From a virus: a stretch of 64,000 nucleotides of DNA. Position numbers and translations under genes: made by a program. Each line of letters starts with the position of its first letter. Within the stretch, counting starts at the first letter, position 1. This document shows positions 1 to 64,000 of the stretch, piece after piece. Location of the stretch: positions 1 through 64,000 of the IMG/VR virus record IMGVR_UViG_3300043419_002186. One strand, given 5' to 3'. Below the pieces are notes generated by a model. The model ran no database searches and was not told the DNA's origin. It worked only from the letters and a program-made list of their open reading frames with translations.

Positions 1-318
1 CAGACCGTCGTCGCTGGCGATGTGCTCGGCAATCTGTCCGCGGGCGTGGCCGTCTACTACAACATCAGCTCGGCAGGGGTCGTCACGCTCGGTGCGAACC
101 CGCTGAAGACGCCCTATCAGGACGCCCTCGTCGGCGCCTTCGGGCAGCGGGCCGTCGTCTACAACAGCGGTGCGCACAACATCACCTTCCCGCACAGCGC
201 GACCTTCCGCCTCTCCGGGTCGGCCGACTGCGTGCTGGCGCCGACCGGCGTCCTCTCGATGGCGTACCTGCCGGGTGTCGGCTGGGTCGAAACGAGCCGT
301 ATCGCCGCCACCGGCTAG
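1..318 (+). CDS. C-terminal part of a fibre/spike-like protein (starts before window)
   Basis: Frame is open from base 1; beta-rich C-terminus (LSGSADCVL...WVETSR) resembles phage fibre ends. Confidence 0.6.
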   Translation, partial: QTVVAGDVLGNLSAGVAVYYNISSAGVVTLGANPLKTPYQDALVGAFGQRAVVYNSGAHNITFPHSATFRLSGSADCVLAPTGVLSMAYLPGVGWVETSRIAATG

Positions 319-334
319 TCCTCGGAGCTGAGCC

Positions 335-670
335 ATGGCCGACAACCCGTCCGACAGCATCACAGCCGTCCTCGACCCAGCACTCCGTCGCCCCTTCGCC
401 CTGTTCGTGGCCGTGGTCGCGTCCGTCACTCTTGTCATCGTCGGCCTCTCGAAGGCCGAGGACTTCGTGGACGGGCGCGTCGAGATGAAGCTCACCGCGC
501 AGCGCGAGAAGGCCGAGGAACAGGCCATCAAGCTCCAGCGAATGGAGGAGCAGTTCGCGGCCATGCGAGACACCCTCGCGGAGATTCGCGCCGACGTTCG
601 AGTGCTGCGCTCGCGCGTCGAGCGCGAATCACCAGCAGCGAAGAGTGAATCGATTCGGAGGGACCCTTGA
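335..670 (+). CDS. Single-TM coiled-coil protein (holin-like?)
   Basis: GGAG SD; hydrophobic FALFVAVVASVTLVIVGL followed by a coiled coil. Confidence 0.6.
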   Translation: MADNPSDSITAVLDPALRRPFALFVAVVASVTLVIVGLSKAEDFVDGRVEMKLTAQREKAEEQAIKLQRMEEQFAAMRDTLAEIRADVRVLRSRVERESPAAKSESIRRDP

Positions 671-1083
671 GGAAGAAGCTCGCGTGCCCTGCGGTGCAGT
701 CGAAGTTCCGTCGTCAGGTCAACATGACCTCCGACGAGATTCGGCGTTGGGCTGCGGACCCGCGGGCGAAGTGCGCCTCGTTCAAGGAGACGGTCCAGCG
801 GCTCACGCAGCCTCAGATGTGGAAGGGCAAGATGCGTCCCTCCCTTGCCACGCTGCGGGCAAAGCGCCCTGATGCTTGGACCGAGACCGACTGTGAGTAC
901 GCGGTTCGCGTGAACAGCTTCAACTCCCGCATGCAGGGCATGGTGGACAAGTGGGGGTGCAAACCCCGAGCGTTGCTGTCTTTGAGAAACTGGGGTAGGA
1001 TGCCTCCGAAGTGCAGCATGGAGGTTCTCGATGCCTTGGGAAAAGACTGTCGTCGGCGTAGGCGAAAGGTTCGCAGAGCTTGA
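667..1083 (+). CDS. Basic Cys-containing hypothetical protein
   Basis: TTG start overlaps the upstream stop; Arg/Lys-rich. Confidence 0.6.
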
Positions 1084-1726
1084 AGCGGTGGAAGAGGCCG
1101 CGAAAAAAGGGAAGCACCGCTACATGCGATGCCGTTGTTCCTGCGGGCAGGAAAAGGTCGTGAAGCTCTCTCACCTTCGGGATGGTCGAATCCGAAGCTG
1201 TGGTCATCTTCGCGAGGCTGCAAGAGGCGAAGGACAGCCTGAAGCTGTTCCCGGCGCCACGTGGATTCCCGTCACTGGCAACAACTGGATGCTGGTGGAT
1301 GAGCTGGATGCCCCGTTGTTCGCGGAGCACAAGCTCCAAATGAATGCAGGGTACGCCTACTTTCATGTGCGTGATGGGCGCTGGCAATACCGCGCTGTTC
1401 CCGCGCATCGGCTGATTCTTGGGGTGGCTGACAGGCCAAAATCGGAAGTCGAAGTGGACCATGCCAACGGGAATCGACTCGACAACCGACGGGAGAACTT
1501 GAGGCTCTGCACGCGCGGAGAGAACGCGAAGAACATCCGTGGCCGTGCGCTTTCGGGGTTCAAGGGGGTCACCGTGGTGAAGGGTCAATGGAAGGCCGTC
1601 ATCCAAGCCGACCGGGTGATTCATCGTCTCGGGAGCTTCGACACCGCCGAAGAGGCGGCACAGGCCTACGATGATGCCGCCCAGCGTCTGCATGGCGAGT
1701 TCGCCCGATTGAACTTTCCGGGGTAA
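1031..1726 (+). CDS. HNH-AP2 homing endonuclease
   Basis: [20 protein letters not shown] motif; SGFKGV...[19 protein letters not shown]2 domain; codon usage differs from neighbours. Confidence 0.9.
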
Positions 1727-1769
1727 GCTCGGGCACCGAACTGCCGCCCCAAGAAGAACAGGTAACGAC

Positions 1770-2384
1770 ATGGCCAACTTTGCAAACCTCGCAGAGCTGA
1801 AGTCTGCACAGCAGGCCGTCGCGGACGCCTCTGTCCGCATCGGTCAGCAGATGGTGGACGCGGACGCGGCATACTCGAAGCCTTGGTTTGGTCCCGGCCG
1901 TGACATGTACCTCGCTGCTCAGAACATGAAGCAGACGCTGCAGTCGTGGATGGAAACGGCGCGCGAGTTCGTGACGAAGGGGACCATCAGCGGCAGCACA
2001 GCCACGAAGGAACAGGCCGCGAACCTGCTCAAGAAGGGTGCAAAGTTCGTGAACGATTATGCGGACGCGCTCAAGTCCTCGATGCAGTACGCCCCATCGG
2101 CCATTGCTGGCCGTGCGCTGGGCAACGTCGCGGGACGGCTCTTCGGCATCGGCAACGACATGTTCGACGCTGCCGAATCGATTCTGAAGGCGAGCGCAAA
2201 CACGCTGAAGTGGCTCCCTTGGCTCATCCTCGGCGCCGTTGTCATCCCCTTCGGCATCAAGGTCTACCTCGCGAAGAAGCGCGGTGGCACTGACGCTGCC
2301 CTCGAAGCCGCGGGCAGCGGCATCTCCGCTGGTCGGGAGCGCGCAGTCTCCGCGGCCAAGCGCGTCTTCAGCAGGAGCCGCTGA
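1770..2384 (+). CDS. Putative virion membrane protein
   Basis: TM segment WLPWLILGAVVIPFGI followed by basic residues. Confidence 0.7.
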   Translation: MANFANLAELKSAQQAVADASVRIGQQMVDADAAYSKPWFGPGRDMYLAAQNMKQTLQSWMETAREFVTKGTISGSTATKEQAANLLKKGAKFVNDYADALKSSMQYAPSAIAGRALGNVAGRLFGIGNDMFDAAESILKASANTLKWLPWLILGAVVIPFGIKVYLAKKRGGTDAALEAAGSGISAGRERAVSAAKRVFSRSR

Positions 2385-2875
2385 TGCCCATCATCAACTC
2401 GTCTCTCGGCTTCCTCGGCGTTGGCACCTCGAAAGAGGACGCGACTGCTGCCGCTGGCGCTGCCATCGAGATGTGGACACTGGCCAAGGTCAAGTTCGAC
2501 GGCGTGAAGGTCTACTGCGAGAGTGGCTATGGCGCGTTCCTCGACGCTCAGCTCAAGAAGGCGCAGGACCTGCTCGTCAAGGTGCAGAAGTCCACGAAGG
2601 GCGTCACCTTCTTCGGCCCACTGGCAGAGGATGCGGCCAACAGCCTCGCCATCGCCAAGGCCGTTGTCGAACAGTTCAAGCAGGTGAGCGATGCGGTCCT
2701 CGCGGGCCGCCCCCCGATGCGCGGCTCCGTGAAGGTGCCTGTCATCGGAGGCGAGGGCGCTTTCGTCCTCGGGCCCGGTGCCGCCATCGCGGTCGCGCTC
2801 GTTGGTGGCGCGCTCATCCTCTTCGCCACCTACAAGGGCGCACGCGCTGTGAAGGCGCGCTTCCGTTCCCGGTGA
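2384..2875 (+). CDS. Putative virion membrane protein
   Basis: C-terminal TM plus basic tail; translationally coupled (TGATG). Confidence 0.7.
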   Translation: MPIINSSLGFLGVGTSKEDATAAAGAAIEMWTLAKVKFDGVKVYCESGYGAFLDAQLKKAQDLLVKVQKSTKGVTFFGPLAEDAANSLAIAKAVVEQFKQVSDAVLAGRPPMRGSVKVPVIGGEGAFVLGPGAAIAVALVGGALILFATYKGARAVKARFRSR

Positions 2876-2878
2876 CCG

Positions 2879-3193
2879 ATGGCACTGACCGCACGACAGA
2901 ATCTCCTCGCTCGCACTTACCTCGCCATTGCCGCGAAGCTCGGCGCATGGTCGAAGGACAAGGGCACCGAGGGTGCCCACTACATCGAGGCCTCGCTCAA
3001 CGGAGCGAAGGACAAGGGTGCTGTCTGCCAGAACTGCGTCTTCTGGAAGGCTCCCAACAAGTGCGCCATCGTCCGCGGGTCCATTGAGCCGCTGGGCATC
3101 TGCAAGCTCAACGTCATCGACCCTGACCGCATGCGGGGCCCTGTGCAGGTGACGCTGCGGGGCCACGGCCGCGTCTCGGGCTCCATCGGGTAG
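2879..3193 (+). CDS. HiPIP-like four-Cys protein
   Basis: CQNCVFW...KCAIVRGSIEPLGIC pattern resembles high-potential Fe-S-like domains. Confidence 0.55.
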   Translation: MALTARQNLLARTYLAIAAKLGAWSKDKGTEGAHYIEASLNGAKDKGAVCQNCVFWKAPNKCAIVRGSIEPLGICKLNVIDPDRMRGPVQVTLRGHGRVSGSIG

Positions 3194-3245
3194 TCGGGTC
3201 CGCTTCCCCGGTGTAAGCTGCTGCCGAATCGATTCGGGAGAGCGC

Positions 3246-3572
3246 ATGCCCAAGAAGAAGCTGAAGGCCCTCAAGAAGCCTGTGGGAAAGCTGGGAAAGA
3301 CGAAGGCCGTGGCCTTCGGCTTCGGTCCCGAAGAGCACAAGAAGCGCGAGTCGTCCTTCATCAACGACGCTCGCCGCTTCCTTCGTGACGTAGAAGACGA
3401 AGCGGACGCGGGCAACTGCGCCACCGCGTTCTCACGCCTCATTGACGGCGTCAGCTACGCTGGCATGGCAGAGGCCGAGGCGCAGTCCGCGGGCGCGGAC
3501 GCGGCTCCCATCGCCTCTCTCGCTGCCTCTGCCGTGAAGTACTTCCGCAAGACGTGCAAGGTGGGCGGCTGA
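3246..3572 (+). CDS. Hypothetical protein with basic N-terminus
   Basis: GGGAG SD; genome-typical codon usage. Confidence 0.7.
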   Translation: MPKKKLKALKKPVGKLGKTKAVAFGFGPEEHKKRESSFINDARRFLRDVEDEADAGNCATAFSRLIDGVSYAGMAEAEAQSAGADAAPIASLAASAVKYFRKTCKVGG

Positions 3573-4024
3573 TGCAGGTCATCCACACACGCTCCCGCAC
3601 CACGCTGGGCGGGCTGGGAGGCGTCGTCGAGGACTTCCTCGCCACGCCGCTCGGGCAGCAGGTGAAGGCCAAGGTCCTCGCGGAAGCGCAGGGCTACGTC
3701 ACCGACAACATCAAGAGCGTCCAGTTCCTCACGACCTTCAGCAAGCCCATCGTCTACACGGGCGCGGACATCGTGAAGGTCGTCGCTGGCGCTGGGAAGC
3801 CCTCTCCCTCGGGCGGTGACAAGGGGCTCGTCAGCAAGCTCAAGCCCACGGTCATCATCGACCTGAAGAGCGGTCGCCGCGTTATCGCGCCCTATGGCGA
3901 GGCGAACCCGAAGGACTACAACCGCAACGTCCTGCTGGTCGTTGGCGGCGTCCTTGGCGTCCTTGGCCTCTACGCGGCTGGCTCCTACTACCTCGGCTAC
4001 AAGAAGGGTCAGCGTTCTCGGTAG
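3572..4024 (+). CDS. Putative virion membrane protein
   Basis: TGATG coupling; N-terminal LGGLG; C-terminal TM. Confidence 0.7.
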   Translation: MQVIHTRSRTTLGGLGGVVEDFLATPLGQQVKAKVLAEAQGYVTDNIKSVQFLTTFSKPIVYTGADIVKVVAGAGKPSPSGGDKGLVSKLKPTVIIDLKSGRRVIAPYGEANPKDYNRNVLLVVGGVLGVLGLYAAGSYYLGYKKGQRSR

Positions 4025-4090
4025 CTGGTCGCCTCACATCCACCGTGTTACGCTTCCCCCCGCGAATCGATTCACCCCGGAGCTTCCTCG

Positions 4091-4861
4091 ATGGCCGTCA
4101 CAGCGACACAGATTGACGGCAACAACGTCGCTCTCGCCTTCAATGGCAGTGCTTCCGCGAGCGTGTTCACGATGAACACGTCCACGGGTGCTGTGACGTC
4201 GGGCCTCCTGCCTGCCGAGTGGTGCCGAATCCTCTCCGCGAACGCGGCGAAGCTCATTGCGGTCACCACACTCGCGCAGCGGCAGACGGTGCAGTTCCTC
4301 GACCGTCTCATCTCGCTCGGGTCGCTCGACGGCACGACCATCACCACCACCGCTTCGTCGGGCTCGGGCACTGCCTCTCTCGTCGTCACGGTGAACGCGA
4401 ACACGACGGTCCTCGTTCAGCTTCCCCACTCCATCTTCGGCGCTGCGTCGCTCGGGCAGTCGGTTCCTGCGACGAGTGGCGGTGGCGGAAGCGGTGTCGT
4501 CCCCGGTGACCTCGGCCTCGTTCGCTTCACGGGCACCGTGGACGGTGCCGTGGGCCTCGGGAACCTCGTCGCCCTGAACACCTCGGGCATCCTCGTTCGT
4601 GCGGACAAGGCGAACGTCGCGTCGTTCCCCTGCATCGGTGCCTACGAGCTGGACTCGGCGCTCGCTCCCTGCGTGCGAACCGCAGGCGAGGTCGCTGTCA
4701 CTGGGGGGCCCTTCACCGTCGGCTCGACGCTCTACGTTGGCACCGCGGGCGCTGCGACTGCCACGGTCCCGAACACGTCGGGACAGATGCGTCAGCTCGT
4801 CGGCGTCACCTCGGCCAGTGGCAAGCTCTTCATCGCCATCGGCCTGATGGAGGTGATCTGA
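4091..4861 (+). CDS. Putative vertex/spike-base structural protein
   Basis: N-domain is paralogous to 11348 (DxNN...LPHS); C-domain is paralogous to 5276 and resembles capsid cement/fibre domains. Confidence 0.6.
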   Translation: MAVTATQIDGNNVALAFNGSASASVFTMNTSTGAVTSGLLPAEWCRILSANAAKLIAVTTLAQRQTVQFLDRLISLGSLDGTTITTTASSGSGTASLVVTVNANTTVLVQLPHSIFGAASLGQSVPATSGGGGSGVVPGDLGLVRFTGTVDGAVGLGNLVALNTSGILVRADKANVASFPCIGAYELDSALAPCVRTAGEVAVTGGPFTVGSTLYVGTAGAATATVPNTSGQMRQLVGVTSASGKLFIAIGLMEVI

Positions 4862-5271
4862 TGGGCAAGCTCCCGAAGCTGAAGCATCCGCCACTCCCGC
4901 CTCCTCCGCGCCTTCGCGTGGCAGCTCCTCCTGTCGTTGCGCCTCCCGCGAAAGAGACTCTGCGCGTCAGCGCAGAGGACCTGTGGGCCCTTGAAAAGGC
5001 GATGCTCATTGCCGAGAAGGCTGAGGTCGAGAAGAGCTACGCGCTCGCGAAGCGTGCTCTTCTTCTCGTTCAGCTCGACATCGGCGGCAAAATCACCGCT
5101 GCCGAGCGAGAAGCTGCCGCTGCAGAGAAGCTCATCGCGAAGCAGCGTGAAGAGTACCAATCCCGCATCGAATCGATTCGGGTCAAGCTGGGGATCACAG
5201 GGGCGTTCGAGTTCGACTCCGAGTCCGGGGTCATAACCGCCGGAACCACCCCGGCACCGCAGAAGGAGTAG
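4861..5271 (+). CDS. Coiled-coil hypothetical protein
   Basis: TGATG coupling; Pro-rich N-terminus then helical. Confidence 0.7.
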   Translation: MGKLPKLKHPPLPPPPRLRVAAPPVVAPPAKETLRVSAEDLWALEKAMLIAEKAEVEKSYALAKRALLLVQLDIGGKITAAEREAAAAEKLIAKQREEYQSRIESIRVKLGITGAFEFDSESGVITAGTTPAPQKE

Positions 5272-5275
5272 TACC

Positions 5276-5908
5276 ATGGCAGTCTTGAAGTCGGAGTTCT
5301 CGCTCGGAAACGGTCGTCTGAAGGGGGTCTCGGCCCTCCAGTACGACGACGCTGGCAGCGGCAAGCTCTCCGCGTCCGTCCTCCTCTCCCTCGGCTCGGC
5401 GGGCTTCTCGCTCGACAGCCAGACGCTGACCAACGTCGCCATCGGCGGCGCTGGCTACCTGTCGAACACCATCCTGCCCACCAAGGGCTACGTGGACGAG
5501 GCCGTCGCCTCGGTCACCCCGGGCATCCCGGGCGACGCCACCTTCATCGACTTCACCGTGGCCGACTCGTCGGGCTACGTCGTGGGCAACGTGGTCGCCA
5601 TCGCCACCTCGGGCGACCCGGTTGCCGCCGACAGCTCCAGCGAAGTGAACAGCAACGCCGTGGGCGTCGTCATCTCGAAGCCGAGCGCGACCGTCGTGCG
5701 CGTGCAGGTGGACGGTCAGGTCGTCCTCTCGACCTCGCTCGCCGCCTTCACCAACGGCGACATCGTCTGGGTCGCCTCGACCGCGGGCGCCGTGACCACC
5801 TACGCCTCCATCCCGTCGGGCGAGTACGCTGTGCAGGCCGGTATCGTCTCGGACGCCGCGGCGAACAAGATCGTCCTCCAGCCGCGCATCTTCGGCCAGA
5901 CGGCCTAG
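5276..5908 (+). CDS. Putative capsid decoration/fibre protein
   Basis: AGGAG SD; PTKGYVD motif; C-domain like that of 4091. Confidence 0.65.
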   Translation: MAVLKSEFSLGNGRLKGVSALQYDDAGSGKLSASVLLSLGSAGFSLDSQTLTNVAIGGAGYLSNTILPTKGYVDEAVASVTPGIPGDATFIDFTVADSSGYVVGNVVAIATSGDPVAADSSSEVNSNAVGVVISKPSATVVRVQVDGQVVLSTSLAAFTNGDIVWVASTAGAVTTYASIPSGEYAVQAGIVSDAAANKIVLQPRIFGQTA

Positions 5909-6009
5909 TTCGACGGGCCCACTGGGCCTGCGTTCGGCAACATCGCAGGGGCCGTCGTCTTGTCGGCGGCGGCCCCTTCGCTTTCAGATTCTTCGTGAGG
6001 TAGCGCGTC

Positions 6010-7896
6010 ATGGCCAAGCCCCTTCTGACTGGCGGAAACGGAAAGGCGAACGAGTTCGTCGGTACGGCGAACGGGCAGGTCGCGACGTGGAGCACTGCCG
6101 ATGGAGGCGAGTGGTTCCCCGGCTCCAGCGGCGGCTCGGGCGGCGGCGGCGCCATCTTCTACTTGAACAGCGCCACAGCGGCTGCGTCTCCGACGGGCAA
6201 CGTCCCCGGCGGCTCGGGAGGCGCGACGGCTTACTTCGCCCCCGCGCAGACCTCCGAGACGTTCACGGCGACGGCCCAGACGCGCCTCGCGCCTCCGACG
6301 GGCGAGCTTCCCTCCGACGGCTCTTGGGCCATCGTGCAGGGCTTCCTGAGCACCGACGCGCTCGGCCTGACCTCCATCCCTGCGGGTCTGTGGGACTTCA
6401 ACCTGTGGGCGAAGGCCTCGACGGGCGCAGGCGCGACGCAGACCCAGCTCCGCATCAAGGTCGGCGTCTACGACGGAACGAACGCTCCGACGATTCTCGC
6501 CACCTCCGGCGATGTCTACATCTACGACCCCACGGTCGCCGCGCAGTACGCCATCAGCGTCGTCATCGGGTCGAACACCATCAGTGCGACCGACCGTCTC
6601 TACATTGAGATTGACGCTCGCGCGTCGGCCAACAACCGCACCGCGACGTTCTACTTTGGCGGTGCAAATCCTTCGCACGTTCACACGACCATCATCGTCC
6701 CTGTGAACCTCGCGAGCGACGAGGTCACGGGCATCCTGCCGACCACGAAGGGCGGCTCGGGCGTGGGCACGGGCTCTTTGCCCGCCATCAACACCGTCTT
6801 CGCGGGCGCGGCCTCGGGCAGTGCGGACCTTCCGACCTTCCGCGCCCTCGTCGCTGGTGACATCCCAAGCCTGACGACCCTCTACCTGCCGAAGGCAGGC
6901 GGGACGATGGACGCCGGAAGCAAGCTCACCGTCGCTTCTTCGACGGCGACGAAGGCGGGCTTCTCGCTCAACCCCACCCTCGGGCTCGCTCCGTCTTCGC
7001 CGCAGGCAGGCGATATCTGGACGGTCAGCACGGGCGCTGTGTTCATCTCGACGGCGGGCGTGTCACAGCAGTTCATCACGTCCCAGCCTGTCACCAACAT
7101 CACTATTCAGCCCACCGCCTCGACAACGGCTCGTAGCTTCGCCATCAACGGCGGCGCGGCAAGCGGTACAGGCGCTCAGGGCGGCGCCGTCACCATCTCG
7201 GCGGGCACGGGTGGCCCCACCAGCGGAATCGGCGGAACCCTGCTGCTGACGGCGGGTGCTGGCACCGGCTCGGGCGCGAACGGCGCGCTCAACATCGGTA
7301 CGTCGAACACTGGCTCCATCTCGGTGGGTGCTGCGACCGTCGTCACGACGTTCAACGGCCGTGTCGTCACCCCTTCGCTCACGACCTCGGCCGCGGGCTT
7401 CAACATCACCCCGACTTCGGCCACGCCGACGACCCTGTCGAACGGCGACATGTGGACGACCGCGGCGAACCTGTTCGTCCGCATCAACGGTGCGACGCAG
7501 ACGCTCGCTTCCATCGATGCCGTCAATACGGCGGTCGCGGCCTCCAGCGGCGCGCCCTACGACGTTCCGTTCCAGTTCTCGGGCGCCCCGGACGTGTCTT
7601 CGACGGTCCTCTACTTCAAGGCTTCCCGCGCTTGGAACCTCGCTGCCACGGGTCACGTCGGCGGCGCTGCCACGGCTCCGACGGGCACCGCCGTGTCCTT
7701 CACCGTCTACAAGGGCGTCTTCGGTGTCGGAACGCCGACCTCACTCGGCACCATCACCTTCAACACCGACGGTTCGTTCAGCAGCAGCATCACGGCGACT
7801 TCCTTCGCCGTGAACGAGATTCTGAGCATCTACACGGCGGCAGCCAACAACGGACTCGTCACGCCGTTCGCGACCCTTCTCGGCACCATCGGCTAG
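6010..7896 (+). CDS. Fibre/receptor-binding protein 1
   Basis: 628 aa, Gly/Thr/Ser-rich; fibre motifs (VTGILPTTKGGSG, PTFRALVAGDIP, YLPKAGGTM). Confidence 0.75.
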   Translation: MAKPLLTGGNGKANEFVGTANGQVATWSTADGGEWFPGSSGGSGGGGAIFYLNSATAAASPTGNVPGGSGGATAYFAPAQTSETFTATAQTRLAPPTGELPSDGSWAIVQGFLSTDALGLTSIPAGLWDFNLWAKASTGAGATQTQLRIKVGVYDGTNAPTILATSGDVYIYDPTVAAQYAISVVIGSNTISATDRLYIEIDARASANNRTATFYFGGANPSHVHTTIIVPVNLASDEVTGILPTTKGGSGVGTGSLPAINTVFAGAASGSADLPTFRALVAGDIPSLTTLYLPKAGGTMDAGSKLTVASSTATKAGFSLNPTLGLAPSSPQAGDIWTVSTGAVFISTAGVSQQFITSQPVTNITIQPTASTTARSFAINGGAASGTGAQGGAVTISAGTGGPTSGIGGTLLLTAGAGTGSGANGALNIGTSNTGSISVGAATVVTTFNGRVVTPSLTTSAAGFNITPTSATPTTLSNGDMWTTAANLFVRINGATQTLASIDAVNTAVAASSGAPYDVPFQFSGAPDVSSTVLYFKASRAWNLAATGHVGGAATAPTGTAVSFTVYKGVFGVGTPTSLGTITFNTDGSFSSSITATSFAVNEILSIYTAAANNGLVTPFATLLGTIG

Positions 7897-7917
7897 TCGA
7901 ATCGATTCGGAGGGCGA

Positions 7918-8184
7918 ATGGGCCTCACATGGGTACGTCGGATCGTCACGACACAGGCTGTCATCACGACACGGCAGTCGAGCTATGACGTGCTTGTCTT
8001 CGCGAGCCCGACGAACTGGACGCTGAACTCGTCGGCTTTCAGTTCGGCGGGCACGTACTCGCTCGCGACGTACAACTCGCTCACGGGCTTCTCGAATCTT
8101 TCGGTGACGCCGCCCGCAGGTTTCACGGCGTCGCAGCTCACGAACGACACCGTCAACAAGCGCATCACCGTCAGACTGTCCTAG
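7918..8184 (+). CDS. Small beta protein, paralog of 13469
   Basis: GGAGGG SD; shared pattern MxxxxVxR...LNxSxFxxxGTxxLxxYxSLxG. Confidence 0.6.
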   Translation: MGLTWVRRIVTTQAVITTRQSSYDVLVFASPTNWTLNSSAFSSAGTYSLATYNSLTGFSNLSVTPPAGFTASQLTNDTVNKRITVRLS

Positions 8185-8195
8185 TGGAGTGACCG

Positions 8196-10958
8196 ATGGC
8201 GCTAAGCAACTTCGTCAAGGCAGACAACACCACCGCGCTCAACCTCGTTGGGTCGTGGGTGGGTGGTTCTGTTCCCAATGCCGTCACGGCGCGTGTGCAA
8301 GCCAACTCGACGATGACCGCGTCGCGCTCGGCTGTGCTCGGCGCATCCCTCACGTTCGGGCAGATTGAGGTCAGCAACCCCGTTGGTCTTCTCACCATCG
8401 CGAACACGGCGAGCGCCGTTCTCACGCTCACGCCGACAGACCCTGATGCCGCTGGGCGCGGCATCAACATCCTCGACACGGCGACGCAGGGCCTCACCAT
8501 CTCGAACGCGCTCGTCACGCTGGGCGCGGACCAGACGTGGTACGCGGGCAACGCGAAGCAACTGACGGTGAGCGGCGTCATCTCGGGCGCCTTCAACCTG
8601 ACGAAGAGCGGCAACGGCTTCCTCTCCATGAACGGTACGAACACGTTCGGTGGCTCGGGAAAGACGTTCACGCTGGCGAACGGGGCCATGGCCCCGACGA
8701 ACAATGCTGCGCTCGGAAGCGCGCTCAACCTCGTTGATATTCAGGCGGGGTCGTACATCGACCTCACGACTTTCACGCCGCAGCAGACGCAGTTCAAGGC
8801 GTCGGGCTTCGGAACGTGGTTCGACGCGGCATCGCCCTATCAGCGGTACACGGCCGTGGCCTTTGGCACGTTCGCCTCCACGAAGACGATGACGGTGTAC
8901 GGCTCGGCTGTCGCCCTTTCGATGTACGTTGTGACCATTGCTGGCAAGATTACGGGCAGCGTCACGAACACCATCGAGTTCAGCGCGTCCGTCTCTCCCG
9001 CCGCCTTCAACAACACGACGAACGACTTCTACGCCCCCGGCGGCGTGCAGATTTCCTCCTTCGCCATCTCATCTCTGAACGTCCTGAACTTCGGCTACAA
9101 CGTCGGCGCGACGGACGCTGCCGCAGGTGGTGCGAACGAGCCCGCTCCGTTCGGTGACATCCGAAACACCGTCCGCGTGCTCCCTTCGGGACGCCTCTAT
9201 GCCGCTCCCGGGGCCAGCACCACGCGCACGGTGGCCCGCACCATCAGCTTCGACGGTGACCCTGCGAACACGGCGATTCAGAACGCGTCCGCATCAACGA
9301 CGAGCACCCTTGCCTTCTCGGGACCCCTGACGTTCTCGAACACCGCGGGCGCCGTCGAAGTGCTGACCGGCGGCAGCCTCATCAGCTTCCGAAAGAGCAT
9401 CACGGGCGCGGGCGGTATGCGTGTCAGCGGCGGCGGAACCCGCGTCGAGTTTGACAGCACGGAGGCAGGTGCGTTTTCAAGCTGGAGCGGGACGATTACC
9501 GCGCCCAACGACTGCACGATTCAGTACGGCAACGGCTACGCCACGCTGACCAACCCACTGGTCACGACGGGCGCAGGCAACATCGAAACGATTCTGAACA
9601 ACAAGCTCGCGCAGGACATTACGCTTGCACATTCGTCCTATTCGTTCGGGGACGACATGCTGTTCAGCGGCACGAACAGCGGCTACATCATCGACCTTGG
9701 AACAGCGCCGGTAACGGGAAGCGCGGGCACCGTCTACAGCGCAGCCACGGGCACCACTGTCAAGATGCCCGGTGACATCACGGGCCAGCTCATCTTCGGC
9801 AAGGGCAGCAACGGCGGCACCATCATTGTGAGCGGAACGAACACGCGCTCAGGAGGCGTGGGGTCCACCATTGGCTGGTCCTCTGGAAGCCTGCATCTCA
9901 ACAGCGCGTCTGCGCTTGGAAACGGCGGCACTGCTGCCGATGCCATCGTCTTTTCCGGCACGACGCTCGGCACCCTCGACAACACGTCGGGAAGTGCCGT
10001 CACGCTGCTGAACAGCGGCGTCAAGCAGCTCGACGGCAACTTCACGTGGGGCGGCACGAACAACCTGAATCTCGGTGGCAACAACGTCACACGAAACGCG
10101 GCGCGCACCATCACGTTTGGGACCGGCGGCGGAACGGGAACGCTGACGTTCCCAAGCCCCATGACCACGACGACGGGCACCTTCACGCTCAACATTGGCG
10201 GAAGCACGACAGGGGCGAAGCAGCGAGTCGTCCTCATCGGCGCCAGCTCCTTTGCACCCACGTCGGGGGGCATCTCCAGCGTCACCGCGGGCTACTTCCA
10301 GATTCAGAACAGCGATGGCCTCGGCGCTGCTGCGAACACGGTCAACTGGTACGTCGGAATGACCACGGGCGGCGTCGCCACGACGGGCGCTGCACTTGAG
10401 CTGAGGGGAAACATCAGCGTCCCCAACACGAAGAACGCCTACTTGCGCGGCACGGGGCCCAACACTGACGGCGCCTTCCGTTCGGTGAGCGGTAACACTG
10501 CGTGGGCGGGCGGTCTCATTCCGCACATCGCCACGCTGACGCGGTTCCAAGTGGACGCGGGAACGCTCACGCTTACCTCGTCGCTCTACCCCAACATCTC
10601 TCCCACGAACGCGAGCACACCCCTCGCCTTCACGGCGCTTTCGGGTGCGACTCTCGACACGGGAGGCCGCGTCCTCACCTCGAACGTCAGCACCGTCAAC
10701 ATCAACAACGGTGGTTCGGGCACGGTCATCTTCCGCGCTGCCAACTCCCACGTGGGCGCGAACACCATTGAGGGCGGGACCCTTCAGATTACGAACGCCG
10801 CCGCCTTGGGCTCTGCCTCTGGCAACTCGACCACCATCCTCCCCACCGCCACGTTGCAGATTGCGGTCCCGTCCACGTACAGTGCCACGTTCAAGGGGAC
10901 GACCACCTTCGGTCAAACGGGCAGCACCACGGCTGCCAACCTCATCATCGGCACCTAG
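8196..10958 (+). CDS. Beta-helix adhesin-like protein (autotransporter-associated beta-strand repeats)
   Basis: 920 aa; LTKSGNGFLSMNGTNTF and GSGTVIFRAANSHVGANTIEGGTL repeats; no beta-barrel or signal peptide. Confidence 0.8.
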   Translation: MALSNFVKADNTTALNLVGSWVGGSVPNAVTARVQANSTMTASRSAVLGASLTFGQIEVSNPVGLLTIANTASAVLTLTPTDPDAAGRGINILDTATQGLTISNALVTLGADQTWYAGNAKQLTVSGVISGAFNLTKSGNGFLSMNGTNTFGGSGKTFTLANGAMAPTNNAALGSALNLVDIQAGSYIDLTTFTPQQTQFKASGFGTWFDAASPYQRYTAVAFGTFASTKTMTVYGSAVALSMYVVTIAGKITGSVTNTIEFSASVSPAAFNNTTNDFYAPGGVQISSFAISSLNVLNFGYNVGATDAAAGGANEPAPFGDIRNTVRVLPSGRLYAAPGASTTRTVARTISFDGDPANTAIQNASASTTSTLAFSGPLTFSNTAGAVEVLTGGSLISFRKSITGAGGMRVSGGGTRVEFDSTEAGAFSSWSGTITAPNDCTIQYGNGYATLTNPLVTTGAGNIETILNNKLAQDITLAHSSYSFGDDMLFSGTNSGYIIDLGTAPVTGSAGTVYSAATGTTVKMPGDITGQLIFGKGSNGGTIIVSGTNTRSGGVGSTIGWSSGSLHLNSASALGNGGTAADAIVFSGTTLGTLDNTSGSAVTLLNSGVKQLDGNFTWGGTNNLNLGGNNVTRNAARTITFGTGGGTGTLTFPSPMTTTTGTFTLNIGGSTTGAKQRVVLIGASSFAPTSGGISSVTAGYFQIQNSDGLGAAANTVNWYVGMTTGGVATTGAALELRGNISVPNTKNAYLRGTGPNTDGAFRSVSGNTAWAGGLIPHIATLTRFQVDAGTLTLTSSLYPNISPTNASTPLAFTALSGATLDTGGRVLTSNVSTVNINNGGSGTVIFRAANSHVGANTIEGGTLQITNAAALGSASGNSTTILPTATLQIAVPSTYSATFKGTTTFGQTGSTTAANLIIGT

Positions 10959-10973
10959 CCCCCGGAGATTCTC

Positions 10974-11264
10974 ATGGCCCTCGTCGGAAACCTTCCCGCT
11001 GACCAGAACGAAGTCCACTACACCTTCCCCTCCTGCTACATGCGCATCATCGACGTGACGCAGGAGAACAACGTGAACGGCCTCACGTTCATCAAGGCCA
11101 ACTTCTACGCGGACGCGGCGGCTCGCGCGGTCAATGCCGTCCCCGTCGTCGGCAAGATTTACAACTGCCCCACGGTTGACTTCCCCGCCGTCACGCCCAT
11201 GGCCGCGGCTGGGTACGAGTACCTCAAGACCCTCCCCGAGTTCGCGGGCTGGGTGGACGCGTAG
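10974..11264 (+). CDS. Fibre-associated chaperone-like protein
   Basis: C-terminal YEYLKTLPEFAG motif typical of small genes downstream of phage fibres. Confidence 0.65.
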   Translation: MALVGNLPADQNEVHYTFPSCYMRIIDVTQENNVNGLTFIKANFYADAAARAVNAVPVVGKIYNCPTVDFPAVTPMAAAGYEYLKTLPEFAGWVDA

Positions 11265-11347
11265 TCGAATCGATTCGGAATCGTGGGCGGGGTGACCGGC
11301 TTGGGGTAATCTTCCCCGGTCGGCACCCCCCCACTTGTGAGGAACTC

Positions 11348-13456
11348 ATGGCCATCGTTCAGAATGCTCTCGACGCCAACAACATTGCTTTCGAGCTGAT
11401 TGACCCTGACCAGACGCTCAACATCTTCTCCCTGAACCTCGAAACGGGCGTCGCGACGAGCGACTACATGCCCGCTCGCTGGCTCCAGATCATGTCGGAG
11501 CGGGCGCAGACGTTCATCACGAACGCGGGCGAGCTGTTCGACCTGCCTGAGCGGCGCCGCGGGGCCCTGAACTTCCTCCAGCGCTTCGTGAACACGTCGC
11601 CTCTGGACGACTCGGCCCTCGCCCTCTCCGTCACGCACGATGGTGACGTCTACACGCTCGTCGCCAACGTCACCGTGGACACGGGGAACCCCGCGCACCT
11701 CGTCGTGAACCTGCCCCACTCACTCGCGGGCGCGGTCGCGATGGCGAGCGCCGTCACCGTGGAGAGCAGCGGCATCGGCTTCCTCTCGGGTGACGTGGGC
11801 GGTCCCTCGAACGCCAACAGCATCAACGCGGGCGTCATCGTCGATGAGATGGTCTCCGAGACCGCGGGCATCCAGCAGTACAAGATTGACGGCCTCGTCG
11901 ATGCGCTCGCCTCGAAGGCGCTGAAGACCATCCGCATCACGGCGAAGACGGGCGGCGCCCTCGTCGGCGGCGGCGACCTGACGGCCGACCGCACCGACTA
12001 CGACATGGACGACACTTTCACGACGGCCGGGACGAGCGGCGGCGTGAACGTCAACACGCTGACCATCCCTGTCGTCACGGTGGACGCCTACGGCCGCGCG
12101 TCGCTGGGAACGGCCGCGACCTACACCGTCAGCACGAACTACCAGCCCGCGGGCATCTACCTCAAGGGCGTCTCCGCGGACCCGTACAGCGTCACCGTTC
12201 CCGACCCGGCGACGAACACGTTTATCGTCCCGACCCTCACCTCGGGCCGCTCGAACTTCGCCGTCAGCACGGTCTTCCCCAGCAAGACCTACGTGGACAA
12301 CCTCGCCCTCGGCCTCGTCGGCAAGGACCCCGTGAACGCGGCTACCATCGCGGAGCTTCCTGACGCCTACACCGCGACGCCCGCGGCGCCGAATCAGACG
12401 GTGCTCACGCGCGTCGGCAACGGCGCGCTCCCCACCATCGATGGTGTCACGCTGACCGCGGGTCAGCGCGTCCTCATCAAGAACGAGACGGGCTCGAAGG
12501 CCCCCTACAACGGCATCTACGTCGTCACGCAGGTTGGTAGCTCCAGCCTCCCGTGGATTCTGACGCGCTCCGCTGACGCGAACACGGCCGTCTCGCTTTG
12601 CGGCTCCATCGTCGCGGTCATCGGCGGCAGTCAGGCGACGGACCTCTTCTTCTTCGCCCAGTCGCCCATCGGCTTTGCCCTTGGAACGAACCCCGTCATC
12701 TTCATTCAGGTGAGCGGCAACATCGTCCCCGCGACTTCGACGGTCCTCGGCGGCGTGCAGCTCCTCGGCGGCATCGGTGGCACCGGCTCTGCTTACAACG
12801 GCGTCGTCCTCAAGCTCAGCGACGCGGTCTACCTCGACGGCAACCTGCTCGCGACTCGCGGCGGCACGGGCGTCGGCTCCTACGCCGCGGGCGACATGCT
12901 CTACGCGAACGGGGTGAACCCGACGGCGCTCTCGAAGCTCGCCATCGGGACCAATGGCCAGTACCTGCAAGTCGTCGGTGGCGTGCCGTCGTGGCAGACC
13001 TCGAACTTCGCCACCATCGGAACCTCGCTGCCGCAAAAGCTCGGGACCGCGAACGCGGGCTCGGGCACGGCCGCATCGGCAGTGAACCACGTCCACCCGC
13101 TGGACGGCCTCCCCGCCGACTTCTCGGGCCAGATTTTCGGCTCGCCGCCGGTCTCGCCCGCGCAGGTCTTCAACATCGCCTTCGTCCGCGACACCCTCGT
13201 CGAGCTGTCGGGCCACGTCGCGAGGGCCGAGGTCCTCCCCGCGGTGGGGACCACGGTGACGTTCAACATCTACGTGGGCGGTTCCGACATTCTCATGGGC
13301 ACCATGACGTTCACGTCCGCAGGCGGCACGCTTACGCTCACCGCGGGTCAGTCCTTCGGCTCGGGCGGCTACCTTTACATCAAGTGCATGTCGTCCTCCG
13401 TGGGCTCGCTCTCGAACATCTTCTTCACGTTCAAGGCGCACCTCGGGCTCACCTAA
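11348..13456 (+). CDS. Fibre/receptor-binding protein 2
   Basis: SKTYVD; IDGVTLTAGQRVLIKNET...NGIYVVT...LTRSADAN fibre domain; C-domain paralogous to 6010. Confidence 0.8.
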   Translation: MAIVQNALDANNIAFELIDPDQTLNIFSLNLETGVATSDYMPARWLQIMSERAQTFITNAGELFDLPERRRGALNFLQRFVNTSPLDDSALALSVTHDGDVYTLVANVTVDTGNPAHLVVNLPHSLAGAVAMASAVTVESSGIGFLSGDVGGPSNANSINAGVIVDEMVSETAGIQQYKIDGLVDALASKALKTIRITAKTGGALVGGGDLTADRTDYDMDDTFTTAGTSGGVNVNTLTIPVVTVDAYGRASLGTAATYTVSTNYQPAGIYLKGVSADPYSVTVPDPATNTFIVPTLTSGRSNFAVSTVFPSKTYVDNLALGLVGKDPVNAATIAELPDAYTATPAAPNQTVLTRVGNGALPTIDGVTLTAGQRVLIKNETGSKAPYNGIYVVTQVGSSSLPWILTRSADANTAVSLCGSIVAVIGGSQATDLFFFAQSPIGFALGTNPVIFIQVSGNIVPATSTVLGGVQLLGGIGGTGSAYNGVVLKLSDAVYLDGNLLATRGGTGVGSYAAGDMLYANGVNPTALSKLAIGTNGQYLQVVGGVPSWQTSNFATIGTSLPQKLGTANAGSGTAASAVNHVHPLDGLPADFSGQIFGSPPVSPAQVFNIAFVRDTLVELSGHVARAEVLPAVGTTVTFNIYVGGSDILMGTMTFTSAGGTLTLTAGQSFGSGGYLYIKCMSSSVGSLSNIFFTFKAHLGLT

Positions 13457-13468
13457 GAAGGAGGCCTC

Positions 13469-13780
13469 ATGTCCATGTCCTACGTCCACCGCTACGCGCA
13501 AGGCGCGGTCAACGCGGGTGGCACCATCAAGCTCGACGCCTCGCTCAACATCAGCGAGGTCGGAACGCGGACCATCAAGCTCAACCCGTCCATCTTCAAC
13601 AAGAAGGGGACGTGGAAGCTCTACGACTACGTCTCGCTCATCGGGCCCTCGGGCGTGGTTCCTGTGGGCCCCGTGTCCAGCATCATCGTGGACGCGTCCG
13701 CACTCACCACGCTCGGGCTGAGCGGCCCCACGTTCACCCCCGTGAACACGGGCGCTTCTCTCACCGTCACGCTCTCGTAG
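13469..13780 (+). CDS. Small beta protein, paralog of 7918
   Basis: AGGAGG SD; shared motif with 7918. Confidence 0.7.
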   Translation: MSMSYVHRYAQGAVNAGGTIKLDASLNISEVGTRTIKLNPSIFNKKGTWKLYDYVSLIGPSGVVPVGPVSSIIVDASALTTLGLSGPTFTPVNTGASLTVTLS

Positions 13781-13790
13781 GGGTACGCCA

Positions 13791-16700
13791 ATGGCGAACG
13801 GCATTTGGAACGTCAACAGCGGTAACTGGAGCAGCACTGGGAGCTGGTCGGGTGGCACCATTGCGAGTGCGGGTGGTTACGCGGACTTCGGCACGCGGAA
13901 CTACACCATCACCACGCCTATCGTCACTGTTGACGCGCCCTTCACCATCGGGGACCTCTACACGGCCGACGCGGACATTCCCGGTACGGTCAACCTGACG
14001 TTCAACGGCGGCTTCGCGATTACTCTCGACCCTGTTGGGGCCGGGCAGTCGCTCGTCACCACGGACACGCCGACCATCATCAACGCCCCTGTGTCGGGGA
14101 CGAATGGATTCGTCCACAACTCGACCAGTGCACGGCGGCTCACGCTCTCGAACGTGAGCAACCCGCTCACGGGAACCATCCGCATCTCGGGAGCCGCGGC
14201 AATCTCTCTCCTCGGTGGATTCCCCAACGGCGTCACCGTCTCGCTGACGAGCCCCGCCAACAATACGAACCTGACCCTCGGCGCGAACACGCTGGCGAAC
14301 AGCCTGCTCGATGTGCAGTGTGGCGATACTGGCTCCACCCAGTTCATCATCATGTCGGGAACGGGTCCGTTCCGCATCAAGCGGATGACGGGCGGCGCAG
14401 GGAAGTACATCTCTTTCCAATCGGGCGCCAATCAGCAGGTCCACGTCGGAACGAATGATGCCGGGTTCGACTCTGACATCTACAATGCGTACACGGGCGT
14501 GCAGAGTGCAGGCGCTCCCAGCATTCGCAAGGTCGGAACGAACACGATAACGATTGGTCCGACGGGTACGCTGCGTTTTGGAAACATCGACGCCGGAAAC
14601 GTCATCGTTCAGAACACGCACCCCTTCAACTTCGGTACGACGCCTCCGTTCGACATCGAGAACACGAACATCGCGAACGATGCCACGCTGACGCTCGATG
14701 TCACGACGACGGCTGTCGAGCCCTACTGGCTCGAACCCGACATGAACGCGGGCGGCCTAACGGGGACCAATGGTCCGAAGATTGCGGTCAGCGCGGGTGT
14801 CACTGCGTACACGTCGGGCGCCCGCATCTTCACGCGTCGAGGCACCGACAAGCCCGCCACGTTTCAAGCGCCCGCGGGAGCGACGCTCTACAGCAACCTG
14901 AGCTACGGGCTTGGCGCCAATCTCATCTGCGATGTCCTCTTTCAGGGCGGCGGCACGTTCAACTGCCGCTTCAATCAAGTGGGCTCGCCCGCTGGTGGCG
15001 CCTATGTGACCGTGAAGGGGGGCAGCACCTATCGCGATGCGAACGCCGCAGGCGCGGGGACGGTCGCTGGCGTTGCCCTCGTCTTCGACATTCAGGAAAA
15101 CTCGACGGTCGCTCTCTATCCCGTGGGCACCGCGTCAACGACGACGCCTGTCTACGCGAGCGTCGGGACGGGTTCGCGCCTCACCTTCGGCCATCCCACT
15201 GCTCCTGCCCGTTCGAGCAACGTGTATTCGCTCACGGGCACTGCCTCTGCCGCTGTCGAAGGCCGCGGCACCACGATTCACACGCTCAACACGGCAGCGA
15301 CGCCCGCCTTCCTTCCGAACTCGTCTTCGACCACGAAGATTGACTTCTACGGACGCATCGGCAAGGGCAGCGGCCCGGGCGACGTGAACGCCGACAATCT
15401 CTCCCTCGACCTCGACTATGGCGTCTCCTACATCAACGGTTCCGACAATACCTACGTCGGTCTGACGATTGTTCGCGTGGCGACGCTCGATGGTCGCGGT
15501 CGCATCGTCAACAGCACCGTGTTGCCTCGCTCTGACGGCTCGGTCCTCGCGGCAGGTAGGGGCGTCGGTGCTGGCGACTTCCAGCTCAAACAAGTGGACT
15601 TGTCCGTCGCGTCTCCGATTTTTCAGGGGTCACGGACCACGGGCCAGTCTTCCGGCTACGCCTCAAAGGTCATCATCAGCTCGCTTGTCTCGCAGATTGC
15701 GGGGAGGACTATCAGGGCGAGGGGCGCGGGCTCAGGATGGGAAGTCGGCAAGACCTACACCATCGTCCAGTTCTCCCCTGCTCGGGACGTGGCACCTCTC
15801 GTCAACGCCACCGCGTATCCATGGACCGACAGCGCTAACCCGCGCATCGGCAACGGAACCGTCACGTCCGACAAGAACGGTATCTATCTCGCGCCGCAGT
15901 ATCTCCCCGCGGCAGAGCCGCTCGTCTGGAACGGTGGCGTGGATGGCGAGTGGTACAACGGCGCCACCGGCTTCCTGCTGAAGACTGCGCGCACGGATGT
16001 CCCGTTCTACAGCGGCGACACGGTCTTCTTCGACGCGACCAGCACTGTCATTGCGCGCGTCACCGAAGACATCTCCATCAACAACCTCACGCTCGACCCT
16101 GTCGCGCAGCACACCATCAGGACCCCGACGGCGAAGAAGATTCTCGCGGGCGGGCTCCTCACGGTGCCCGCGGTGTCCGTTGGGCAGGCGTTCGACCAGC
16201 GCCTCGAACTCGAAGGCACGTGGACCGGCGTCACGCTGAGCGGACCTCTCGTCGTCTCTCATGCGAATGCGCTTCAGGGCGCCAGCACCGGCAAGCTCAC
16301 GTTCAACCAGCAGGGCTCGCTGAAGTGTGAAAACGTCGATATGACGGTCGCATTCGGCCCCGTGTGGAACAACGTGGGCACGTCGGGTGCGGGAAACACC
16401 TCCTCGTACATCACGAAGACCGGCGGGAAGACGCTTGACCTGACGGGCAACGTCACCAGCGGCGGAAACATCTACTCGGTGCTGCTCATTCGAGGCGAGG
16501 GCATCCTCAAGCTGTCGGGCACGAACACCGGCTACTCGCAGCAGATGTACCTCAACGACAGCTCGGTTCCCGTCGGCAGGAACGTCCTCCGCATCACGGG
16601 CACCACCAACAGCAGCGGTCTTGCAAACGGTGCGTTCCTCGCCTTCAACGAAGGTGGCATCTTCGAGACGGTCGCTACGTCGTTCACGCGCAAGGTGACC

Positions 16701-17282
16701 TCCACCGGCCTTGAATCTGGCCTCGCCGCTTTCTTCGGCGTCGGTCCCAACGGCGGTGGCTTCTCTGCCATCGGCACGGGCACCCTGTCCATCAGCACGG
16801 TCGTCGGATTCGGCCCCTACAATGTGGCGACGGCGCCGAACAACTGGAACGGTCCCATCTACTTCGGAACCGGCTACAGCTCTTCGACGCAGACGACGAA
16901 TCTGTCGAGCCCCACCATCACCATTGACCCCGGTGTGGACCAAGTCTTCCACGTCTTCGCGGGCGCCAACACGGCAGGCAGCACCGCGGGAATCCTCGGC
17001 GTCATCAGCTCGACGGGCAACTGCATCGCTCGCAAGCGCGGCGCGGGCGTGCTGGCTCTGTACGGGAAGAACACCTACCAAGGCAGCACCATCGGTGAGG
17101 CGGGCCGCATTCTCTGCGTCACTTCGCGTTCCGTGTCCCTGACCGACGTGACGCTCAACAACGGCGCGGAGCTTCAGGCCACGGCCACGGGTGCGAATGT
17201 GGACCCCGCGGACACGGGCTACATCCTCCACACGAAGAGCATGGTCCTCAAGGCCGGGTCCAAGGTCATCATCGGCGCATGA
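13791..17282 (+). CDS. Large beta-helix adhesin-like protein
   Basis: 1163 aa; WNVNSGNWSSTGSWSGG start; KRGAGVLALYGKNTYQGST repeats. Confidence 0.8.
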   Translation: MANGIWNVNSGNWSSTGSWSGGTIASAGGYADFGTRNYTITTPIVTVDAPFTIGDLYTADADIPGTVNLTFNGGFAITLDPVGAGQSLVTTDTPTIINAPVSGTNGFVHNSTSARRLTLSNVSNPLTGTIRISGAAAISLLGGFPNGVTVSLTSPANNTNLTLGANTLANSLLDVQCGDTGSTQFIIMSGTGPFRIKRMTGGAGKYISFQSGANQQVHVGTNDAGFDSDIYNAYTGVQSAGAPSIRKVGTNTITIGPTGTLRFGNIDAGNVIVQNTHPFNFGTTPPFDIENTNIANDATLTLDVTTTAVEPYWLEPDMNAGGLTGTNGPKIAVSAGVTAYTSGARIFTRRGTDKPATFQAPAGATLYSNLSYGLGANLICDVLFQGGGTFNCRFNQVGSPAGGAYVTVKGGSTYRDANAAGAGTVAGVALVFDIQENSTVALYPVGTASTTTPVYASVGTGSRLTFGHPTAPARSSNVYSLTGTASAAVEGRGTTIHTLNTAATPAFLPNSSSTTKIDFYGRIGKGSGPGDVNADNLSLDLDYGVSYINGSDNTYVGLTIVRVATLDGRGRIVNSTVLPRSDGSVLAAGRGVGAGDFQLKQVDLSVASPIFQGSRTTGQSSGYASKVIISSLVSQIAGRTIRARGAGSGWEVGKTYTIVQFSPARDVAPLVNATAYPWTDSANPRIGNGTVTSDKNGIYLAPQYLPAAEPLVWNGGVDGEWYNGATGFLLKTARTDVPFYSGDTVFFDATSTVIARVTEDISINNLTLDPVAQHTIRTPTAKKILAGGLLTVPAVSVGQAFDQRLELEGTWTGVTLSGPLVVSHANALQGASTGKLTFNQQGSLKCENVDMTVAFGPVWNNVGTSGAGNTSSYITKTGGKTLDLTGNVTSGGNIYSVLLIRGEGILKLSGTNTGYSQQMYLNDSSVPVGRNVLRITGTTNSSGLANGAFLAFNEGGIFETVATSFTRKVTSTGLESGLAAFFGVGPNGGGFSAIGTGTLSISTVVGFGPYNVATAPNNWNGPIYFGTGYSSSTQTTNLSSPTITIDPGVDQVFHVFAGANTAGSTAGILGVISSTGNCIARKRGAGVLALYGKNTYQGSTIGEAGRILCVTSRSVSLTDVTLNNGAELQATATGANVDPADTGYILHTKSMVLKAGSKVIIGA

Positions 17283-17359
17283 GCAACCACTTGAGGAAGA
17301 TGGAACGTCGCGCTAAAAGGGCCACGCGCACTTCTGCGCGACGTTCAAGGGGAACGCTC

Positions 17360-17578
17360 ATGGCTGACCAGCAGCAGGAATCGACCGTCGGTCTCTCGGC
17401 CCAGTACAACATCAGCGTGCTCGTCAACGCGCTGATGGACCTTCAGCAGCTCATCCGCACCTTCCCGGGCATCATCGCCCGTGCGGAGCAGCTCGGTGCC
17501 GAGAACGAGGCTCTCAAGGTGCAGCTCGCGGCGCTCGCGCCGAAGGCCGTCGAGGCCACCGAGTCGCAGTCGGCGTGA
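17360..17578 (+). CDS. Small coiled-coil protein
   Basis: AGGGGAA before ATG 17360; ORF caller start at 17279 is less likely. Confidence 0.6.
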   Translation: MADQQQESTVGLSAQYNISVLVNALMDLQQLIRTFPGIIARAEQLGAENEALKVQLAALAPKAVEATESQSA

Positions 17579-17817
17579 CAGGTAAGTCGCAGTACGCGAA
17601 GGAGCTGCTCTCGGAGATTGAAGCTCCGGGGCGGCTCCTTCGTCTTTGGGAAGATGGCGAGCGCGCGGTGCGTGGCTACATCGCGTCTCCCGAAGCGCTG
17701 CTTCCGCGCATCGAGATTCTCAAGCTCAAGCAGCACGTGGCTCACTACTGCCATGAGCTGACCATGAACGCGCATCCCGGCGAGGAAGACCAAGACTGGG
17801 GAATCCGGCGGCTCTGA
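17575..17817 (+). CDS. Hypothetical protein
   Basis: GTGA overlap with the upstream stop. Confidence 0.55.
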   Translation: MTGKSQYAKELLSEIEAPGRLLRLWEDGERAVRGYIASPEALLPRIEILKLKQHVAHYCHELTMNAHPGEEDQDWGIRRL

Positions 17818-17874
17818 CCGATTGGGCGGCTTGCACCTTCGCAGGTACACTGCCGAATCGATTCGGAGAACCAC

Positions 17875-18519
17875 ATGAGCAACCTTCCCGCTGGCACCGA
17901 GTACCTCCTCCCCGTCGTCGAGCAGCTTTCGCAGAAGCACGGCTTCTCGAAGTACCTGCTCCTCGGCATCCTGAACGCGGAGAGCCGCTACGGCCTCGCC
18001 CTCAAGCCCAAGGGGCCCGCGGGCAGCGGCGACTTCATCGCTCGTCAGGCGACTGCAGAGCGCGACGCGCGCATGGCGAAGTCGCCACTCCCCGGCGTCG
18101 AGAAGAAGCAGGTCCCCGGCATCAAGGCGCGTGGCATCGACCACCCCGTCATGGCGTGGGTCCCCACGACCAACGGCTGGGGATGCGGCCTCTTCCAGCT
18201 CGACTACGAGAGCCACTTCGACTTCTGCAAGTCGGGTGACTGGGTGGACCCGTTCAAGGCGGGCGAGTACGCCATCACCAAGATTCTCAAGCCGAACCGC
18301 ATCTTCCTCGCGAAGAAGCACGGCCTCACGGGCGTTGCCCTCGAACACGCGATGGTCGCCAGCTACAACGCGGGCGCGGGTCGCGTGTCGAAGTTCCTGA
18401 CGGACAAGAAGAACATCGACTCCTGCACGTTCCACCCCGGCTACATCGCCAAGATTTGCGGCGAGGCCGACCTGCTCGCTGGCGCGTCGGGCGCTTTCAT
18501 GTCCCCGAACGTCGCGTAG
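17875..18519 (+). CDS. Lytic transglycosylase (SLT/lysozyme-like endolysin)
   Basis: AES catalytic motif, GLFQL and ASYNAG. Confidence 0.85.
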   Translation: MSNLPAGTEYLLPVVEQLSQKHGFSKYLLLGILNAESRYGLALKPKGPAGSGDFIARQATAERDARMAKSPLPGVEKKQVPGIKARGIDHPVMAWVPTTNGWGCGLFQLDYESHFDFCKSGDWVDPFKAGEYAITKILKPNRIFLAKKHGLTGVALEHAMVASYNAGAGRVSKFLTDKKNIDSCTFHPGYIAKICGEADLLAGASGAFMSPNVA

Positions 18520-18533
18520 CGCGGAGTCCCCGG

Positions 18534-18956
18534 ATGTCGCGCTGCACCGACGGACGCAAGGACCCGGACCTTTGGGAGTCTGTCAAGCGCAAGGCGAAGG
18601 CACGCGCTTGCCGTCGGAGCAGTGCCCGCTGCGGCACTTGGGACGCACGCATCGCTCAGGACGCGGGGCGCATCTACCGTGAAGCGGGTGGCGAGTACTG
18701 CGGGCCCCGCTCGCGTGCACAGCGCTCCCTCACGAAGTGGACGAAGGAAGACTGGCGAACCGATTCGGGCAAGGCAGCGTGCGCCCGCGTCACGAAGTCG
18801 GGCCACTGCGCTGACCGCTACCTTCCCGACGCTGCTTGGAAGAAGCTCACGCCCGCACAGAAGCGCGAGACGCAGCGAGCCAAGGCGCGAGGGAAGTCCC
18901 AGTTCGTCCCGAACGCTCCCGCGGCGAAGCGCGCTGGTCGGAAAGCGAGGAAGTGA
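18534..18956 (+). CDS. Basic protein, DUF5872-like
   Basis: WDARIAQ...YREAGGEY...SLTKWTKEDWRT...RYLP...QFV pattern; GGAG SD. Confidence 0.65.
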   Translation: MSRCTDGRKDPDLWESVKRKAKARACRRSSARCGTWDARIAQDAGRIYREAGGEYCGPRSRAQRSLTKWTKEDWRTDSGKAACARVTKSGHCADRYLPDAAWKKLTPAQKRETQRAKARGKSQFVPNAPAAKRAGRKARK

Positions 18957-19429
18957 TGCCGAAGTGCCTCAAGGTCCGTGGTGCGAAGAGCTGCGTGAAA
19001 GTGGACGCGGACGTGTTCGCTCGCGCGCAGAAGCACTCTTGGCACATGCACAGGAAGTACCCTGCAACGACGCTCGGCTCGGGACGTGACGCGAAGAAGC
19101 TCTACCTGCACCGCTTCGTGCTCGGCTCACTCGGGACCGTCATCGACCACAAGAACGGGGACCGTCTCGACAACAGGCGCGCGAACCTGCGCCGAGCCTC
19201 GAAGTCGCAGAACACCGCGAACATCGGACGCATCGCGACGAACAAGACGGGCTTCAAGGGCGTGATGCACTACGGCGACCGCTTCCGCGCCTTCGCGCAC
19301 CTGAACGGCAAAACCCGCTACCTCGGGACCTTCGATTCCGCTCGCGATGCCGCGTGTGCGTATGACCGCGAAGCCAAGCGGATTTTCGGTCGTTTCGCAA
19401 AGACCAACGGCTTGAAGTGCAAGGTCTGA
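18956..19429 (+). CDS. HNH-AP2 endonuclease
   Basis: IDHKNGDRLDNRRANLR; TGFKGV...RYLGTFDSARDAACAYD. Confidence 0.9.
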   Translation: MPKCLKVRGAKSCVKVDADVFARAQKHSWHMHRKYPATTLGSGRDAKKLYLHRFVLGSLGTVIDHKNGDRLDNRRANLRRASKSQNTANIGRIATNKTGFKGVMHYGDRFRAFAHLNGKTRYLGTFDSARDAACAYDREAKRIFGRFAKTNGLKCKV

Positions 19430-19445
19430 AGCCGAATCGATTCGC

Positions 19446-19461
19446 GTCCACATTGACTTCC
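19446..19461 (+). promoter_or_regulatory. GTCCACATTGACTTCC, copy 1 (contains TTGACT -35-like box)
   Basis: Identical 16-mer at 20167-20182; both copies intergenic, upstream of structural genes. Confidence 0.6.
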
Positions 19462-19542
19462 TGAATCACCTCGGGAACCATCGCCAAGTCTCAACCTCGG
19501 CCCCACACGGAGTGGGGCCACTTACGACAGGAGCACGAAGTC

Positions 19543-19971
19543 ATGGCCCAGCTTTCTCTCTCGGCGGTCGCTCTTCCTTCGGCTTGCGCCGGTCTCGGGA
19601 ACATCATCCCGGCCGCGCAGGACAGCCTTTACGCCAACGGTGGCGTGTTCGCGTTCGCTGACGGTTCGTCGGGTTCCGACGTCGTCACCAGCGCGGAGCT
19701 TCTCTCGTCCCTCGACGCCTCGGGACTGCTCTACGCCCTCTTCAACACCTCCTTCAGCGACATCTCGGGTGGTGACAGCGCTGCCGTGCAGGCGCAGAAG
19801 GCCTTCGCCGTCCTCGGCGGCGAGCTGGCCGTGTCGAACCTCGGCATCGCCTCGGCCGCTTCGGCCATCAGCATCGCGTGTGCCTCGGGCTCGAAGCCGA
19901 CCCTCGCGCTGACCACCACGGGCGTGGCGGGCTACTTCCGTATCCGTCTGCTCAGCGCCATCGCGGCGTAA
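19543..19971 (+). CDS. Putative minor structural protein
   Basis: AGGAG SD; Ala/Ser-rich. Confidence 0.7.
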   Translation: MAQLSLSAVALPSACAGLGNIIPAAQDSLYANGGVFAFADGSSGSDVVTSAELLSSLDASGLLYALFNTSFSDISGGDSAAVQAQKAFAVLGGELAVSNLGIASAASAISIACASGSKPTLALTTTGVAGYFRIRLLSAIAA

Positions 19972-20010
19972 TCCCACTTCACCTCAAACCGAATCGATTC
20001 GGAGACTCCA

Positions 20011-20163
20011 ATGCCCAAGGCAAAGAGCGCGAAGGCGAAGGCCCATCAGGCGAAGTTCAAGAAGATTGCCCAGATGTGTCAGGCGCAGGTCGTCGGTGGT
20101 GGCAAAGGCCGCGCCAAGAAGGTCGGCGCGTGCATGAAGGCCGCGTTCAAGAAGGCCAAGTAA
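20011..20163 (+). CDS. 50-aa Lys-rich protein (not in ORF track)
   Basis: GGAG SD; MPKAKSAKAKAHQAKFKKIAQMC...ACMKAAFKKAK. Confidence 0.75.
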   Translation: MPKAKSAKAKAHQAKFKKIAQMCQAQVVGGGKGRAKKVGACMKAAFKKAK

Positions 20164-20166
20164 GCT

Positions 20167-20182
20167 GTCCACATTGACTTCC
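20167..20182 (+). promoter_or_regulatory. GTCCACATTGACTTCC, copy 2
   Basis: Exact repeat of 19446-19461. Confidence 0.6.
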
Positions 20183-20230
20183 CGACGCACCCACGGTGGG
20201 ATGCTCGGGCAACACAGGAAGGAGCACCAC

Positions 20231-20788
20231 ATGTACTCGGAAGGTCTGATGGGTCTGAAGGATGACGCGATGCGGGTCGCCAAGATTGGCGTCGGCATCG
20301 GTCTCGGCATCGCGGGCGCGAAGGTCGTCGATTCGATGATCCCGTCGTTCTCGTACTCGGAGTGGGTCAAGCCGCTCGTCCTCGTCGGCGCTGGCGCTGC
20401 CGTCTACGGCTTCGGCAAGGACAAGTCCTACGCCGCGTGGACCTCGTCGTTCGCCGCTGGCTGGACCGCGGTCGGTCTCGGCAAGCTCATCGGCGCCACT
20501 CTCGACGCCGCTGGCGCTGCCTCGGCCCCGGCGGGCATGGCTGCGAAGATCAAGGCCTACGTTCCGTTCGCGGGCGTGGACACCTACGACACCGGCCTCC
20601 TCGCGGGTCTCGGCTACGGCGGCTACAACGCGTCGGTCAGCCGCTACATGATGGCTGGCTCGCCCACGCAGGTGCAGCAGCTCATGGGCGCCCCGCTGCA
20701 GGTTCAGCAGCTCGCCGGTCTCGGCTCCAGCGTCCTCAACGGCGCGAGCGCGATGGCTGGCGCCCCGATGTCCGCGACTCTGGTCTAA
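20231..20788 (+). CDS. Multi-TM virion membrane protein
   Basis: AGGAAGGAG SD; three hydrophobic segments; C-terminal MAGSPTQVQQ/LMGAPLQVQQ/LAGLG repeats. Confidence 0.75.
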   Translation: MYSEGLMGLKDDAMRVAKIGVGIGLGIAGAKVVDSMIPSFSYSEWVKPLVLVGAGAAVYGFGKDKSYAAWTSSFAAGWTAVGLGKLIGATLDAAGAASAPAGMAAKIKAYVPFAGVDTYDTGLLAGLGYGGYNASVSRYMMAGSPTQVQQLMGAPLQVQQLAGLGSSVLNGASAMAGAPMSATLV

Positions 20789-20886
20789 CCTCCACTGAGG
20801 CCGAATCGATTCGGTCTCATCGACGACAACCCGACCCCAAGCGGGTCACGACTGAGCCGCGAGAGCGGCAGAAAGAGGCAAGGCAA

Positions 20887-21537
20887 ATGGCTATCCTTCG
20901 TGCGACTGATGAGACGGGCGTGTACGAGATCGAGGGCCTCGGCACCAAGATTCGTCTGCTGGAGTGGCGCGCCGGTTCGTTCTACGACACGGTGCAGTTC
21001 TCGTCGGGCGTCCAGACGCCGGGCGCGATCCAGCAGCTCTTCCAGAATCTCCAGAACAAGAACCGCCAGCATTCGAACCTCGACAACAACGCTGGCCGTC
21101 TGCCCGCGCTGAACGAGCTGATCACGAACCGCGTCGGCGCGCACATCCTGCAGGCCTTCGGCGCGACCCTCGCGCTCGACAGCGACATCATCCAGTTCGC
21201 TCACGCGGCGTACCTCCGCGTGTCCGTGAACCAGACCCGCCTGATCGCGGACGCCCCGCTCTACACGTTCCAGAGCGGCTACGGCGTGACGGGTTCCACG
21301 ACCCGCAACGGCACGGGCGTCGTGACCGTCGGCGTGCCGTCGGCCGCCGCTGCCCCGCAGCTCCTCGTCGCTCAGCCCATCGGGCCGAACGACTCCATCG
21401 GCACCGACTCGTACATCGCGCTCTACGCCAACACGTGGGCGAGCGCCTCGGGTCAGAACAACCCGGCGAACTTCGTGAACGCGGTGCAGGCCACCCTGTT
21501 CCTCGACGGTCTCGTCAAGAAGCCCGCCACGGCGTAA
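20887..21537 (+). CDS. Putative major capsid protein (single jelly-roll-like)
   Basis: 216 aa, beta-rich, strongly biased codons, long leader; FYDT...LF...K...SNL...GRLP...LFLDGL pattern; fold is inferred. Confidence 0.55.
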   Translation: MAILRATDETGVYEIEGLGTKIRLLEWRAGSFYDTVQFSSGVQTPGAIQQLFQNLQNKNRQHSNLDNNAGRLPALNELITNRVGAHILQAFGATLALDSDIIQFAHAAYLRVSVNQTRLIADAPLYTFQSGYGVTGSTTRNGTGVVTVGVPSAAAAPQLLVAQPIGPNDSIGTDSYIALYANTWASASGQNNPANFVNAVQATLFLDGLVKKPATA

Positions 21538-21641
21538 TCCGCCAAGGCGAATCGATTCCCGCTTGACGGCGGGAGTTGGTCAAGGAGGGCGATTGTCGCT
21601 ATCATGCGGCAGTCGCCCTTCGTCTTTCACAGGAGCACGTC

Positions 21642-22241
21642 ATGCAGATTGTTCCCCCGCCGCCCGACCAGTTCATCGAGACGCTGCGTTCGCGCATCGT
21701 TGAAGGTCGGACGTTCGACCCGTATCAGTACCGGCCCATCGTGATTCCGCTGCAGGTGCAGCTCGGGCCGACGGCGAGCGGCGGCTTCTCGCAGCAGGGA
21801 CAGGCGACGTTCGTCATTCCCTCGAACCAGCGTCTGCTGATTCGCCAGTTCCTGCCCATCATCACGCCCGTGGGCGTCGATGGCATCAGCGGCATGAGCA
21901 GCTCGCTCGATGCGACGAGCGGCGTGTTCAACGTCGGCGTCCCTGCGGTGGGCGACGTGCTCGCGGGCGGCACCGTGCTCGACCGCGTCCTCGGCAAGGC
22001 GCAGAACTGCCGCGTCTCCGTGTCGATGATCTCGTCCACGTTCCAGCTCTTCCCCCAGTACCAGTTCTCGCTGGGTGACCTCATCTCCACGAACTCGCCT
22101 GACACGCAGCTCGCGGACATGCCGGGAATCATCCCGCAGGGAACCACCATCGAGATGCTCGCTTCGCTGCAGGACGCGGGCGCTGCTGGCGCGACGACGC
22201 AGTACGGCATCGCCATCGTCGGAACCTACATCGCGGTCTAA
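21642..22241 (+). CDS. Second capsid-like beta protein
   Basis: AGGAG SD; 199 aa; ends TQYGIAIVG, paralogous to 22266. Confidence 0.5.
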   Translation: MQIVPPPPDQFIETLRSRIVEGRTFDPYQYRPIVIPLQVQLGPTASGGFSQQGQATFVIPSNQRLLIRQFLPIITPVGVDGISGMSSSLDATSGVFNVGVPAVGDVLAGGTVLDRVLGKAQNCRVSVSMISSTFQLFPQYQFSLGDLISTNSPDTQLADMPGIIPQGTTIEMLASLQDAGAAGATTQYGIAIVGTYIAV

Positions 22242-22265
22242 GCCGCAGCGAACAGGAGCTTCACC

Positions 22266-22889
22266 GTGGCTATCCTCACTCCCGCACCCCGGAACTTCCA
22301 GCAGCGCATCCGCTCGGAGCTGACCGAGGGGCTCGAACTCAGCTACTACGACATCATCCCGTCCATCCTGCACCTGCGCGTGACGCTGGAAGGGACGGGT
22401 GCTCGCCCCAACGTCCAAAACCCCGGTAGCGCGAGTGACATCTACCGCGTCGCTGGCGACTACAACTTCCTCATCAGCGAGATTCACGCTCACGTCGCGA
22501 TGAACCAGCTCTCGCAGGAGAGCACGGTCGGCGCGACGGGTCTGAACTCGCTCGTTGGCGTGCGCAACCGCACCGCGGTGAAGGCGATGAACGCGAAGGC
22601 GTTCCTCGTCAACCCCGACCGCAACGACCTGCGCTTCGTCGAGACGGACATTCAGAACAGCTCGAACCAGTTCGGTGGCTCGGTGATTTCGCCCCTCTCG
22701 CTCGGCTCGCTGATGCCCGAGTGCGGCGGCATGCCGATTCGCATGATCGACAAGGGCTACGTGATGCCCCTCATCGTTCCTGCGAACGAGCGCATCAAGA
22801 TGAGCGTCATCCTCCTCGACCCCAACGCGACCCTCGGGCAGACGGAGTATGGTCTGACCTGCGTCGGCGCACTGGTTCGCGCCCGCTAA
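22266..22889 (+). CDS. Third capsid-like beta protein
   Basis: AGGAG SD with GTG start; shares PxPxxF...RS, KAxN, SLGxL and TxYG with 21642. Confidence 0.5.
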   Translation: MAILTPAPRNFQQRIRSELTEGLELSYYDIIPSILHLRVTLEGTGARPNVQNPGSASDIYRVAGDYNFLISEIHAHVAMNQLSQESTVGATGLNSLVGVRNRTAVKAMNAKAFLVNPDRNDLRFVETDIQNSSNQFGGSVISPLSLGSLMPECGGMPIRMIDKGYVMPLIVPANERIKMSVILLDPNATLGQTEYGLTCVGALVRAR

Positions 22890-22904
22890 ACAGGGGTCCT
22901 CCGC

Positions 22905-24062
22905 ATGTCTTCGTACTCCTTCGGTGACGGAATCCTTCCTCCCATCAAGCGCAAGCCCGCTTCGACGCCTCCTGCGTCGGAGATGGCGCAGTCGTCCATT
23001 GCGCCCGCTCCTCTCGCGGGTCCGATGGATAGCCAGCACGTCGCTGTCCTTGAGGGCGTGGACCATGAGCAGCAGCTCGGGACCGTCATCAACCTCGCGC
23101 AGAAGCGGGAGCAGAAGACGGCACCGAAGAGCGCCCGAATCGATTCGGCGTTCAAGGAAGTGAAGGCTTCGCTCCCCCGCATGCCCTCCACCTTTCAGGT
23201 GACCGGCGGCGCGGGAGGAGCCAAGCCGAGCAGCTCGGGAGGAGTGAAACAGCTTTACGCGGAGTCGCAGACGGGAGGAGGCGCTCCTCCCTGCATGACG
23301 GTCTGCGACCTCGTTTACATCATCGAGGCCGCGAAGCGCAGTCGCGCGGTGACGGTGAACTTCCCCTCCACCTCGAAGCTCGGTGTGGCGCGGGCGCAGA
23401 CGCAGCTCGCTTGCGTTCCTCGCACGCTGAACGCGGACCAAGCGAAGGCCTTCGCCCCTCGGGCGCAGCAGATGCTCGATGCCATGCGCCCCTCGGGTCA
23501 GGACGTGGCCGAGTGCGTGGCTCGTTACTGCCGCGAGCACGGATGCCCCACGGACGGCGTGAAGGTCGCGACCATCGAGCAGGTCTGCCAGCTCGTCTTC
23601 GCCATCAAGGCGGCGCAGTACGGCCGTTCCTTCAGCATGAGCGTGAACGGCTCGAACGCCACGCTCTCCGCGGAGCAGATGAGGGAGCAGGGCCCCCGCA
23701 TCGCCGCCACGCTCAAGGCGATGCTCGACAAGGGGCTCACGACTTCGGACGTGATCGCCGCGTGCGAGAAGAAGTACTGCGAGCAGTACGGCTGCGCTCC
23801 TTCTGCGACGACGACGACGACGGGCGGGGGAACGGGCGCGGGTGCCGGTGCTTCCTGCCCCGAAGGCACGCACTTCGACATGGCGAGCGCCGAGTGCGTT
23901 CCCAACGATGTGCCCGTCGCCAAGGTGGACACGGGGAAGAAGGGGTTCGGCTGGCTCGCGGCTGCTGGTGTCGCCGCGGTCATCGCGAAGAAGGTTCTGT
24001 TCGTGTCCGCGCTCGCTGGAGCGCCCAAGCTGGTCGAACTCGAAGACGAAGACGAGGAGTGA
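22905..24062 (+). CDS. Membrane-anchored Cys-rich protein with duplicated domain
   Basis: Two VCxLVxxIxAA...PR...LxAM...CxxxYCxxxGC units; CPEGTHFD...CVP; C-terminal TM. Confidence 0.7.
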   Translation: MSSYSFGDGILPPIKRKPASTPPASEMAQSSIAPAPLAGPMDSQHVAVLEGVDHEQQLGTVINLAQKREQKTAPKSARIDSAFKEVKASLPRMPSTFQVTGGAGGAKPSSSGGVKQLYAESQTGGGAPPCMTVCDLVYIIEAAKRSRAVTVNFPSTSKLGVARAQTQLACVPRTLNADQAKAFAPRAQQMLDAMRPSGQDVAECVARYCREHGCPTDGVKVATIEQVCQLVFAIKAAQYGRSFSMSVNGSNATLSAEQMREQGPRIAATLKAMLDKGLTTSDVIAACEKKYCEQYGCAPSATTTTTGGGTGAGAGASCPEGTHFDMASAECVPNDVPVAKVDTGKKGFGWLAAAGVAAVIAKKVLFVSALAGAPKLVELEDEDEE

Positions 24063-24065
24063 AAG

Positions 24066-25046
24066 ATGCGCGCCCCCAAGTACCCGCTCATGCCCGCCAC
24101 GCTGCAGGGCCTCGCTGGACGCCCCATCACGGGAACCACCATCGCTGACGTGGTGCGCGCTCAGAAGGACGCGCTGCTCTACTCGGACAGCCGCGTGCCT
24201 CTGACGGGGCAGTACTACGACAAGTTCCGTGCGACGCAGCAGGTGCGTACCCGCGCTCCCGCGGAGTTCACGAACGCGCAGGTGCGCGGCATCAACAACA
24301 AGGCGGGTGGCGTGAAGAGCTTCGCCGCCGCGACCTACAGCTACCCGTCGGGGCAGATGGTCATCGGCGCCGCCCTCGCGGGCATGGACGTGTCCACGCA
24401 GACGAGACTTGCGCGCTCGCGTCTCGCGGGCCTCGGTGCTGCCACGTTCGATGATTCCAACATCGACACCTCGCGCATCTCCGCTGGTGTCCTTGGCTTC
24501 GGCGCCGATGAGGAAGATGGCGCCGTCTGTGGCAAGGACTCGGGCAAGGGCGGCTGCGTGCAGGTGAAGGTCAACCGCGTCCGCAAGGCGCTCGCCGCGG
24601 CCGGGAAGGACCCGAACAACGACGCCGCGGTCCTCTACTTCGGCGCGATGCGCTGGGGCACCATCGACTCGCTCACGAAGGCCGTGCAGCAGTACTGGGA
24701 CCTCTTCCTCAAGGGAGAGCGGGCCCCGGACAGCAACTACGCAGACCTTCTCGGAGAGGCGAAGAAGATCGCGGAGAAGGCCGACAAGGTCATAAGCGAC
24801 CCGACCGTGCAGAAGGGCATCTCGACCGTCTCTCAGTACACGGGCAGCGGCGTCAGCCCGATGGGCACCTATCGCCCGCTCCCCGGTGCTCGCTCCATCA
24901 GCACCACCGCGGCGCAGGTCTCCGAATCGGTTCGTCGCGCGGCGCTGCCCCCTGAACGAAGCAGTGGCATGGGCATCGGCACCGTCGCCATCGGAGCCGC
25001 TGTCCTCGTCGGTGGCTTCTTCGCCTACAAGGCCTTCGCGAAGTAG
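24066..25046 (+). CDS. Putative virion membrane protein
   Basis: C-terminal TM; several LxG(L)xG motifs. Confidence 0.7.
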   Translation: MRAPKYPLMPATLQGLAGRPITGTTIADVVRAQKDALLYSDSRVPLTGQYYDKFRATQQVRTRAPAEFTNAQVRGINNKAGGVKSFAAATYSYPSGQMVIGAALAGMDVSTQTRLARSRLAGLGAATFDDSNIDTSRISAGVLGFGADEEDGAVCGKDSGKGGCVQVKVNRVRKALAAAGKDPNNDAAVLYFGAMRWGTIDSLTKAVQQYWDLFLKGERAPDSNYADLLGEAKKIAEKADKVISDPTVQKGISTVSQYTGSGVSPMGTYRPLPGARSISTTAAQVSESVRRAALPPERSSGMGIGTVAIGAAVLVGGFFAYKAFAK

Positions 25047-25055
25047 GAGCCCCAA

Positions 25056-26693
25056 GTGCAGATGATGCCGCGACAGCTCGCGGGCCTTGGCGCAGGTCCC
25101 AAGGACGCGCTCAAGCCCGAAGAGCTGCCCAGCGGCATCCTCTTCATCTACCCGCGCTACGTGCTCAAGGTGCTCGGGGACCTCCTCGATGCACCTGAGT
25201 CGCTGGCGCAGATTCAGGCGTGGTCCTACGACCCGCCCGAATGGGTGAAGAAGAAGAACAAGCTCGGTCAGGATTCGTACCGTCTCGCGGCTTTCCTTCG
25301 CACGCGTCTGAACTTCCGAATCCCGAAGAACTGGTTCGACAGTCAAATCGATTCGGACGCTTCGCTCGTCATCGAGGGGAAGCGCAAGTACTCGGATGTC
25401 TCGACCGAGACGCTGGCCGAGTGGGCGACGAACCCGCCGCCTTGGAGGCCTTGGAACCGCGACAGGGACATCACGGCCGTCGTGATGCCCGCGATTCTGT
25501 GGGCGCAGCGCATCGTCTCCGCTCGCGCTGGCTTCGACATCCCGTTCTTCGTGGACAGCTCCATCGAGGAAATCTCCGACGACTTGGTCCGTGCAAACGA
25601 CAAGGACCTTCTCGACTGGGTCGAAGCTCTCTGCAACATGCTCACAAGCTGGGGCATCAGCTCAGCGAATGCAGCGGGCAAAGAGGTTACGAAGCAGGTC
25701 GTCGAGAAGACAGCGACTCAGACGGCGAAAGATGCGGCCCCCGGTCTTTGGGAACAGGCGAAGAAGAAGGCACTTGAAGAGGGGACGAAGGAAGCCAAGC
25801 GCGCCGGAACGGCGCTCATCCGCAAGGGCATCTCCGAGACGGGCGACCTGCTCACGCCCGATGGGGCATCGACCTTCGCGAAGGAGGGTATTCAGTCCGC
25901 TGAAGCAGGTGTCACTTCTGCAGCGCTCGCCTTTGCCTTCGCCTCGACGCCCATCGGATGGGTCTCTCTCGCTGCCATTGCCGCGGCTCCCGTCCTCTGC
26001 TGGGGAGCGAAGAGCTACGCCCTCAAGCTCATCAAGGACAACCTGCGAGACTGGCATCCCGACTTCGTCCCCACGTTCATCGGCAGCGTGTACCAGAAGC
26101 GCTTCGGCATCGTCCCCGGCGCGGATGTCATCTCGAACCTCGACCAGCGCTACTCGGCTCTCATCAGCGCGAACAGCATCGCGAAGGCCGTCGCCTCTCC
26201 CGAGAACGACCCCGCGGTCCTCGCCGCGGTGACGAAGCGGCAGAACGAGATTCAGGCCACCATCACGAAGTCGCTCGACTACTTCGGATGCAAGACGCCG
26301 AACCCTGACCGGGTGGCCGCGTTCGCAGACCGCGCCTTCAACAACTTTTGGTCTCCCGAAGAAATCAACCGGCGCGTCTACAACGAGAAGGCGTGGCTCT
26401 GCAGCGCCAGCTCCATCAAGGAGCTGCGCACCATCGTCATGCGGCCTGCCATCTCCTCTGCCGCTGCCCGCATCACGAAGGCCGTTGCGGCGATGCGCAA
26501 CAGCATCAAGCCCCCCATCGCTCCCGTGACCCCCTCGGGCAAGCCCCCCGTAGGCCCTGTGCCTCCCGCAGGGCCCGCGAAGGGCGGCATCGGGCCCGCG
26601 CTCGCTCTCGCCACTGGCGGCTTCTTCGTCGGCGGCCCTCCCGGTGCTGGCATCGGATTCGTGCTCGGCCTCATGGCCGGAAAGAAGAAGTGA
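25056..26693 (+). CDS. Large membrane protein (possible entry protein)
   Basis: Central hydrophobic hairpin, Pro-rich linker, C-terminal GGFFVGGPPGAGIG glycine zipper. Confidence 0.7.
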   Translation: MQMMPRQLAGLGAGPKDALKPEELPSGILFIYPRYVLKVLGDLLDAPESLAQIQAWSYDPPEWVKKKNKLGQDSYRLAAFLRTRLNFRIPKNWFDSQIDSDASLVIEGKRKYSDVSTETLAEWATNPPPWRPWNRDRDITAVVMPAILWAQRIVSARAGFDIPFFVDSSIEEISDDLVRANDKDLLDWVEALCNMLTSWGISSANAAGKEVTKQVVEKTATQTAKDAAPGLWEQAKKKALEEGTKEAKRAGTALIRKGISETGDLLTPDGASTFAKEGIQSAEAGVTSAALAFAFASTPIGWVSLAAIAAAPVLCWGAKSYALKLIKDNLRDWHPDFVPTFIGSVYQKRFGIVPGADVISNLDQRYSALISANSIAKAVASPENDPAVLAAVTKRQNEIQATITKSLDYFGCKTPNPDRVAAFADRAFNNFWSPEEINRRVYNEKAWLCSASSIKELRTIVMRPAISSAAARITKAVAAMRNSIKPPIAPVTPSGKPPVGPVPPAGPAKGGIGPALALATGGFFVGGPPGAGIGFVLGLMAGKKK

Positions 26694-27493
26694 TGGGACC
26701 GAATCGATTCGCACTTGGATGCTGGGACAAGGACGACGCGCTCGGCTGCACTCCCGAGATGCCGCCACCCGTGCTCGGCAACGCGTTCACCGACAAGCTC
26801 AAGTCCATTCCTCCGAAGGGCTGGCTCGCCATCGGCGGCGCGGCGCTGCTCATCCTGCTCATCGCGAAGCGCAGGACCGTGGCCACTGCCGCTCAGAGCG
26901 TCGCTGAGCGTGCCAAGGAAGCTGCGCAGAGCCTCGTCGGTGCGTTCCTCACCCTCAACGCCATCCGCAAGGCGATGCCGAACGTGAGCCTCGCCAAGGC
27001 GACTTCGCTGCTGCCCGACCTGACGCTCGCGCTGGACGAGGCGAACATCAACACCCCGAAGCGCGTCGCCGCGTTCCTCGCGCAGGTGGGACACGAATCA
27101 GGCGACTTCCGATACATGGAGGAGCTGGCGAGCGGCGCTGCCTACGAGGGACGCAAGGACCTCGGGAACACGCAGCCCGGGGACGGCAAGCGTTTCAAGG
27201 GCCGTGGTCCCATCCAGCTCACGGGGCGCTCGAACTATCGCGCCTTCACGAACGCCATCGGCAAGAAGTACGGCGTGGACTTCGAGAAGAACCCGGAGCT
27301 GGTCGCGGACCCCCGCTGGGGCTTCAAGGCGGCGTCGTGGTTCTGGAACTCGAAGAACCTCAACAGCTACGCGGACAGGGGTGACTTCAACTCCATCACC
27401 TACCGCATCAACGGCGGCTACAACGGGAAGGCCGACCGAGACAAGCGTTATGCTATCGCCTCCGCGGCACTGATGCCGGTGGGCAACGCGTAA
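26693..27493 (+). CDS. GH19 chitinase-fold muramidase with N-terminal TM anchor
   Basis: AAFLAQVGHESG, FKGRGPIQLTGRSNY, INGGYNG; TM WLAIGGAALLILLIA. Confidence 0.9.
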   Translation: MGPNRFALGCWDKDDALGCTPEMPPPVLGNAFTDKLKSIPPKGWLAIGGAALLILLIAKRRTVATAAQSVAERAKEAAQSLVGAFLTLNAIRKAMPNVSLAKATSLLPDLTLALDEANINTPKRVAAFLAQVGHESGDFRYMEELASGAAYEGRKDLGNTQPGDGKRFKGRGPIQLTGRSNYRAFTNAIGKKYGVDFEKNPELVADPRWGFKAASWFWNSKNLNSYADRGDFNSITYRINGGYNGKADRDKRYAIASAALMPVGNA

Positions 27494-27505
27494 CAGGGGA
27501 AGAGC

Positions 27506-27712
27506 ATGGCAGCACAGGGGCAACCGAAGGTCCTCCAGACGATGAAGTTCAAGACGTCGCAGGAGGCGCAACAGAAGCTGATGCAGCTCGGCGCACGGTT
27601 CCGCATGAGGGACACCGCCACGGGGGGGCTGCTCTACAAGACACCTGCAGGAGTGGTCCTGCGAGTTCGCCAACCTGACGCAGTCGAGGTACTATCGAAC
27701 TGCGTCTGCTGA
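27506..27712 (+). CDS. Hypothetical protein
   Basis: GGGAAG SD; fits between neighbours. Confidence 0.6.
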   Translation: MAAQGQPKVLQTMKFKTSQEAQQKLMQLGARFRMRDTATGGLLYKTPAGVVLRVRQPDAVEVLSNCVC

Positions 27713-27726
27713 AACAGGAGTGAGTC

Positions 27727-28311
27727 ATGGCCGAAATGATTGCGATGCTGGGTGGTCTCGGAAGCTCGGGGTGCGTGGGCTGCTCGTCGGGCCGTGCGCT
27801 CTCCATCAACGGGGCCCCGATGACCCCTGAGCAGGAGATGCTGGCCGCTCGCGCGGGCACCATCAGCTCCAGCCAGTACAGCCCCCGCCTCGCGGGCGCG
27901 CCCATGACTCCCTCCATCGCCGCCTACATGGCGCGTCGTGGCGAGATGGCTTCCGCGCAGTACAACCCCAACCTCGCTGGTGCCCCCATGAGCGTCGCAG
28001 AAGAGGCCCGCGCTGCGCGGGCGAACGTCATCGTCTCACAGCAGTACAACCCGAACCTCGCGGGCGTGCCGACCACGGCGCTCTCCGTCGCGGATCAGGT
28101 GCGTGCGAAGGCCATCACCAGCGCTCCGTACTACATGAAGCGCAGCGTCAACCCGTACTCGATGCTGACGAAGGGTCAGGCCGGGACGCTGCAGGGCATG
28201 GGCGACTGGTGGTCCTCGCAGTCCACGACCATGAAGGCCGTCTACGCCACCGCGGGCATCGTTGCCGCTTGGTGGGGCGTCCCGAAGCTCGTTCGCGCGG
28301 TGCGAGGCTAG
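27727..28311 (+). CDS. Membrane protein with three 28-aa repeats
   Basis: GAPM...AR...SxQYxPxLA repeats; C-terminal TM. Confidence 0.75.
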   Translation: MAEMIAMLGGLGSSGCVGCSSGRALSINGAPMTPEQEMLAARAGTISSSQYSPRLAGAPMTPSIAAYMARRGEMASAQYNPNLAGAPMSVAEEARAARANVIVSQQYNPNLAGVPTTALSVADQVRAKAITSAPYYMKRSVNPYSMLTKGQAGTLQGMGDWWSSQSTTMKAVYATAGIVAAWWGVPKLVRAVRG

Positions 28312-28313
28312 TC

Positions 28314-28559
28314 ATGTACCGACCCCACGACATCATCGCGAGCGGCTCGCACCGCAAGCCGATGGCCATCGAGGTCATGAGCCTCAACGGCATGCAGCCG
28401 GGGCTCTCGCGTGCTCAGGCCGCGAGCCTCACCGCTGTCACCGTCAACGGCCTCATGGGCCTTGGCGCTGAGCCCGACGAGACGAAGCAGCCTCTGTGGC
28501 CCATCCTCGCTTTCGCCGCTGTCCTCGGCGTCGTCCTTTGGAAGAAGAACCTCTACTGA
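28314..28559 (+). CDS. Small membrane protein
   Basis: LMGLG motif, C-terminal TM, then KK. Confidence 0.7.
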   Translation: MYRPHDIIASGSHRKPMAIEVMSLNGMQPGLSRAQAASLTAVTVNGLMGLGAEPDETKQPLWPILAFAAVLGVVLWKKNLY

Positions 28560-28569
28560 GGCTGCTGTC

Positions 28570-28830
28570 ATGCCGACCGCGAAGCTGATGGAGCTGCTGT
28601 CTCACCCCATCGCTCTCGACGCCTTCGACTCCCTCTCCAAGGGCTCACACCCTCAGAGCGTTCTCGCGGGCATCGCGTCGGACATGGCAGCACTGAAGAT
28701 TCGTCAGCTCCTCGGCGGCGTCGAGAAGGACGAATCGATTCGCTCGAAGAAGGATGACATCGTGGACGCGGAGTACACCGTCATCGACGTGACCCCCGGC
28801 GTGAAGCGGCGCACCACGAAGGAGAAGTGA
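28570..28830 (+). CDS. Hypothetical protein
   Basis: GAGG SD; IVDAEYTVIDV tail. Confidence 0.65.
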   Translation: MPTAKLMELLSHPIALDAFDSLSKGSHPQSVLAGIASDMAALKIRQLLGGVEKDESIRSKKDDIVDAEYTVIDVTPGVKRRTTKEK

Positions 28831-28831
28831 C

Positions 28832-29077
28832 ATGCCCTCGAAGAAGAAGTGCAAGTTCGGCCTGAACAAGCGCACGAAGAAGTGCCTCAAGCACCCGCGC
28901 AAGAAGGCCGCTGGCACTCGCAAGAAGGCTGCTGCTCCGAAGAAGCGCCGAAGCGCGGGCACGATGGACTGGCTCACGAAGGGGCGAAAGCCCGCGCGCG
29001 TCACCCGCAGGGGTGGCATGACGATTCGGGAGTACTCTCCCGAGGACTCGATGAAGGCCATCTACGGCGAGTGGTGA
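28832..29077 (+). CDS. Lys-rich Cys-containing protein
   Basis: MPSKKKCKFGLNKRTKKCLKHPRKK. Confidence 0.7.
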   Translation: MPSKKKCKFGLNKRTKKCLKHPRKKAAGTRKKAAAPKKRRSAGTMDWLTKGRKPARVTRRGGMTIREYSPEDSMKAIYGEW

Positions 29078-29090
29078 GAAGGGGACTCTG

Positions 29091-29375
29091 ATGACTGCGC
29101 GGCTCTACTACATCTTCATGGACGGATGCGGTGCCTGTCAGATGGCGAAGCCCGAGCTGAAGAAGTTCGAGCGCGCTCACCCCGAGGTTCAGGTCGTTCC
29201 CGTGAACCTGCTCACGGTCGGGGACAAGTGGAAGCACGACTGGAAGCCGGAAGCGACTCCCACCTACGTGCTCGAAATCCCGGGGCATGAGCGCACGCGC
29301 TACGAGGGCGCGCTCATGGCGAAGCACATCGAGCAGTTCATCCGAAAGTCGAAGCAGATGATCGGAGCCCAGTGA
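29091..29375 (+). CDS. Thioredoxin-like protein
   Basis: CGAC active site and a TPT cis-Pro motif. Confidence 0.85.
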   Translation: MTARLYYIFMDGCGACQMAKPELKKFERAHPEVQVVPVNLLTVGDKWKHDWKPEATPTYVLEIPGHERTRYEGALMAKHIEQFIRKSKQMIGAQ

Positions 29376-30718
29376 TGTTCAAGAAGAAGAAGAGCGCGGG
29401 CCTCGCGGGCGTCGAATCGATTGGCGACGACAAGTACTGCGTGGGCGCCAACCCCGACGCCAAGGTCAACATCTCCGCGGCTCGTTGGGCTCTCGACTTC
29501 CTCGAACGTCGCGCGGAAGAGGACCCGTGGTTCAACGGGACGACGCTCATCTTCCACTCGGGGCAGGTGAACTACACGAAGCATCAGCTCGTCGCTGAGA
29601 AGTTCAACACCTTCGGTCCCCGCGTCTCTCTCAACGAGGACGTCGCTCGCGGCATCGCGTGCACGCCCGCGCTGAACCCTGTCGCTGCTTCGGGCAAGAA
29701 GGGCGTCGCACTCACGCAGACGACCCCGTTCATCTACAAGACGCCGCTGCTCGCGGCGAAGTTCATCGAGGTCTGCGGCGAGAACGGCGAGAAGTGCCGA
29801 GGGCACAAGGACCTTGAGAAGCTCCTGCTGCAGCTTCGCTCGAAGGGAGCGCTTCGACCTGAGCACAAGCGCGCTGGCATGAAGGGCTTCTCCGCTTCCG
29901 TCCCCGCGGGCTTCGTCGGCTGCGACCCGAAGAAGCCGGTCAAGAAGCCCTACGCCGTCGGCTTCGGCACGAAGATTCGCGAGCTGGTGCGTGAGTACGC
30001 GGGAGACCCCAACGCGGTTGCCGTGGACCGTCACATCGCCGCTTGGGTCTGCAAGCACTACGGAACGTCGAGCCCCGAAATCAAGCAAGCGTGCCATGGC
30101 GCGTTCGCTGCGATGAGGCTCGAAGACGAGCAGAAGAAGTACGCGGTGGACTCCAAGAAGTGGAAGTCGCTGCAGAGGAAAATCGACAAAATCGAGGACA
30201 AGACCAGTGCTTCGGTCGGTGCCTACGAGGAGTCGAAGAAGTACTCCATGCTCAAGAGCGTCGTCGCGGACGAGGCCAAGAAGTGCGGCGTCTCTCCCGC
30301 GCTGCTGCAGGTGGGCGCGTGGTTCAAGCAGACCTGCCGCGTCGGCGGGAAGAACGAGATGGTGTGGCTCGGCGCGAAGCGCAAGCTGCGCGAGGACGAA
30401 GACCCCGCGTGCGAGCTGGAGAAGGAAATCGTCGATGCCTGTGCCTCGGACTCGATGATTCACGGCTCCATCGGCTTCTGCGACGCGGACAGGAAGAAGA
30501 AGTTCTGCAACGCGTTCGCCATCCGCAAGGCCAAGATTGCGAAGGGGGAGATTGACCCCGACGCCGTCGGCAAGAAGAAGAGCAGGAGCAGGAAGGGAGC
30601 CAAGAAGGGCTCGAAGAAGGGGAAGGCGCTCAGCGGTCTCTCCTCCTCGGACATGGGCAAGGGCTGCTCCGTCGCCGGTCGCAAGGCTGTCCTCTCGCTC
30701 CTCGACAGGGCCATCTGA
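29372..30718 (+). CDS. HhH DNA-glycosylase-like protein with Lys-rich tail
   Basis: GFGTKI...VAVDRH...SPALLQVGAW resemble HhH-GPD motifs. Confidence 0.5.
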   Translation: MMFKKKKSAGLAGVESIGDDKYCVGANPDAKVNISAARWALDFLERRAEEDPWFNGTTLIFHSGQVNYTKHQLVAEKFNTFGPRVSLNEDVARGIACTPALNPVAASGKKGVALTQTTPFIYKTPLLAAKFIEVCGENGEKCRGHKDLEKLLLQLRSKGALRPEHKRAGMKGFSASVPAGFVGCDPKKPVKKPYAVGFGTKIRELVREYAGDPNAVAVDRHIAAWVCKHYGTSSPEIKQACHGAFAAMRLEDEQKKYAVDSKKWKSLQRKIDKIEDKTSASVGAYEESKKYSMLKSVVADEAKKCGVSPALLQVGAWFKQTCRVGGKNEMVWLGAKRKLREDEDPACELEKEIVDACASDSMIHGSIGFCDADRKKKFCNAFAIRKAKIAKGEIDPDAVGKKKSRSRKGAKKGSKKGKALSGLSSSDMGKGCSVAGRKAVLSLLDRAI

Positions 30719-31062
30719 TGAACCTGCTCCAGCTCATCGTCATTGCCGGAATCGCTGCCGCTGGCGCCGTCAACGTCGTCCGCGCCGTCGTCCCGACGCT
30801 GTGGCTGCTGGTCAAGCCGTTCTCCTGCGACCTCTGCATGTCGTGGTGGTCGTCTCTCGCCGTCACCATCGCTTACGCGACGGTGAGCCCCGTGACAGTG
30901 CTGGAAGCCGCCATCGCAGTCCTCGGCGGGACCGCCCTCTCGCTCATTCTCGTCAAGCTCGTTGGAGTTCTGTCCGAGTCCCGAATCGATTCGCAGGTTG
31001 CCGACTTGGCCGTCTCGGCTGATACTGGCACTGCAGAAGAGGAGTCCTCCCATGTTCGGTAA
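30718..31062 (+). CDS. Three-TM protein with CxxC
   Basis: KPFSCDLCMSWW between hydrophobic segments. Confidence 0.7.
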   Translation: MNLLQLIVIAGIAAAGAVNVVRAVVPTLWLLVKPFSCDLCMSWWSSLAVTIAYATVSPVTVLEAAIAVLGGTALSLILVKLVGVLSESRIDSQVADLAVSADTGTAEEESSHVR

Positions 31063-31954
31063 CGTAGACCTCATGCACTCTCTCGCGGGCATCGCGAATC
31101 TCAGCGCTGCCCCAGCGTCCGACAAGGGCTTCGCGTCCGCGGCGAAGCGCCTTCCGAAGGAAGCGAAGGCCGAGTACAAGGCCATCGAGGACCGCCTCAA
31201 GTCCGAGATCGACGCCTTCGAGGAGCGACAGAAGGAAGCGCTGGAAAAGCTCAAGGAGAAGCAGCGCGCCGCGCGCAAGGACTTCTTCCGCGCGTTCCCG
31301 CAAGCCCGCTATCTCTCCCCCGCGGAGCTGAAGAAGGCTCGCGAGGTCGTCAGCGCGTTCCTCCTCGGGAAGGAAGCTGGCAGCGAGGACATGAAGACGG
31401 ACGGTCTCTCGCTCGTCGTGGACGGTGCCGAAGTCGCCCGCCGCAACAGCATCAGCGACCGCTTCATCACCGTGTGCCCCGGAGAGTTCGGTGGCAAGGG
31501 CCGCGCCGAGCGTCGCGCCGCGAACGCCATCCTTGAGATGGTCGGCGCTGGCGTGCAGGTCTACGACCGTGACGGCGCCTCGTTCTTCGGCCCCCACGGC
31601 TCGAAGTCGGGCCGCGTGGTGTCGAGCGCGTGCCATCAGGTCGAGGTCGGCAAGAAGCTGCGCGACAGGGCGATGCAGGAAATCTACGGACCCGCCATCG
31701 GCCCCGTGCGGCAGGAGTCGCGTGCTTCGCTCGACACGGGCGAGGGCATTCAGCTCAACCCGCTCGAAGCCCGCGCCATTGACCTTGAGGCCGAGGGCGT
31801 CGCGATGCGCGAGGGCAACCTCAAGCGTTATGGTCGCAAGCTCCGTGGCCGCAAGGCGTATCGTGCGAAGAAGGCCGCTGCCGCTGCCGAAGCTCGCAAG
31901 GCGGCGAAGAAGCCCGCGAAGAAGAAGGCCTCGAAGAAGAAGGCCAAGAAGTAA
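31052..31954 (+). CDS. Protein with histone-H1-like C-terminal tail
   Basis: GAGGAG SD; ends KAAKKPAKKKASKKKAKK. Confidence 0.75.
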   Translation: MFGNVDLMHSLAGIANLSAAPASDKGFASAAKRLPKEAKAEYKAIEDRLKSEIDAFEERQKEALEKLKEKQRAARKDFFRAFPQARYLSPAELKKAREVVSAFLLGKEAGSEDMKTDGLSLVVDGAEVARRNSISDRFITVCPGEFGGKGRAERRAANAILEMVGAGVQVYDRDGASFFGPHGSKSGRVVSSACHQVEVGKKLRDRAMQEIYGPAIGPVRQESRASLDTGEGIQLNPLEARAIDLEAEGVAMREGNLKRYGRKLRGRKAYRAKKAAAAAEARKAAKKPAKKKASKKKAKK

Positions 31955-32031
31955 GCTGAATCGATTCGGGCGTTTGCGCCCATAACCGCGCCCCGTCGGG
32001 CGCAAGTACCCGAAAGGGAAGGAGCACGAAC

Positions 32032-32142
32032 ATGGCGATGAAGATGTGTCAGGTCAAGAAGGGCAAGAAGACGGTCACCAAGAAGGGCTGGCGTATCGCC
32101 AAGGGTGGCCGCTGCGTCAAGGCCAAGAAGCACAAGAAGTAA
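32032..32142 (+). CDS. 36-aa Lys-rich peptide (not in ORF track)
   Basis: AAGGAG SD; MAMKMCQVKKGKKTVTKKGWRIAKGGRCVKAKKHKK. Confidence 0.7.
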   Translation: MAMKMCQVKKGKKTVTKKGWRIAKGGRCVKAKKHKK

Positions 32143-32192
32143 GAACTCCGCGCCGACCCCCCGGCGCACGTCCCGCCACCCCTCGGGACATT

Positions 32193-32233
32193 CGAAGGCC
32201 CGCTCTCCTCACGGAGGCGGGCCTTCGTCTTTT
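32193..32233 (+). terminator. Intrinsic terminator ending the structural arm
   Basis: CGAAGGCCCGC...GCGGGCCTTCG stem followed by TCTTTT at the strand convergence. Confidence 0.75.
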
Positions 32234-32249
32234 CCCGCTGCACTCTCGG

Positions 32250-32564
32250 TTACTTCTCGCGCCTCGGGGTCGTGTCGAGAGGCCTCGATTCGTAGCCCTC
32301 GGGGTGGCTCGCGAAGGGCGCGTCATGCCACCAGTAGCGCATGCGCCGCATGACGGGGCGACCGCTCTCCGAGAAGACCCACTCGTAGGCTCGGCCAAGG
32401 TAGCCGCGCTCGAAGAGGGACAGGAGCGAGTGCTGGACGCTGCGAGGGGACGCGGAGGGGTTCTGCTCCAGCACGGCAGTGAGCGCGTCTTCCGAGAGGA
32501 AGCCCTCGGGATGCGCAACGGCGTAGGCCTCGATGGCGGGGACGGTTCGGTTCGGACGTGCCAT
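32250..32564 (-). CDS. Hypothetical protein (possible winged HTH)
   Basis: Directly downstream of the recombinase; SPRSVQHSLLSLFERGYL. Confidence 0.55.
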   Translation of the reverse strand: MARPNRTVPAIEAYAVAHPEGFLSEDALTAVLEQNPSASPRSVQHSLLSLFERGYLGRAYEWVFSESGRPVMRRMRYWWHDAPFASHPEGYESRPLDTTPRREK

Positions 32565-32566
32565 CT

Positions 32567-33547
32567 CTACTTCTCCCGCGGCGTCAGCACCGCGCCCGCG
32601 CTCGTCTTGTCGAAGGCGTTCTCACGCTTGTCGTACCTGTTCAACGTCTCGACCCGTTTGTGGCCCGTGACCGACATCGTGTCCGCGTCGGAGACCTTGC
32701 GGGCCCTCGCCTCCGTCACGTGGCCGCTGCGAAGCGAGTGGCCCGCGAACTCGCGAGGGTCGAAGCCCGCGCGCCTTGCGGCAATCTTCACGATGACCGC
32801 GATGGCATCCGGCGTCATGCAGCAGTCCTTCGGCTGACTGCTCCTGTTGAAGGGGCGGAAGACGGCTCCCGAATCGATTCGTGCCGCGATGAGCCATGCA
32901 CGAAGCGCCGTCGCCGCACACAGCCCGCCCCCCTCGGTGACGAAGGGAATCGCCTTGAGCATGCCCTCGCCCCGCTGGTCCGTCTTTGAGCGACGCACCG
33001 TGACGAGGACGCCCTGCTCGGACCACTTGAGGTCCTGCATGTCGAGCCCCGCCAGCTCGGACCTGCGGAACGCGCCCGCGTAACCCATGAGGATGATGGC
33101 GCGGGCCCGAAGGCCATCGAGCGTGTTCGGGTTGCAGGTCGAGACCATCTTCTCGACCTTCGCCAGCGTGGCGGGCGCCTTCGCCTGTGTCGCGATGCCG
33201 AAGGTGCGCTCGATGCCCTTCATCACGGCCTTGACCGACTCCGTGGAGCACGGGTTCGGGTGGTTCGCGATGGCGTGCATCTTCGCGATGGCCGCGAGGC
33301 GACGGCGCAGGGTCGCTGGCTTCACCCTCTTCGCGTCGTCCGCGAGGAAGGCGGCGATGGTGACCGGGTTCGCGGGCATCGGCACTGCCTTGTGGGCACG
33401 GCACCAGTCATTGAACTCGGCCCAGTCGGAGGCGTAGGCGCGCCGCGTGTTCTCGGGGATGCTGTCGCGGATGAAGTCGCGAGCCTCCTCGATGGGCTTC
33501 GCAAGTGCCGCGGGGACGGACGAATCGATTCGGATGAGGTCGCTCAT
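32567..33547 (-). CDS. Cre-like tyrosine recombinase
   Basis: NTRRAYASDW N-domain; catalytic R (FRRSEL), K (SKTDQ), HSLR, GH, Y (NRYD). Confidence 0.95.
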   Translation of the reverse strand: MSDLIRIDSSVPAALAKPIEEARDFIRDSIPENTRRAYASDWAEFNDWCRAHKAVPMPANPVTIAAFLADDAKRVKPATLRRRLAAIAKMHAIANHPNPCSTESVKAVMKGIERTFGIATQAKAPATLAKVEKMVSTCNPNTLDGLRARAIILMGYAGAFRRSELAGLDMQDLKWSEQGVLVTVRRSKTDQRGEGMLKAIPFVTEGGGLCAATALRAWLIAARIDSGAVFRPFNRSSQPKDCCMTPDAIAVIVKIAARRAGFDPREFAGHSLRSGHVTEARARKVSDADTMSVTGHKRVETLNRYDKRENAFDKTSAGAVLTPREK

Positions 33548-33584
33548 TCCTGCATGTTATCACGAGCCAAGTCCGACGCCCACC

Positions 33585-33839
33585 TCACACCTGCCTGAGA
33601 CGCCCCGCGACGCACGCACGCACCAGCCGCTCCGCAACCTCGTACTTCTCGACGTAGCCCTCGTCCGTCGCATGGATGCTGACGACGCCCTCGACGCCCG
33701 TCTCTTCCCACCCCGAATCGAGAAGCTGCGGCAGGACCTCGCGGGTGGCCGAGGCGTACACGTGGGGGTAGAGTGCCCATATCGCGATGGCGTCCTGCTT
33801 CGGAAAGCGGGCGCAGTGCTCAAGGAAGGTCGGTGCCAT
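33585..33839 (-). CDS. Hypothetical protein
   Basis: MAPTFLEH...; genome-typical codons; start uncertain. Confidence 0.5.
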   Translation of the reverse strand: MAPTFLEHCARFPKQDAIAIWALYPHVYASATREVLPQLLDSGWEETGVEGVVSIHATDEGYVEKYEVAERLVRACVAGRLRQV

Positions 33840-34421
33840 ATGGGTCGGGGTCTTGCTGGTCTGTCCGCGTACTTTGCTCATCACAGGTCTCCTCGGGGAA
33901 TGGGTGCCGGTCTCGACGAGGCTTCGCCCGCCGTCATCGGCTGGATTGGAATGGACTTCGGTCAGTACCAGCGCGCGTTCCCCCTCGCAGAGGCTCGGGA
34001 CGCGGCTCGGAAGATTGTCGAGGTCTACTTCCGAGGCGCCACGTTCTTCAACAGCACGGGCGCTTGGGAAGGGACCGAGAACGGCGGCATGGCAGTGCAG
34101 CTCTACTCCCCCGTGCGAGGCGACGACGACCCCGCGACGCTGGACTTCATCAACCGCATGCGCGCCGCGGCGTGGCACATCAAGAAGGCCTTCGAGCAGT
34201 ACGCCGTCTCCGTTGTGACGCAGCTCCCCAGCGGGAAGAGCTACGTCGAGTTCGTGGGAGAGGACACGAAGAAGGTCCCCACCGCTGAGCAGTCGCGCCT
34301 CTACACGAAGAGCGAGTACACGAAGAAGCTCTACCCCGCGCTCAGCAAGTCGCTGCAGCGGGCCCACTCACGAAGGCTCTCGGTGCCGACGGTCGTGGAC
34401 CCGGCGAACCTCGTTCGGTAG
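33840..34421 (+). CDS. Hypothetical protein, isolated + strand gene
   Basis: Typical codon usage; start may be 33840 or 33900. Confidence 0.6.
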   Translation: MGRGLAGLSAYFAHHRSPRGMGAGLDEASPAVIGWIGMDFGQYQRAFPLAEARDAARKIVEVYFRGATFFNSTGAWEGTENGGMAVQLYSPVRGDDDPATLDFINRMRAAAWHIKKAFEQYAVSVVTQLPSGKSYVEFVGEDTKKVPTAEQSRLYTKSEYTKKLYPALSKSLQRAHSRRLSVPTVVDPANLVR

Positions 34422-34450
34422 CGCGCACCCCCCGGCCCCCGGCCAAGTGA

Positions 34451-34482
34451 AAGCCCCCGCCGCCCGAAGGCAGCGGGGGCTT
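34451..34482. terminator. Hairpin between convergent genes
   Basis: AAGCCCCCGC...GCGGGGGCTT; short U tract on the - strand. Confidence 0.6.
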
Positions 34483-34495
34483 CGCCGTTCCAAGG

Positions 34496-34885
34496 TCAGA
34501 CGCGCAGGTGCGAAGGGACCTTCTCGAACTCCCTTCGCATCACATCGTCAAGCGTCGGCCTCGGGTGGTCCCCGTCCCACACGCTCTTCTTCTTCAGCGG
34601 GGCCCGCAGACGGCCCGACTCCTCTCGAAGCTCGCGGCGCACGCGGCCGTCGTAGTCGTCCATGCACTCCTTCGAGCAGAAGAAGCCGAAGGCGTCAGCG
34701 TCCGCCTCTCGCCTCTCGCACTCGATGCACGGGTCCTCCAGCTCGGGCTTCGGCAGCGGCGTCGAGGAGAGCCCCATGTCCAGCCGCGTGTTCCGCAGCA
34801 GGTTCGCGAGGGCACCTGAGAAGGCGCGCTCCTTCAAGTGCTCCTCGACCAGCTCCTTGAGCAGCGCGTCGCACATCATGCACAT
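34496..34885 (-). CDS. Cys-motif hypothetical protein
   Basis: CIEC...FCSKEC. Confidence 0.65.
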   Translation of the reverse strand: MCMMCDALLKELVEEHLKERAFSGALANLLRNTRLDMGLSSTPLPKPELEDPCIECERREADADAFGFFCSKECMDDYDGRVRRELREESGRLRAPLKKKSVWDGDHPRPTLDDVMRREFEKVPSHLRV

Positions 34886-35121
34886 CAGTGGCCTCCCTTC
34901 GGCATCACGGCCGTGCCGCGGATGATGAGCTGCTCCGTGTCACTCGCCTGTCCCCTGTCCTTGCTCCATGGCACGTGCCCCACCTCGGGTGCCTCGTCCG
35001 AGAGGATGATGTGCGCGCAGTACGTCATGCAGCCCACGAAGACCGCGAGCAGCAGGAGCAGCATCGTCCCGTAGAGCGTGAAGGGGTTCTTCTTCCGAAT
35101 CGATTCGAGTGCTCGTCCCAT
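34885..35121 (-). CDS. Small membrane protein
   Basis: GGAGG SD; one TM segment. Confidence 0.6.
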   Translation of the reverse strand: MGRALESIRKKNPFTLYGTMLLLLLAVFVGCMTYCAHIILSDEAPEVGHVPWSKDRGQASDTEQLIIRGTAVMPKGGH

Positions 35122-35122
35122 G

Positions 35123-35653
35123 TCAGTCCTCCTTCTTGAACGCGTCGAGCCGCTCGAAGCCGCCCTGTCCCTTGAACGCCTCGACCGTCTGCCTCGTCCA
35201 CCACGGGGGCATCGACTCCCCGAAGGACGCGATGCGGTCGCCCTGCCCGATGACACCCCCTACGGGGACCCCGTGCACATTGCGCGCGTGGCAGGTGAGC
35301 ACGTCCGTGTCAGTGCCGACGACGAGGATGGTCACCTCGTAGCCGAAGGCCTCCGCGACCGCGTAGTACGGGGCCACCTCGCCCAGCGACGTGTTCGTGT
35401 TGTCCACGACGACCACGTCGGACTTGGGGTGTTCGGCCACCGCGGCGACGAACGAGCGGATGCACGCCCCGTGTGCCTCGCCCAGCAGCGAGGGGTCGAA
35501 CTTGTAGGTGCGCGTCTCGGGGTGGAGGAAGAAGTCGTCCGCGCTGACGATGACGCCCTGCCCGACGCGGAGACCCGCGACGAGCTGCTGTGCCAGCGTG
35601 CTCTTGCCCGCGCCGCTGACGCCCTGAAGGATGAAGACCTGCCGATTGCCCAT
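35123..35653 (-). CDS. P-loop kinase (AAA_33 / N4BP2-like polynucleotide kinase family)
   Basis: GVSGAGKST, SADDFF, VVVDNTN, RNVHGVP. Confidence 0.85.
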   Translation of the reverse strand: MGNRQVFILQGVSGAGKSTLAQQLVAGLRVGQGVIVSADDFFLHPETRTYKFDPSLLGEAHGACIRSFVAAVAEHPKSDVVVVDNTNTSLGEVAPYYAVAEAFGYEVTILVVGTDTDVLTCHARNVHGVPVGGVIGQGDRIASFGESMPPWWTRQTVEAFKGQGGFERLDAFKKED

Positions 35654-35739
35654 GTCACTACTCCTCGCGGCCTTGGCCGCTTCCTGCATTCCCCCCGCCC
35701 CACAATGGGGCGGGGGGTCGTTCTGTGAATCGATTCGGA

Positions 35740-36369
35740 CTACGCCTCTTTGACGAGGATGAGTGCGCCCGATAGCCCGGTATCCCCAACGCAGACCGCG
35801 TCGGCGCCCTTCTTCTCGGGGTTGAACACCACCGCGGCATTCGAAGGTGAGACGCTGTTGGGGCCGCTCTCAAGCCACACCCAGTTCCTGAGTCCACCGA
35901 AGCCGGGCAGCAGCTCGCTGATGGGCTTCTGCATCGAGAGGGCCTCCTGCAGCTTGAGGAGCCTCCAGCCCTCCTTCGCGAACGCCGCCACGTTGGAGTG
36001 GGTGGCGTGGTCCTTCACGAACCGAAGTCGAAGGCCTCCCCACTTCTCCTCCTGAGTGCCCTCCGAGAGGGGAGGCGCGTAGGTCTCGGGCTTGCCGTAG
36101 GCGTCCACCCTCTCCTGCAGCAGACGGATGAGGTCCTTGTTGTAGCCGGGGCTCATTCCAGCGATGCCCTCGACCACGGGTGCCGCGGGCATGCGGTCGG
36201 TGAACTTCTGCAGGAACTCGACGTGCCTCTCTCGCGTGACGAGGGCCTCGTAGACGATGGTGCCGAGGGCCCCCGCCCCCTTGTGCTGGATGAAGCGGTT
36301 GATGAGGGTGGTGAGCTGTGCGCCGCTGATGGTGTCAGCGAGGGTCGTTTCCGAAATCTCGATCTTCAT
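35740..36369 (-). CDS. Hypothetical protein
   Basis: AGGAG SD before MKIEISE. Confidence 0.65.
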   Translation of the reverse strand: MKIEISETTLADTISGAQLTTLINRFIQHKGAGALGTIVYEALVTRERHVEFLQKFTDRMPAAPVVEGIAGMSPGYNKDLIRLLQERVDAYGKPETYAPPLSEGTQEEKWGGLRLRFVKDHATHSNVAAFAKEGWRLLKLQEALSMQKPISELLPGFGGLRNWVWLESGPNSVSPSNAAVVFNPEKKGADAVCVGDTGLSGALILVKEA

Positions 36370-36435
36370 GTGTCTCTCCTGTCGTTGCCCCCGCCCCACC
36401 ACGGGGAGGGGGGCCATTCGGTGAATCGATTCGAG

Positions 36436-36993
36436 CTAGACGGGGAACGGGTCCGAAATCTCGCCCAGCCTGAAGGCAAGCTCCGCGGCCAGCTCCCCGT
36501 CCGTCAGACGGTCCAGCAGGGCCCTCGCGAAGCAGCTCCTCGCGCCCTCGTAGCTGTCCACGGCACCAGCCTCCGTCGCCAGCGGGTCGAGCAGGTCATC
36601 GAGGTGGAAGTCCTCGCGCTCCAAGGCCTCCTGCACCTGCTTCACGGTGAGGGGCTTGGGCTTTGCGGCCTCGTCCAGCTTCTCCGCGCAGGGGCGGCAG
36701 ACGAGCCCCTCGACGGAGATGCCCGTGGAGGTCTCGAAGGGGCGCGAGGTGAGGTCGAACCACGGGAACTTGCGCCAGCAGCGGGAGCAGTCACGCGGGG
36801 GCTCGGGGGACGGCAGTGGCTTTGAGACGAGGACGGCGGTGGGCACCGCGGCGGGCACTGCGCGCTTCGCCTCGTCCTCGTACTCTTCGCGCTGCACCGC
36901 GAGGCAGGGCTCACAGGTGAGCTGACCCACGACGTTGAGAGTCCCCTCGTCAAAGCCTTCGCCGCACGCCTCGCACACGTTCTCGGTTTCCAT
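36436..36993 (-). CDS. Four-CxxC zinc-finger protein
   Basis: CEAC, CEPC, CSRC, CRPC; GAGGAG SD. Confidence 0.7.
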   Translation of the reverse strand: METENVCEACGEGFDEGTLNVVGQLTCEPCLAVQREEYEDEAKRAVPAAVPTAVLVSKPLPSPEPPRDCSRCWRKFPWFDLTSRPFETSTGISVEGLVCRPCAEKLDEAAKPKPLTVKQVQEALEREDFHLDDLLDPLATEAGAVDSYEGARSCFARALLDRLTDGELAAELAFRLGEISDPFPV

Positions 36994-37176
36994 CTTCAGT
37001 CTCCTCGCGCCCTTGGGCGCTTCCTGTTCGTACTGACGTTCGAGCCTTCCTGCCTCTGACAGGAAGGGTTGGGGTCCATCGGGGGCCCGCCCATCCCCCA
37101 CCACTCTCGGCCTTGGCCTCTGATAATACCCCTTATCGTGGGTCGAGGCTACACCCCGGACCCGGATGGACCCGGC

Positions 37177-37596
37177 TCAGGGCTCGGGGTACAGGCACAG
37201 TCCCATCCCCTCGCGAATGGCTTCGGTGCCTCTCGCGGTGCCCGCGGCCTTCGCACGCACCAGCGACTGCGCGTAGCCCTCCTGTCGGAAGAACTCGCTG
37301 CCACCACCCGCGATGACCCACATGTGGGTCGCACCCTCGGGCCACGAAGGCTGCGGCTGGTCGAAGACGCGGACGAGGATGCACTTGTCCCCGTCGAGGA
37401 TGAGGGCCCTCTCCCAAAAGTCGTTGACCTGCTCCCACTTGCTGGTGAAGAGGCCAGCCACGGGCACCAGCTTGCCCTCGGCCCACTTCGCGTAGGCCTC
37501 TGCGTGGGCGTCGTGCAGCTCGCCGCAGAGGTCGCAGCGCTCGAAGGGCTCGCGCCCATGGGGGCAGGGCCCGAAGAACCAGTCGGGGTTCAGCAT
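37177..37596 (-). CDS. Hypothetical protein
   Basis: ORF with a CPH...CDLC N-terminus. Confidence 0.6.
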   Translation of the reverse strand: MLNPDWFFGPCPHGREPFERCDLCGELHDAHAEAYAKWAEGKLVPVAGLFTSKWEQVNDFWERALILDGDKCILVRVFDQPQPSWPEGATHMWVIAGGGSEFFRQEGYAQSLVRAKAAGTARGTEAIREGMGLCLYPEP

Positions 37597-37790
37597 GCCT
37601 TGTCTCCCTGCGCCTTCTTCAGGCGGCGCACCTCGGCGTTCAGCCGACGCACCTCGACGAGCAGGGCTTCGAAGTTCTGCTTGTGAAGCTCGCGGAACCC
37701 CTCGTCACCCTCCTGCCACTCGTAGAACACCTTCCCCATGATTCGAAGCTGCTTCTCGGTCATGGGTGCCTTCGGCTTGAAGTTGCTCAT
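37590..37790 (-). CDS. Small Ead/Ea22-like protein
   Basis: ALLVEVRRL motif; GGAGGAG SD. Confidence 0.55.
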   Translation of the reverse strand: MSNFKPKAPMTEKQLRIMGKVFYEWQEGDEGFRELHKQNFEALLVEVRRLNAEVRRLKKAQGDKAC

Positions 37791-38209
37791 GTCTCCTCCC
37801 GAATCGATTCGCGGACAGCGTGCTGCCCGCACTCGAAGCACACGGGCGTGTCGCCTTCCCACATGCAGCCCTGCTTCGCCTCGAAGACGCCGCAGGTGCA
37901 CTCGAACCACTCCCCGACGACGAGCACCTTGCGTCTGCGGGGCCCGTACTTGGCGAAGGCCACGGGGACGCCCGCGTCACGGATGCGGACGAGGAGGGTC
38001 CGTCGAGAGCCCGCGTAACTGGAGGCGTACTGCTTTGCCTTGCCCCGCAGCCCCGTGCCGCTCCACGCCTCGTTGCCCGCGAGGATGCTGCACTGATAGT
38101 CGCCCTGCGCGAAGGCCGACAGGTCGATGGGGTTGCCGAAGTGGACGACGTTCTTGCCGTCGTCGTGATGGGGGCTCAGGTGCCCCAGCTCGGGCATGTC
38201 GTAGCTCAT
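37787..38209 (-). CDS. Hypothetical protein with C-terminal Zn finger
   Basis: AGGAG SD; CTC...CFEC. Confidence 0.65.
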   Translation of the reverse strand: MSYDMPELGHLSPHHDDGKNVVHFGNPIDLSAFAQGDYQCSILAGNEAWSGTGLRGKAKQYASSYAGSRRTLLVRIRDAGVPVAFAKYGPRRRKVLVVGEWFECTCGVFEAKQGCMWEGDTPVCFECGQHAVRESIREET

Positions 38210-38210
38210 G

Positions 38211-38720
38211 TCACTGCTCCTTGCGGGGAGTGCGCGCAGTCGGCCCCCCGCCGTGGCACTGCTTGCTGATGGCATCGACGGGGACGAGGCTCTCCTCGAC
38301 GGAGGGGTCGTCCCACTTGACCTTCACGTTCTTGATGCAGCGCAGCGTGACCACCGCGACCACCTCGCCATGCAGGTGCCGCGTGGGCACGGGGCCGATG
38401 GCGTTGATGACCTGCACGCAGACGCGGTCGCCTTCCTTCGGGTCCGCGAGAGAGCCAGCGGCACGGGGGCACTCGTCGTCGTGCCCCTCACCAACGAGGC
38501 ACCAGCAGGAGACGTCCTGCGGACGCTTGGCGATGCCCCACTCGTTCCCCTTGTCGATGAGCGCGCTGCCGTCTCGGAAGACGTAGCGCGTCTGATGCCC
38601 CCGCGTGTCCACGAAGGCGCCATTGCCTGTCGCGAGTGTCTTGAGGTTCTGCCGTCCCACCGCGGGCGTGATGTGCGGTGTGCTGTCGATGCGCTTTGCG
38701 ATGTGCTCTGCCTTGGTCAT
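38211..38720 (-). CDS. Hypothetical protein
   Basis: MTKAEHIAK...; possible SH3/KOW-like C-terminus. Confidence 0.6.
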   Translation of the reverse strand: MTKAEHIAKRIDSTPHITPAVGRQNLKTLATGNGAFVDTRGHQTRYVFRDGSALIDKGNEWGIAKRPQDVSCWCLVGEGHDDECPRAAGSLADPKEGDRVCVQVINAIGPVPTRHLHGEVVAVVTLRCIKNVKVKWDDPSVEESLVPVDAISKQCHGGGPTARTPRKEQ

Positions 38721-38758
38721 TGGGGTGTTCCTGTCCGAATCGATTCGTAGGTTGGGTG

Positions 38759-39871
38759 TCACTCGTCCGTGCTGGTCATGTAGTCGGGGACCTCTTCCAT
38801 GCGGATGCGCGCCGCGGGCAGCAGCAGACGCCCGTCGGAGGGAAGCTCGAAGACGAGGCACGTCTTCCCCTTCTCGCTCACGCCGACACCGAACGTCGGC
38901 TTCGAGTCGAGCAGCAGCGCCGTCTGCAGGTCGAGGCCCTTGGCCACGTGGCAGAAGCCCTCGTCCGCCTCGGCGTCCTTCGCGAGGTCGAAGCCGTAGT
39001 TCTCCGACTTGCGGACGTTCCATGCGCTGGCGACACCCGACACGGTGAGCCCGTGCGGCGTCGAGACGAGGAGCGTGTAGTCGGCCTTCTCCTGCCTGTC
39101 GCGGGAGACCTTGCGCTCCTTCGCGTCGTGGTGCTCCTTCACGGGAGCGCTCATGCGCTTGGCCTTGTCGAGCGACTCGCGGCTGACGCGGGCGTAGGCG
39201 ACGGGCTCAATCGAGGCCACGTCGAGCACCTCGCTGAAGTCGAACCACTCTTGCTCGCAGCGGATGGCGACGGTGGCGTGCGTCGTCGTGAAGCTGCTCG
39301 TCGTGTTGACGAACATGGTGTGCTCGACGTCATCGAAGCCGAAGCGGACGAGAGGGGCCCCGTAGTCGGGCATGCGCTCCTTCTCGGAGAGGGCGCGCCG
39401 GTAGTCGTACGTCTGCAGCATCGCGAGCGTGAAGGCGAGGCGAGGCACCGCGGCGAAGGCACCCTGCGTCTTCTCCGCGAGCAGGGGCAGCTCGCATGGG
39501 GCGATGAAGATGCGGTTGGGCGTGAAGGCCACCGCGGTCGTGCCGTTGAAGTAGAAGTAGCCGTCGCTGACGCAGGGCTCAGCGTCGTCGATGGTGGCGA
39601 ACGTGAGCCCCAGCAGCACGTCCTCGGGCAGCGTGTCGCACACCGCCTCCTTGAGGTCGGGAATCGGGATGGGGGACCCGCGGCTGTAGCTGCGCTCCGA
39701 GAAGGGCGTGAACGTCGAGAAGTTCGTGCCGTCGATGGTGAGCGTCACGTCGTGGCGCTCGTAGGTCGCGAGCTTCGAGGCCTTGTCCGCGGACCAGCTA
39801 CCCACTGACGCGAGAGAGATGAGGCCACGTCCGAGAACGGCGTTCGTCTTGAGCTTCTTGATAAGTCCCAT
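38759..39871 (-). CDS. Divergent DNA sliding-clamp (DnaN-like) protein
   Basis: 370 aa; AVAFTPNRI ~ VATDGHRL, WFDFSEVL ~ FPDYRRVL, LLLPAARI ~ VVMPMRL. Confidence 0.5.
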   Translation of the reverse strand: MGLIKKLKTNAVLGRGLISLASVGSWSADKASKLATYERHDVTLTIDGTNFSTFTPFSERSYSRGSPIPIPDLKEAVCDTLPEDVLLGLTFATIDDAEPCVSDGYFYFNGTTAVAFTPNRIFIAPCELPLLAEKTQGAFAAVPRLAFTLAMLQTYDYRRALSEKERMPDYGAPLVRFGFDDVEHTMFVNTTSSFTTTHATVAIRCEQEWFDFSEVLDVASIEPVAYARVSRESLDKAKRMSAPVKEHHDAKERKVSRDRQEKADYTLLVSTPHGLTVSGVASAWNVRKSENYGFDLAKDAEADEGFCHVAKGLDLQTALLLDSKPTFGVGVSEKGKTCLVFELPSDGRLLLPAARIRMEEVPDYMTSTDE

Positions 39872-39941
39872 CTGTCACTCCGTGCCCCGTGGGGCCTTGC
39901 AGGTCCCTCCCCCGCAGGGGAGGGCTCTGTGAATCGATTCG

Positions 39942-40934
39942 CTACTTGTAGAGGCGCGTGGGGTTGTCGATGTGCGTCTTCTCGACCACCTTCTTCAGCA
40001 CCACCTCGTTGTCCTTGCCCAGCGAGCGGATGCCCCACACGAACTCGATGACGGCACCCTTCGGCTTCTGCCTCGCGACGAGGTACTCGGGGACACCGTT
40101 CGCGTTCGGGCGGACAGCGAGGACGAGTGTCTCCTCCCCGAAGAGGCCCGCGAGCCCGGGCTTGCCCACCTTGAAGTACCAGTGGGGCGTGACGTTGAAG
40201 GTCAGTTCGAGGGGCCGCTTCGAGCCTGTGCCCTTGCGCTCCCAGTACAGCGAGGGCACGGTGACTGCGCACTTCCCGCGCTTGGCCCGCTCAGCCGCCT
40301 CGTCGTTGTCGATGCGGAAGTCGTTCGCACGGGTCCCACATCGTGCGTAGGTAATGCCCGACTTCGGGGAGCGGTCACCTTTGCCCGCGGGGGCTCGGAA
40401 GCGGGCCTGTGTGAAGGCCTCCTTCGCGCAGGTCATCATCTGCTCGTACAGGCGCAGACGCACCTTTGACTCGGGGTCCATGCCCAGCGGCGTCGGCTTC
40501 GCTTCCTTCGCGGCCTTCCTGCGCTCCTCGGCGGCCTTGCCACGTGCCGCGATGAAGGGGTTCATCGCTTGCTCGCACGCACGCCTCGCGCCCAGCGGAA
40601 GCGCGCCTCCCGCGAGCTTCTCCAGCCGCTGCAGGACCTCGCTCATGTAGCTGTAGCTGAAGCTGCCACCCGTGGCCTCGACCTCCTTCTTCGTCTTGCC
40701 GTTGATGTCGCGGTTGATCCACTTGACCGCGAACCACTTGAGAGCCTCGACGTCGCGGACGGGGACACCCGCGGCCTCCCACATGAGCCAGCGCTGCTGC
40801 AGCGAGTGAAGCTCGGCGCGACCCGCACGTGTCGTCGCCTCGGGGAGCGCGACCTCGGGGGGCGTGTAGGTGGGCAGGTACATCGTCGGCCGTGAGAAGA
40901 GCGAGAGGTCGAACGTCAGTCGTGTCTTCGTCAT
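39942..40934 (-). CDS. Hypothetical protein
   Basis: 330-aa ORF; AAGGA SD. Confidence 0.7.
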   Translation of the reverse strand: MTKTRLTFDLSLFSRPTMYLPTYTPPEVALPEATTRAGRAELHSLQQRWLMWEAAGVPVRDVEALKWFAVKWINRDINGKTKKEVEATGGSFSYSYMSEVLQRLEKLAGGALPLGARRACEQAMNPFIAARGKAAEERRKAAKEAKPTPLGMDPESKVRLRLYEQMMTCAKEAFTQARFRAPAGKGDRSPKSGITYARCGTRANDFRIDNDEAAERAKRGKCAVTVPSLYWERKGTGSKRPLELTFNVTPHWYFKVGKPGLAGLFGEETLVLAVRPNANGVPEYLVARQKPKGAVIEFVWGIRSLGKDNEVVLKKVVEKTHIDNPTRLYK

Positions 40935-40978
40935 GTTGCGTCCTTTCCGCCCCGTGGGGCCTTGACGAATCGATTCGT

Positions 40979-41560
40979 TTACTTGCCGTAGTTGAGGATG
41001 CCGTTCAGTTCACCCTCGACGTCGTTGAGCCCCGCGTAGCGAGCCGCGAAGCAGCGGGCGAGCTGCTCCATCGTCACGGGAGACGTGCCCGTGTCGAGGC
41101 TCGCGTAGCCCCCCGTCTTGTAGGTAAGCGGAGGCACGGAGAGCTTCTTCTTGACGCCGAAGATGCGGTCGCCTCCGACGGCGGTCCTGATGAAGCCGCC
41201 CGAAAACTCGGCGTAGCAGATGCCATCGTGTGCGAGGAAGACGAGCACGTGCGGCGCGTAGTCGGGGATCGTCGCGTGGTCAGCCCACAGTTCCCCCTCC
41301 TCGCCCTCGATGCCGAAGGGGACGAGGCGCCCGTAGTAGGTGTCGCACTCGTCGGTGCTCTTCAGCGACCTCACACGCCCCTTCTCACCCAGCGCGGCGT
41401 TGTCGGTGAAGTTGATGGCGAGGCCCACGCGGTTGAGGGCCTCGACGAGTTCCTGCACCGCGCCCGCGATGAGGTGGTTCTTGTCCTCGCGGTTCTGCTC
41501 GATCTGCGCCTTGGTGGCTCGGGCCTTGGCGAAGGCCTCGGTGAATGCGTTGCTGCCCAT
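40979..41560 (-). CDS. Hypothetical protein
   Basis: 193-aa ORF; AGGAAGGG SD. Confidence 0.7.
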   Translation of the reverse strand: MGSNAFTEAFAKARATKAQIEQNREDKNHLIAGAVQELVEALNRVGLAINFTDNAALGEKGRVRSLKSTDECDTYYGRLVPFGIEGEEGELWADHATIPDYAPHVLVFLAHDGICYAEFSGGFIRTAVGGDRIFGVKKKLSVPPLTYKTGGYASLDTGTSPVTMEQLARCFAARYAGLNDVEGELNGILNYGK

Positions 41561-41713
41561 GACTCTGCCCTTCCTGCCCCGTAGGGCTTGGCCGCTCAGG
41601 GCCCTGTTGGTGAATCGATTCGGGAGTCTTTCCCTCCTGCCGAAGGGCAGCGCGGTGAGTGCGCGCTACCCCTCCGCGGGAGGGGGCGAGACCGAAGCCC
41701 CGCCCCACCCGTC

Positions 41714-42601
41714 CTACGCCTCGCTCGCGTCCTTCGCCTGTTGCGCGAGGCTCGCGGCGCGGGTCGCGGCCATCTGTGCGTCGTACATCTTCTGCCGCAG
41801 CGCTTCGAGCGAGCCACCCAGTGCCGACTCCCACACCGTGATCTGCTCCGCGACGTTCGCGACGGCCTCTGCCTGATTCGTGAGCCCCTTCGGGCCCGTC
41901 TTGCCCGCCTCGATCTTCTCGTAGGTCTCGTTGACGATGGCGTCCACCTTCGCGAGCGCCGTCGAGATGACCGACTGCAGGGTCCTCTCGTCACCCGTGA
42001 CCGTGAAGGGGCGCGTCGTCACGCCGCCTCGCACCGCTTCGAGCGCGTCGGTGAGGGCGAACCACGTGGCGACCGACGACTGCGGGAGCCAGTAGGCGCC
42101 GCCTCCGTCGCGGATGCGGGTGCCCGCGAGGTTCTGCTGCGCCACCGTGGCGAGCGCCTCGGAGACGGCCGCGCCCTCGACCCGCTTGCGCGCCGCCTCG
42201 GTCGCCTCGACAAGCTCCAAGGCGAGGTGCGCGTCGTCGCATCGGACGACCTCGCCGCCGCTCGCGTTCTTCTCGACCCACGCCGACACCACGTGGACGT
42301 GCTTGTTCGAGAGCCCGTCGTCCGCGGCGACCTCGTCCACCACCTCGTAGCCTCGGGGCGTCGGGGCCACGCGCCGGTTCTTCTTCGAGTACTGCGCCAC
42401 CAGCGCGGCGCGCAGCGCGTCCTTCAGCGTCCGCTGCGCGGGCGCCAGCTTGCCGAGACCCACCTTCGCGAAGGCGTCACCGACACCCTGCAGGTCAGCC
42501 TCGCCCGCGGGGGACCACGTGACGATGATGCCGCAGCCCTCGACCGTCCCAAGTGCACGCCCCTCGACCACCACCGCTTCACCGTTCAGTGCCTGTGCCA
42601 T
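41714..42601 (-). CDS. Hypothetical protein of the AAA-VWA module (DUF3150-like)
   Basis: GGAGGAG SD; IVTWS...GGAYWLP; lies downstream of the VWA gene. Confidence 0.65.
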   Translation of the reverse strand: MAQALNGEAVVVEGRALGTVEGCGIIVTWSPAGEADLQGVGDAFAKVGLGKLAPAQRTLKDALRAALVAQYSKKNRRVAPTPRGYEVVDEVAADDGLSNKHVHVVSAWVEKNASGGEVVRCDDAHLALELVEATEAARKRVEGAAVSEALATVAQQNLAGTRIRDGGGAYWLPQSSVATWFALTDALEAVRGGVTTRPFTVTGDERTLQSVISTALAKVDAIVNETYEKIEAGKTGPKGLTNQAEAVANVAEQITVWESALGGSLEALRQKMYDAQMAATRAASLAQQAKDASEA

Positions 42602-42684
42602 TGCTGTCTCCTCCGCCCCCGTAGGGGCATCGTGTCGGGCAACGAGCCGCCGCACCCCATGTGCGGCGACTCGCGCCCGTTCTT

Positions 42685-44232
42685 TCACTGCCCGTCGTCG
42701 AAGGCCTCGACCACGTCCCTCGCCCACGCGGGCGTCGGGGAGGACGACTTGCGGACGAGGACGACGACGACCTCGCCAGCACCCTGCGGCTTCGTCGCGG
42801 GCCACCCCGTGTCGCCGTCGGTGAGGACGAACGTCAAGTGAGGCTTCACCTTCGCGACCTGCGCCACGCCAGCGCCCATGTCGGTGCCGCCGCCGCCGAC
42901 AAGCTGGTCTCGGATGTGCCCGACGACCTGCGACCCGTCCTTCAGCTTGACCGGCGTCGTCGGCCTCACGTCGCACGCGACCATGTAGGCCTCTTCGACG
43001 CCCCCCGCCTTGAGGATGCCGACGACCTCGCAGATGGAGTCGGTGATGCTCTTCGAGCCCATGGACCCCGACGTGTCGAAGACGAGGCCCACGCGCACCT
43101 TCGGCTTGAAGAGCGAGGGGAGCACCATGCCGAAGTGCGCTCCCACGCGGCTCGGCTTCGTCATCGTGAAGTCGGTCGCGCCCTTCGCGATGCCGATGCC
43201 GCGGCGGGTGATACTCGCGAGGCGGGCTCGCCAGTCCACCTTTGGCGGCTTGAGCACCTCTTCGGCCCACTGCTTGAGGCCCGCGGGCATGTCGCCTCGC
43301 CCCTGCTCCGCGTGCTTCTTGACCGCCTCCGCGGTCTGCTTTCGAATCGATTCGACCTCGTCGGGCGTGTAGCCGTTCGGCAGCGACTGCCCCGACGCCT
43401 TCGCGTCGTCGGCCAGCTTGTCGGTGTGCTCGGTGTCACCCGCGCAGCCGCCGCAGGAACGCTGCCCCGCGGGCTTCGGGGGCACGGGGACCGGCTTCGA
43501 GCCGCCGCCCTGCCCGCTCTGCGGGGACTGCGCGCCGCCCTCGCCCTCGCCGTCGCCCTCGCCATCCTGCGGGTCGCCCTCGCCCTTCTCGCCCTGCCCG
43601 CTCTGCGGCTTGCTCTGCTGCTGCCCCTGCTGCGGCTTGCCCTGTCCACCCTGCTGCGGCTGCTGCGGAGGCGGCGGCTGCTGGGCCAGCTTCGCGATGA
43701 CGGCGCGGTAGAGCGCGACGATGGACACCGTCTCCGCATTGCCGTCAATCGGGTCCACGTCAGCGTGCGTGAGCCCGTAGCGCTTGAGCACACTCTCGAC
43801 GGTGACGAAGCCGCAGGTCTCGAAGTCGGCCTTCGTCTTGACGACGTGACCGAAGGGGCGCAGACGGCCGCCGCTCGCGATGATGACTTCGCGGAGGACG
43901 ACGTTGCCGATGGCGTCGCCCAGTTCGTTCCACAGGCGACGGTGCTCGTCGGGGATGCACTGCGTGCGAGCCATGCCGAAGTGGTCGGGCATGAGGTGGA
44001 CGAGAATCTCATGCGCAATGTCCGCGGCCAGTTCCTCGGGCGCGATGGCCAGCGTGCGTGCCTCGTCGTGGAATATCTGCCGCTTCTCGTTCGCGGAGAA
44101 GCTCTTGCCGTAGTTCGGGACGTGGACGTACTGCAGAGCCTGAAGTTCCGGCTCGACGTACGGCATCGACTTGCGGATAAGCTGCCTTGCGATGGCGAGT
44201 TGGTCGCCCACCGTCTTGCCCTTCATGGCCAT
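42685..44232 (-). CDS. Metallopeptidase-like plus VWA protein (DUF2201-type)
   Basis: AHEILVH; Gln/Gly linker; VDWR; DTSGSM MIDAS; GGGGTD; LTDG. Confidence 0.9.
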   Translation of the reverse strand: MAMKGKTVGDQLAIARQLIRKSMPYVEPELQALQYVHVPNYGKSFSANEKRQIFHDEARTLAIAPEELAADIAHEILVHLMPDHFGMARTQCIPDEHRRLWNELGDAIGNVVLREVIIASGGRLRPFGHVVKTKADFETCGFVTVESVLKRYGLTHADVDPIDGNAETVSIVALYRAVIAKLAQQPPPPQQPQQGGQGKPQQGQQQSKPQSGQGEKGEGDPQDGEGDGEGEGGAQSPQSGQGGGSKPVPVPPKPAGQRSCGGCAGDTEHTDKLADDAKASGQSLPNGYTPDEVESIRKQTAEAVKKHAEQGRGDMPAGLKQWAEEVLKPPKVDWRARLASITRRGIGIAKGATDFTMTKPSRVGAHFGMVLPSLFKPKVRVGLVFDTSGSMGSKSITDSICEVVGILKAGGVEEAYMVACDVRPTTPVKLKDGSQVVGHIRDQLVGGGGTDMGAGVAQVAKVKPHLTFVLTDGDTGWPATKPQGAGEVVVVLVRKSSSPTPAWARDVVEAFDDGQ

Positions 44233-44265
44233 GTCGGACCTCCCGCCCCTTGGGGCGCTACCGTT

Positions 44266-44340
44266 GCGTGGGCTTGGGACCACGCTTGCGGGTTACACCG
44301 CGGAGTGAATCGATTCGGATTCACCCCGCGGCCCCTCACC
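44266..44340 (-). ncRNA. Twister-like self-cleaving ribozyme A (circularly permuted)
   Basis: GGU GAGGGG [P1 hairpin] UGU^AA CCC GC AA GCGUGG UCCCAAGC CCACGC. Confidence 0.8.
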
Positions 44341-44347
44341 GTTCGAC

Positions 44348-45457
44348 CTACGCGACCGTCTGAACCCCGAAGAGCTTCAGGTTCGCCGCCGCCTCGTTCT
44401 TCGTGCTGGCGCGGGGGTTGCCGCTCTTCGAGGAGCGCCACACCTGCAGCGGGCTCGAAGCGCTCGTCGCGAAGTCGCCCTGCCCGACGTTCGCCGCGGA
44501 GAGGATGACGCCCCACGCTGCATCGACGAGGAACTCCCGCTCCTTCGCGTTCGCGGCGAGCCCGTTCACGGCCTCGATGGCGCAGCCCGCGATGACGGGG
44601 TACACGTAGTCGGGGCGCGACGCGTCGGGCTTCCAGTCCACCGCGCCCGTGAGGACGTCGCGGGGCTTGGGCAGGTTCGCGCTCTTGACGTACTCACGGA
44701 ACGGACGCCCGTGGCCCTTGCCCACCGTGGCAGAGACCAGTTCGAGCCCCGACTCGGGGTCGCCGTCGCGCAGCGCAGCCGCGTAGAGGGCGCACGCGGC
44801 GTCCCACGCACGCGGGGACGGCCACGCGCCGCTGCGCTTGGACTCGTCCGCGGGGAATGCGAGCAGGGCCTTCTCCCCGAAGTGCGAGACGTAGCCGCCG
44901 ACAAGCTGCGCGGCTCGCTTGTCGAAGTCGTCGCCGTTGACGCGGTCGGTCATGAGCCACGTGGCCCACTCGGTCGGGCTCGGCACGTCGGCTTCGAGGT
45001 GGACGAGCCGGTTCGCCGCCGCGGGGGGCAGTTCGTTGCCCGCGGTCGTCATCTGCACGGGGTTCGCGGCGAGGACGATGCGCACGTCGGGGTGCAGGGG
45101 CACGTCGCCCACGACGCGTTCGAGGACGACGCGCAGCAGGGCGGACCACGTCGCGGGGCTCGCGAGCGTCGCCTCGTCAATAAACAGGGTGCCACCCTTC
45201 GAGAGCGCGGAGACCATGGTCGGCGCGAGCCGCTTGGTCTCGCCTTCCTGCGGGAAGGGGATGCCGCAGTAGTCGGTGGGGTCGGAGAGGGCGGGCATCG
45301 AGACCCACAGCGGGACACTGTCGGCCTTGGCGCCCCAGTAGCTGCGGTGCAGCGCCTTCATCATGGCGCTCTTGCCGATGCCGGGGGCACCGACGACGAA
45401 CGGGACACGGTTCGCCTTCATCGAGAGCAGCGCGAGCTTCATCCAGTGGGTGGCCAT
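44348..45457 (-). CDS. MoxR-like AAA+ ATPase
   Basis: GAPGIGKS, LFIDE, AAN, ANRLVH, PSPRAW. Confidence 0.9.
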   Translation of the reverse strand: MATHWMKLALLSMKANRVPFVVGAPGIGKSAMMKALHRSYWGAKADSVPLWVSMPALSDPTDYCGIPFPQEGETKRLAPTMVSALSKGGTLFIDEATLASPATWSALLRVVLERVVGDVPLHPDVRIVLAANPVQMTTAGNELPPAAANRLVHLEADVPSPTEWATWLMTDRVNGDDFDKRAAQLVGGYVSHFGEKALLAFPADESKRSGAWPSPRAWDAACALYAAALRDGDPESGLELVSATVGKGHGRPFREYVKSANLPKPRDVLTGAVDWKPDASRPDYVYPVIAGCAIEAVNGLAANAKEREFLVDAAWGVILSAANVGQGDFATSASSPLQVWRSSKSGNPRASTKNEAAANLKLFGVQTVA

Positions 45458-45513
45458 CGTCTCTACCTTCCCGCCCCGTAGGGCGCGCACCGTGCGGCAT
45501 GCACGGTGACCGT

Positions 45514-45583
45514 GACTGGACTTGGGACCAGTCGGTGCGGTTACGCCGCGGGGCGAATCGATTCACCCCGCGGTCCCTCACGC
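45514..45583 (-). ncRNA. Twister-like ribozyme B
   Basis: GCGU GAGGGA [P1] CGU^AA CCGC AC C GACUGG UCCCAAGU CCAGUC. Confidence 0.8.
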
Positions 45584-45588
45584 TTCTC

Positions 45589-46074
45589 TCACTCCCCCTG
45601 CTCGGGGTCGCCAAGCCCCGCCGCGAGCATGAGTTCGCGGACGACGACGGCGTAGCTGTTCTCCGAGTCCATCTGCCCCCACGCGTGCTGCAGCGACTCG
45701 GCCAGCATGCGCCAGTCTCGCCCCGTGAGCGTCACGCTGCGCGTCTGCGGCTGCGCGTCGAGGCGCCGCTGCTGCTCGGCGCGGGCCCTGTCCGCGGCCA
45801 CCTCGGCGTGCCGCTTGTAGTGCGCGAGAATGCGGGCGACGAGGCTCTCGGTCTCCTTTATCCCGTGACGCTCTTCCCGATGAAGCAGCGAGTCGAGGTG
45901 GTCGTCGAAGGCGACCGCGTCGCAGAAGAGCAGGGTGACCTTGTCTTCGAGTTCGTCTCGCGCAGCGTCATCGAGCTTCGCCGCGGCTCGGACCATGCGG
46001 CGGCCGATGAAGAGGGCACGGTTTATGATGCGGTCCTGCGTGTCGTTCGCGAGCGTGTGCTGCTGCGTGTCCAT
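45589..46074 (-). CDS. Hypothetical protein
   Basis: AGGAAGG SD; helical. Confidence 0.7.
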   Translation of the reverse strand: MDTQQHTLANDTQDRIINRALFIGRRMVRAAAKLDDAARDELEDKVTLLFCDAVAFDDHLDSLLHREERHGIKETESLVARILAHYKRHAEVAADRARAEQQRRLDAQPQTRSVTLTGRDWRMLAESLQHAWGQMDSENSYAVVVRELMLAAGLGDPEQGE

Positions 46075-46124
46075 GTGCTGCCTTCCTGCCCCGAAGGGCC
46101 ACCCGCCGACGCGGCGGGGACGAC

Positions 46125-46195
46125 GGACGGACTTGGGACCGTCCTGTGCGGTTACACCGCGGCGAACCGAATCGATTCACCACGGCCCCTCACGC
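46125..46195 (-). ncRNA. Twister-like ribozyme C
   Basis: GCGU GAGGGG [P1] UGU^AA CCGC AC A GGACGG UCCCAAGU CCGUCC. Confidence 0.8.
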
Positions 46196-46199
46196 TTGG

Positions 46200-46373
46200 T
46201 TATCGGTGCTGGCTCACGTACTCCGTCCACGCCGTGTCGAACCACTGGCGCTCTTCGGCCTGTCGGCGGGCACGCCGGATGCGGGCGCTGCGCGCTTCGT
46301 CGGCCCTCGCCCGCTTGTCGGCCTCACGGGAGGCGACGGTCTCGTACTGCGCGAACGTCCTGCAGCCCTTCAT
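46200..46373 (-). CDS. 57-aa Arg-rich protein (not in ORF track)
   Basis: GAGGA SD plus leader hairpin; MKGCRTFAQYE...EYVSQHR. Confidence 0.65.
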   Translation of the reverse strand: MKGCRTFAQYETVASREADKRARADEARSARIRRARRQAEERQWFDTAWTEYVSQHR

Positions 46374-46406
46374 GGCTTTCCTCTCTGCCCCTTGGGGCGG
46401 TGGTGG

Positions 46407-46637
46407 TTACGGGCCCCCGAAGTCCTCGCCTCGGGGTCCCCATGCGTCGTGACGGGCCGTGAATAGGTGCTGCTCAAAGGCCTCCAACAGGGCGCGCTGC
46501 GCGTCCGACAGGGGCTCGCCGCGCAGTGCCGCGGCGATGCCGTCGTGCAGGTCGCACGCCTCGCGCTCGTTGACGACAAGTTCGACTTCGATGCACGGGG
46601 CCGTGTCGGTGCACGTGAGCAGGGTCTCGGGCTTCAT
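46407..46637 (-). CDS. Hypothetical protein
   Basis: GAGG SD plus leader hairpin before MKPETLL. Confidence 0.6.
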   Translation of the reverse strand: MKPETLLTCTDTAPCIEVELVVNEREACDLHDGIAAALRGEPLSDAQRALLEAFEQHLFTARHDAWGPRGEDFGGP

Positions 46638-46665
46638 GGCTTGCCTCTCTGCCCCGTAGGGCGTG

Positions 46666-46731
46666 CGCACGGGCTTGGGACCGTGCATGCGGGTTACACC
46701 CCCACCCGTGCTGGCATGGGGGCCCCTCACC
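46666..46731 (-). ncRNA. Twister-like ribozyme D
   Basis: GGU GAGGGG CCCCCA...UGGGGG UGU^AA CCC GC A UGCACGG UCCCAAGC CCGUGCG. Confidence 0.78.
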
Positions 46732-46738
46732 TTTCGAG

Positions 46739-47836
46739 CTAGGCGGCGGCGCTGTCCGCGGGGGCCGCGGCGAGGCCTTCGAGCGCGGCCTTGCCGAAGA
46801 GCGCCTCGAACGCCGCCTTCGTCGGGAAGGCGCCCGCGGGGGCCGCAAGGTCCTCACCCAGCACCCAGCGCATGGCGAACATGACGCCCTGCGCAAAGCC
46901 CGCGCTCTTCGCGTCCTCGGGCTTGGGGAAGGCCAGCGTCTGCGTGCGCGCCTTCGTGAGCATGGCGCGCAGGTCGGCCTCCGCGGGGCGCCCCTTCGCC
47001 GCCTTGCGGGGCGCAACCGTCGGGGCCTTGCCCGCCTCGGCCTCGGCCTCGGCGCGGATGGTCTTCAGCGCCTCGGTCGAGACCTTGACCTTCGTCTCGC
47101 CGGTCTCGGTCTTCACGACGCGGGCGTCGGCCTTGCGGGAGCCCGTCTTCGAGGACGTCTTCCCCGAAGGCGAGGCCTTCGCCTCTGCGACGAGCGCTTC
47201 GACCTTGGCCGCGATGACGGGCTGCACTTCGGGGGCGGCGCGGGCCGCGATCTGCGCGGGGGCCATGTCGAGCGTGCCGTCGGTGACGAGGGCCTTCACC
47301 TCGGCCGTGGCCGACTTGTCGATGCCGAAGATGGAGACGACGGTGTCCTGCGGCTTGCCGAAGGCCTCCGCAATGTCGGGCAGCGTCATGCCAGCGGCGA
47401 GCATGCGCTTAGCGTTCGCCGTCTGCGCGGCGAGGTCGTCGTCGATACGGTGCGCGTTCGCCTTGACCTGCAGACGCAGCGCTTCGAGGCCCGTGGCCTT
47501 CGAGACGATGCAGGGGGCGAGGACGAGGCCCGCGGCGAGAGCGGCGCGCATGCGCTGCTTGCCGTTGATCACCTTGTAGCTCTTCGAGCCGTCGGCGCTC
47601 GGCGTCTCGGAGACGAGGAGCGACTGCAGGATGCCGTCGCGGCCGACGGACGTGACGAGGAACGGCGCGACAGGGGCTTCGATGCGCGGGTCGTAGTCCA
47701 CCGCGGCGGTGTCGGTCTCGAACCACAGCTTCGAGAGCGGGAGCATGACGACCTCGCCGCTGGCGAGGCTCTCGACGGGGACTGCGGGCGACTGCGTGAC
47801 GGTCTCGGTGCTCTTCGTGCTCTTCTTCGTGGCCAT
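46739..47836 (-). CDS. ParB/Srx-domain protein with HTH
   Basis: GILQSLLV...INGKQRMRAA (GxxRxxA), ANAHR, GMTLPDIAEAFGK. Confidence 0.85.
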   Translation of the reverse strand: MATKKSTKSTETVTQSPAVPVESLASGEVVMLPLSKLWFETDTAAVDYDPRIEAPVAPFLVTSVGRDGILQSLLVSETPSADGSKSYKVINGKQRMRAALAAGLVLAPCIVSKATGLEALRLQVKANAHRIDDDLAAQTANAKRMLAAGMTLPDIAEAFGKPQDTVVSIFGIDKSATAEVKALVTDGTLDMAPAQIAARAAPEVQPVIAAKVEALVAEAKASPSGKTSSKTGSRKADARVVKTETGETKVKVSTEALKTIRAEAEAEAGKAPTVAPRKAAKGRPAEADLRAMLTKARTQTLAFPKPEDAKSAGFAQGVMFAMRWVLGEDLAAPAGAFPTKAAFEALFGKAALEGLAAAPADSAAA

Positions 47837-47872
47837 GTGGCCCTGCGCTTTCTGCCCCGTGGGGCGGTGTGT

Positions 47873-47890
47873 GGCCGAATCGATTCGGCC
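47873..47890. repeat. 18-bp perfect palindrome GGCCGAATCGATTCGGCC
   Basis: Longest perfect version of the genome-wide motif that I saw; upstream of the ParB-like gene. Confidence 0.9.
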
Positions 47891-49267
47891 GGTGTGTGTT
47901 GCCCGCTGTCGGGCCTTGCGAGCGGGTGGCGCGCTTGTCACCACCCGCTCGCAAGGTCCGGCGCACCCCGTCGGGGCGGTGCGTCGGGCCTTGCTTTTCG
48001 TGCCGCGTCCGTTCTTTTTGCATGAGTCACGGTGCGCTTGACTCTTCGATGCACGCCTTCCCCGTAGGGAACTTCCGACGTGCTTCTTACCCTATCCATT
48101 CAACCTACCGACGAACGAGACGCAATGGGCTTTTCGTAGAGGGCTTGATATGTGGAGCCTCCCGTAACTTCGAGCGTGACGTGACACTGCTGCGATGTAG
48201 GCGCGCCGACGAGGCAGCGCTTGACGTGCAGTGACAGGGGTTCACTTGGCGGGAGACGGACCATGCAGGGAACGTGGCCGTACGTTGCAGGGGGCACGGC
48301 AGAGGCATGGCGATGCGACGAGCGCGGGCATGCTTGACGTGCTTCCCAGCTACTGGGGACAGGGGTCACAACGCGCAGTGGAGCATGCGCTTCCCGCAAG
48401 CTGCAGCGGGTAACGTGACGTGTCCTTTTCGCGCTTCACCATTGCGACAGGGTCCTCTAGGGGACCCCGCGTGGAACTAGGCGAGAATGGGCAAGGGGTA
48501 TTCTGTAGACGACCCGTCGGGGTGCTACTGGCAGCGGCGACGTTTCACGGGCAGGGGGCCATGCGCAGGGTGCGCGCTCCCCTGTAGAAGCGGGGGGCCG
48601 TGTAGGGTCAAGGGCATGCAGAGGGCGTGCGGCCACGGGGGCCTTTTCAGCCGTGCAGGGGCGTCTTTTCCCCTCGGAAACGTCGTCCGCGGCTTTCGCA
48701 CGCAGGAACGACAGGGCGTCAGCTTGTCAAGGATCGGCGGGCTCTTCGAGCCCCCCTACATCGGGGCCGTCGGAGACCGCCCGCCCCCCCTTGCGGGGGG
48801 ACCGCGCGCTGGGGGCACGCGGCGGGCGGGGCTCTTTCGCGTCGGGGGCTGAACCACATCCACCCGACACACTCATAGTCGCACACACTGGGGCCGCATG
48901 CAAGCCCCGTCTCGCAATAACTGGAAAGGGCAAAAACCCTAGTGATTCCGGGTACTTAGGCCTGTTCTGACATCCTGGGTCTACCACGTGGACCCTCTAT
49001 GACAGAACTCCAGAGCCTTCCCTAGTTCTGTCATCAGGGGGCCAGGTGCCTTGAATCGATTCGGCCTTGTTCTGACAATAGAGGGCCACGCAGCGCTCCG
49101 CGGCTGGGCTGGGGAGTGCGCGCAACGGGCGCAAGGGGGACGGGGGGACGCGGGAGAGGCCCCGCGTGTCCCCCCCTTCCCCTTGACGTGAGAGAGGCCC
49201 GACCCCCTGTGACAGGGAGCGGGCCTCGGGCACTGCGCACTTCGGGCTCTCGGGCGGGTGCTGCTCG
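47891..49267. other. ~1.4-kb apparently non-coding control region
   Basis: No convincing ORF; TGACGTG x5; GTTCTG(A/T)CA repeats. Confidence 0.6.
48999..49034. repeat. Inverted repeat ATGACAGAACT-N14-AGTTCTGTCAT
   Basis: Perfect 11-bp arms; GTTCTGACA also at 48964 and 49069. Confidence 0.8.
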
Positions 49268-50257
49268 CTACCAGCCGAGGCCTCGAAGTTCCATCTCCGT
49301 CGGAGGCACTTCGTCGTCGGAAATGCCGCGGAGGGAGTACTTCGGGGGGTAGTACGCGTCTGACGCTGGCTGCAGAATCTTCATGCGAACGAGGTAGTCG
49401 AGGACTGCGCCGACAAGCCGCTGCCTCGCGGGTGTGGACATGTCAGGCGCGAGCTTCCTCTCGAAGGCCCGCTCGATGTAGGTCTGCTCGCGAGGGCCCC
49501 GCAGGAGGCTCACGGGCGTGTCGAGGCTGCTCGCGACCATGATGGCGAGGCTTCCTCCGACAGGGGAGCCGTCCGTCGGGAGCCCCTTCGACTGCAGCCA
49601 CTGCTCGACTTCGTAGTCGGCGCGCTCCTCCTCGGACATCGGCTCTTCTTCTAGGGCGCGCTCCACGTCCTCCTCGACCTCGTCCCTCGTCGGTGCCCGC
49701 GAGTCCGCCTTCGCCCGCTTCTTCGCGGGAGCCTTGCGAGGCTTCGGGACCTCGACCTGCTCCTCCTCGTCCCTGTCGAACTCCTCGTCCGCTTCGCGGA
49801 CGGGTCGCGTGCGCTTTGCGCGACGCTCGACGGCGGTCTCGGTGTCCGTGTCCGAGGCCTCGGGAATCGATTCGGCGCGAGCCGCGGCCTTGCGCGTCGT
49901 CCGCACGCGCTTCGGCTTGGCCCTCGTTTCGAGCGCAGTCGCTTCGGAGGCCTCTTCCTGCTCCGCGGGGAGTGCGCGCTCCTCGACCTGTGTCTCGAAC
50001 ACGTCCACCGGCTCAGCGGGGGCCCGCGACTTGCGGGGGATGCCCTTCTCGCGCTGGATGGGCGCGAGAGAGGGCATCGGATACCTGTCCGTGAGCAGGA
50101 ACCACACGGGACCGCGAGGGGTCTCGACCTTCTCGAAGTCGCGACCCTCTTCGAGCCTCTTGCCTCGGCCCGTGCCGTCCTTGCCCAGCATCCACTTGAG
50201 CACGGTGCGGCGGTTGACGTTCCACTTCAGTGCCGCTTCGGCAACGGTCATACGCAT
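49268..50257 (-). CDS. N-terminal HTH protein with long charged linker
   Basis: MTVAEAALKWNVNRRTVLKW excisionase-like HTH. Confidence 0.7.
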   Translation of the reverse strand: MRMTVAEAALKWNVNRRTVLKWMLGKDGTGRGKRLEEGRDFEKVETPRGPVWFLLTDRYPMPSLAPIQREKGIPRKSRAPAEPVDVFETQVEERALPAEQEEASEATALETRAKPKRVRTTRKAAARAESIPEASDTDTETAVERRAKRTRPVREADEEFDRDEEEQVEVPKPRKAPAKKRAKADSRAPTRDEVEEDVERALEEEPMSEEERADYEVEQWLQSKGLPTDGSPVGGSLAIMVASSLDTPVSLLRGPREQTYIERAFERKLAPDMSTPARQRLVGAVLDYLVRMKILQPASDAYYPPKYSLRGISDDEVPPTEMELRGLGW

Positions 50258-50266
50258 GGCTACAGC

Positions 50267-51925
50267 TTACTCCTGCCCGCGGCGGATGACCGTCCAGCCC
50301 TCGGGAACAGCGACGGGATGGACGGGGGACGTGATGATGACCTGCTGTGGGCAGGAGGTGAACGCCTTCAGGACCTCGAAGAGCGTGACGTCGTCAAAGG
50401 CGCGCTCCTCGGGGATGAGGCACGCGTACTGCCCCGGCTCGGCGCACGCGCTCGCCATCGCGGCCGTGACGCGGGCCCACTCGGCACCCGACAGGGCCGT
50501 GTGCAGCTTGCCGTCGCGGACGAGACCGAACTGAACGACCTCTCGGTCGCCGTCGCGCAGGTTCAGAGCGAACGTGTCCGTCGGGGGCAGGTTCGACTGG
50601 ACCTTCGCGATGAAGGCGGCGCGGGCCGTGTCGAGGACGCTGCCGACGGCGGCTTCGCAAGCCTCCTTCAGCGTGCGCCACTCCTCTCCTCGTCGCTCCG
50701 CGTCGAGGGCCGCGCTCTCGGCCTTCTGCACGCTGTTCCAAGCGTCGCGTGCGCCCCGCAGCTCCTGCAGCTTCTCGTCGGCGGATTCGAGCGCCTTCTC
50801 GCAGTCTTCGAGCGAGGGGCCCGTGTACTCGCCAGCGGCCTCGACCTCTGCGAGGCGCGTCTCGACCGTCTCCAGCGCGTTCTGAGCGTTCGACAGCTCG
50901 ATGACCGCGGACTGCAGCTCCCGGTCCACAGCGTCGTGCTGCACGTTCTTCGCACGCTGCTCCGTCACGGCGCTCTTCGTCGCCTCGACCAGCTCCTTCG
51001 TCGGAGCAGCGCCGTCGCACACGTAGCAGATGCCGTCCGAGAGCGAGATGTCCATGGCCGTGATGACGCTGTCGAGAGCCGGGTGGATGGTCGCGGGCTT
51101 GCCGAGTGCCGCGAGCTTCTCACGAAGGCCCGCCACCTTGGCGGTGGCAGCTTCGAGCGCGGTCTTGCGGATGGCCACGGTGTTCTGATGCGACGAGAGC
51201 TGCACCAGCTTGTGCGAGGCCGTGTCCGCGATGCTGTGCTGCTTGCGCGCGTCCTCGCGAGCCTTCACGGCGGCAGAGACCTCTGCCTCGCTCGGGGGCG
51301 ACATGCGGCCACCCGACACCAGCTTGCCAGCCTCGCGCTGCGTCTTCGCGGCGCTGTTCGCGTCACGCTGCTGCTTGCCCGCGTACTCCAGCACCTGCAC
51401 AAGCGCGTCGGCAGCGGGAATCGATTCGGGCACCGTCTCGCTCGCGGCGCGCCACGTGGAGCGCACGACCTCGGGGAGAAGACTCTCGATGTCGTTTCGC
51501 GTCGTGCTCCCGCAGACCTTGCCGATGAGGAACTTGCGCGCAGTGACGGGGGAGCCGAGCAGCGCCTCCTTCATCGTGCGGATGGTGAGGACGTCGCCGG
51601 TCTCGATGGCGGGGCTTCGAGAAGCCGAGTGCTTCTTCGCCTTCGCCGTCGAGCCCTCGACTCGGTAGATGGCAGCGTCCCCGTTGTCGAAGAGGACCTC
51701 AGCGACGATGGCGCTCGCGTCCTTCGGAGCGAGCTGCATCACGTCCGCTTCACGCGCAATGTCCGTGCGACCGGCGATGTCACCCACGCGAGAGGTGAGC
51801 GCCAGCTCGATGGCGTTGACGATGGTGCTCTTGCCTGAGCCGTTGGGGCCCACGACGAGCGTCTTGGGGCCGATGGCAACATCGCACCCCGCCTTCACGT
51901 TGCTCTTGACCTTGACGATGTTCAC
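50267..51925 (-). CDS. Rad50/SbcC-like SMC-family ATPase
   Basis: GPNGSGKST; coiled coils around a CYVC hook; LSGAE signature; degenerate Walker B (LIPEE). Confidence 0.85.
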   Translation of the reverse strand: MNIVKVKSNVKAGCDVAIGPKTLVVGPNGSGKSTIVNAIELALTSRVGDIAGRTDIAREADVMQLAPKDASAIVAEVLFDNGDAAIYRVEGSTAKAKKHSASRSPAIETGDVLTIRTMKEALLGSPVTARKFLIGKVCGSTTRNDIESLLPEVVRSTWRAASETVPESIPAADALVQVLEYAGKQQRDANSAAKTQREAGKLVSGGRMSPPSEAEVSAAVKAREDARKQHSIADTASHKLVQLSSHQNTVAIRKTALEAATAKVAGLREKLAALGKPATIHPALDSVITAMDISLSDGICYVCDGAAPTKELVEATKSAVTEQRAKNVQHDAVDRELQSAVIELSNAQNALETVETRLAEVEAAGEYTGPSLEDCEKALESADEKLQELRGARDAWNSVQKAESAALDAERRGEEWRTLKEACEAAVGSVLDTARAAFIAKVQSNLPPTDTFALNLRDGDREVVQFGLVRDGKLHTALSGAEWARVTAAMASACAEPGQYACLIPEERAFDDVTLFEVLKAFTSCPQQVIITSPVHPVAVPEGWTVIRRGQE

Positions 51926-52146
51926 TTGCTTTCCCCTTGTTCAAGCATCCTGCGCAGAGCGTCGAGAAGCATCGGATGCGGCGTGTGATTCTCGTTGAGC
52001 CAGCGGTAGATGGTGCGTGTGCTGACGTGCGAGCGCTCTGCGATTTCTCCCATCTTCAACCCCGAAGACAGGAGAGAGGTGATGAGGTTCTTGGCCTCGT
52101 TGGAGCGTTCCTTGAGTGTGCGGCTTGCGACCCGTTTGTCCTGCAT
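51922..52146 (-). CDS. Cro/XRE-like HTH regulator
   Basis: EIAERSHVSTRTIYRWL. Confidence 0.8.
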   Translation of the reverse strand: MQDKRVASRTLKERSNEAKNLITSLLSSGLKMGEIAERSHVSTRTIYRWLNENHTPHPMLLDALRRMLEQGESK

Positions 52147-52179
52147 GATGACCTCTCCTAGGCCCCCTTTCCTGCGGAC

Positions 52180-52208
52180 AAGTTAGGGTATGACAAGTGT
52201 CGTGTCAA
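52180..52208 (-). promoter_or_regulatory. Sigma70-type promoter
   Basis: TTGACA-17 nt-TAACTT upstream of the HTH gene. Confidence 0.75.
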
Positions 52209-52211
52209 GTG

Positions 52212-52634
52212 TCACTCAAGGTCGAGGACCCAGCCACCGAAGAAGTCGTTGGGGTCGATGCACTCGATGCCAATCGCACGTCGAAGGACCGGCTCCTCCG
52301 TCGTCCGCTGGTACTGGAGTGAGAAGACGGGGCACTTCTTTGCAAGCGCGAGCTGGATGATGAGCGCAGTCGCCTTGCCCATGCTCGTCCCGGGGACGAC
52401 GAAGCCCGAATAGACGGGCTTCAGCGTCGTCATGTCCATGCGGTTGACCACGTCGCGGCACCAGCCGCCGAAGCCTCCCGCGCTTGGCGCGTGCTTCATG
52501 TAGTCGTCGCGACCGGCGACCACGACGACGTTGTCGCCCGTGGCAGCGAACGCGAGACCGACGTCGTGGACGTCACGGTCGATTTCGGCATCCTCCATGG
52601 ACTTGGGGTGCGCGAAGAAGATGGAGTGGGTCAC
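52212..52634 (-). CDS. Hypothetical protein
   Basis: GAGGAG SD; GTG start. Confidence 0.65.
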   Translation of the reverse strand: MTHSIFFAHPKSMEDAEIDRDVHDVGLAFAATGDNVVVVAGRDDYMKHAPSAGGFGGWCRDVVNRMDMTTLKPVYSGFVVPGTSMGKATALIIQLALAKKCPVFSLQYQRTTEEPVLRRAIGIECIDPNDFFGGWVLDLE

Positions 52635-52966
52635 TGGAGCGTCTCCTCGTTCTGAGTCGATTCGGGGGCCTTGCGGAAGATGAAGACGGGGTTCGTGTCA
52701 CCGAAGTGCGCGCCGATGATGTTGAAGCCGTACCATTCGAGGGCTTCCTCCTCGGTCATGCCGTCGCGGTCTTGCAGAATCTTGAGGAGCTTCTCTCCGT
52801 CGTAGACGAGGCGCACCTTGCCTCCGAACTCCTCACCGAAGCCGATGATGGCGTCGTCGAGGCCGTCGAGGACGATGATGTTCGTATCCTCGTCCATCTC
52901 GCCCACGGTCTCCTGAATCCACTCCTCGATGGTGCTCTTCTTCTCTTCGTTCTCGTTGTCACTCAT
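52631..52966 (-). CDS. Conserved acidic phage protein
   Basis: DGLDDAIIG...VYD...DGMTEEEALEWYGFNIIGA. Confidence 0.75.
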   Translation of the reverse strand: MSDNENEEKKSTIEEWIQETVGEMDEDTNIIVLDGLDDAIIGFGEEFGGKVRLVYDGEKLLKILQDRDGMTEEEALEWYGFNIIGAHFGDTNPVFIFRKAPESTQNEETLQ

Positions 52967-53322
52967 CGGTCGTCCTCGGGAAAGTGCTGTGCCATGCACA
53001 GCGAGCAAACATGCTTCACGGCGGGGGCTGTCCAGTTGCGGTCGTTCGTGTCGCCAGCACGAACGCGAAAGTCACTCGCGGGGAGATAGCCCCAGCCATC
53101 CATCTCGGTCGCTTCGAGCACCGACTTCTGAAAGTCGAACGCGGTCTCGGTGCCCCGCGCCATCGGGTCCCACTCGATGGTGGGTTCGACGCCGAATCGA
53201 TTCCTCGCGACGCAGAAGTCGCAGCGGAGCGTGAACGCTGCGTGCATCTCCATTATTGCGCGCTCCTTGCCCTTCTTCGTAATGGTGTACGAATGGGAGC
53301 GCAGCACCCCTGCTTTGCTCAT
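52963..53322 (-). CDS. Zn-finger paralog 5
   Basis: CDFC...DGW...HVCSLC. Confidence 0.7.
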   Translation of the reverse strand: MSKAGVLRSHSYTITKKGKERAIMEMHAAFTLRCDFCVARNRFGVEPTIEWDPMARGTETAFDFQKSVLEATEMDGWGYLPASDFRVRAGDTNDRNWTAPAVKHVCSLCMAQHFPEDDR

Positions 53323-53648
53323 TCGGGAATCTCCTGCTTCACGCACTCGGGGCACGCGTGCTGGACGTTGTGGACGCGCTCCTTGAGAGGAACACGACGC
53401 AGCTTCGTTATGTGCCTCTCCAGACGAGCCCATCCATCGGGAATCGATTCGGTAGTCTCCTTCGTGCCGAAGACGAAGAGGCGCGGGTTCCTCTTCGTGC
53501 GAAGCCACTCGGGCAGCGTCAGCGAATGATTGTCAGCATCATCGGGACAGAAGTCGCAGTAGATGCCCCACTGCTTGTCCGTATCGAAGAACGACTCTCC
53601 GTACATGTTCGTCCCGTCCCTTGGGATGGAGAACATGATGAGGCTCAT
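53319..53648 (-). CDS. Zn-finger paralog 4
   Basis: CDFC...PDGW...CPECVKQEIPE. Confidence 0.7.
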   Translation of the reverse strand: MSLIMFSIPRDGTNMYGESFFDTDKQWGIYCDFCPDDADNHSLTLPEWLRTKRNPRLFVFGTKETTESIPDGWARLERHITKLRRVPLKERVHNVQHACPECVKQEIPE

Positions 53649-53908
53649 TCGGGAATCTCCTGTTTCACGCACGTGGGGCACATCCACATCGTGGTGCCGT
53701 GCAGCTTCTCAATCACGTGCCAGCCATCGGGGAGCGACCAGCCCTTCGCAATCCACACGCGACCGTACGCGCACCAAAAGCACAGATGCCAGTAGCCGCG
53801 GGGGCGGGACCCGCTCGCGTCGCCATCCTCGGAATGCGCGAGCCTGATGCGAACGCCTTGGTCGTTCTCGTAGAGCCCGGGCTCGCCGGGGATGGCACGG
53901 AGCGTCAC
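53645..53908 (-). CDS. Zn-finger paralog 3
   Basis: CFWC...PDGW...CPTCVKQEIPE. Confidence 0.7.
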   Translation of the reverse strand: MTLRAIPGEPGLYENDQGVRIRLAHSEDGDASGSRPRGYWHLCFWCAYGRVWIAKGWSLPDGWHVIEKLHGTTMWMCPTCVKQEIPE

Positions 53909-54291
53909 TCAGGAATCTCCGTCTTCGCACAGTCGGGGCACATGTAGTGCGCGGGCCTGTCGGGCTTCGCTGCGTCCTCAACGAGGTGCCACCCGTCCTG
54001 CAGGTCCTCGTTGAGCAGGTGCCTGTTCTCGTCGCACCAGTAGCAGCGGATGGTCAGTGTGCCGGTTGCGGGACGCTTGATGAGGCCGTCGAGAAAGATG
54101 GTGAAGATGCCGCCCGCATCATTGGAAGCGTCGGGACCGATGTTCATCGGGACGAGGTACTGAGGCGCCGTGACCGCTGACGCGATTCCCGGTGTCGGAG
54201 GCCGCAGCCCGTGGGTCGCCGCTTCCGCAGTCCACTTCGCACGCTCTTCGTCCGAGAGGCTCTCCCAGTAGGCGTCCACGATGTCACGCAT
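53905..54291 (-). CDS. Zn-finger paralog 2 carrying a capsid-protein-like segment
   Basis: CYWC...DGW...CPDCAKTEIPE; contains TIFLDGLIKRPAT. Confidence 0.7.
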   Translation of the reverse strand: MRDIVDAYWESLSDEERAKWTAEAATHGLRPPTPGIASAVTAPQYLVPMNIGPDASNDAGGIFTIFLDGLIKRPATGTLTIRCYWCDENRHLLNEDLQDGWHLVEDAAKPDRPAHYMCPDCAKTEIPE

Positions 54292-54460
54292 CGGAGCGCT
54301 TCCCGTCGAGGGAGTCGATGTACTCGACCAGCTCCGTGTAGTGGTGCTCGTTCGCAAACCATGCGCGCAGCGTGGCGCGGCCCTTGGGCGTCATCTCGCG
54401 AATGTCCTTCTTGATGCTCTCATCGAGCAGGGGCTCTTCGCGAATCGATTCGTCAGTCAT
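54284..54460 (-). CDS. 58-aa hypothetical protein (not in ORF track)
   Basis: MTDESIREEPLL...; overlaps both neighbours. Confidence 0.55.
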   Translation of the reverse strand: MTDESIREEPLLDESIKKDIREMTPKGRATLRAWFANEHHYTELVEYIDSLDGKRSDA

Positions 54461-54653
54461 CGCTCTTCCCCTTCGCGAGGCAGTCTCCGCACGTCACCTT
54501 CTCGTCGTGCTTGTCCATCTGCGTCCCCGGCACCCACGTCAGTCCGCAGAGCGGCGCCCACGTCTTGACGACCACGAAGTCTTTCGGCTTCAGCCCTTTG
54601 ACGTGTACTTCCTGCTCCGCGGTGACGACGGCCTTGTGAACCTTCTCAGTCAT
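54453..54653 (-). CDS. Small Cys-containing protein
   Basis: PLCG...VTCGDC; AAGGA SD. Confidence 0.6.
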   Translation of the reverse strand: MTEKVHKAVVTAEQEVHVKGLKPKDFVVVKTWAPLCGLTWVPGTQMDKHDEKVTCGDCLAKGKSDD

Positions 54654-54981
54654 TTTCGAATCCTTCTGCTCGAACGCATGCAGGGCACGCGTCGAGCGTG
54701 TGTCTGTGGTTTCGCATCTGGAGCTGCCCAAACGTGAACGGTTCGAGAGCTGCGATGATCTTCCATCCGTCCGCGTATCCGTCCCCGTCTTGAAGCAGCC
54801 CGTTATCGCCCATTTCAACCTTGCGGCTCTCGCAGTAGTCGCAGGTGACAACCGTCGCGACGAAGCCTTTTCCTGCCGGGTAGCGCTTCTCATCCGTCAC
54901 CCGCTCCACTCTCCCCATGCCGTCGGAACCCGGAATGACGTTGAGCTTGATGGGGGCGTGCATTTGGTAGGCGCGACTCAT
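54646..54981 (-). CDS. Zn-finger paralog 1
   Basis: CDYC...DGW...ACPAC. Confidence 0.65.
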   Translation of the reverse strand: MSRAYQMHAPIKLNVIPGSDGMGRVERVTDEKRYPAGKGFVATVVTCDYCESRKVEMGDNGLLQDGDGYADGWKIIAALEPFTFGQLQMRNHRHTLDACPACVRAEGFEND

Positions 54982-57605
54982 CACACGTCTGCCCACGTCT
55001 TTCCTGTCTTGGGCTTGGCGGCGAACTCGACGCCGTCGAGTCCCCACACCGCACGGTTCATGTGCTTCTTGAGCATCTTCTCGACCCACTCGGCTTCGCT
55101 CTCGGGGCACTCCACGTAGAGCGCGTCGTGCACCTGCGAGATGAGGCCCGTGTTCGGTCCCCACTTGCCGAAGGGAATGTCCTGCAGGAGGTCGAAGGTG
55201 CTCTCATGGATGATGTGCGCACCCGCACTTTGAATGGGGTGGTTCACGATTTCATTGAACGCCTCGCCATCGAGGAAGTCGCGCTGACGGCCCCACACGG
55301 GGTCTCGCACGTAGCCCTTCTCTCGGAAGCCCTCGACGGTCTTGTCCCACCACTTCGGAAGCTCGGGGATTCCCTTGAGCCAGTTGCGCTTGAGCGTCGC
55401 GACCTCGCGCAGCGTCAGGTCCGGGTACATCAGGTTCCCGTTCTCGTCCTCTGCCGATGTGACGAGGTTGTGCACCGTCTCGTCGCCTGAGCCGTAGAAC
55501 GAGGCGTACTTGATGCCCTTCGCAATCTTGCGCAGCTTGTCCCACATGTCACTCTTCGGCTGCAGCGCATCGAACTTCGCGCCAAACATCAGCGAAGCCG
55601 TCATCGCGTGCGGGTCCTTCTTCGCAGCGAACGCTTCGAGGTAGATGCGAATCTGCGCGATGGCAGTGATGATGCGAAGCTCAAGCTGGTCAGCGTCCGC
55701 TCCGACGATGACGTTCCCCGGCGCAGGGATGATGAGCTTGCGCAGGTGCTTGGGCCAGTTCTGCGCGTTCGGATTCGAGCTGCTCAGGCGACCTGACGTG
55801 GTGCCATGCGCGTTGTAGTCGGGGCGCACACGGCCATCGAGCGAGATGAGCCCCCGCTGCGCCTCCTCCTGCTCATCCTCGCTCGCGAACTGGAAGCCGT
55901 CGAGAGGAGAGTTGTAGGGGATGAGGCGGCGAACGTAGGTGCCGTATTCCTTCGCCACGCGGCGGTAGCGGCGCAGCGTGTCGAGGAACGCGACGACCTG
56001 CTCCTTGTTCTGAACGGACGGGTCATCCTTCACGCCCGCGCGCATGAGACGAACGCACTCGTCGTTGGTCGAGGGGTCGCCCAGCTTTGTGTAGTCCGCG
56101 GGAGGGAGAGACCACTCCTCGAAGAGCAGGTCCCGAAGCTGAGGGACGCTGTTCATGTTGATTTCGCGTCCGAGAATCGATTCGGCGTGCTTGCGGAAGT
56201 GCGCAATCTTCGTGAGCAGCTCCTTCGCAGCCACATCGCGAGCGGCGCGGTCAACGAGGAGCCCGTTCTCATGGAGGCCAACGCAGACCTCCTGCACCTT
56301 GTGGTCCTTCTTGACGACGCTCTCCTGCTGACGCTCGACCACGGCGCGCGAGAGCTGGGGAACCACGCGAGCGGTGACGACGCAGTCCACCGCGTTGTAG
56401 TGCTGCAGCTCCTTGTCCGTGCTCGCCTCCGTGGCCGTGTGCGCGTCCTTCCAAGCGACCACGTCCGTGTAGATGGAGCCGACGTATCCGAGCTTGTGCG
56501 GCAGCTCAGGCTCGACGCAGCGGTGCAGGAGGATGGTGTCGATGAGCGGCTTCGGGTCCACGCCGAAGTGCTGCTTGATGACCATGCGGTCGAAGTAGCC
56601 CGCGTTGTGGCCAATCTTGAGCTTGTTCGGGTCCGAGAAGAAGTCGCGCAGGATGGAGCGCATCTCCTCCACCTGACCGCTGGTGTACTGCGGAGGAGGA
56701 ATGAGCGCGCCGCCGGGGCCCTCGATGGAGAGGAAGGGGACGACGATGGCGCCGTACTCATGCCCGATGCCCACGGTCTTGAGCTTCGCGACCATCGGGT
56801 CATCGACGGTGGTCTCGACGTCGAACGTGTAGTCGATGTCGGTGCGAGCGACGAAGGCGCGCAGCTCGTCGGGCGTGGGAAGCAGCTTGATTTGTGGCTC
56901 TCGCCAGCCGAGGCCGACGGTGAACCATCGGTAGGCGCGCGAGAGGTCCGAGCGGAAGGCGCGTGACCAGCGACGCGTGCGCATCACGAAGGCAGGATGC
57001 AGCGTCGGGAGCACACGAATGGCGAATCGATTCGGGTCCTCCGTCTCCGAGAGGAAGTCGTTCGCGTCGTTGAGGAAGGCCTCCACGGGACCACCGCGGA
57101 TGTCCATGATGGAGCGCTGCTTGCGCGTCAGGGCCGTGTAGGGGACCTTGCCCAGCGTGATGATGCGCTGCATCCCCATCAGCTCGTTCATCAGGCGGGG
57201 TCGGCAGCACTCGATGGGAGAGGGCAGGAGGGCTTCGCCCTTTTTGGCGAGCTTCTTGTTCGCCCGCTGCCACTTGAGCATGACCTTGTCGAGGTCGTTC
57301 TCGGGAGCGCGGCAAGCGACGGCGTGGTGCAGGTTCATCGACTGACGACGGATGCCGAGCGCCTTGAGAGCGTTCGTGAACTCCATGCCACCAGCGCCGG
57401 TCAGGGGACGCCCCGTCTCGCACTCCTTCTCAGCGGGCGCCTCAGCGATAACGGCAATCTCCGCATCCTCGCGAAGTTCGGGTCCCACGGGACCACCTTC
57501 TCGCGAGGTGCGGAGAGTGCATTGCGCGCAGTTGGCACCGAGCTTCTCGGGGTCGTAGGTCCCCTCGTTGTACATCTGAAACAGCAGCGCTCGCGTGCCG
57601 TTCAT
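54981..57605 (-). CDS. polA: Family A DNA polymerase with N-terminal UDG-like and 3'-5' exonuclease domains
   Basis: FDVET and HNAGYFD exonuclease motifs; TTSGRLSSSNPN, ADADQLELR, RKIAKGIKY, QVHDAL; UDG-like EAP...GRP...HPAF. Confidence 0.95.
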   Translation of the reverse strand: MNGTRALLFQMYNEGTYDPEKLGANCAQCTLRTSREGGPVGPELREDAEIAVIAEAPAEKECETGRPLTGAGGMEFTNALKALGIRRQSMNLHHAVACRAPENDLDKVMLKWQRANKKLAKKGEALLPSPIECCRPRLMNELMGMQRIITLGKVPYTALTRKQRSIMDIRGGPVEAFLNDANDFLSETEDPNRFAIRVLPTLHPAFVMRTRRWSRAFRSDLSRAYRWFTVGLGWREPQIKLLPTPDELRAFVARTDIDYTFDVETTVDDPMVAKLKTVGIGHEYGAIVVPFLSIEGPGGALIPPPQYTSGQVEEMRSILRDFFSDPNKLKIGHNAGYFDRMVIKQHFGVDPKPLIDTILLHRCVEPELPHKLGYVGSIYTDVVAWKDAHTATEASTDKELQHYNAVDCVVTARVVPQLSRAVVERQQESVVKKDHKVQEVCVGLHENGLLVDRAARDVAAKELLTKIAHFRKHAESILGREINMNSVPQLRDLLFEEWSLPPADYTKLGDPSTNDECVRLMRAGVKDDPSVQNKEQVVAFLDTLRRYRRVAKEYGTYVRRLIPYNSPLDGFQFASEDEQEEAQRGLISLDGRVRPDYNAHGTTSGRLSSSNPNAQNWPKHLRKLIIPAPGNVIVGADADQLELRIITAIAQIRIYLEAFAAKKDPHAMTASLMFGAKFDALQPKSDMWDKLRKIAKGIKYASFYGSGDETVHNLVTSAEDENGNLMYPDLTLREVATLKRNWLKGIPELPKWWDKTVEGFREKGYVRDPVWGRQRDFLDGEAFNEIVNHPIQSAGAHIIHESTFDLLQDIPFGKWGPNTGLISQVHDALYVECPESEAEWVEKMLKKHMNRAVWGLDGVEFAAKPKTGKTWADV

Positions 57606-57609
57606 GTTC

Positions 57610-57891
57610 TCACTCCGTGATGAGCTTGAGGGAGGGCTTCTGCGGGAGCTGCGCCGCGGCGTGCTGCTTCTTCGTGAACTCCATGTGCGTCTCGACGGCC
57701 TTCACCATCGCTTCGGCGCTCACGTCGGCGCGAACCGCGAGGATGCAAGCGCGCGAAAGCAGGTAGTCCACGAAGCGTCCCGGGTTCAGCTCCGAGATGG
57801 CGGCAGCGCGCAGCATGGCCTCGAAGGAGGTGTTGATGTTCGCGAGAGCCATCTGCTCCCGCTGTTCCTGCGTCAGGTTCTTGGGGTCCAT
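57610..57891 (-). CDS. Hypothetical protein
   Basis: GGAGG SD; abuts the upstream gene. Confidence 0.65.
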   Translation of the reverse strand: MDPKNLTQEQREQMALANINTSFEAMLRAAAISELNPGRFVDYLLSRACILAVRADVSAEAMVKAVETHMEFTKKQHAAAQLPQKPSLKLITE

Positions 57892-58266
57892 CTAGGCCTC
57901 CAGCGTTTCAATGGTGAAGTGGGTGAAGCCATCGTCCTTCTGCTCAGCGATGCGCGTGTTCGCGACGGTCTCGACGATGGACGTGAACTTGTGGAGCAGG
58001 TGCGAGAAGACCTCGCTGTTCACCTCGTCGCTCATCGCGACGCTCACGGCAGCGAAGAGGCACGCGGTGATGAAGCGCTCGCGGTTCTCGCCGTCCAAGT
58101 CCTCCTTCTGCGCCTTGCGCATGACGGAGTAGATGGCGTCCGCGTACTTGCGGAAGTTCGGGTGCTCGATGATGCCGATGAGCTGCTTCTTCTCGCTCTG
58201 CCGCTGCTCGATGGCAGCTTGGATTTTCGCCCGCAGCTCAGCGGGCATGTCGCTTGGCAAGTTCAT
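57892..58266 (-). CDS. Hypothetical protein
   Basis: GAGGAG SD. Confidence 0.65.
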   Translation of the reverse strand: MNLPSDMPAELRAKIQAAIEQRQSEKKQLIGIIEHPNFRKYADAIYSVMRKAQKEDLDGENRERFITACLFAAVSVAMSDEVNSEVFSHLLHKFTSIVETVANTRIAEQKDDGFTHFTIETLEA

Positions 58267-58294
58267 TGGAGACTCCTCTCGAATCGATTCAGTG

Positions 58295-58435
58295 AAGTGT
58301 CGGCTCGCCCCGCCCTGCTAGACCAAGGCACCATCCGCCGCTGCCGACCAACCGTGTCTCTCACGGCTCCCTGCGATTGCGGGAAGGAGGAGATGCAGCA
58401 TGTCTCCCCGCGCTTGGCTCGCCACTGGCCAATCT
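58295..58435 (-). ncRNA. Short hairpin-array intergenic RNA candidate
   Basis: Five consecutive hairpins; shares the GGC-AG...GGCGA-GCC element with 58756-59095. Confidence 0.4.
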
Positions 58436-58441
58436 TGAGAA

Positions 58442-58741
58442 CTAGAGGGGCTCGTCTCCGCCGTTGGCCTTGAGGGCCTTCGCAGCTTCCTGCTGACGCT
58501 TGCAGATGGGCATGCAGAACTCGACCTGCGCGTTGAAGACGGTCTCGTTCGCCTTCACGGGAGCGATGCCCATCTCACGCAGCGTCTCTCGCGCGTGCTG
58601 CTTGCAAGAGGACGTGCAGTCGTCTTCACGCATCTTCAAGCCGACGATGACAACGGCAATGCCGATGAGCGAAATGAGCAGAAGCCAGTAACGCATCTCG
58701 CTGAGTTCTTTCTCTGCCGCCTTCAGTTCGGAGCCTTCCAT
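58442..58741 (-). CDS. Small membrane protein with CxxxC pairs
   Basis: One TM segment; CTSSC and CMPIC; start uncertain. Confidence 0.6.
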   Translation of the reverse strand: MEGSELKAAEKELSEMRYWLLLISLIGIAVVIVGLKMREDDCTSSCKQHARETLREMGIAPVKANETVFNAQVEFCMPICKRQQEAAKALKANGGDEPL

Positions 58742-58755
58742 CCGCATCCCCTGTT

Positions 58756-59095
58756 GAAAAAGAAGCGACGGCTCGCCCCTACCTACGCTGCCGTCCAATG
58801 CGCCCTTCGGTTTTCGGCCACCAGCGCATTCCCACCAATCGGCCTTGTGCAGATGCCGACCAGCAATGCCCTCCCGCTGCATCGGGGGTACGTGAGGTTT
58901 CCCTCTTCGACCTGTTCGTGCGTCACAGGTCCCGCTTTTCGTCATCAAGCGGCTGTCAGCTTGCCCCCCCTCTCCTGCTGCTGACCTGCCGAGTCTTCAC
59001 CCAGCACCCGTCGTTGCCCTGCGTTACGACGACCGTGGTGGAGGCCTTGTGCGGGGACCTCTCACCCTTGCCCGTGCCGCATCACGGTGAAGGCA
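58756..59095 (-). ncRNA. ~340-nt hairpin-array RNA candidate
   Basis: About 12 consecutive hairpins, many with GCA loops, ending in a U tract. Confidence 0.5.
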
Positions 59096-59614
59096 CTACG
59101 AGAGGAGCGACCGCACGCCGCCGCCCGCGGGCTTCTGCACGCTGACCTGCGGGACCGAGCTGCCGCCGATGGCGGTGTTCGAGACCGCGTTGCCCTGCAG
59201 CGAGGCGAAGGCCTCGGGCGTGATGAAGTACTTCTCGGGCTGCGAGGTCTCGTTGTCGGCGTCCTTCGCCTTGAAGTACACGTAGGCCTTCTTGCCCTTG
59301 AACGTGCTCTCCGCGAAGGAGACCTTGCCCTGCGGGTTGAGGCCGCAGGAGAGGAGCGCGGTCTTCCACGACCGCTGGTTGCCCGCCTTCGAGAGGTCCG
59401 TGCCGATGAAGATGCGGACCTCGGCGCCCTTGAACTCGCCGTCGTTGATGAAGGTCTTGAAGCAGACGCTGTTGATGGCGCCGTCCTTCTCGTAGCCCGC
59501 GGCCTCCGAGATGGTGACCTCGTACGCGCCCGTGGCCGGGGTGACCGAGGCCGCGCCGTTGCGGGCCGCGACGCCGTCGAAGTTCGCCTCGAACTGCCAA
59601 GTGGTGCTGGACAT
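59096..59614 (-). CDS. Putative ssDNA-binding protein (DUF669-like)
   Basis: TPATGAYEVTISEA start; directly downstream of the Sak4-like gene. Confidence 0.6.
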   Translation of the reverse strand: MSSTTWQFEANFDGVAARNGAASVTPATGAYEVTISEAAGYEKDGAINSVCFKTFINDGEFKGAEVRIFIGTDLSKAGNQRSWKTALLSCGLNPQGKVSFAESTFKGKKAYVYFKAKDADNETSQPEKYFITPEAFASLQGNAVSNTAIGGSSVPQVSVQKPAGGGVRSLLS

Positions 59615-59771
59615 AGTGCTCTCCGTGGTGCGGGGGGAATCGCGTCCCGAGCGGGCCCCACAACCTCTTGCCCATGTTCTGCCACGTCTCACCATGAGAG
59701 CGGCCCCGCCATGTGCGAACGGGGGTCTTCAGCGCGTGGGACCGTGAGTGCGCCGAATGGATTCGTGTGAG

Positions 59772-60686
59772 CTACGCCGTGTAGAGCTGGAACATCTGCT
59801 GCTGCCGCATGCGGCGCAGGTAGGCGCGGTCGAGGGCATCGCGCATGACCCAGCGGACGTGCAGGTCGTTGTCGGTCTTCTCGCGAGCAATCTCGATGAC
59901 CTCGTTCATCAAGGCCTTCTCGTTCGTCGGGTCCGCGATGAGCGCCTGAGTGAAGGCCTCAACCAGCTTCTCCTGCCACTCAAGACCAGCGGCGCGGCGA
60001 ATCTCGTAGCCAGCGGCGCGGAGAATCTCGGCCGTGTTCATCGGCGCACGGTCGGGCGTGACACCGTGGCGGTCCTTCGAGACCCAGCTCGGGTCGTCGA
60101 TGGTGCAGCGGTAGATGGCGTGCCAGCCGCGGCGGCTGCTGTCGAAGGTGGCGCGGAGGACGAGGTCACACGCAGTCGGGAGGTCCTCGGGGAGACGGCC
60201 GGGGAGCTTGGGGCCACCGCGGACGAAGACACCGTTGACGGTGCGAGGCGTGCTTTCGTGAGCGGTGAGGACGACGTGCATCCCGACGCGGCGAGCGGTG
60301 TCGCGGAACTCCAGCACGACGTCTCGGAGCGCGCCCCACAGCTTGAAGCCGCTGTGCTTCTTCTCAAGCTGCGCGATGGTGCTCTCAGCGAGAAGTGAGA
60401 AGTCGTCCACGATGACGGCGTCGTACTTCGAGCCGAATCGATTCGCCACGTCCACGACCTTCTTGGTCGCGTCCATGATGGTGCGGGTCTCGCCATCGTC
60501 GCTGTCGGGTGTGAAGCCGACGACGTTCAGCGAGGGCTTGAGCGCGCCGGGGGGCGCGATGAAGTAGCCGTGGGGGAAGGAGTAGAGCAGGTCGGTGGTC
60601 TTGCCGATGCCGCTCGGGCCGTAGTTCGCGACGACGGCCTTCGTGCCGCCGTACAACGTGTTGCTCTTTTCGTTCACTGCTGCCAT
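59772..60686 (-). CDS. Sak4-like (AAA_24) recombination ATPase
   Basis: YGPSGIGKTT, VIVDDFS, VVLTAHE, PKLPG, KDR. Confidence 0.85.
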   Translation of the reverse strand: MAAVNEKSNTLYGGTKAVVANYGPSGIGKTTDLLYSFPHGYFIAPPGALKPSLNVVGFTPDSDDGETRTIMDATKKVVDVANRFGSKYDAVIVDDFSLLAESTIAQLEKKHSGFKLWGALRDVVLEFRDTARRVGMHVVLTAHESTPRTVNGVFVRGGPKLPGRLPEDLPTACDLVLRATFDSSRRGWHAIYRCTIDDPSWVSKDRHGVTPDRAPMNTAEILRAAGYEIRRAAGLEWQEKLVEAFTQALIADPTNEKALMNEVIEIAREKTDNDLHVRWVMRDALDRAYLRRMRQQQMFQLYTA

Positions 60687-60716
60687 CGGGTGGTCACTCC
60701 GTGGTGGTGTGGGGAC

Positions 60717-60745
60717 TATCTAGAACTTCTTCTGTCACTTGTCAA
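60717..60745 (-). promoter_or_regulatory. Sigma70-type promoter candidate
   Basis: TTGACA-17 nt-TAGATA. Confidence 0.55.
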
Positions 60746-60786
60746 GGGCCCCGTCCGACTGCACCGCGAGCGCCTTGTTTTCAGTC

Positions 60787-60814
60787 ACTTTAGTGGTTCC
60801 GCGGGCAGTGTCAA
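60787..60814 (-). promoter_or_regulatory. Sigma70-type promoter candidate
   Basis: TTGACA-16 nt-TAAAGT, with a second TTGACA 7 bp upstream. Confidence 0.55.
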
Positions 60815-60877
60815 GTGTCAAAGTCACTTTTCCGCGGAACCACCACAGGTGGTAGGTCGAGTCCAACGACTCCACTG

Positions 60878-61144
60878 CTAGTCGTCGCTGCGGAGGCCGT
60901 CCAGCTCGTCCTCCAGCTCCTCAATCTCCTTGTGCGCGGAGGCGAGGTCGGCCTCCAGCTTCTCGACGCGGGCGCTCTGCTCCGCAAGCTCAACGAGCCG
61001 CGGCAGCTCCGCGAGCCACTGCGCGACGAGCGAAGCGTTGTAGGGCCAGAAGACGGTGGCGATGGTGCGTCCGTAGCCGTCCGTGATGCGGTTGCCCTTG
61101 GCGGTCCAAGGCCCCGGCGGAAGGTGCGTTTTTGGTGGCAGCAT
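60878..61144 (-). CDS. Small phage protein
   Basis: PGPW motif plus coiled coil; AAGGAG SD. Confidence 0.7.
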   Translation of the reverse strand: MLPPKTHLPPGPWTAKGNRITDGYGRTIATVFWPYNASLVAQWLAELPRLVELAEQSARVEKLEADLASAHKEIEELEDELDGLRSDD

Positions 61145-61173
61145 GTCGTGCTCCTTGCAGCTTTCGCTGCGTC

Positions 61174-61992
61174 CTAGAAACCGCCCCAGCGGCAGGTTTC
61201 AAAGTGTTCACAGGGCCCGTAGGCTGTGATGCAGGTCTGCTCCGAGAGAGCCATCGGCCACTCCTTCGGAGGGATGTCGCTCGCGTCCAGCGCTTCGATT
61301 CGCTGGCGCGCGTGCAACACCGTAAGAGGGAACGTGCGCTGTGCAGAGGGCGCGGGGTCGGGCTCGCTTCGCTGGAACTTGAAGCCGTTCGTGCCAAGCT
61401 CGATGAAGTTCATGCGGACGCCGCCGAACTCGTCTCCCCACACCTGACGGCCGAACATCGCCATGCCAAGGAACTGCCCCGACAGCGTGTAGCGCTCGGG
61501 CGTGTTCCCCGTGAGTCGTCCCGTGGTCTTGTGGTCCCAGATGTAGACCTTGCCATCGGGCCCCCGGACGACGAGGTCGAGACGCTGCGTGAAGGCGAAG
61601 CCTCCAATCGTGCTTCGGAAGACCTCCTCCACGTGGAGCACCTCGGCCTTTTCGTTCATCCAGTGCAGCTTGTACTCGCGCACCGCGGCCTTCGCGAGCG
61701 GCACGTACTGCGCCGCGTACTGGCCGCGCAGCTTCGCCTCGTTCTCAATGCCCTCGTCGGGCGTGGCCCACTCGTTCTCGTCGCGTCCCTGCTGTCTGCT
61801 CTGCATCCTCGCGTAGTGCTGCGCGAGGCCAGCGTGGACGAGAGAGCCCTTGAGAAGCGCGGGACGGTCGGTCTCCTCCTTCTCGATGATGCCACGGTAC
61901 TGGTACGCGAAGAGGCGAGGGCAGCGCATCGCGACCTCGGTCGCGTGCCATCCCCATTCTCCCGATGAACCTGCGTCGATGAACTTTCCCAT
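61174..61992 (-). CDS. Cas4-like PD-(D/E)XK exonuclease
   Basis: CPR...RLDLV...WDHKT...C...CEHFETC (four Fe-S Cys). Confidence 0.9.
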   Translation of the reverse strand: MGKFIDAGSSGEWGWHATEVAMRCPRLFAYQYRGIIEKEETDRPALLKGSLVHAGLAQHYARMQSRQQGRDENEWATPDEGIENEAKLRGQYAAQYVPLAKAAVREYKLHWMNEKAEVLHVEEVFRSTIGGFAFTQRLDLVVRGPDGKVYIWDHKTTGRLTGNTPERYTLSGQFLGMAMFGRQVWGDEFGGVRMNFIELGTNGFKFQRSEPDPAPSAQRTFPLTVLHARQRIEALDASDIPPKEWPMALSEQTCITAYGPCEHFETCRWGGF

Positions 61993-62065
61993 CACAAGTC
62001 TCCATTGAACGCCATGGCGGCGAGAGCTGCTCCCACAACACAGCCGAAGAGGAACATGGCGACCA

Positions 62066-62377
62066 TCATCGAGGCCCCGCGTTCGCGGGCGTGCCGTGGC
62101 AGAGCCAGCAGTCGAGGTTCCTGCACTTGGGCTCTCGCGGGTCACGCGAATCGATTCGAGCTGCCTGTAGCTTCCTGATGGTCTCCTGCAGCGCATCTAG
62201 CTGGTCTTGATGCTTCGCGATGACACGCATCATGGCGAGGTTCTGCCGCAGCAGCGACTCCTCGCGCAAGGCGAGCCTGTCGTGCTCCGCGAGAAGCGCG
62301 GTGGCGTAGTGGGGCAGCAGGAACACGCCGTCGTTCACGGCAGTGCGGATGTCTTCGAGTTCTTCCTTCGTCATCAC
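62066..62377 (-). CDS. Ead/Ea22-like protein
   Basis: MTKEELEDIR...ALLAEHDRL. Confidence 0.6.
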   Translation of the reverse strand: MMTKEELEDIRTAVNDGVFLLPHYATALLAEHDRLALREESLLRQNLAMMRVIAKHQDQLDALQETIRKLQAARIDSRDPREPKCRNLDCWLCHGTPANAGPR

Positions 62378-62964
62378 TTGTCCTCGGGGGTTGGTAGGTG
62401 GCGAACACGCTGGGCGCTCGCTCCATGTACGGGAGACATGATGTAGTCCCCCGCCAAACGCTGTTGGTTCGCTCGCTCTTCAAAGTGTCTCGCAACGACC
62501 TCGCGCATCGCCTCGGCGCCGCGACGGAAGGCGGTGTCGCGCTCGGTGTTGATGACTGCCCAGACAGGCACCTTGTGAGACGTTCGCCAATGACCGTGTG
62601 GCTCGCTTTCAATCGCACACGGCCAATCAGTCCCGGTGCACCATCTTTGAACGTGCATGCCACCCTCGGTCGGCATTACGCGCTCGTCCTCTCGCAGCAT
62701 CACGGCAGTCGTCTTTTCCTTGACCAGCGCGTCTCGCTCAATGTGCAGCCGCTCGACCTCCGCAAGCAGCTCGCACCGACACGGCTCGCCGGGGAACTTC
62801 ATCGCCCAACCACACTTCTCACACAGTTCGCCGGAGACCTGCACGGCCATCGCGAGGTCGTTCTTCAGCCGCTCGACCTCCGCGAGTAGCGGGATGACGT
62901 CGTGTATCGACACGTCATCGAACGACACATGCTCGCGGATGGCGTCGAGCTGTTCCTTCGTCAT
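62374..62964 (-). CDS. Ead/Ea22-like mosaic protein
   Basis: MTKEQLDAIR; LLAEVERL x2; AFRRGAEAMRE. Confidence 0.65.
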   Translation of the reverse strand: MTKEQLDAIREHVSFDDVSIHDVIPLLAEVERLKNDLAMAVQVSGELCEKCGWAMKFPGEPCRCELLAEVERLHIERDALVKEKTTAVMLREDERVMPTEGGMHVQRWCTGTDWPCAIESEPHGHWRTSHKVPVWAVINTERDTAFRRGAEAMREVVARHFEERANQQRLAGDYIMSPVHGASAQRVRHLPTPEDK

Positions 62965-63347
62965 TCCCTCACCAGCTTTCCGGACGCCTTGGCTGCGTCG
63001 TACAGTTTTGCAAACGCCTCGTCGCGACCGGCCTCCGTCGAGCCGTCCACGCCGACGAGGTCCGAGAACCGCTGCGACCAAGCGATCAGGTCGTCGCGTT
63101 CGACACGAAGCCGCTCGACCTCGCCCAGCAGGGCGCGGAGGTCGGTCGGGGCGTTGGCGATGAGGTCCGCGTCGTTCGCGTCGAGCGAGTGCGTCACTTT
63201 CGTTGCCGTAAACTGCGGACAAACCGCGCCCTTCGGCCCATCGACCCAGCCCATATCGGGGCAGCAGGTCGCAGTACCGGCATCCCACGGCCCCGGAGTC
63301 GCCGCGTCGAGCCGTGCGCGGATCGCGGAAAGTTGGTCGGGGGTCAT
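62961..63347 (-). CDS. Ead/Ea22-like protein
   Basis: AATPGPW...DADLIANAPTDLRALLGEVERL. Confidence 0.75.
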   Translation of the reverse strand: MTPDQLSAIRARLDAATPGPWDAGTATCCPDMGWVDGPKGAVCPQFTATKVTHSLDANDADLIANAPTDLRALLGEVERLRVERDDLIAWSQRFSDLVGVDGSTEAGRDEAFAKLYDAAKASGKLVRE

Positions 63348-63673
63348 TGGACACCCCGCGTGAGGCCGCATCCGACGCACTTGACCTCGGTCTGCGGGGG
63401 CATGGACGTGAGGATGTTCCCCGTCGGGAGCACCTGCCGGAGACCGCCGCACCGGGGACAGCCGAGGAAGGTCGCCGGGAAGGTCGTCGTCGTGCCGGTG
63501 CTGACCGGGGACGCCGGGTCCACGCGGGCCTTCTCAAGCTCGGCGACCCGGTCCTTCAAGTCGTTGATGTGCTTGATGACTTCGGCGTTCTGGGCGTCGA
63601 TGTGCTGAGCGACCGCGATGAGTCGTCGCTCAAGGTCTTCAATCTTCGGTGCGAGCACGATGTAGTCGAGCAT
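63344..63673 (-). CDS. Coiled-coil plus Zn-ribbon protein
   Basis: CPRC...LTSMPPQ...CVGC. Confidence 0.65.
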   Translation of the reverse strand: MLDYIVLAPKIEDLERRLIAVAQHIDAQNAEVIKHINDLKDRVAELEKARVDPASPVSTGTTTTFPATFLGCPRCGGLRQVLPTGNILTSMPPQTEVKCVGCGLTRGVQ

Positions 63674-64000
63674 CACTTCGTCTCTTTCGACGCGCACGAC
63701 GGCGCGGTGTTGTAGTTCGCCTGCATGAAGGCGGTGCCAGCCATGAAGCCGATGAAGATTCCGAGAACCAGTGCGCCAACCACGTCTCGAACGGGGCCGG
63801 GGTCGCTCATCGCATCCCCCTCGCCGCCGCGATGGCGGCGGACTTGGCCTTGTCCAGCGTGGGCTGGTGGCCCTCTTCATCCAGCGTGCTGAAGACGCGC
63901 CAGTAGAATCGCGTGCCTCCCTTGTCCCATGCCTCAACATGGACAGCTCGGTCGCCAATCATCGTGTCCCACCAGTGCTTGCCTTCGTAGTTCTCGCCCT

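Follow-up and report, generated by a model that had tools for sequence, protein, structure and literature searches.

The palindrome GAATCGATTC is repeated 59 times in the genome of an uncultured 86-kb freshwater phage (G000; complete record 85,791 bp, 127-bp direct terminal repeat), where its copies are evenly spaced and turn over while their regional density is kept. Tentatively, we regard them as docking or loading sites for a phage-encoded, sequence-specific DNA-binding system, with a ParB-family/Xis-like gene module as its most likely source.

Copy number, spacing and selection of the palindrome

Forty-three copies lie in the window (bases 1–64,000 of the 85,791-bp virus record; Table 1), and every start coordinate listed in the initial annotation is an exact match. 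About 0.1 copies are expected by chance in the complete genome, with 100 dinucleotide-preserving shuffles averaging 0.08 and never exceeding 1. The mean interval is ~1.4 kb (688 copies per Mb) throughout the genome, protein-coding DNA included. The usual core is cGAATCGATTCg, the extension that had been described as frequent: C is found at −1 in 44/59 copies, G at +1 in 49/59, and 34 copies are exact 12-mers. One-mismatch copies number 12 genome-wide (2.3 expected); nine are in the window, all of them named before. The array is a genuine feature and not an assembly artefact, since relatives assembled independently from other metagenomes carry this word at equal density. Contigs of another study (runs X3 and X4) span the region at ~94% identity.

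The initial annotation had proposed DNA, not protein, as the target of selection. This is strongly supported, because in 88 confident genes all 28 peptide-compatible places are written as GAATCGATTC, compared with 1.14 copies in synonymous-codon shuffles. There are 20 instances of the peptide ESI in which the next codon begins with C, far more than a rough composition estimate of ~1. Approximately 60% of the copies are within genes, PolA, Sak4 and the tyrosine recombinase among them, and each of the three frames is used, as noted earlier. The earlier split of ~22 intergenic and ~21 genic copies was about right; genome-wide, 24 of 59 are non-coding or unclear, and non-coding DNA makes up ~9% of the genome.

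The copies are evenly spaced. Gaps shorter than 600 bp account for two of 58 in G000 (19.7 expected, P<5e-5) and for four in the sister genome G001 (12.2 expected, P=5e-5). One-mismatch copies occupy large gaps between exact ones, with 10 of 12 more than 600 bp from every exact copy (29% expected, P=2e-4).

Table 1. Copies of GAATCGATTC and candidate reader genes in the window (SD, Shine-Dalgarno; frames refer to the gene named)
Feature	Position	Strand	Context
Exact copy	647–656	.	3' end of ORF 335-670 (+), frame GAA TCG ATT; next start 10 nt on
Exact copy	2175–2184	.	Within ORF 1770-2384 (+), frame 0
Exact copy	3226–3235	.	Intergenic; adjoins GGGAG SD; ATG 3246 10 nt downstream
Exact copy	4064–4073	.	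Intergenic; ATG 4091 17 nt downstream
Exact copy	5170–5179	.	Coding DNA; local gene call uncertain
Exact copy	7899–7908	.	ORF 6010-7896 stop +2 nt; adjoins GGAGG SD
Exact copy	11267–11276	.	ORF 10974-11264 stop +2 nt
Exact copy	17855–17864	.	Intergenic; adjoins GGAG SD; ATG 17875 10 nt downstream
Exact copy	19434–19443	.	ORF 18956-19429 stop +4 nt
Exact copy	19991–20000	.	Intergenic; adjoins GGAG SD; ATG 20011 10 nt downstream
Exact copy	20803–20812	.	Within ORF 20362-21537 (+), frame 0; same position in G001, there a 20-bp palindrome
Exact copy	21549–21558	.	ORF 20362-21537 stop +11 nt; G001 copy 12 bp off
Exact copy	23137–23146	.	Within ORF 22905-24062 (+), frame 1
Exact copy	26701–26710	.	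ORF 25056-26693 stop +7 nt; aligned G001 place is a one-mismatch copy
Exact copy	28732–28741	.	Ambiguous, coding or non-coding
Exact copy	30983–30992	.	Within ORF 30718-31062 (+), frame 1
Exact copy	31958–31967	.	ORF 31052-31954 stop +3 nt; position kept in G001
Exact copy	32871–32880	.	Within tyrosine recombinase gene 32567-33547 (-), frame 1; position kept in G001
Exact copy	33522–33531	.	5' end of tyrosine recombinase gene; position kept in G001
Exact copy	35097–35106	.	Intergenic; ORF 35123-35689 (-) stop +16 nt
Exact copy	35727–35736	.	ORF 35740-36369 (-) stop +3 nt; then GC hairpin, SD, ATG
Exact copy	36423–36432	.	ORF 36436-37104 (-) stop +3 nt; then GC hairpin
Exact copy	37801–37810	.	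3' end of ORF 37787-38209 (-), frame 0
Exact copy	38737–38746	.	ORF 38759-39871 (-) stop +12 nt; next SD directly after
Exact copy	39931–39940	.	ORF 39942-40934 (-) stop +1 nt; then hairpin
Exact copy	40967–40976	.	ORF 40979-41560 (-) stop +2 nt; then hairpin
Exact copy	41612–41621	.	Intergenic; 51 nt upstream of ORF 40979-41560 (-) start
Exact copy	43344–43353	.	Within VWA/DUF2201 gene 42685-44232 (-), frame 0; G001 copy 36 bp off
Exact copy	44307–44316	.	Variable-stem apex, twister-P5-like ribozyme 44268-44340 (-)
Exact copy	45555–45564	.	Variable-stem apex, twister-P5-like ribozyme 45516-45582 (-)
Exact copy	46169–46178	.	Variable-stem apex, twister-P5-like ribozyme 46127-46194 (-)
ParB-family gene, candidate clamp or reader	46739–47836	-	N-terminal ParB/CTPase-fold domain with GKQRMRA box, then HTH
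Longest version GGCCGAATCGATTCGGCC, 18-bp perfect palindrome	47873–47890 (core 47877–47886)	.	37 nt upstream of ParB-family gene ATG
Exact copy	49053–49062	.	1.4-kb stretch without confident genes, between Xis-like gene and parB
Xis-like gene, 329 aa, candidate sequence reader	49268–50257	-	N-terminal Xis/MerR-like winged HTH (weak HTH_59 match)
Exact copy	49864–49873	.	Within Xis-like HTH gene 49268-50257 (-), frame 0
Exact copy	51418–51427	.	Within SbcC-like ATPase gene 50267-51925 (-), frame 0; G001 copy ~30 bp off
Exact copy	53194–53203	.	Within ORF 52963-53322 (-), frame 2
Exact copy	53441–53450	.	Within ORF 53319-53648 (-), frame 0
Exact copy	54442–54451	.	Close to 5' end of ORF 54284-54460 (-), frame 0
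Exact copy	56174–56183	.	Within UDG-exo-PolA gene 54981-57605 (-), frame 0; G001 copy ~120 bp off
Exact copy	57024–57033	.	Within PolA, frame 2; aligned G001 is AATCGATTC, first base gapped
Exact copy	58281–58290	.	Intergenic; ATG of ORF 57892-58266 (-) 14 nt downstream
Exact copy	60435–60444	.	Within Sak4-like (AAA_24) gene 59772-60686 (-), frame 2
Exact copy	62148–62157	.	Within ORF 62066-62377 (-), frame 1
One-mismatch copy GAATCGACTC	1471–1480	.	Nearest exact copy 704 bp off
One-mismatch copy GAAACGATTC	9585–9594	.	Middle of 3.4-kb gap 7899-11267
One-mismatch copy GAATGGATTC	14102–14111	.	Sole copy within 6.6-kb gap 11267-17855
One-mismatch copy GAACCGATTC	18757–18766	.	
One-mismatch copy GAATCGGTTC	24924–24933	.	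Within 3.6-kb gap 23137-26701
One-mismatch copy AAATCGATTC	25345–25354	.	Also within gap 23137-26701
One-mismatch copy GAATCGATTG	29414–29423	.	Within gap 28732-30983
One-mismatch copy GAGTCGATTC	52654–52663	.	
One-mismatch copy GAATGGATTC	59755–59764	.	Within gap 58281-60435

Turnover and divergence among relatives

Enrichment in related viruses, named earlier as a check, was found. The sister genome G001 (PolA 63% identical) contains 38 copies of GAATCGATTC, mostly at shifted, non-orthologous positions, and two other relatives contain 14 in 22.6 kb (L116) and three in 5.7 kb (L115). Only 4 of the 10–12 sites in DNA alignable with G001 are orthologous. For several of the others, G001 has a replacement 12–120 bp away, gained via substitution and not insertion, and no indel with a copy at each end was found between the two genomes. 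Judged by these alignments, sites turn over while the regional density persists.

Further lineages carry variants at similar density, namely AATCGATT in L244 and RATCGATY in L008/L009. The complete genome G006 has the variant CATCGATG and 114 ATCGAT. An asymmetric variant, AACCGATT, was identified in L007 and L121-123; none of 28 sites equals AATCGATT or AACCGGTT, and both orientations are used equally within a single transcription direction. A simple homodimer would not preserve such asymmetry. The analogy to mycobacteriophage L5 stoperators drawn in the initial annotation fails on orientation, because GAATCGATTC is symmetric and this variant points both ways. Nearly all other 6-bp palindromes are purged (28–36 of them in G000, G001 and G006); the only enriched ones are ATCGAT and TCGCGA in G001 and G006, to which G000 adds only CCGCGG. 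In the close relative G007 (PolA 59% identical), the array is absent and the general purge is present.

Candidate readers of the palindrome

In the array-bearing genomes G000, G001 and G006, the ParB-family and Xis-like genes are found at one shared syntenic location, from which they are missing in the array-less G007. The ParB_N domain (PF02195) was detected in 3/3 array genomes versus 0/8 array-less relatives, a comparison of three array lineages with eight negatives, of which one is a close array-less lineage and seven are distant or incomplete. The ParB-family protein aligns with Myxococcus ParB across the CTPase-fold domain and the HTH (E 2e-11); no parA partner of its gene was seen. Its GxxRxxA box is degenerate, so CTP dependence is uncertain. 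The 18-bp perfect palindrome upstream of parB is the only one in G000, and in G001 an 18-bp version precedes parB by 13 nt.

The recognition helix of the ParB HTH is unlike in G000 (PQDTVVSIF) and G001 (PESTARNTL) despite their common 10-mer. It does not track the motif, which speaks against direct reading by ParB. By phyletic pattern, two genes are candidates, and the ParB-like gene named in the initial annotation is one of them. In the Xis-like helix V(N/S)RRT(V/I)(L/Q)KW, the variable residues are identical in the two genomes with the same 10-mer (G000 and G001) and differ in G006, whose motif flanks differ (covariation from three sequences). Because its recognition helix is conserved along with the motif, the Xis-like protein is a candidate reader. 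A different reader could be encoded among the approximately 40 small ORFs that lack annotation.

Competing explanations and a possible role as loading sites

The near all-or-none exactness of GAATCGATTC (59 exact versus 12 one-mismatch copies) is typical of enzymes, too. Instead of a passive binding site, the word could be what a nickase, a methyltransferase or a base-modifying enzyme recognises through a ClaI-like ATCGAT core. Regular marks or nicks would then serve packaging, replication priming, repair or recombination, or self-recognition. The shared core, ATCGAT, belongs to the classical Type II words and is enriched amid the purged palindromes (with TCGCGA, and CCGCGG in G000), the two orientations of AACCGATT suit enzymes reading asymmetric words, and the territorial spacing fits distance-limited processes, for example, nick-directed repair. 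We nevertheless consider such a target unlikely. A Pfam scan of ~60 proteins yielded a Cas4-like PD-(D/E)XK nuclease and an intein HNH, but no methyltransferase, nickase or restriction-like nuclease; a protecting methylase accounts for site tolerance but not for the 8–16-fold enrichment, and lineage-specific flanks to 10–12 bp exceed usual enzyme sites. GAATCGATTC may have a role in defence or self-marking. It is improbable that the phage copied a host word (HIP1-like palindrome, Chi-like exonuclease stop or operator of a host regulator) to exploit or evade a host factor. The variants do differ among relatives probably infecting different hosts, and the equal use of both AACCGATT orientations is what a two-way protective signal requires. 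As leads only, the consensus of the LacI-family regulator Cra is close to TGAATCGATTCA, and one paper on Cra binding sites reportedly contains the exact 10-mer. However, the 14-mer gave at least 120 matches in GTDB species genomes, which among the matches listed were singletons from unrelated taxa with at most two copies of the 10-mer per 8 kb. The 12-mer occurred at most three times per genome in 401 evenly sampled Pseudomonadota genomes, and five arbitrary bacteria had 1–9 copies per Mb versus 688 in the phage; the HIP1-like host mark suggested earlier found no support in these genomes. Moreover, array presence tracks the phage gene module, and G007 lacks the array despite the common palindrome purge.

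Many copies are located exactly at gene boundaries, 1–4 nt past stop codons, the ~1.4-kb spacing resembles the length of Okazaki fragments (~1–2 kb), and the phage encodes three recombinase-like proteins. These observations would suit a tyrosine recombinase or Sak4/Cas4-like hot spot (module exchange) or lagging-strand priming, a function to which we give little credence. Known primase sites of 3–5 nt count against priming, and G007, which has no array, still encodes PolA, Sak4, the DUF3987 helicase, the Cas4-like nuclease and the recombinase (61% identical), so none of these needs the array. In Cluster O mycobacteriophages, the closest published case, indels are flanked by analogous repeats (PMC4351075), but the sites described here arise by substitution, and the comparison with G001 revealed no such indel. 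An RNA-level function between cistrons, whether as a processing site or as a small hairpin, is highly improbable: the early-operon order of stop codon, word, GC-rich hairpin, SD and start and the three copies at the apex of twister-like ribozyme stems would fit it, but most copies are intragenic in all frames, the hairpin is limited to 3–4 pairs, the even spacing disregards gene boundaries, and AACCGATT, present in both orientations per transcription direction, cannot fold alike.

Among the roles proposed in the initial annotation, whose interpretation is partly supported overall, binding by a phage protein has the strongest support. The docking or loading system would comprise two genes at 46.7–50.3 kb, encoding the partner-less ParB-family protein and the Xis-like winged-HTH protein, and its reader would bind the ATCGAT-centred word with two-fold symmetry. 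From its dispersed, palindromic OB sites, KorB of plasmid RK2 slides to promoters as far as 1.5 kb away (PMC11790492), and the phage array is likened to these OB operators as palindromic, dispersed loading sites. We infer that the phage protein would act ~1 kb out from each site, for example, by ParB-type clamp loading followed by sliding. One site per territory would suffice, and the entire genome would be covered, possibly for genome-wide silencing, organisation or protection.

Abundance, spacing and placement of the palindrome

The 43 starts of the exact palindromic 10-mer GAATCGATTC, centred on ATCGAT (hereafter the word), which the initial annotation had listed for the window, were all confirmed; dinucleotide shuffles contained 0.08 copies. 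The complete IMG/VR virus record of the same phage (G000; 85,791 bp with a 127-bp terminal repeat, 64.8% G+C) holds 59 copies of GAATCGATTC, corresponding to 688 per Mb. As annotated, the word is usually extended to the 12-mer cGAATCGATTCg: C is found at position −1 in 44 and G at position +1 in 49 of the 59 copies, and both are present in 34. The sequence AATCGATT occurs 61 times in G000, in 59 cases within the full word. Because one-mismatch copies number only 12 (2.3 expected), the word is close to all-or-none. The genome-wide set of copies, referred to as the array, is a real, strongly selected and evenly spaced DNA signal of this phage clade.

The mean gap between copies in G000 is 1.44 kb. 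Gaps shorter than 600 bp are nearly absent (2 of 58, compared with 19.7 for random placement; P < 5e-5), and the gaps vary less in length (coefficient of variation, CV, 0.66) than they would under random placement (0.98). The one-mismatch copies occupy the largest gaps: 10 of the 12 are separated from every exact copy by more than 600 bp, whereas 29% would be expected (P = 2e-4), and the copy at 14102 is the only one within a gap of 6.6 kb. Since short gaps hardly occur and one-mismatch copies fill the largest ones, each site behaves as if it served one territory, in which a second site nearby is useless.

Approximately 40% of the copies fall outside clearly coding DNA, in sequence that is non-coding or unclear and accounts for only about 9% of the genome. 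Upstream of late genes, the word adjoins the Shine-Dalgarno (SD) sequence in the arrangement GAATCGATTCGGAG-N6-ATG. The order in early operons is stop codon, 1 to 4 nt, word, GC hairpin, SD and start. Within the 88 confidently predicted genes, the word is written at 28 of 28 places compatible with the peptide (20 encoding ESI followed by a C-initial codon, three NRF and five [R/G]IDS), while synonymous-codon shuffles of the same genes yielded 1.14 copies with a maximum of 5. This bears out the earlier proposal that selection acts on the DNA and not on the protein. The codons GAA and ATT are used in a minority of cases (22% and 20%, respectively). The combination of ESI and a C-initial codon is far more common than a rough composition estimate (about 1) predicts; therefore, the amino acid sequence itself has been bent to the word.

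Several further features of the phage are collected in the table. Four twister-P5-like ribozymes separate early cistrons of the window. In front of most early genes, just 5' of the SD, is a short GC-rich hairpin whose loop has 4 nt (ACGG, TACG, GTGG or TGCG); this hairpin may be an mRNA 5' stabiliser acting together with ribozyme cleavage. Tyrosine-recombinase features were detected in three proteins, one of which is a complete integrase; the other two are limited to a SAM-like N-terminal DNA-binding domain, and in the 875-aa protein among them no other domain is recognisable. The gene for a SNF2-family helicase is split by an intein with an HNH endonuclease (Intein_splicing, HNH_3), and intein-carrying homologues of the SbcC-like ATPase exist as well (P0066). 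The large late (virion) proteins of up to 1163 amino acids had no Pfam match at threshold and no PHROG of known function, and the search for structural proteins with Pfam and PHROGs gave no match by which capsid, portal or terminase could be named. No tRNA genes were found in the phage.

Coordinates of features of the phage and of one related locus (window positions unless stated otherwise)
Feature	Position	Strand	Remark
Large late (virion) proteins	1-32000	+	up to 1163 aa
Protein with tyrosine-recombinase features	32567-33547	-	
Protein with tyrosine-recombinase features	G000 76075-76980	-	
Protein with tyrosine-recombinase features	G000 78671-81298	+	
Early genes, most with 5' hairpin	35700-48000	-	
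Twister-P5-like ribozymes, span of all four	44268-46731	-	
Twister-P5-like ribozyme	44268-44340	-	36.2 bits
Twister-P5-like ribozyme	45516-45582	-	28.7 bits
Twister-P5-like ribozyme	46127-46194	-	27.7 bits
Twister-P5-like ribozyme	46669-46731	-	38.9 bits, above the Rfam gathering score of 37.6
parB	46739-47836	-	ParB-family gene
Xis-like gene	49268-50257	-	329 aa
UDG-exo-PolA gene	54981-57605	-	fusion gene
SNF2-family helicase gene	G000 67725-70220 (L005:3725-6220)	-	split by intein
Small genes with CATCGATG at the start	L257 / G006 15900-20600 of locus		array genome with variant word

Turnover of sites and of the word among relatives

In IMG/VR, the 14-mer CCGAATCGATTCGG matched 102 stretches, once in each. 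One of them, L095, contains seven copies of the 10-mer and led to the sister genome G001 (57 kb, 76% complete), in which 38 copies were counted, so that the enrichment in related viruses proposed as a check in the initial annotation was found. Spacing in G001 is similarly even (4 short gaps, 12.2 expected; CV 0.58), and the reading-frame use of genic copies, pooled over G000 and G001, is 34:16:11. The two genomes are syntenic yet distant, with 63% identity of PolA and 65% to 76% nucleotide identity over the alignable 15 kb. In this alignable DNA, 4 of 10 to 12 sites are orthologous, and several others are replaced 12 to 120 bp away. Regional presence of sites is thus conserved, exact position is not. 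Aligned sites differ by substitutions, not insertions; an origin of the copies by insertion, or as a footprint, is ruled out by this absence of gaps.

Profiles of PolA and of the SbcC-like ATPase retrieved further members of the clade. The array occurs among them with different words at similar density. L244 has AATCGATT with free flanks, and L008 and L009 have RATCGATY, with 21 ATCGAT in the 14-kb record of L009. In the complete 75-kb genome G006 the word is CATCGATG, and ATCGAT is present 114 times (about 7 expected) with a spacing CV of 0.79 (P = 0.006). The contigs L007 and L121-123 carry the strictly asymmetric AACCGATT in both orientations; neither AATCGATT nor AACCGGTT was found at any of 28 sites. 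L117-L119, L246, the genome G007 and more distant relatives are array-less. In the PolA tree, the word classes are not monophyletic. CATCGATG of G006 often doubles as SD, spacer and start (AGGAGG-CATCG-ATG), so that many small genes have the array word as part of their translation start. The UDG-exo-PolA protein, a fusion of a UDG-superfamily domain, a 3'-5' exonuclease and a family A polymerase, is conserved clade-wide.

Cultured phages gave no megablast match, and the PolA is at most 26% identical to that of any GenBank phage. Neither the ParB protein nor the Xis-like alignment retrieved further relatives from IMG/VR, and only L244 and small fragments were gained in a metagenome scan with PolA. 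Many homologues of the SbcC-like protein were found on long contigs in a larger collection.

Palindrome avoidance and host-derived readings

G000, G001, G006 and G007 are nearly free of other 6-bp palindromes: in these genomes, 28 to 36 words are below 0.2 of expectation, many of them at zero copies. CAGCTG, CTCGAG, GAGCTC, GGATCC and GGTACC, for example, are absent (about 29 expected), and GCCGGC occurs once instead of 99 times. ATCGAT is enriched 7- to 16-fold in the array genomes. Because nearly all other 6-bp palindromes have been purged, the word must be kept against strong general pressure. The purge suggests that these phages meet many Type II restriction systems across their host range. 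Among other words, TCGCGA (about 3-fold) is enriched in each of the four genomes and CCGCGG (about 2.4-fold) in G000, while AATT (0), TTAA (0) and TATA (1) are missing or almost missing from the 85.8 kb of G000. GATC is depleted about 8-fold in G000 (35 copies) and absent from the 11 kb of L007, whereas it is 2.8-fold enriched in G001 (511 copies), where CGATCG occurs 81 times; the G000 and G001 lineages seem to be under opposite GATC-directed pressures.

The initial annotation had also considered a host mark similar to the cyanobacterial HIP1 (GCGATCGC). HIP1 resembles the word in being a short exact palindrome that is hugely over-represented, occurs in genes and is selected at the DNA level. 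It differs in being a property of the host chromosome shared by phages; no high-density cellular genome for the word was encountered among those searched. The 14-mer had at least 120 matches in the 185,579 GTDB species genomes, and among the matches listed all were singletons from unrelated taxa. The 12-mer reached at most three copies per genome in 401 evenly drawn Pseudomonadota genomes; an unpublished member of this sample (G397) has one copy, and the result does not depend on it. Five arbitrary bacteria had 1 to 9 copies of the 10-mer per Mb. HIP1 itself is found 0 times in G000 and twice in G001. The host-mark reading is weakened, because no cellular genome searched shows the word enriched. 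The source samples are freshwater metagenomes, and an integrase search hinted weakly at a Pseudomonadota host, which was used only to choose the genome sample. A halophilic or archaeal host was ruled out (median pI 6.8, D+E approximately equal to K+R). A search of the literature for the 10-mer yielded a Cra paper and otherwise only unrelated primers, and a broad full-text search for palindrome arrays in phages gave nothing informative.

Candidate readers and known systems

In G000, G001 and G006, parB and the Xis-like gene are located downstream of the SbcC-like gene. Both are missing at that place in the array-less G007, which has kept PolA, Sak4, a Cas4-like nuclease, helicases and the recombinase. 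PF02195 was detected in all three array genomes and in none of eight records of array-less relatives. The parB product matches PF02195 (ParB_N) with 30.2 bits (cut-off 26.3) and aligns by phmmer to Myxococcus ParB (PDB 7bnr; E 2e-11) over the N-domain and the helix-turn-helix (HTH), and is assigned by sequence to the ParB family with an HTH. Its CTP-binding box is degenerate: GKQRMRA retains the G, the second R and the final R and A of GERRxRA, but has other residues in place of the E and the first R. Only one copy of the word in G000 extends to an 18-bp perfect palindrome; it is the longest copy and is found 37 nt upstream of parB. The 18-bp version in G001, whose outer letters are different and which is the second longest copy there, is located 13 nt upstream of the parB of that genome. 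The ParB recognition helix does not covary with the word, as it reads PQDTVVSIF in G000 and PESTARNTL in G001 though the word is shared, and is different again in G006. The Xis-like protein (329 amino acids) has an Xis/MerR-like winged HTH, whose helix V-N-RRT-V/I-L-KW is common to G000 and G001 and becomes V-S-RRT-I-Q-KW in G006, where the flanks of the word differ. With three sequences, this tracking of the word is only suggestive.

Because both genes track the array and the ParB helix does not covary, we tentatively attribute the array to this two-gene module, and predict the Xis-like protein to be the likelier sequence reader, with ParB as a possible clamp partner, in a relation like that of KorA and KorB. 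That the array is a set of docking sites for the phage's own module is the most likely reading, though with somewhat less than even confidence. No ParA-like match was obtained with Pfam among about 60 proteins scanned, PDB sequence searches with the Xis-like protein and the 875-aa Int_SAM-like protein gave nothing useful, and a sigma-70 promoter and terminator scan around parB detected nothing above shuffles.

Rival readings take the word for the target of an enzyme, for a site tied to a host factor, for a signal in recombination or replication, or for one that acts in RNA. For an enzyme, the word contains ATCGAT, the target of ClaI-type enzymes; among about 60 phage proteins scanned, neither a Pfam match to a ClaI-type methyltransferase or endonuclease nor any other methyltransferase or restriction-like enzyme for the word was found. 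The gap at 47.8-49.3 kb contains no convincing iterons. With regard to RNA, three copies form the apex of a variable stem in the twister-P5-like ribozymes between early cistrons, a position that tolerates any palindrome.

The closest published phenomenon is the dyad repeat of the Cluster O mycobacteriophages (Corndog and relatives). These phages carry 34 invariant copies and three near-misses of the 17-bp sequence TGTTCGG-N3-CCGAACA between and inside the genes of a genome of about 70 kb; the repeat has no orientation to transcription, is absent from the hosts examined and has no known function, and dimeric DNA-binding proteins have been proposed to bind it (PMC4351075). Both arrays consist of more than 30 copies of an invariant inverted repeat, spread genome-wide between and inside genes with few near-misses (59 copies and 12 one-mismatch copies here). 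In contrast to the Cluster O repeat with its N3 spacer, the halves of the word abut around ATCGAT. Even spacing, codon-level writing, regional turnover, word variants including an asymmetric one, and co-occurrence with ParB and Xis-like genes are documented here and not there, and the host and phage lineage are unrelated, the present phage being uncultured.

By analogy, the closest mechanism would be that of KorB, OB and KorA of plasmid RK2. KorB, a member of the ParB-CTPase family, loads at dispersed palindromic OB operators, slides up to about 1.5 kb and silences promoters, with KorA as clamp-locking partner (PMC11790492). Common to both are a mobile element with a ParB-family protein and a small HTH partner, dispersed palindromes and a site at the own gene, and the sliding range of about 1.5 kb matches the spacing of about 1.4 kb. 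However, RK2 has about 12 sites compared with 59 here, most of which are far from promoters and many intragenic; moreover, a ParA was not detected among the proteins scanned, the CTP-binding box departs from the conserved form, the ParB helix does not follow the word, and binding is only proposed.

The initial annotation had pointed to the stoperators of mycobacteriophage L5. In Cluster A mycobacteriophages (L5, Bxb1), 20 to 30 repressor sites are spread over the genome, mostly outside promoters, and their consensus varies among related phages, in co-evolution with the repressor (PMC6550527, PMC9283540). The genome-wide spread and the lineage-specific consensus are shared. The analogy fails on orientation: stoperators are asymmetric 13- to 14-mers read by a monomer and pointing with transcription, whereas the word is symmetric and its asymmetric variant AACCGATT points both ways (5:4 in L007, 4:4 in L122). 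Furthermore, stoperators are read by a repressor, which is only conjectural here.

Tens of scattered palindromic sites, each set with one dimeric reader, also organise entire chromosomes in the systems Noc/NBS, SlmA/SBS and MatP/matS, and Noc is a ParB paralogue. These systems differ in that they belong to cellular chromosomes and that their sites are degenerate, regionally biased and not written into genes at every opportunity.

Arrays of exact palindromes have been seen in few cultured phages, the Cluster O mycobacteriophages for example, and were never explained. The array described here adds new constraints: short-range exclusion, with hardly any gap below 600 bp; presence of the word wherever the coding sequence allows it; the appearance of a new site close to one that was lost; divergence of the word among relatives, up to a strictly asymmetric form; and persistence despite the palindrome purge. 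The candidate reader is narrowed to a two-gene module. A bolder reading, which we consider rather unlikely as it stands, is that freshwater phages of one clade have converted a ParB/KorB clamp of the plasmid type, together with an Xis-like partner, into a system that coats the whole genome. The clamp would load at about 60 sites placed at even intervals, some of them in coding sequence, and so cover the entire viral chromosome. This would silence the complete genome during a carrier or lysogenic state, or else shield or compact the DNA, and lineages would come to differ in their site sequence through an immunity-like specificity. If ParB-type reading of the sites were true, CTP-dependent clamp biology would reach beyond the partition of plasmids and chromosomes to the control of entire viral genomes.

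Follow-up and report, generated by a model that had tools for sequence, protein, structure and literature searches.

Predicted type-P5 twister ribozymes of a recurrent subtype at four gene junctions of an uncultivated phage

The window analysed here is a stretch of 64,000 nucleotides (positions 1 to 64,000 of IMG/VR virus record IMGVR_UViG_3300043419_002186) from the complete 85.8-kb genome of an uncultivated phage. Its minus strand carries a block of co-oriented genes that runs from a gene for a ParB-like protein of 365 aa (46739..47836; Pfam ParB_N, E 6.5e-7; PHROG ParB-like, E 1.2e-16) through two small genes, g76 (46637-46407) and g57 (46373-46200), and a third, g161 (45589..46074), to genes for an AAA_5/MoxR-like ATPase of 369 aa (44348..45457; Pfam AAA_5; phrog_1297, E 1.6e-38) and a VWA-like DUF2201 protein of 515 aa (42685..44232; Pfam PF09967, E 1.7e-12; phrog_1314). 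Family searches of Pfam and PHROG gave no match for g76, g57 or g161. Four same-strand structured elements, lettered A to D by rising coordinate, lie one to a junction: D (46666..46731) between the ParB-like gene and the g76-g57 pair (46200..46637), C (46125..46195) between that pair and g161, B (45514..45583) between g161 and the ATPase gene, and A (44266..44340) between the ATPase gene and the VWA-like gene, the first gene 3' of it. Each begins 3-8 nt past a stop codon (TAG 46741-46739 for D, TAA 46202-46200 for C, TGA 45591-45589 for B and TAG 44350-44348 for A) and ends ahead of the Shine-Dalgarno (SD) sequence of the following gene, just where the initial annotation had placed it.

Orientation, spacing and the lack of recognisable terminators suggest that the genes of the block are co-transcribed. 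A terminator scan found no site of note between them, and a scan for σ70 promoters found none there either; these scans carry little weight, as the σ70 consensus may not be that of the host. Hairpins and a dispersed palindrome occur in many intergenic regions of the genome, which is GC-rich.

The four elements share one plan: P1, P2 and P4 follow each other in the permuted order of type P5, a loop closes P1, and the conserved core (GAGGG, U^AA and G-UCCCAAG-Y-C, on a list of conserved positions taken from PMC5408937 and the Rfam consensus line) is intact in every copy. Pseudoknot T1 joins the GGG of GAGGG to the CCC of the P4 loop by three Watson-Crick pairs in all four. The exact core GGTCCCAAG occurs on the minus strand only at these four sites. 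In D, P2 pairs GGU (46731-46729) with CCC (46693-46691), followed on the 5' side by GAGGG as L1 (46728-46724), the P1 hairpin (46723-46698) and G(-2) at 46697; the predicted cut is at 46696/46695, T2 pairs GC (46690-46689) with GC (46674-46673), and P4 (46687-46681 with 46672-46666) encloses the L4 segment UCCCAA (46680-46675). In C, the P2 strands are GCGU (46195-46192) and CCGC (46151-46148), GAGGG lies at 46191-46187, P1 at 46186-46156 with the palindrome GAATCGATTC at its tip, and G(-2) at 46155; the cut is predicted at 46154/46153, T2 pairs AC (46147-46146) with GU (46132-46131), and P4 is formed by 46144-46139 with 46130-46125. B resembles it, with P2 of GCGU (45583-45580) and CCGC (45540-45537), GAGGG at 45579-45575, P1 at 45574-45545 (the palindrome again at the tip, an A•C closing pair at the base), G(-2) at 45544, a predicted cut at 45543/45542, T2 of AC (45536-45535) with GU (45521-45520) and P4 of 45533-45528 with 45519-45514. 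A has P2 of GGU (44340-44338) and CCC (44292-44290), GAGGG at 44337-44333, a palindrome-tipped P1 at 44332-44297, G(-2) at 44296, a predicted cut at 44295/44294, T2 of GC (44289-44288) with GC (44273-44272) and P4 of 44285-44280 with 44271-44266. The differences among copies that had been pointed out earlier can be reproduced base by base: four P4 stems of unlike sequence that all pair, a T2 that switches from GC:GC in A and D to AC:GU in B and C, and a P2 of GGU/CCC in the former against GCGU/CCGC in the latter; so can the four U^A cut positions, which are predictions from the sequence.

P1 and P4 dominate the predicted folds of these intergenic regions. (A technical note: in the nested minimum-free-energy (MFE) fold of copy C the GAGGG strand is bound up with the hairpin downstream, a possible competing fold.) Further hairpins, located by motif scan and in predicted folds, separate each element from the next gene. 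Downstream of D, a small GC hairpin with a UACG loop, present in both MFE and centroid folds, abuts the SD of g76 (46644..46661). Downstream of C (46081..46118) come an extra 7-bp hairpin (46118-46102) and then a UUCG-loop hairpin with the SD of g161 (46098-46081); downstream of B (45466..45508), an extra 8-bp hairpin (45508-45488) and a UACG-loop hairpin with the ATPase gene's SD (45483-45466). The corresponding segment for A holds a CCCC-AA-GGGG hairpin and GGGAGG, the SD of the VWA-like gene (44239..44255).

The Rfam model RF02684 (Twister-P5; clan CL00120; the class of Roth et al. 2014, as reviewed in PMC5408937) aligns with all four elements over its full length (model positions 1-58 of 58), at E-values of 4.6e-8 to 3.3e-5 per genome, and these are the only Rfam matches in the genome. 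Copy D, at 38.9 bits, exceeds the gathering threshold of 37.6 bits; A (36.2 bits, E 2.2e-7), B (28.7 bits, E 1.9e-5) and C (27.7 bits, E 3.3e-5) fall below it. (Copy C scores 85.5 bits with a model made in this work, R1, a self-match by construction; a plus-strand match of R1 at 45545-45574 is merely the palindromic P1 read backwards.) The order of parts is that of type P5: 5' strand of P2, GAGGG, closed P1, U^AA, 3' strand of P2, T2 dinucleotide, and P4 with its UCCCAAGY loop; the conserved loop bases, the two pseudoknots and the predicted U^A cut are also the same. The initial annotation's identification of circularly permuted twisters, with their helices, pseudoknots, predicted cut sites and positions between genes, is upheld by the covariance model, which matches every copy from end to end, and by covariation in a wider family set. 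The elements add members to an established family, in an arrangement that has been proposed before, and do not make up a novel class.

Among the four copies themselves, three columns of P4 change without loss of pairing, and P2 switches from G-C to C-G. The wider set comprises 59 distinct copies from phages and metagenomes, in which 94.7% of pair cells are paired, against 64.5% after shuffling (none of 500 shuffles reached the observed value) and 25-46% when partners are slid against each other. By stem, 98.2% of cells are paired in P1, 99.1% in P4 and 89.7% in P2. T1 is paired in 97.6% of cells, with double-sided changes at all three of its pairs; T2 is Watson-Crick in 53 of 56 copies (shuffled mean 23.3; 0 of 2000 shuffles) and occurs in five pair-type combinations. 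Both pseudoknots covary across copies, a relation whose absence from homologues had been named at the outset as speaking against a twister.

Seventeen copies, on several unrelated contigs, form a subtype in which the core is kept while the stems vary, and which scores 27.7-45.8 bits with RF02684. Its marks are a U•C opposition at the inner position of P2 and the absence of the usual C partner of the G that precedes U^AA. The opposition, noted earlier as conserved at the base of P2 in all four copies of the window, is a defining feature of a recurrent group. Twister consensus P2 has four Watson-Crick pairs (PMC5408937); the P2 of A and D has two and that of B and C three, plus the U•C in each case, and a 3-bp P2 is common in high-scoring phage copies. 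A register shifted by one base, in which the U of P2 would pair with A(+2), was considered and rejected: the change between C-G and G-C in P2 of B and C favours the one that has the U•C opposition. The initial annotation had also counted three nucleotides before the cut, a real departure; the third nucleotide is nevertheless the normal G(-2), left unpaired by the loss of its partner C. The P1 closing pair is mostly G•U or A•C: the purine after GAGGG faces a pyrimidine at -3 as G:U in nine copies, A:C in five, G:C in two and A:U in one. A fourth T1 pair between the U of UCCC and the G or A after GAGGG, as first proposed, is accordingly not favoured, the purine going with that pyrimidine; in twisters of solved structure, the partner of the loop U is a loop A (PMC5408937). 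No closing P5 stem between the 5' and 3' flanks is consistent across copies, by eye or in folds. This had been listed as a departure and is none, because an open P5 is what defines the type; RF02684 has no P5 pairs, and other phage copies likewise lack them. What was suspected to be an undescribed variant is, then, a recurrent subtype with deviations in P1 and P2, but one that stays inside type P5, and flaws of its kind are tolerated elsewhere: in high-throughput assays of natural type-P1 permutants, bulges in P1 and mismatched or deleted positions in P2 were well tolerated, unlike flaws in the pseudoknots (PMC11662667). One structural paper, as reviewed in PMC5408937, suggested that a P2 of altered length might perturb the active site.

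Are these marks something other than tolerated imperfection? The unpaired, invariant G(-2) and the G•U or A•C closing pair of P1 (two pairs alike in their wobble geometry) could set how fast cleavage runs or make it depend on conditions, for example pH. In this lineage, the ribozymes also appear to have been added at junctions where the genome-wide GAATCGATTC site was present beforehand. That the subtype is a functionally distinct subclass, with a P1 on pre-existing GAATCGATTC sites doubling as DNA site and RNA helix, is a doubtful proposition; if true, P1 would be at once a protein-binding or methylation site in DNA and a helix in RNA, and RNA processing would be tied to a DNA system that spans the genome.

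Same-strand arrays of 5 to 14 Twister-P5 copies each are found on other virus contigs, and where these are of the subtype the order is stop codon, twister, hairpin, next gene. Searched by megablast, 50,697 phage records held nothing that matched the region; tblastn gave no hit above 26% identity for the DNA polymerase, and none for ten proteins of the operon when they were searched against the other loci that bear twisters. ATPase homologues on metagenome contigs are 42-57% identical; a related-locus search with the ATPase alone found no relative, and the two syntenic relatives, L073 and L074, came from an alignment-based search. They have the same gene order without twisters, which points to a lineage-specific gain of the ribozymes and indicates that cleavage is not required for the operon; the same junctions carry hairpins and the palindrome alone.

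Could GC-rich intergenic repeats (REP-like elements or terminator hairpins) resemble twisters by chance? A GC-rich genome with intergenic hairpins and a dispersed palindrome offers the raw material, and 7 of 14 well-known genomes used as controls have sub-threshold RF02684 matches at E<=1; none of the 14 has a match at the cut-off, however, and four full-length matches confined to the coding strand and to gene junctions, both pseudoknots present and the exact core nowhere else on the minus strand, effectively refute the idea. It is also very improbable that the elements are twister-derived relics, cleaving negligibly or not at all and persisting as intergenic hairpins that shield mRNA ends or act as RNase sites, and that carry the palindrome. 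Three of the four copies do fall below the Rfam threshold, P2 is short and has the U•C opposition, G(-2) has lost its partner, and hairpins and palindrome suffice at the relatives' junctions. Yet all conserved loop bases are intact in four of four copies and both pseudoknots are kept, one by a compensatory double change, while the flaws in P1 and P2 are of the kind tolerated experimentally in type-P1 permutants (PMC11662667). The subtype is moreover conserved on unrelated contigs with varying stems and a covarying T1 and T2 (two of its copies read GAGUG/UCACAA and GAGCC/CGGCAA at T1), which argues for selection on the tertiary fold, a fold that is relevant only for catalysis.

A different proposal grants activity and shifts its purpose: the ribozymes would mainly be joints of exchangeable gene cassettes, or semi-selfish modules spreading between phages, with segmentation of the message a by-product. 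The absence of twisters from L073 and L074 fits, as do the recurrence of the same subtype in unrelated contigs and the lack of genes in common between this operon and other twister-bearing contigs; D, C and B, furthermore, bracket small genes for which the syntenic relatives have no counterpart that could be found (g76, g161) or a weak one (g57). Twister A, on the other hand, lies between the conserved ATPase and VWA genes; recombination breakpoints or repeats, the ribozymes themselves aside, were not found; the precise placement from stop codon to SD suits a role at the RNA level; and we know of no mechanism of exchange. We regard this proposal as unlikely.

The reading that we prefer, and hold to be quite probable, is that the four elements are functional type-P5 twisters of one recurrent subtype that cut a long message, putatively an early one as first annotated, into five units, cleavage itself being the step that we infer. 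The intergenic RNA of the nascent minus-strand message would fold into the P1 hairpin, the short P2, the P4 hairpin and both pseudoknots, T1 as described and T2 between the dinucleotide after P2 and the last two loop bases. It would then cut itself between U(-1) and A(+1) at each of the four positions given above. The upstream piece would end in a stable P1 hairpin with a 2',3'-cyclic phosphate, and the downstream piece would start with 5'-OH-AAC and continue through the P4 hairpin and one or two more hairpins to the SD (the end chemistry is that expected by analogy with the known twister mechanism). The five units would be ParB, g76+g57, g161, ATPase, and VWA and onward, and the stability and translation of each would no longer depend on upstream sequence. 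Such segmentation would presumably be of physiological benefit.

There are precedents for such an arrangement. Tandem hammerheads occur in prophage-like regions, and all of them cut native transcripts of ~2 kb in vitro (Perreault et al. 2011, PMC3088659). Here too several same-strand ribozymes flank individual genes that belong to a single polycistronic unit of a phage; the ribozyme class differs, and the window's copies, whose activity is predicted, have added conserved hairpins before the SD. In phage T7 the early polycistronic mRNA is cut at intergenic hairpins by RNase III, a host enzyme, into gene-sized mRNAs with structured ends and a 5'-phosphate, whereas self-cutting of the RNA considered here would yield 5'-OH and cyclic-phosphate ends. 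The RiboJ insulator, reportedly described by Lou et al. in 2012, is said to place a self-cleaving ribozyme, then a hairpin, ahead of a ribosome-binding site so that upstream context is removed; it is engineered and uses a different ribozyme, and the resemblance is functional only.

The phage is uncultivated, the family known, and the operon-punctuating arrangement, proposed since 2011, recurs widely; to that extent the value of the finding is limited. The biological role of twisters is largely speculative (PMC5408937, PMC6765202), and this locus is a clean natural test case, with four intact copies at defined junctions of a complete ~86-kb phage genome. With a conserved subtype whose scores lie near or under the Rfam threshold, such ribozymes are undercounted in routine annotation. 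The syntenic relatives, with the same genes in the same order and no ribozymes, provide a natural comparison of the operon with and without them.

Four elements on the minus strand, D (46731-46666), C (46195-46125), B (45583-45514) and A (44340-44266), match the twister ribozyme of type P5 (Rfam RF02684), in agreement with the initial annotation, which had claimed four twister-type intergenic elements from the sequence. They lie within a long co-oriented block of minus-strand genes (on a GC3-based gene map) in the order ParB-like, g76, g57, g161 (three small genes), AAA_5 ATPase and VWA-like DUF2201; each starts 3-8 nt past a stop codon, with the Shine-Dalgarno sequence (SD) of the next gene downstream. 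D, which at 38.9 bits exceeds the cut-off of 37.6, is the sole above-threshold Rfam match in the whole window; in a permissive scan of the region all four copies cover model positions 1-58 of 58, scoring 38.9, 36.2, 28.7 and 27.7 bits. The source virus record (85,791 bp, with terminal repeats, estimated complete) contains exactly four Twister-P5 matches, at per-genome E-values of 4.6e-8 to 3.3e-5; no other Rfam match and no tRNA was found in the rest of that record, and the exact core GGTCCCAAG occurs on the minus strand only at these sites. A chance origin of the four matches is excluded.

Each copy reads, 5' to 3': the P2 5' strand (GGU in A and D, GCGU in B and C), GAGGG, a closed P1 hairpin, G, U^AA, the P2 3' strand (CCC or CCGC), the T2 dinucleotide (GC or AC) and P4, whose loop is UCCCAAG(C/U). 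In twisters, pseudoknot T1 joins the loop CCC to the GGG of L1, pseudoknot T2 joins the last two loop bases to the dinucleotide after P2, and the cut falls beside P1, 3' of a less conserved U and 5' of a highly conserved A (PMC5408937). The bases of T1, T2 and the cut site are present in all four copies, and the cut sites originally predicted are at the right positions for a twister. The covariation first read from P4, T2 and P2 is reproduced when the copies are aligned: three columns of P4 vary with pairing retained, T2 passes from GC:GC to AC:GU (a G-C to A-U exchange), and one pair of P2 passes from G-C to C-G.

Virus, metagenome and genome collections were searched with patterns and then with a covariance model built from A-D. 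This yielded 87 matches, 59 of them distinct, a sample biased to the subtype considered below, from which the search patterns had been taken. In the 59-copy alignment standard pairs fill 94.7% of pair cells, compared with 64.5% for shuffled partners (the observed value was reached in 0 of 500 shuffles) and 25-46% for partners slid by 1-3 columns, the figures for P1, P2 and P4 being biased by fitting of the alignment to the nested structure. The pseudoknots lie outside the model, and T1 and T2 consequently constitute an independent test. T1 pairs in 97.6% of its cells, and changes on both sides occur at each of its three positions (compensated examples: GAGGA/UUCC, GAGAG/UCUC, GAAGG/UCCU, GACGG/UCCG, GAUGG/UCCA, GAGUG/UCAC, GAGCC/CGGC). 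The register of T2 is set by P2 having three or four positions; when it is resolved per sequence, T2 is Watson-Crick in 53 of 56 copies versus a shuffled mean of 23.3 (0/2000), the pair types being GC:GC (29), AC:GU (17), CC:GG (4), GG:CC (2) and CG:CG (1).

Are these ribozymes the "undescribed variant" suggested at the outset? They belong to a recurrent subtype, yet one that sits within the known Twister-P5 family. Two features, U.C in P2 and a missing C after GAGGG, are common to 17 distinct copies: A-D plus copies on contigs L005, L062, L064, L065, L066, L068 and L070. The conserved C-U opposition noted in the very short P2 is thus real: the innermost P2 position is U.C in all 17, and A-U, G-C or U-A in other phage copies. 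Only B and C have a four-position P2 within the subtype, and the register containing U.C is supported because they show the C-G versus G-C change; three-pair and four-pair P2 are both found inside single arrays of high-scoring copies. In canonical copies the C after GAGGG has the G preceding U^AA as its partner (19 of 19 rows); without that C, the G is unpaired in the subtype. The "three rather than two" nucleotides before the cut are accordingly explained by the normal G(-2) lacking its partner. The absent P5 stem is not a departure: P5 pairing is also missing from the Rfam model and from other phage copies. The P1 closing pair is A-U or G-C in canonical copies and, in the subtype, G:U (9), A:C (5), G:C (2) or A:U (1; Fisher p = 0.035, with rows that are not independent). 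Subtype scores of 27.7 to 45.8 bits fall on either side of the Rfam threshold. Natural twisters, assayed as type-P1 permutants only, tolerated P1 bulges and P2 flaws well and were sensitive at the pseudoknots and catalytic bases (PMC11662667). The deviations of the window copies are confined to the places tolerated there, and by analogy that tolerance may carry over to these type-P5 copies. (Two subtype copies on the minus strand of L064 have altered T1 strands: GAGCC with a CGGCAA loop, whose loop U is also changed to C, at 7324-7393, and GAGUG with a UCACAA loop at 5165-5236.)

Most likely, each of the four RNAs cleaves itself at U^A, either while it is being transcribed or shortly afterwards. 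Of the two fragments made at a cut, the upstream one would finish in the P1 hairpin and bear a cyclic phosphate, and the downstream one would start with a 5'-OH, followed by P4, further hairpins and the SD (end chemistry taken from the known twister mechanism; PMC5408937). The message would thereby become five units with structured, protected ends; type P5 is the permutation in which hairpins flank the cut on both sides. Cutting may be supposed to affect message stability and translation, and the fate of the 5'-OH end depends on host RNases. In the folds predicted for the four regions between stop and start codons, P1 and P4 predominate. At each junction the SD has a small GC hairpin (loop UACG, UUCG or AA-type) immediately next to it, and one more hairpin occurs at B and at C. 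In at least nine genes of the minus-strand block, a small CCC/GGG hairpin of this kind (loop UACG, UUCG, CACG or AA) lies right against the purine-rich SD (window positions 47864, 46661, 46397, 46098, 45483, 44255, ~42630, 41586 and 40959), and only four of these sites are preceded by a twister; start-associated sequences of some mycobacteriophages are similar. Scans for terminator-like and sigma-70-like sites found none between block genes, a weak negative, promoter type being host-dependent. In copy C (46202-46072, minus strand) the strand made up of GAGGG and the start of P1 is paired, in the nested minimum-energy structure, with the 5' half of the SD-adjacent hairpin downstream, possibly a competing fold; this pairing was not seen in folds of A, B and D.

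The P1 tips of A, B and C carry GAATCGATTC, a 10-bp palindrome comprising two overlapping GANTC sites plus ATCGAT. Its 59 exact copies in the 85.8-kb genome (~1 per 1.45 kb; ~2 per 64 kb expected) fall in genes and in intergenic DNA (for example at window positions 44307, 45555, 46169, 47877, 40967 and 36423), one of them ~36 nt upstream of the ParB start. The repeat rarely extends into the flanks, which makes it probable that GAATCGATTC acts at the level of DNA, as a protein-binding or methylation site; its presence in P1 is that of a genome-wide DNA motif lodged in a sequence-tolerant part of the ribozyme.

Two syntenic relatives found via ATPase alignment, L073 (IMGVR_UViG_3300032213_002371) and L074 (IMGVR_UViG_3300034198_014730), share eight collinear genes with this phage (g552, g329, ParB, ATPase, VWA, g295, g330 and g370; 24-67% identity). 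No twister or other ribozyme family was found in either; their junctions hold hairpins and GAATCGATTC (L073 has 10 copies in 11 kb, one per junction examined), which marks the twisters as a gain specific to one lineage, made where the palindrome was already in place. Counterparts of g76 and g161 were not found in these relatives, and g57 has a weak one only; three of the four twisters bracket this variable small-gene region.

Other virus contigs carry same-strand arrays of 14, 9, 8, 6 and 5 Twister-P5 copies, most at 40-63 bits: the 14 lie within ~14 kb of a lower-GC phage contig (G006, the contig of L007, IMGVR_UViG_3300029286_000074; 16170-29766), the others on G001, G002, G007 and G004, respectively. 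Subtype-only arrays occur on L064 (4 copies), L070 (3) and L068 (2), with the upstream stop codon inside or adjoining the 5' strand of P2 and the ribozyme followed by a hairpin; on L064 the hairpins after the twisters resemble one another, each having an AAUCAC-like loop. On L005 the SD, GGAGG, comes only 1-3 nt after P4. No genes common to this operon and other twister-bearing contigs were found. The only genome-collection contig matching the subtype pattern (L060/L063; JBAYGD010000023.1 = Ga0172379_10001391, 48,311 bp, labelled a Candidatus Omnitrophota MAG) probably does so by chance, since the match is absent from the regex parse, the covariance model and Rfam. The virus itself is very distant from cultivated phages: across 50,697 phage records, the best match to its DNA polymerase reaches only 26% identity. 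The large plus-strand proteins at 8196-31954 (920, 1163, 545, 448, 330 and 385 aa) gave no PHROG match, and no terminase, portal or capsid was recognised.

Sets of several hammerheads cutting the polycistronic RNA of prophages have been in the literature since 2011 (PMC3088659). Reviews place twisters near phage genes, where they may process polycistronic messages (PMC6765202, PMC8782182). No description of twister arrays between phage genes, or of the U.C/missing-C subtype, was found in the searchable literature, which does not include the original twister papers. A-D are thus new members of a known family, in an arrangement previously proposed. The recurrent subtype is modestly interesting, and the ribozyme-bearing phage set against L073 and L074 offers a useful natural comparison of the same operon with and without ribozymes.

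Follow-up and report, generated by a model that had tools for sequence, protein, structure and literature searches.

A C-terminal fragment of a jelly-roll capsid-type gene carried by a small Zn-ribbon gene in an uncultured freshwater virus

The stretch analysed here (the window) comprises the first 64 kb (64,000 nucleotides) of the 85,791-bp IMG/VR record IMGVR_UViG_3300043419_002186, a genome of approximately 65% G+C that ends in 127-bp direct terminal repeats and is rated complete by CheckV. The stretch is present in only two sequencing runs, which represent one freshwater metagenome sample, probably its source, and has no variants there; no RNA sequencing runs containing it are listed. The 127-bp terminal repeat falls inside a glycine/alanine-rich ORF of about 400 aa that spans the record ends (1-318 and 84717-85791). 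The genome is divided into two arms of opposite polarity, and the gene considered here, P0001, lies in a tandem array of small Zn-ribbon genes directly downstream of the gene for DNA polymerase A (PolA):

1-32 kb, plus strand: virion arm, including the endolysin
32-64 kb and beyond, minus strand: replication arm, with integrase, ParB-like protein, ATPase, SbcC-like protein, PolA, primase and helicase
32567-33547, minus strand: tyrosine integrase (phrog_1, E 5e-18)
44348-45490, in the replication arm and away from the virion arm: ATPase (phrog_1297)
52963-54981, minus strand: array of five Zn-ribbon paralogs and two small genes
54646-54981, 53905-54291, 53645-53908, 53319-53648 and 52963-53322, minus strand: the five paralogs, with the pattern CxxC...DGW...CPxC
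53905-54291, minus strand: P0001 gene, 128 aa (53908-54291) plus stop; ATG at 54291, stop codon at 53905-53907
54211-54291, minus strand: N-terminal helical part of P0001, residues 1-27 (MRDIVDAYWESLSDEERAKW...); predicted helices 4-11 and 14-27, pLDDT 75-87
54124-54195, minus strand: block 1 of P0001, residues 33-56 (TPGIASAVTAPQYLVPMNIGPDAS), copy of the capsid G-strand region; pLDDT <50
54064-54105, minus strand: block 2 of P0001, residues 63-76 (FTIFLDGLIKRPAT), copy of the capsid terminal strand I; pLDDT <50
53908-54063, minus strand: Zn ribbon of P0001, residues 77-128, CxxC...DGW...CPxC...EIPE
54981-57605, minus strand: PolA, with an N-terminal UDG-superfamily domain and a 3'-5' exonuclease domain

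From N- to C-terminus, P0001 thus consists of helices, a linker derived from the capsid protein and the Zn ribbon. Its ATG overlaps the stop codon of the upstream gene (ATGCGTGA), its own stop codon overlaps the GTG of the downstream gene (GTGA), and all of its orthologues begin with MRDIV. Similar junctions recur along the array (53645-53660, 53319-53330, 53905-53910), where stop and start codons overlap as ATGA or GTGA and a GGAG Shine-Dalgarno sequence is embedded in the codons of ...EIPE; the conservation of the C-terminus may therefore partly serve translational coupling. By its four Cys ligands, its DGW motif and its match to the family profile, P0001 belongs with the tandem Zn-ribbon paralogs. 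The profile recovers paralogs at E 4.6e-11 and 2.1e-6, and its match to the other four is confined to the ribbon part, in agreement with an earlier note on this DNA, which had stated that the other Zn-ribbon paralogs lack the capsid-like segment. No match above noise (Z <=3.0) was obtained for the Zn ribbon or for the whole of P0001 in Pfam, PHROGs, PDB sequences, the ESM Atlas or the VIA fold search. The same note had called the gene early, a timing that is suggested by its place in the replication arm next to PolA.

The other partner in the comparison, P0003, is encoded in the virion arm:

20887-21537, plus strand: P0003 gene, 216 aa (20887-21534); single jelly roll, capsid candidate, member of the family that donated the segment
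21325-21396, plus strand: capsid block 1, residues 147-170 (TVGVPSAAAAPQLLVAQPIGPNDS), a meander into the short G strand 163-165
21397-21489, plus strand: H strand and variable HI loop of the capsid protein (residues 171-201), which P0001 lacks
21490-21531, plus strand: capsid block 2, residues 202-215 (ATLFLDGLVKKPAT), within the terminal strand I (200-213)

The AF2 model of P0003, built with 92 homologues, is a single jelly roll (pLDDT 93.1, pTM 0.87) in which one helix accompanies the long strands 25-38, 77-87 and 200-213; the H strand lies at 176-179, and the region 171-201 is the block of lowest pLDDT (74). The best neighbours of the model in VIA are capsid proteins of internal-membrane viruses (Helvetiavirae, Portogloboviridae), namely those of SPV1 (6oj0_T, Z 8.2, 138 residues aligned), HHIV-2 (7.1), HCIV-1 (6.8) and P23-77 (VP17, Z 6.5; VP16, Z 5.2), although such scores, Z 5-8, are within reach of generic, unrelated jelly rolls, and Foldseek agrees only weakly (TM 0.36-0.43). 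P0003 shares its fold and size class with SPV1 VP4, with the HHIV-2 and HCIV-1 proteins and with P23-77 VP16/VP17, and its gene is clustered with those of several small beta proteins; no HK97 capsid, portal or terminase is detectable in the genome. It differs from them in sequence, the identity of 9-11% amounting to no sequence similarity, and its 86-kb genome is far larger than theirs. The fold of P0003 is predicted with high confidence, and the protein is best regarded as a putative jelly-roll virion protein and capsid candidate. Its assignment as the major capsid protein is only plausible, since it is followed by two more genes, paralogous and each coding for about 200 aa. These two genes (21642-22241 and 22266-22889) are mutual paralogs (24% identity) and are syntenic in relatives; P0003 itself was rejected as a sequence paralog of them, with no similarity detected (hhalign Prob 0.5%). 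P0003 is the best conserved of the three consecutive genes (20887-22889) across relatives, at 69-78% versus 42-66%.

Homologues of P0003, a large and uncharacterized family, form at least 135 clusters at 50% identity, nearly all of 205-235 aa. Those at E <=1e-20 number at least 116 clusters when grouped at 90% identity, and contigs of 64-110 kb encode several of these; further relatives of the capsid clade numbered only three in IMG/VR, with none in species genomes. Across the wide family an LxG(L/I)(I/V)K motif terminates nearly every member, G208 is near-invariant, and the HI-loop region is rich in indels, whereas the clade of P0003 (at least 64% identity) shows almost no variation in either block. 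No PHROG or Pfam match to terminase, portal or HK97 capsid was detectable for any large ORF of the whole 85.8-kb genome, and this result, together with the capsid-type homologues on 64-110 kb contigs, suggests a viral lineage that combines large genomes with jelly-roll shell proteins. This uncultured freshwater virus is probably tailless. The tyrosine integrase and the IMG/VR classification of one relative (G002) as a provirus suggest that the virus group may be temperate.

P0001 and P0003 share two collinear blocks, P0001 residues 33-76 corresponding to P0003 residues 147-215. The earlier note had reported a copy of the capsid C-terminus in the Zn-ribbon gene, and this copy is real (BLASTP E 4e-7), with coordinates and counts that proved exact: window positions 54064-54189 (minus strand) encode P0001 residues 35-76, and 21331-21531 encode P0003 residues 149-215. 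Block 1 is identical at 12 of 22 residues within these bounds, or at 13 of 24 when the preceding T and one more residue are included; block 2 is identical at 10 of 13 residues, or at 10 of 14 over its full extent. The blocks are separated by 7 aa in P0001 and by 32 aa in P0003, such that the middle is deleted, as had also been claimed, the lost part being the H strand and HI loop. A pairwise alignment with a shuffle test, which had been proposed as a check, gave a Smith-Waterman score of 84 against a shuffle mean of 27.1 (sd 4.3, maximum 57), and none of 2000 shuffles reached it. In an all-against-all comparison of the 213 ORFs of the whole 85.8-kb genome, the pair was among only five non-self matches at E<1e-3. 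On these sequence statistics, chance resemblance is excluded. A repeat at the DNA level was rejected as the cause, the nucleotide identity of 61-71% being limited to the coding blocks.

P0001 carries these blocks as a fragment and is not a member of the P0003 family: the complete eight-strand jelly roll of about 200 residues is absent, and only residues 33-76 align with that family. A profile search enlarged the P0001 family to 11 members, and the alignment of this family to the capsid clade by hhalign (Prob 96.5%, E 7.7e-10) covers both blocks, in which P0001 bears the C-terminal capsid motifs GVPSxAAxPxLxxxQxI and LxGxIKKP. In three other viruses, too, the Zn-ribbon family profile matches the C-terminus of the capsid-type gene (E 1.6e-6 to 2.5e-4). 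The family of proteins of about 215 aa, with at least 135 clusters, has the motif as an ancestral feature, compared with 11 Zn-ribbon carriers, which indicates a direction from capsid to Zn ribbon. These comparisons support the capture of a fragment of a capsid-type gene by a small Zn-ribbon gene. Against the wide capsid family, hhalign gives only E 1e-4 over block 2 alone, and the Zn-ribbon segments match own-clade capsids (at least 64% identity) at 23-25 of 38 positions versus 6-17 outside the clade (Spearman 0.85-0.90). Profile comparison and clade-specific residues thus point to a capsid-type gene of P0003's own clade as the donor. Many synonymous positions were said to differ between the two copies, and the same codon is indeed used at only 11 of the 23 identical residues; since the codons are scrambled, the capture is old. 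A fusion of a full capsid protein with a Zn ribbon, as an ancestor, was not found among the 135 cluster representatives, the longest of which end with strand I.

The gene has a patchy distribution among relatives. The array fills a 2.35-kb island (52635-54981) between PolA and a conserved gene (52212-52634), and the corresponding gap between PolA and the next conserved gene measures 0.3 kb in G003, 0.8 kb in G001 and 1.2 kb in G002. These three intervals contain other small genes or nothing, with no Zn-ribbon genes, and in G003 (a complete genome), G001 and G002 both P0001 and the family profile match the capsid gene alone. Because G003 lacks it, as do the islands downstream of PolA in G001 and G002, the P0001 gene is accessory. 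The island after PolA is an apparent hotspot of accessory genes. Viral, metagenome and genome collections were scanned with three queries (the family alignment, P0006 and a degenerate TIFLDGLIKRP pattern) and yielded no other carriers, and among IMG/VR records none besides this one encodes the motif outside the capsid gene.

Within the Zn-ribbon family the two blocks have fared differently. The three close homologues of P0001 (43-61% identity) retain both. Over all 11 members, block 2 has the highest mean pairwise identity of all regions (0.78, 55/55 pairs), followed by the N-terminal helices (0.61, 36/55 pairs), the Zn ribbon (0.43, 55/55 pairs), block 1 (0.42, 28/55 pairs) and the spacer (0.19, 47/55 pairs). 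TIFLDGLIKRP is invariant or nearly so in 11/11 members, with T64, F66, L67, G69 and I71 invariant, as are C83, C86, G100, W101, C118 and C121 of the ribbon; the position of capsid K212 is fixed as R. The members are too divergent to be recent copies of one another. To judge from these alignments, block 2 is clearly under very strong selection. By contrast, block 1 is kept in 5-6 of the 11 members, is degenerate in two and has been deleted in three, the losses falling in the more distant members. Thus, the absence or decay of the segment in relatives, which the earlier note had taken as the mark of a neutral relic, is not seen for block 2, retained by all 11 members, and is seen in part for block 1.

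The genome has a third match to the strand-I motif, [LIVM]FLDG[LIVM]x[KR][KR], at about 74462 (minus strand), which was rejected as a probable chance occurrence; the G003 orthologue reads VTVAGLPAHG at this site, which is not conserved. The copy lies outside the window in a GNAT-like + DUF5661 protein (P0262, genome 74211-74849) as VLFLDGLPKKG.

In the standard jelly-roll topology, the copied G and I strands would belong to the BIDG sheet. They are predicted to be core elements of the jelly roll, and strand I (L-F-L-D-G-L-V, hydrophobic on alternate faces) would be buried in the folded protein. The earlier note had described the segment as a captured capsid epitope. The capture is borne out by the homology and its direction; the epitope is not, because the parts copied are the G-strand region and the strand I core, and the loss of the variable loop with retention of the constrained core motifs is the opposite of what an exposed epitope would present. 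Structure prediction of both proteins, also suggested at that stage, gave a confident jelly roll for P0003 and a different picture for P0001. In the AF2 model of P0001, residues 30-75 have pLDDT <50, compared with 63-87 for the flanks with the same alignment, although this alignment is shallow, with just 11 sequences, and may account for part of the low linker confidence; the ESM Atlas model is likewise poor. The ribbon (79-125) reaches pLDDT 63-81, with strands within 79-117. Block 2 directly adjoins the first ribbon strand (TIFLDGLIKRPATGTLTIRCYWC), but the model packs the capsid-derived segment on neither the ribbon nor the helices. The most conserved motif of P0001 is thus predicted to sit in a stretch that does not fold by itself, and a conserved motif in a predicted unfolded stretch is a pattern typical of motifs that fold on binding.

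From these properties we infer, tentatively and at somewhat less than an even chance, that P0001 acts by strand mimicry, its target being either unassembled capsid protein or a factor that reads it. A binding element is the best reading of a strand that is natively buried, hydrophobic on both faces, invariant and displayed in a predicted unfolded linker. A feasible model may be as follows. P0001 is a chimera, in which the 3' part of a jelly-roll capsid-type gene of the virus's own clade was joined to one member of the tandem Zn-ribbon array; the insert was then trimmed to the two most constrained capsid motifs, of which strand I has been held by very strong selection. In P0003, strand I would be hydrophobic on both faces and locked between strands B and D, whereas the copy in P0001, placed in a linker predicted not to self-fold, could act as a mimic that folds upon binding, with the helical N-terminus and the Zn ribbon as a handle. 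The partner might be an unassembled or nascent capsid subunit, contacted at its B and D strands by strand competition or by a donor-strand-like complementation, or else a factor that recognizes unassembled capsid protein. Since the gene is dispensable and absent from close relatives, a conditional role is favoured over an essential assembly step or a chaperone. This role may be interference with the capsid assembly of a co-infecting or resident relative of the clade, or alternatively restraint of premature assembly of the virus's own capsid. The model makes a demanding requirement, namely that a buried strand could be mimicked only against unfolded or strand-swapped subunits, and block 1 is dispensable in half of the family. 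It is also tempting to speculate, as a possibility that we hold with more doubt than the strand mimic itself, that the unfolded strand copy is a weapon in an undescribed lineage of large (75-110 kb), apparently tailless jelly-roll bacterial viruses, capping the jelly-roll subunits of related viruses and thereby excluding them at the level of assembly, or blinding a host sensor.

Several other readings compete with the strand mimic. One that we consider rather doubtful, without being far-fetched, is an exaptation unrelated to the capsid, in which the strand has become a structural or oligomerization element of the Zn-ribbon subfamily, paired with the first strand of the ribbon or forming homo-oligomers, and serves for example nucleic-acid or protein binding in the replication arm. 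The direct junction of block 2 with the ribbon strand, invariant in 11/11 members including those that have lost block 1, is in keeping with such a role, as are the motif's stricter conservation among Zn-ribbon family members than across the capsid family at large and the fixation of R at the K212 position; on the other hand, the AF2 model places the segment (pLDDT <50) against neither ribbon nor helices, four paralogs form the ribbon without it, and the second collinear capsid motif of the nearer members is left unexplained. The earlier note had thought of a decoy for capsid-sensing immunity. P0001, made before the capsid protein, would then occupy a host sensor of invariant C-terminal capsid motifs without triggering it. 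Capsid peptides are known triggers of defence, as with T4 Gol and Lit, and the capsid protein with CapRel; the copied blocks are the least variable capsid parts in the clade and would make good sensor targets; and an accessory gene of patchy distribution, in a variable island of diversified small paralogs in the replication arm, is a frequent setting of anti-defence genes. Nevertheless, a decoy is unlikely, given that strand I would be buried in the folded protein, that there is no known sensor for this capsid motif, and that a literature search yielded no phage-encoded capsid-fragment decoy.

Still less probable is a tether, by which the strand would dock the Zn-ribbon protein into or under the capsid lattice as a minor component, linking for example DNA or an inner layer to the shell. 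An assembly motif common to P0001 and the shell protein would suit this function, Zn ribbons are often nucleic-acid binders, and the internal proteins of T4 are an example of targeting sequences by which non-structural proteins enter capsids; however, the gene resides in the replication arm instead of the virion arm (1-32 kb, plus strand), and close relatives that have the same capsid genes lack it. The least credible of these readings, to which we attach hardly any weight, is a neutral recombination relic, as the earlier note had also allowed, or a chance resemblance. The decay or disappearance of block 1 in distant members is compatible with neutrality, the repeated gene junctions of the array could favour illegitimate recombination, and one copy of FLDGLxKK in this genome did turn out to be probably due to chance. 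Yet no part of the family, whose members share only 30-60% identity, is better conserved than block 2, which contradicts a relic; synonymous sites have become scrambled although the protein sequence has been maintained; and chance is excluded by the shuffle, all-against-all and profile statistics alike.

The proposed strand mimic would be a case of motif mimicry, with an accessory protein imitating an assembly protein, in an uncharacterized virus lineage. In chaperone-usher pili, a strand from another protein completes or occupies a beta-sandwich and controls polymerization (donor-strand complementation and exchange). There is no homology to that system, and pilins lack their own last strand, whereas P0003 possesses its own strand I. 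Mouse Fv1 and dominant-negative Gag or capsid fragments are captured, selected capsid pieces that act on the capsids of related viruses. By contrast with these animal host genes, which encode folded capsid domains, P0001 is a virus gene with about 40 capsid-derived residues and without the fold. CpmB of SaPI1, the closest documented precedent for such a logic, competes with the scaffolding protein of phage 80alpha for its site on the capsid protein (PMC5644958). P0001 resembles CpmB as a small accessory protein with a short motif common to an assembly protein, terminal in CpmB and here found to be shared with P0003, and by analogy this motif may likewise compete for a site on the capsid protein and redirect assembly. 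The two differ in that CpmB is a satellite-encoded mimic of a scaffold helix acting on a capsid protein of the HK97 fold, while P0001 is a virus-encoded, putative binder in which a core beta-strand of a jelly roll is fused to a Zn ribbon.

If the binding were true, P0001 would stand as a clear example from nature of how a virus can turn about 40 residues of its own shell protein into a regulatory or competitive peptide, and it would imply that a single strand could block or time jelly-roll assembly. It would also provide a bait-and-prey handle on the capsid biology of an uncultured group without annotated structural-gene relatives. Even if the segment had no function, the locus indicates that tandem arrays of small Zn-ribbon genes can acquire and fix fragments of structural genes. 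Elsewhere in the genome, outside the window (67725-70391), a SNF2-type helicase of 888 aa contains an HNH-endonuclease-like insert at about residues 330-400, which is possibly an intein or a homing element.
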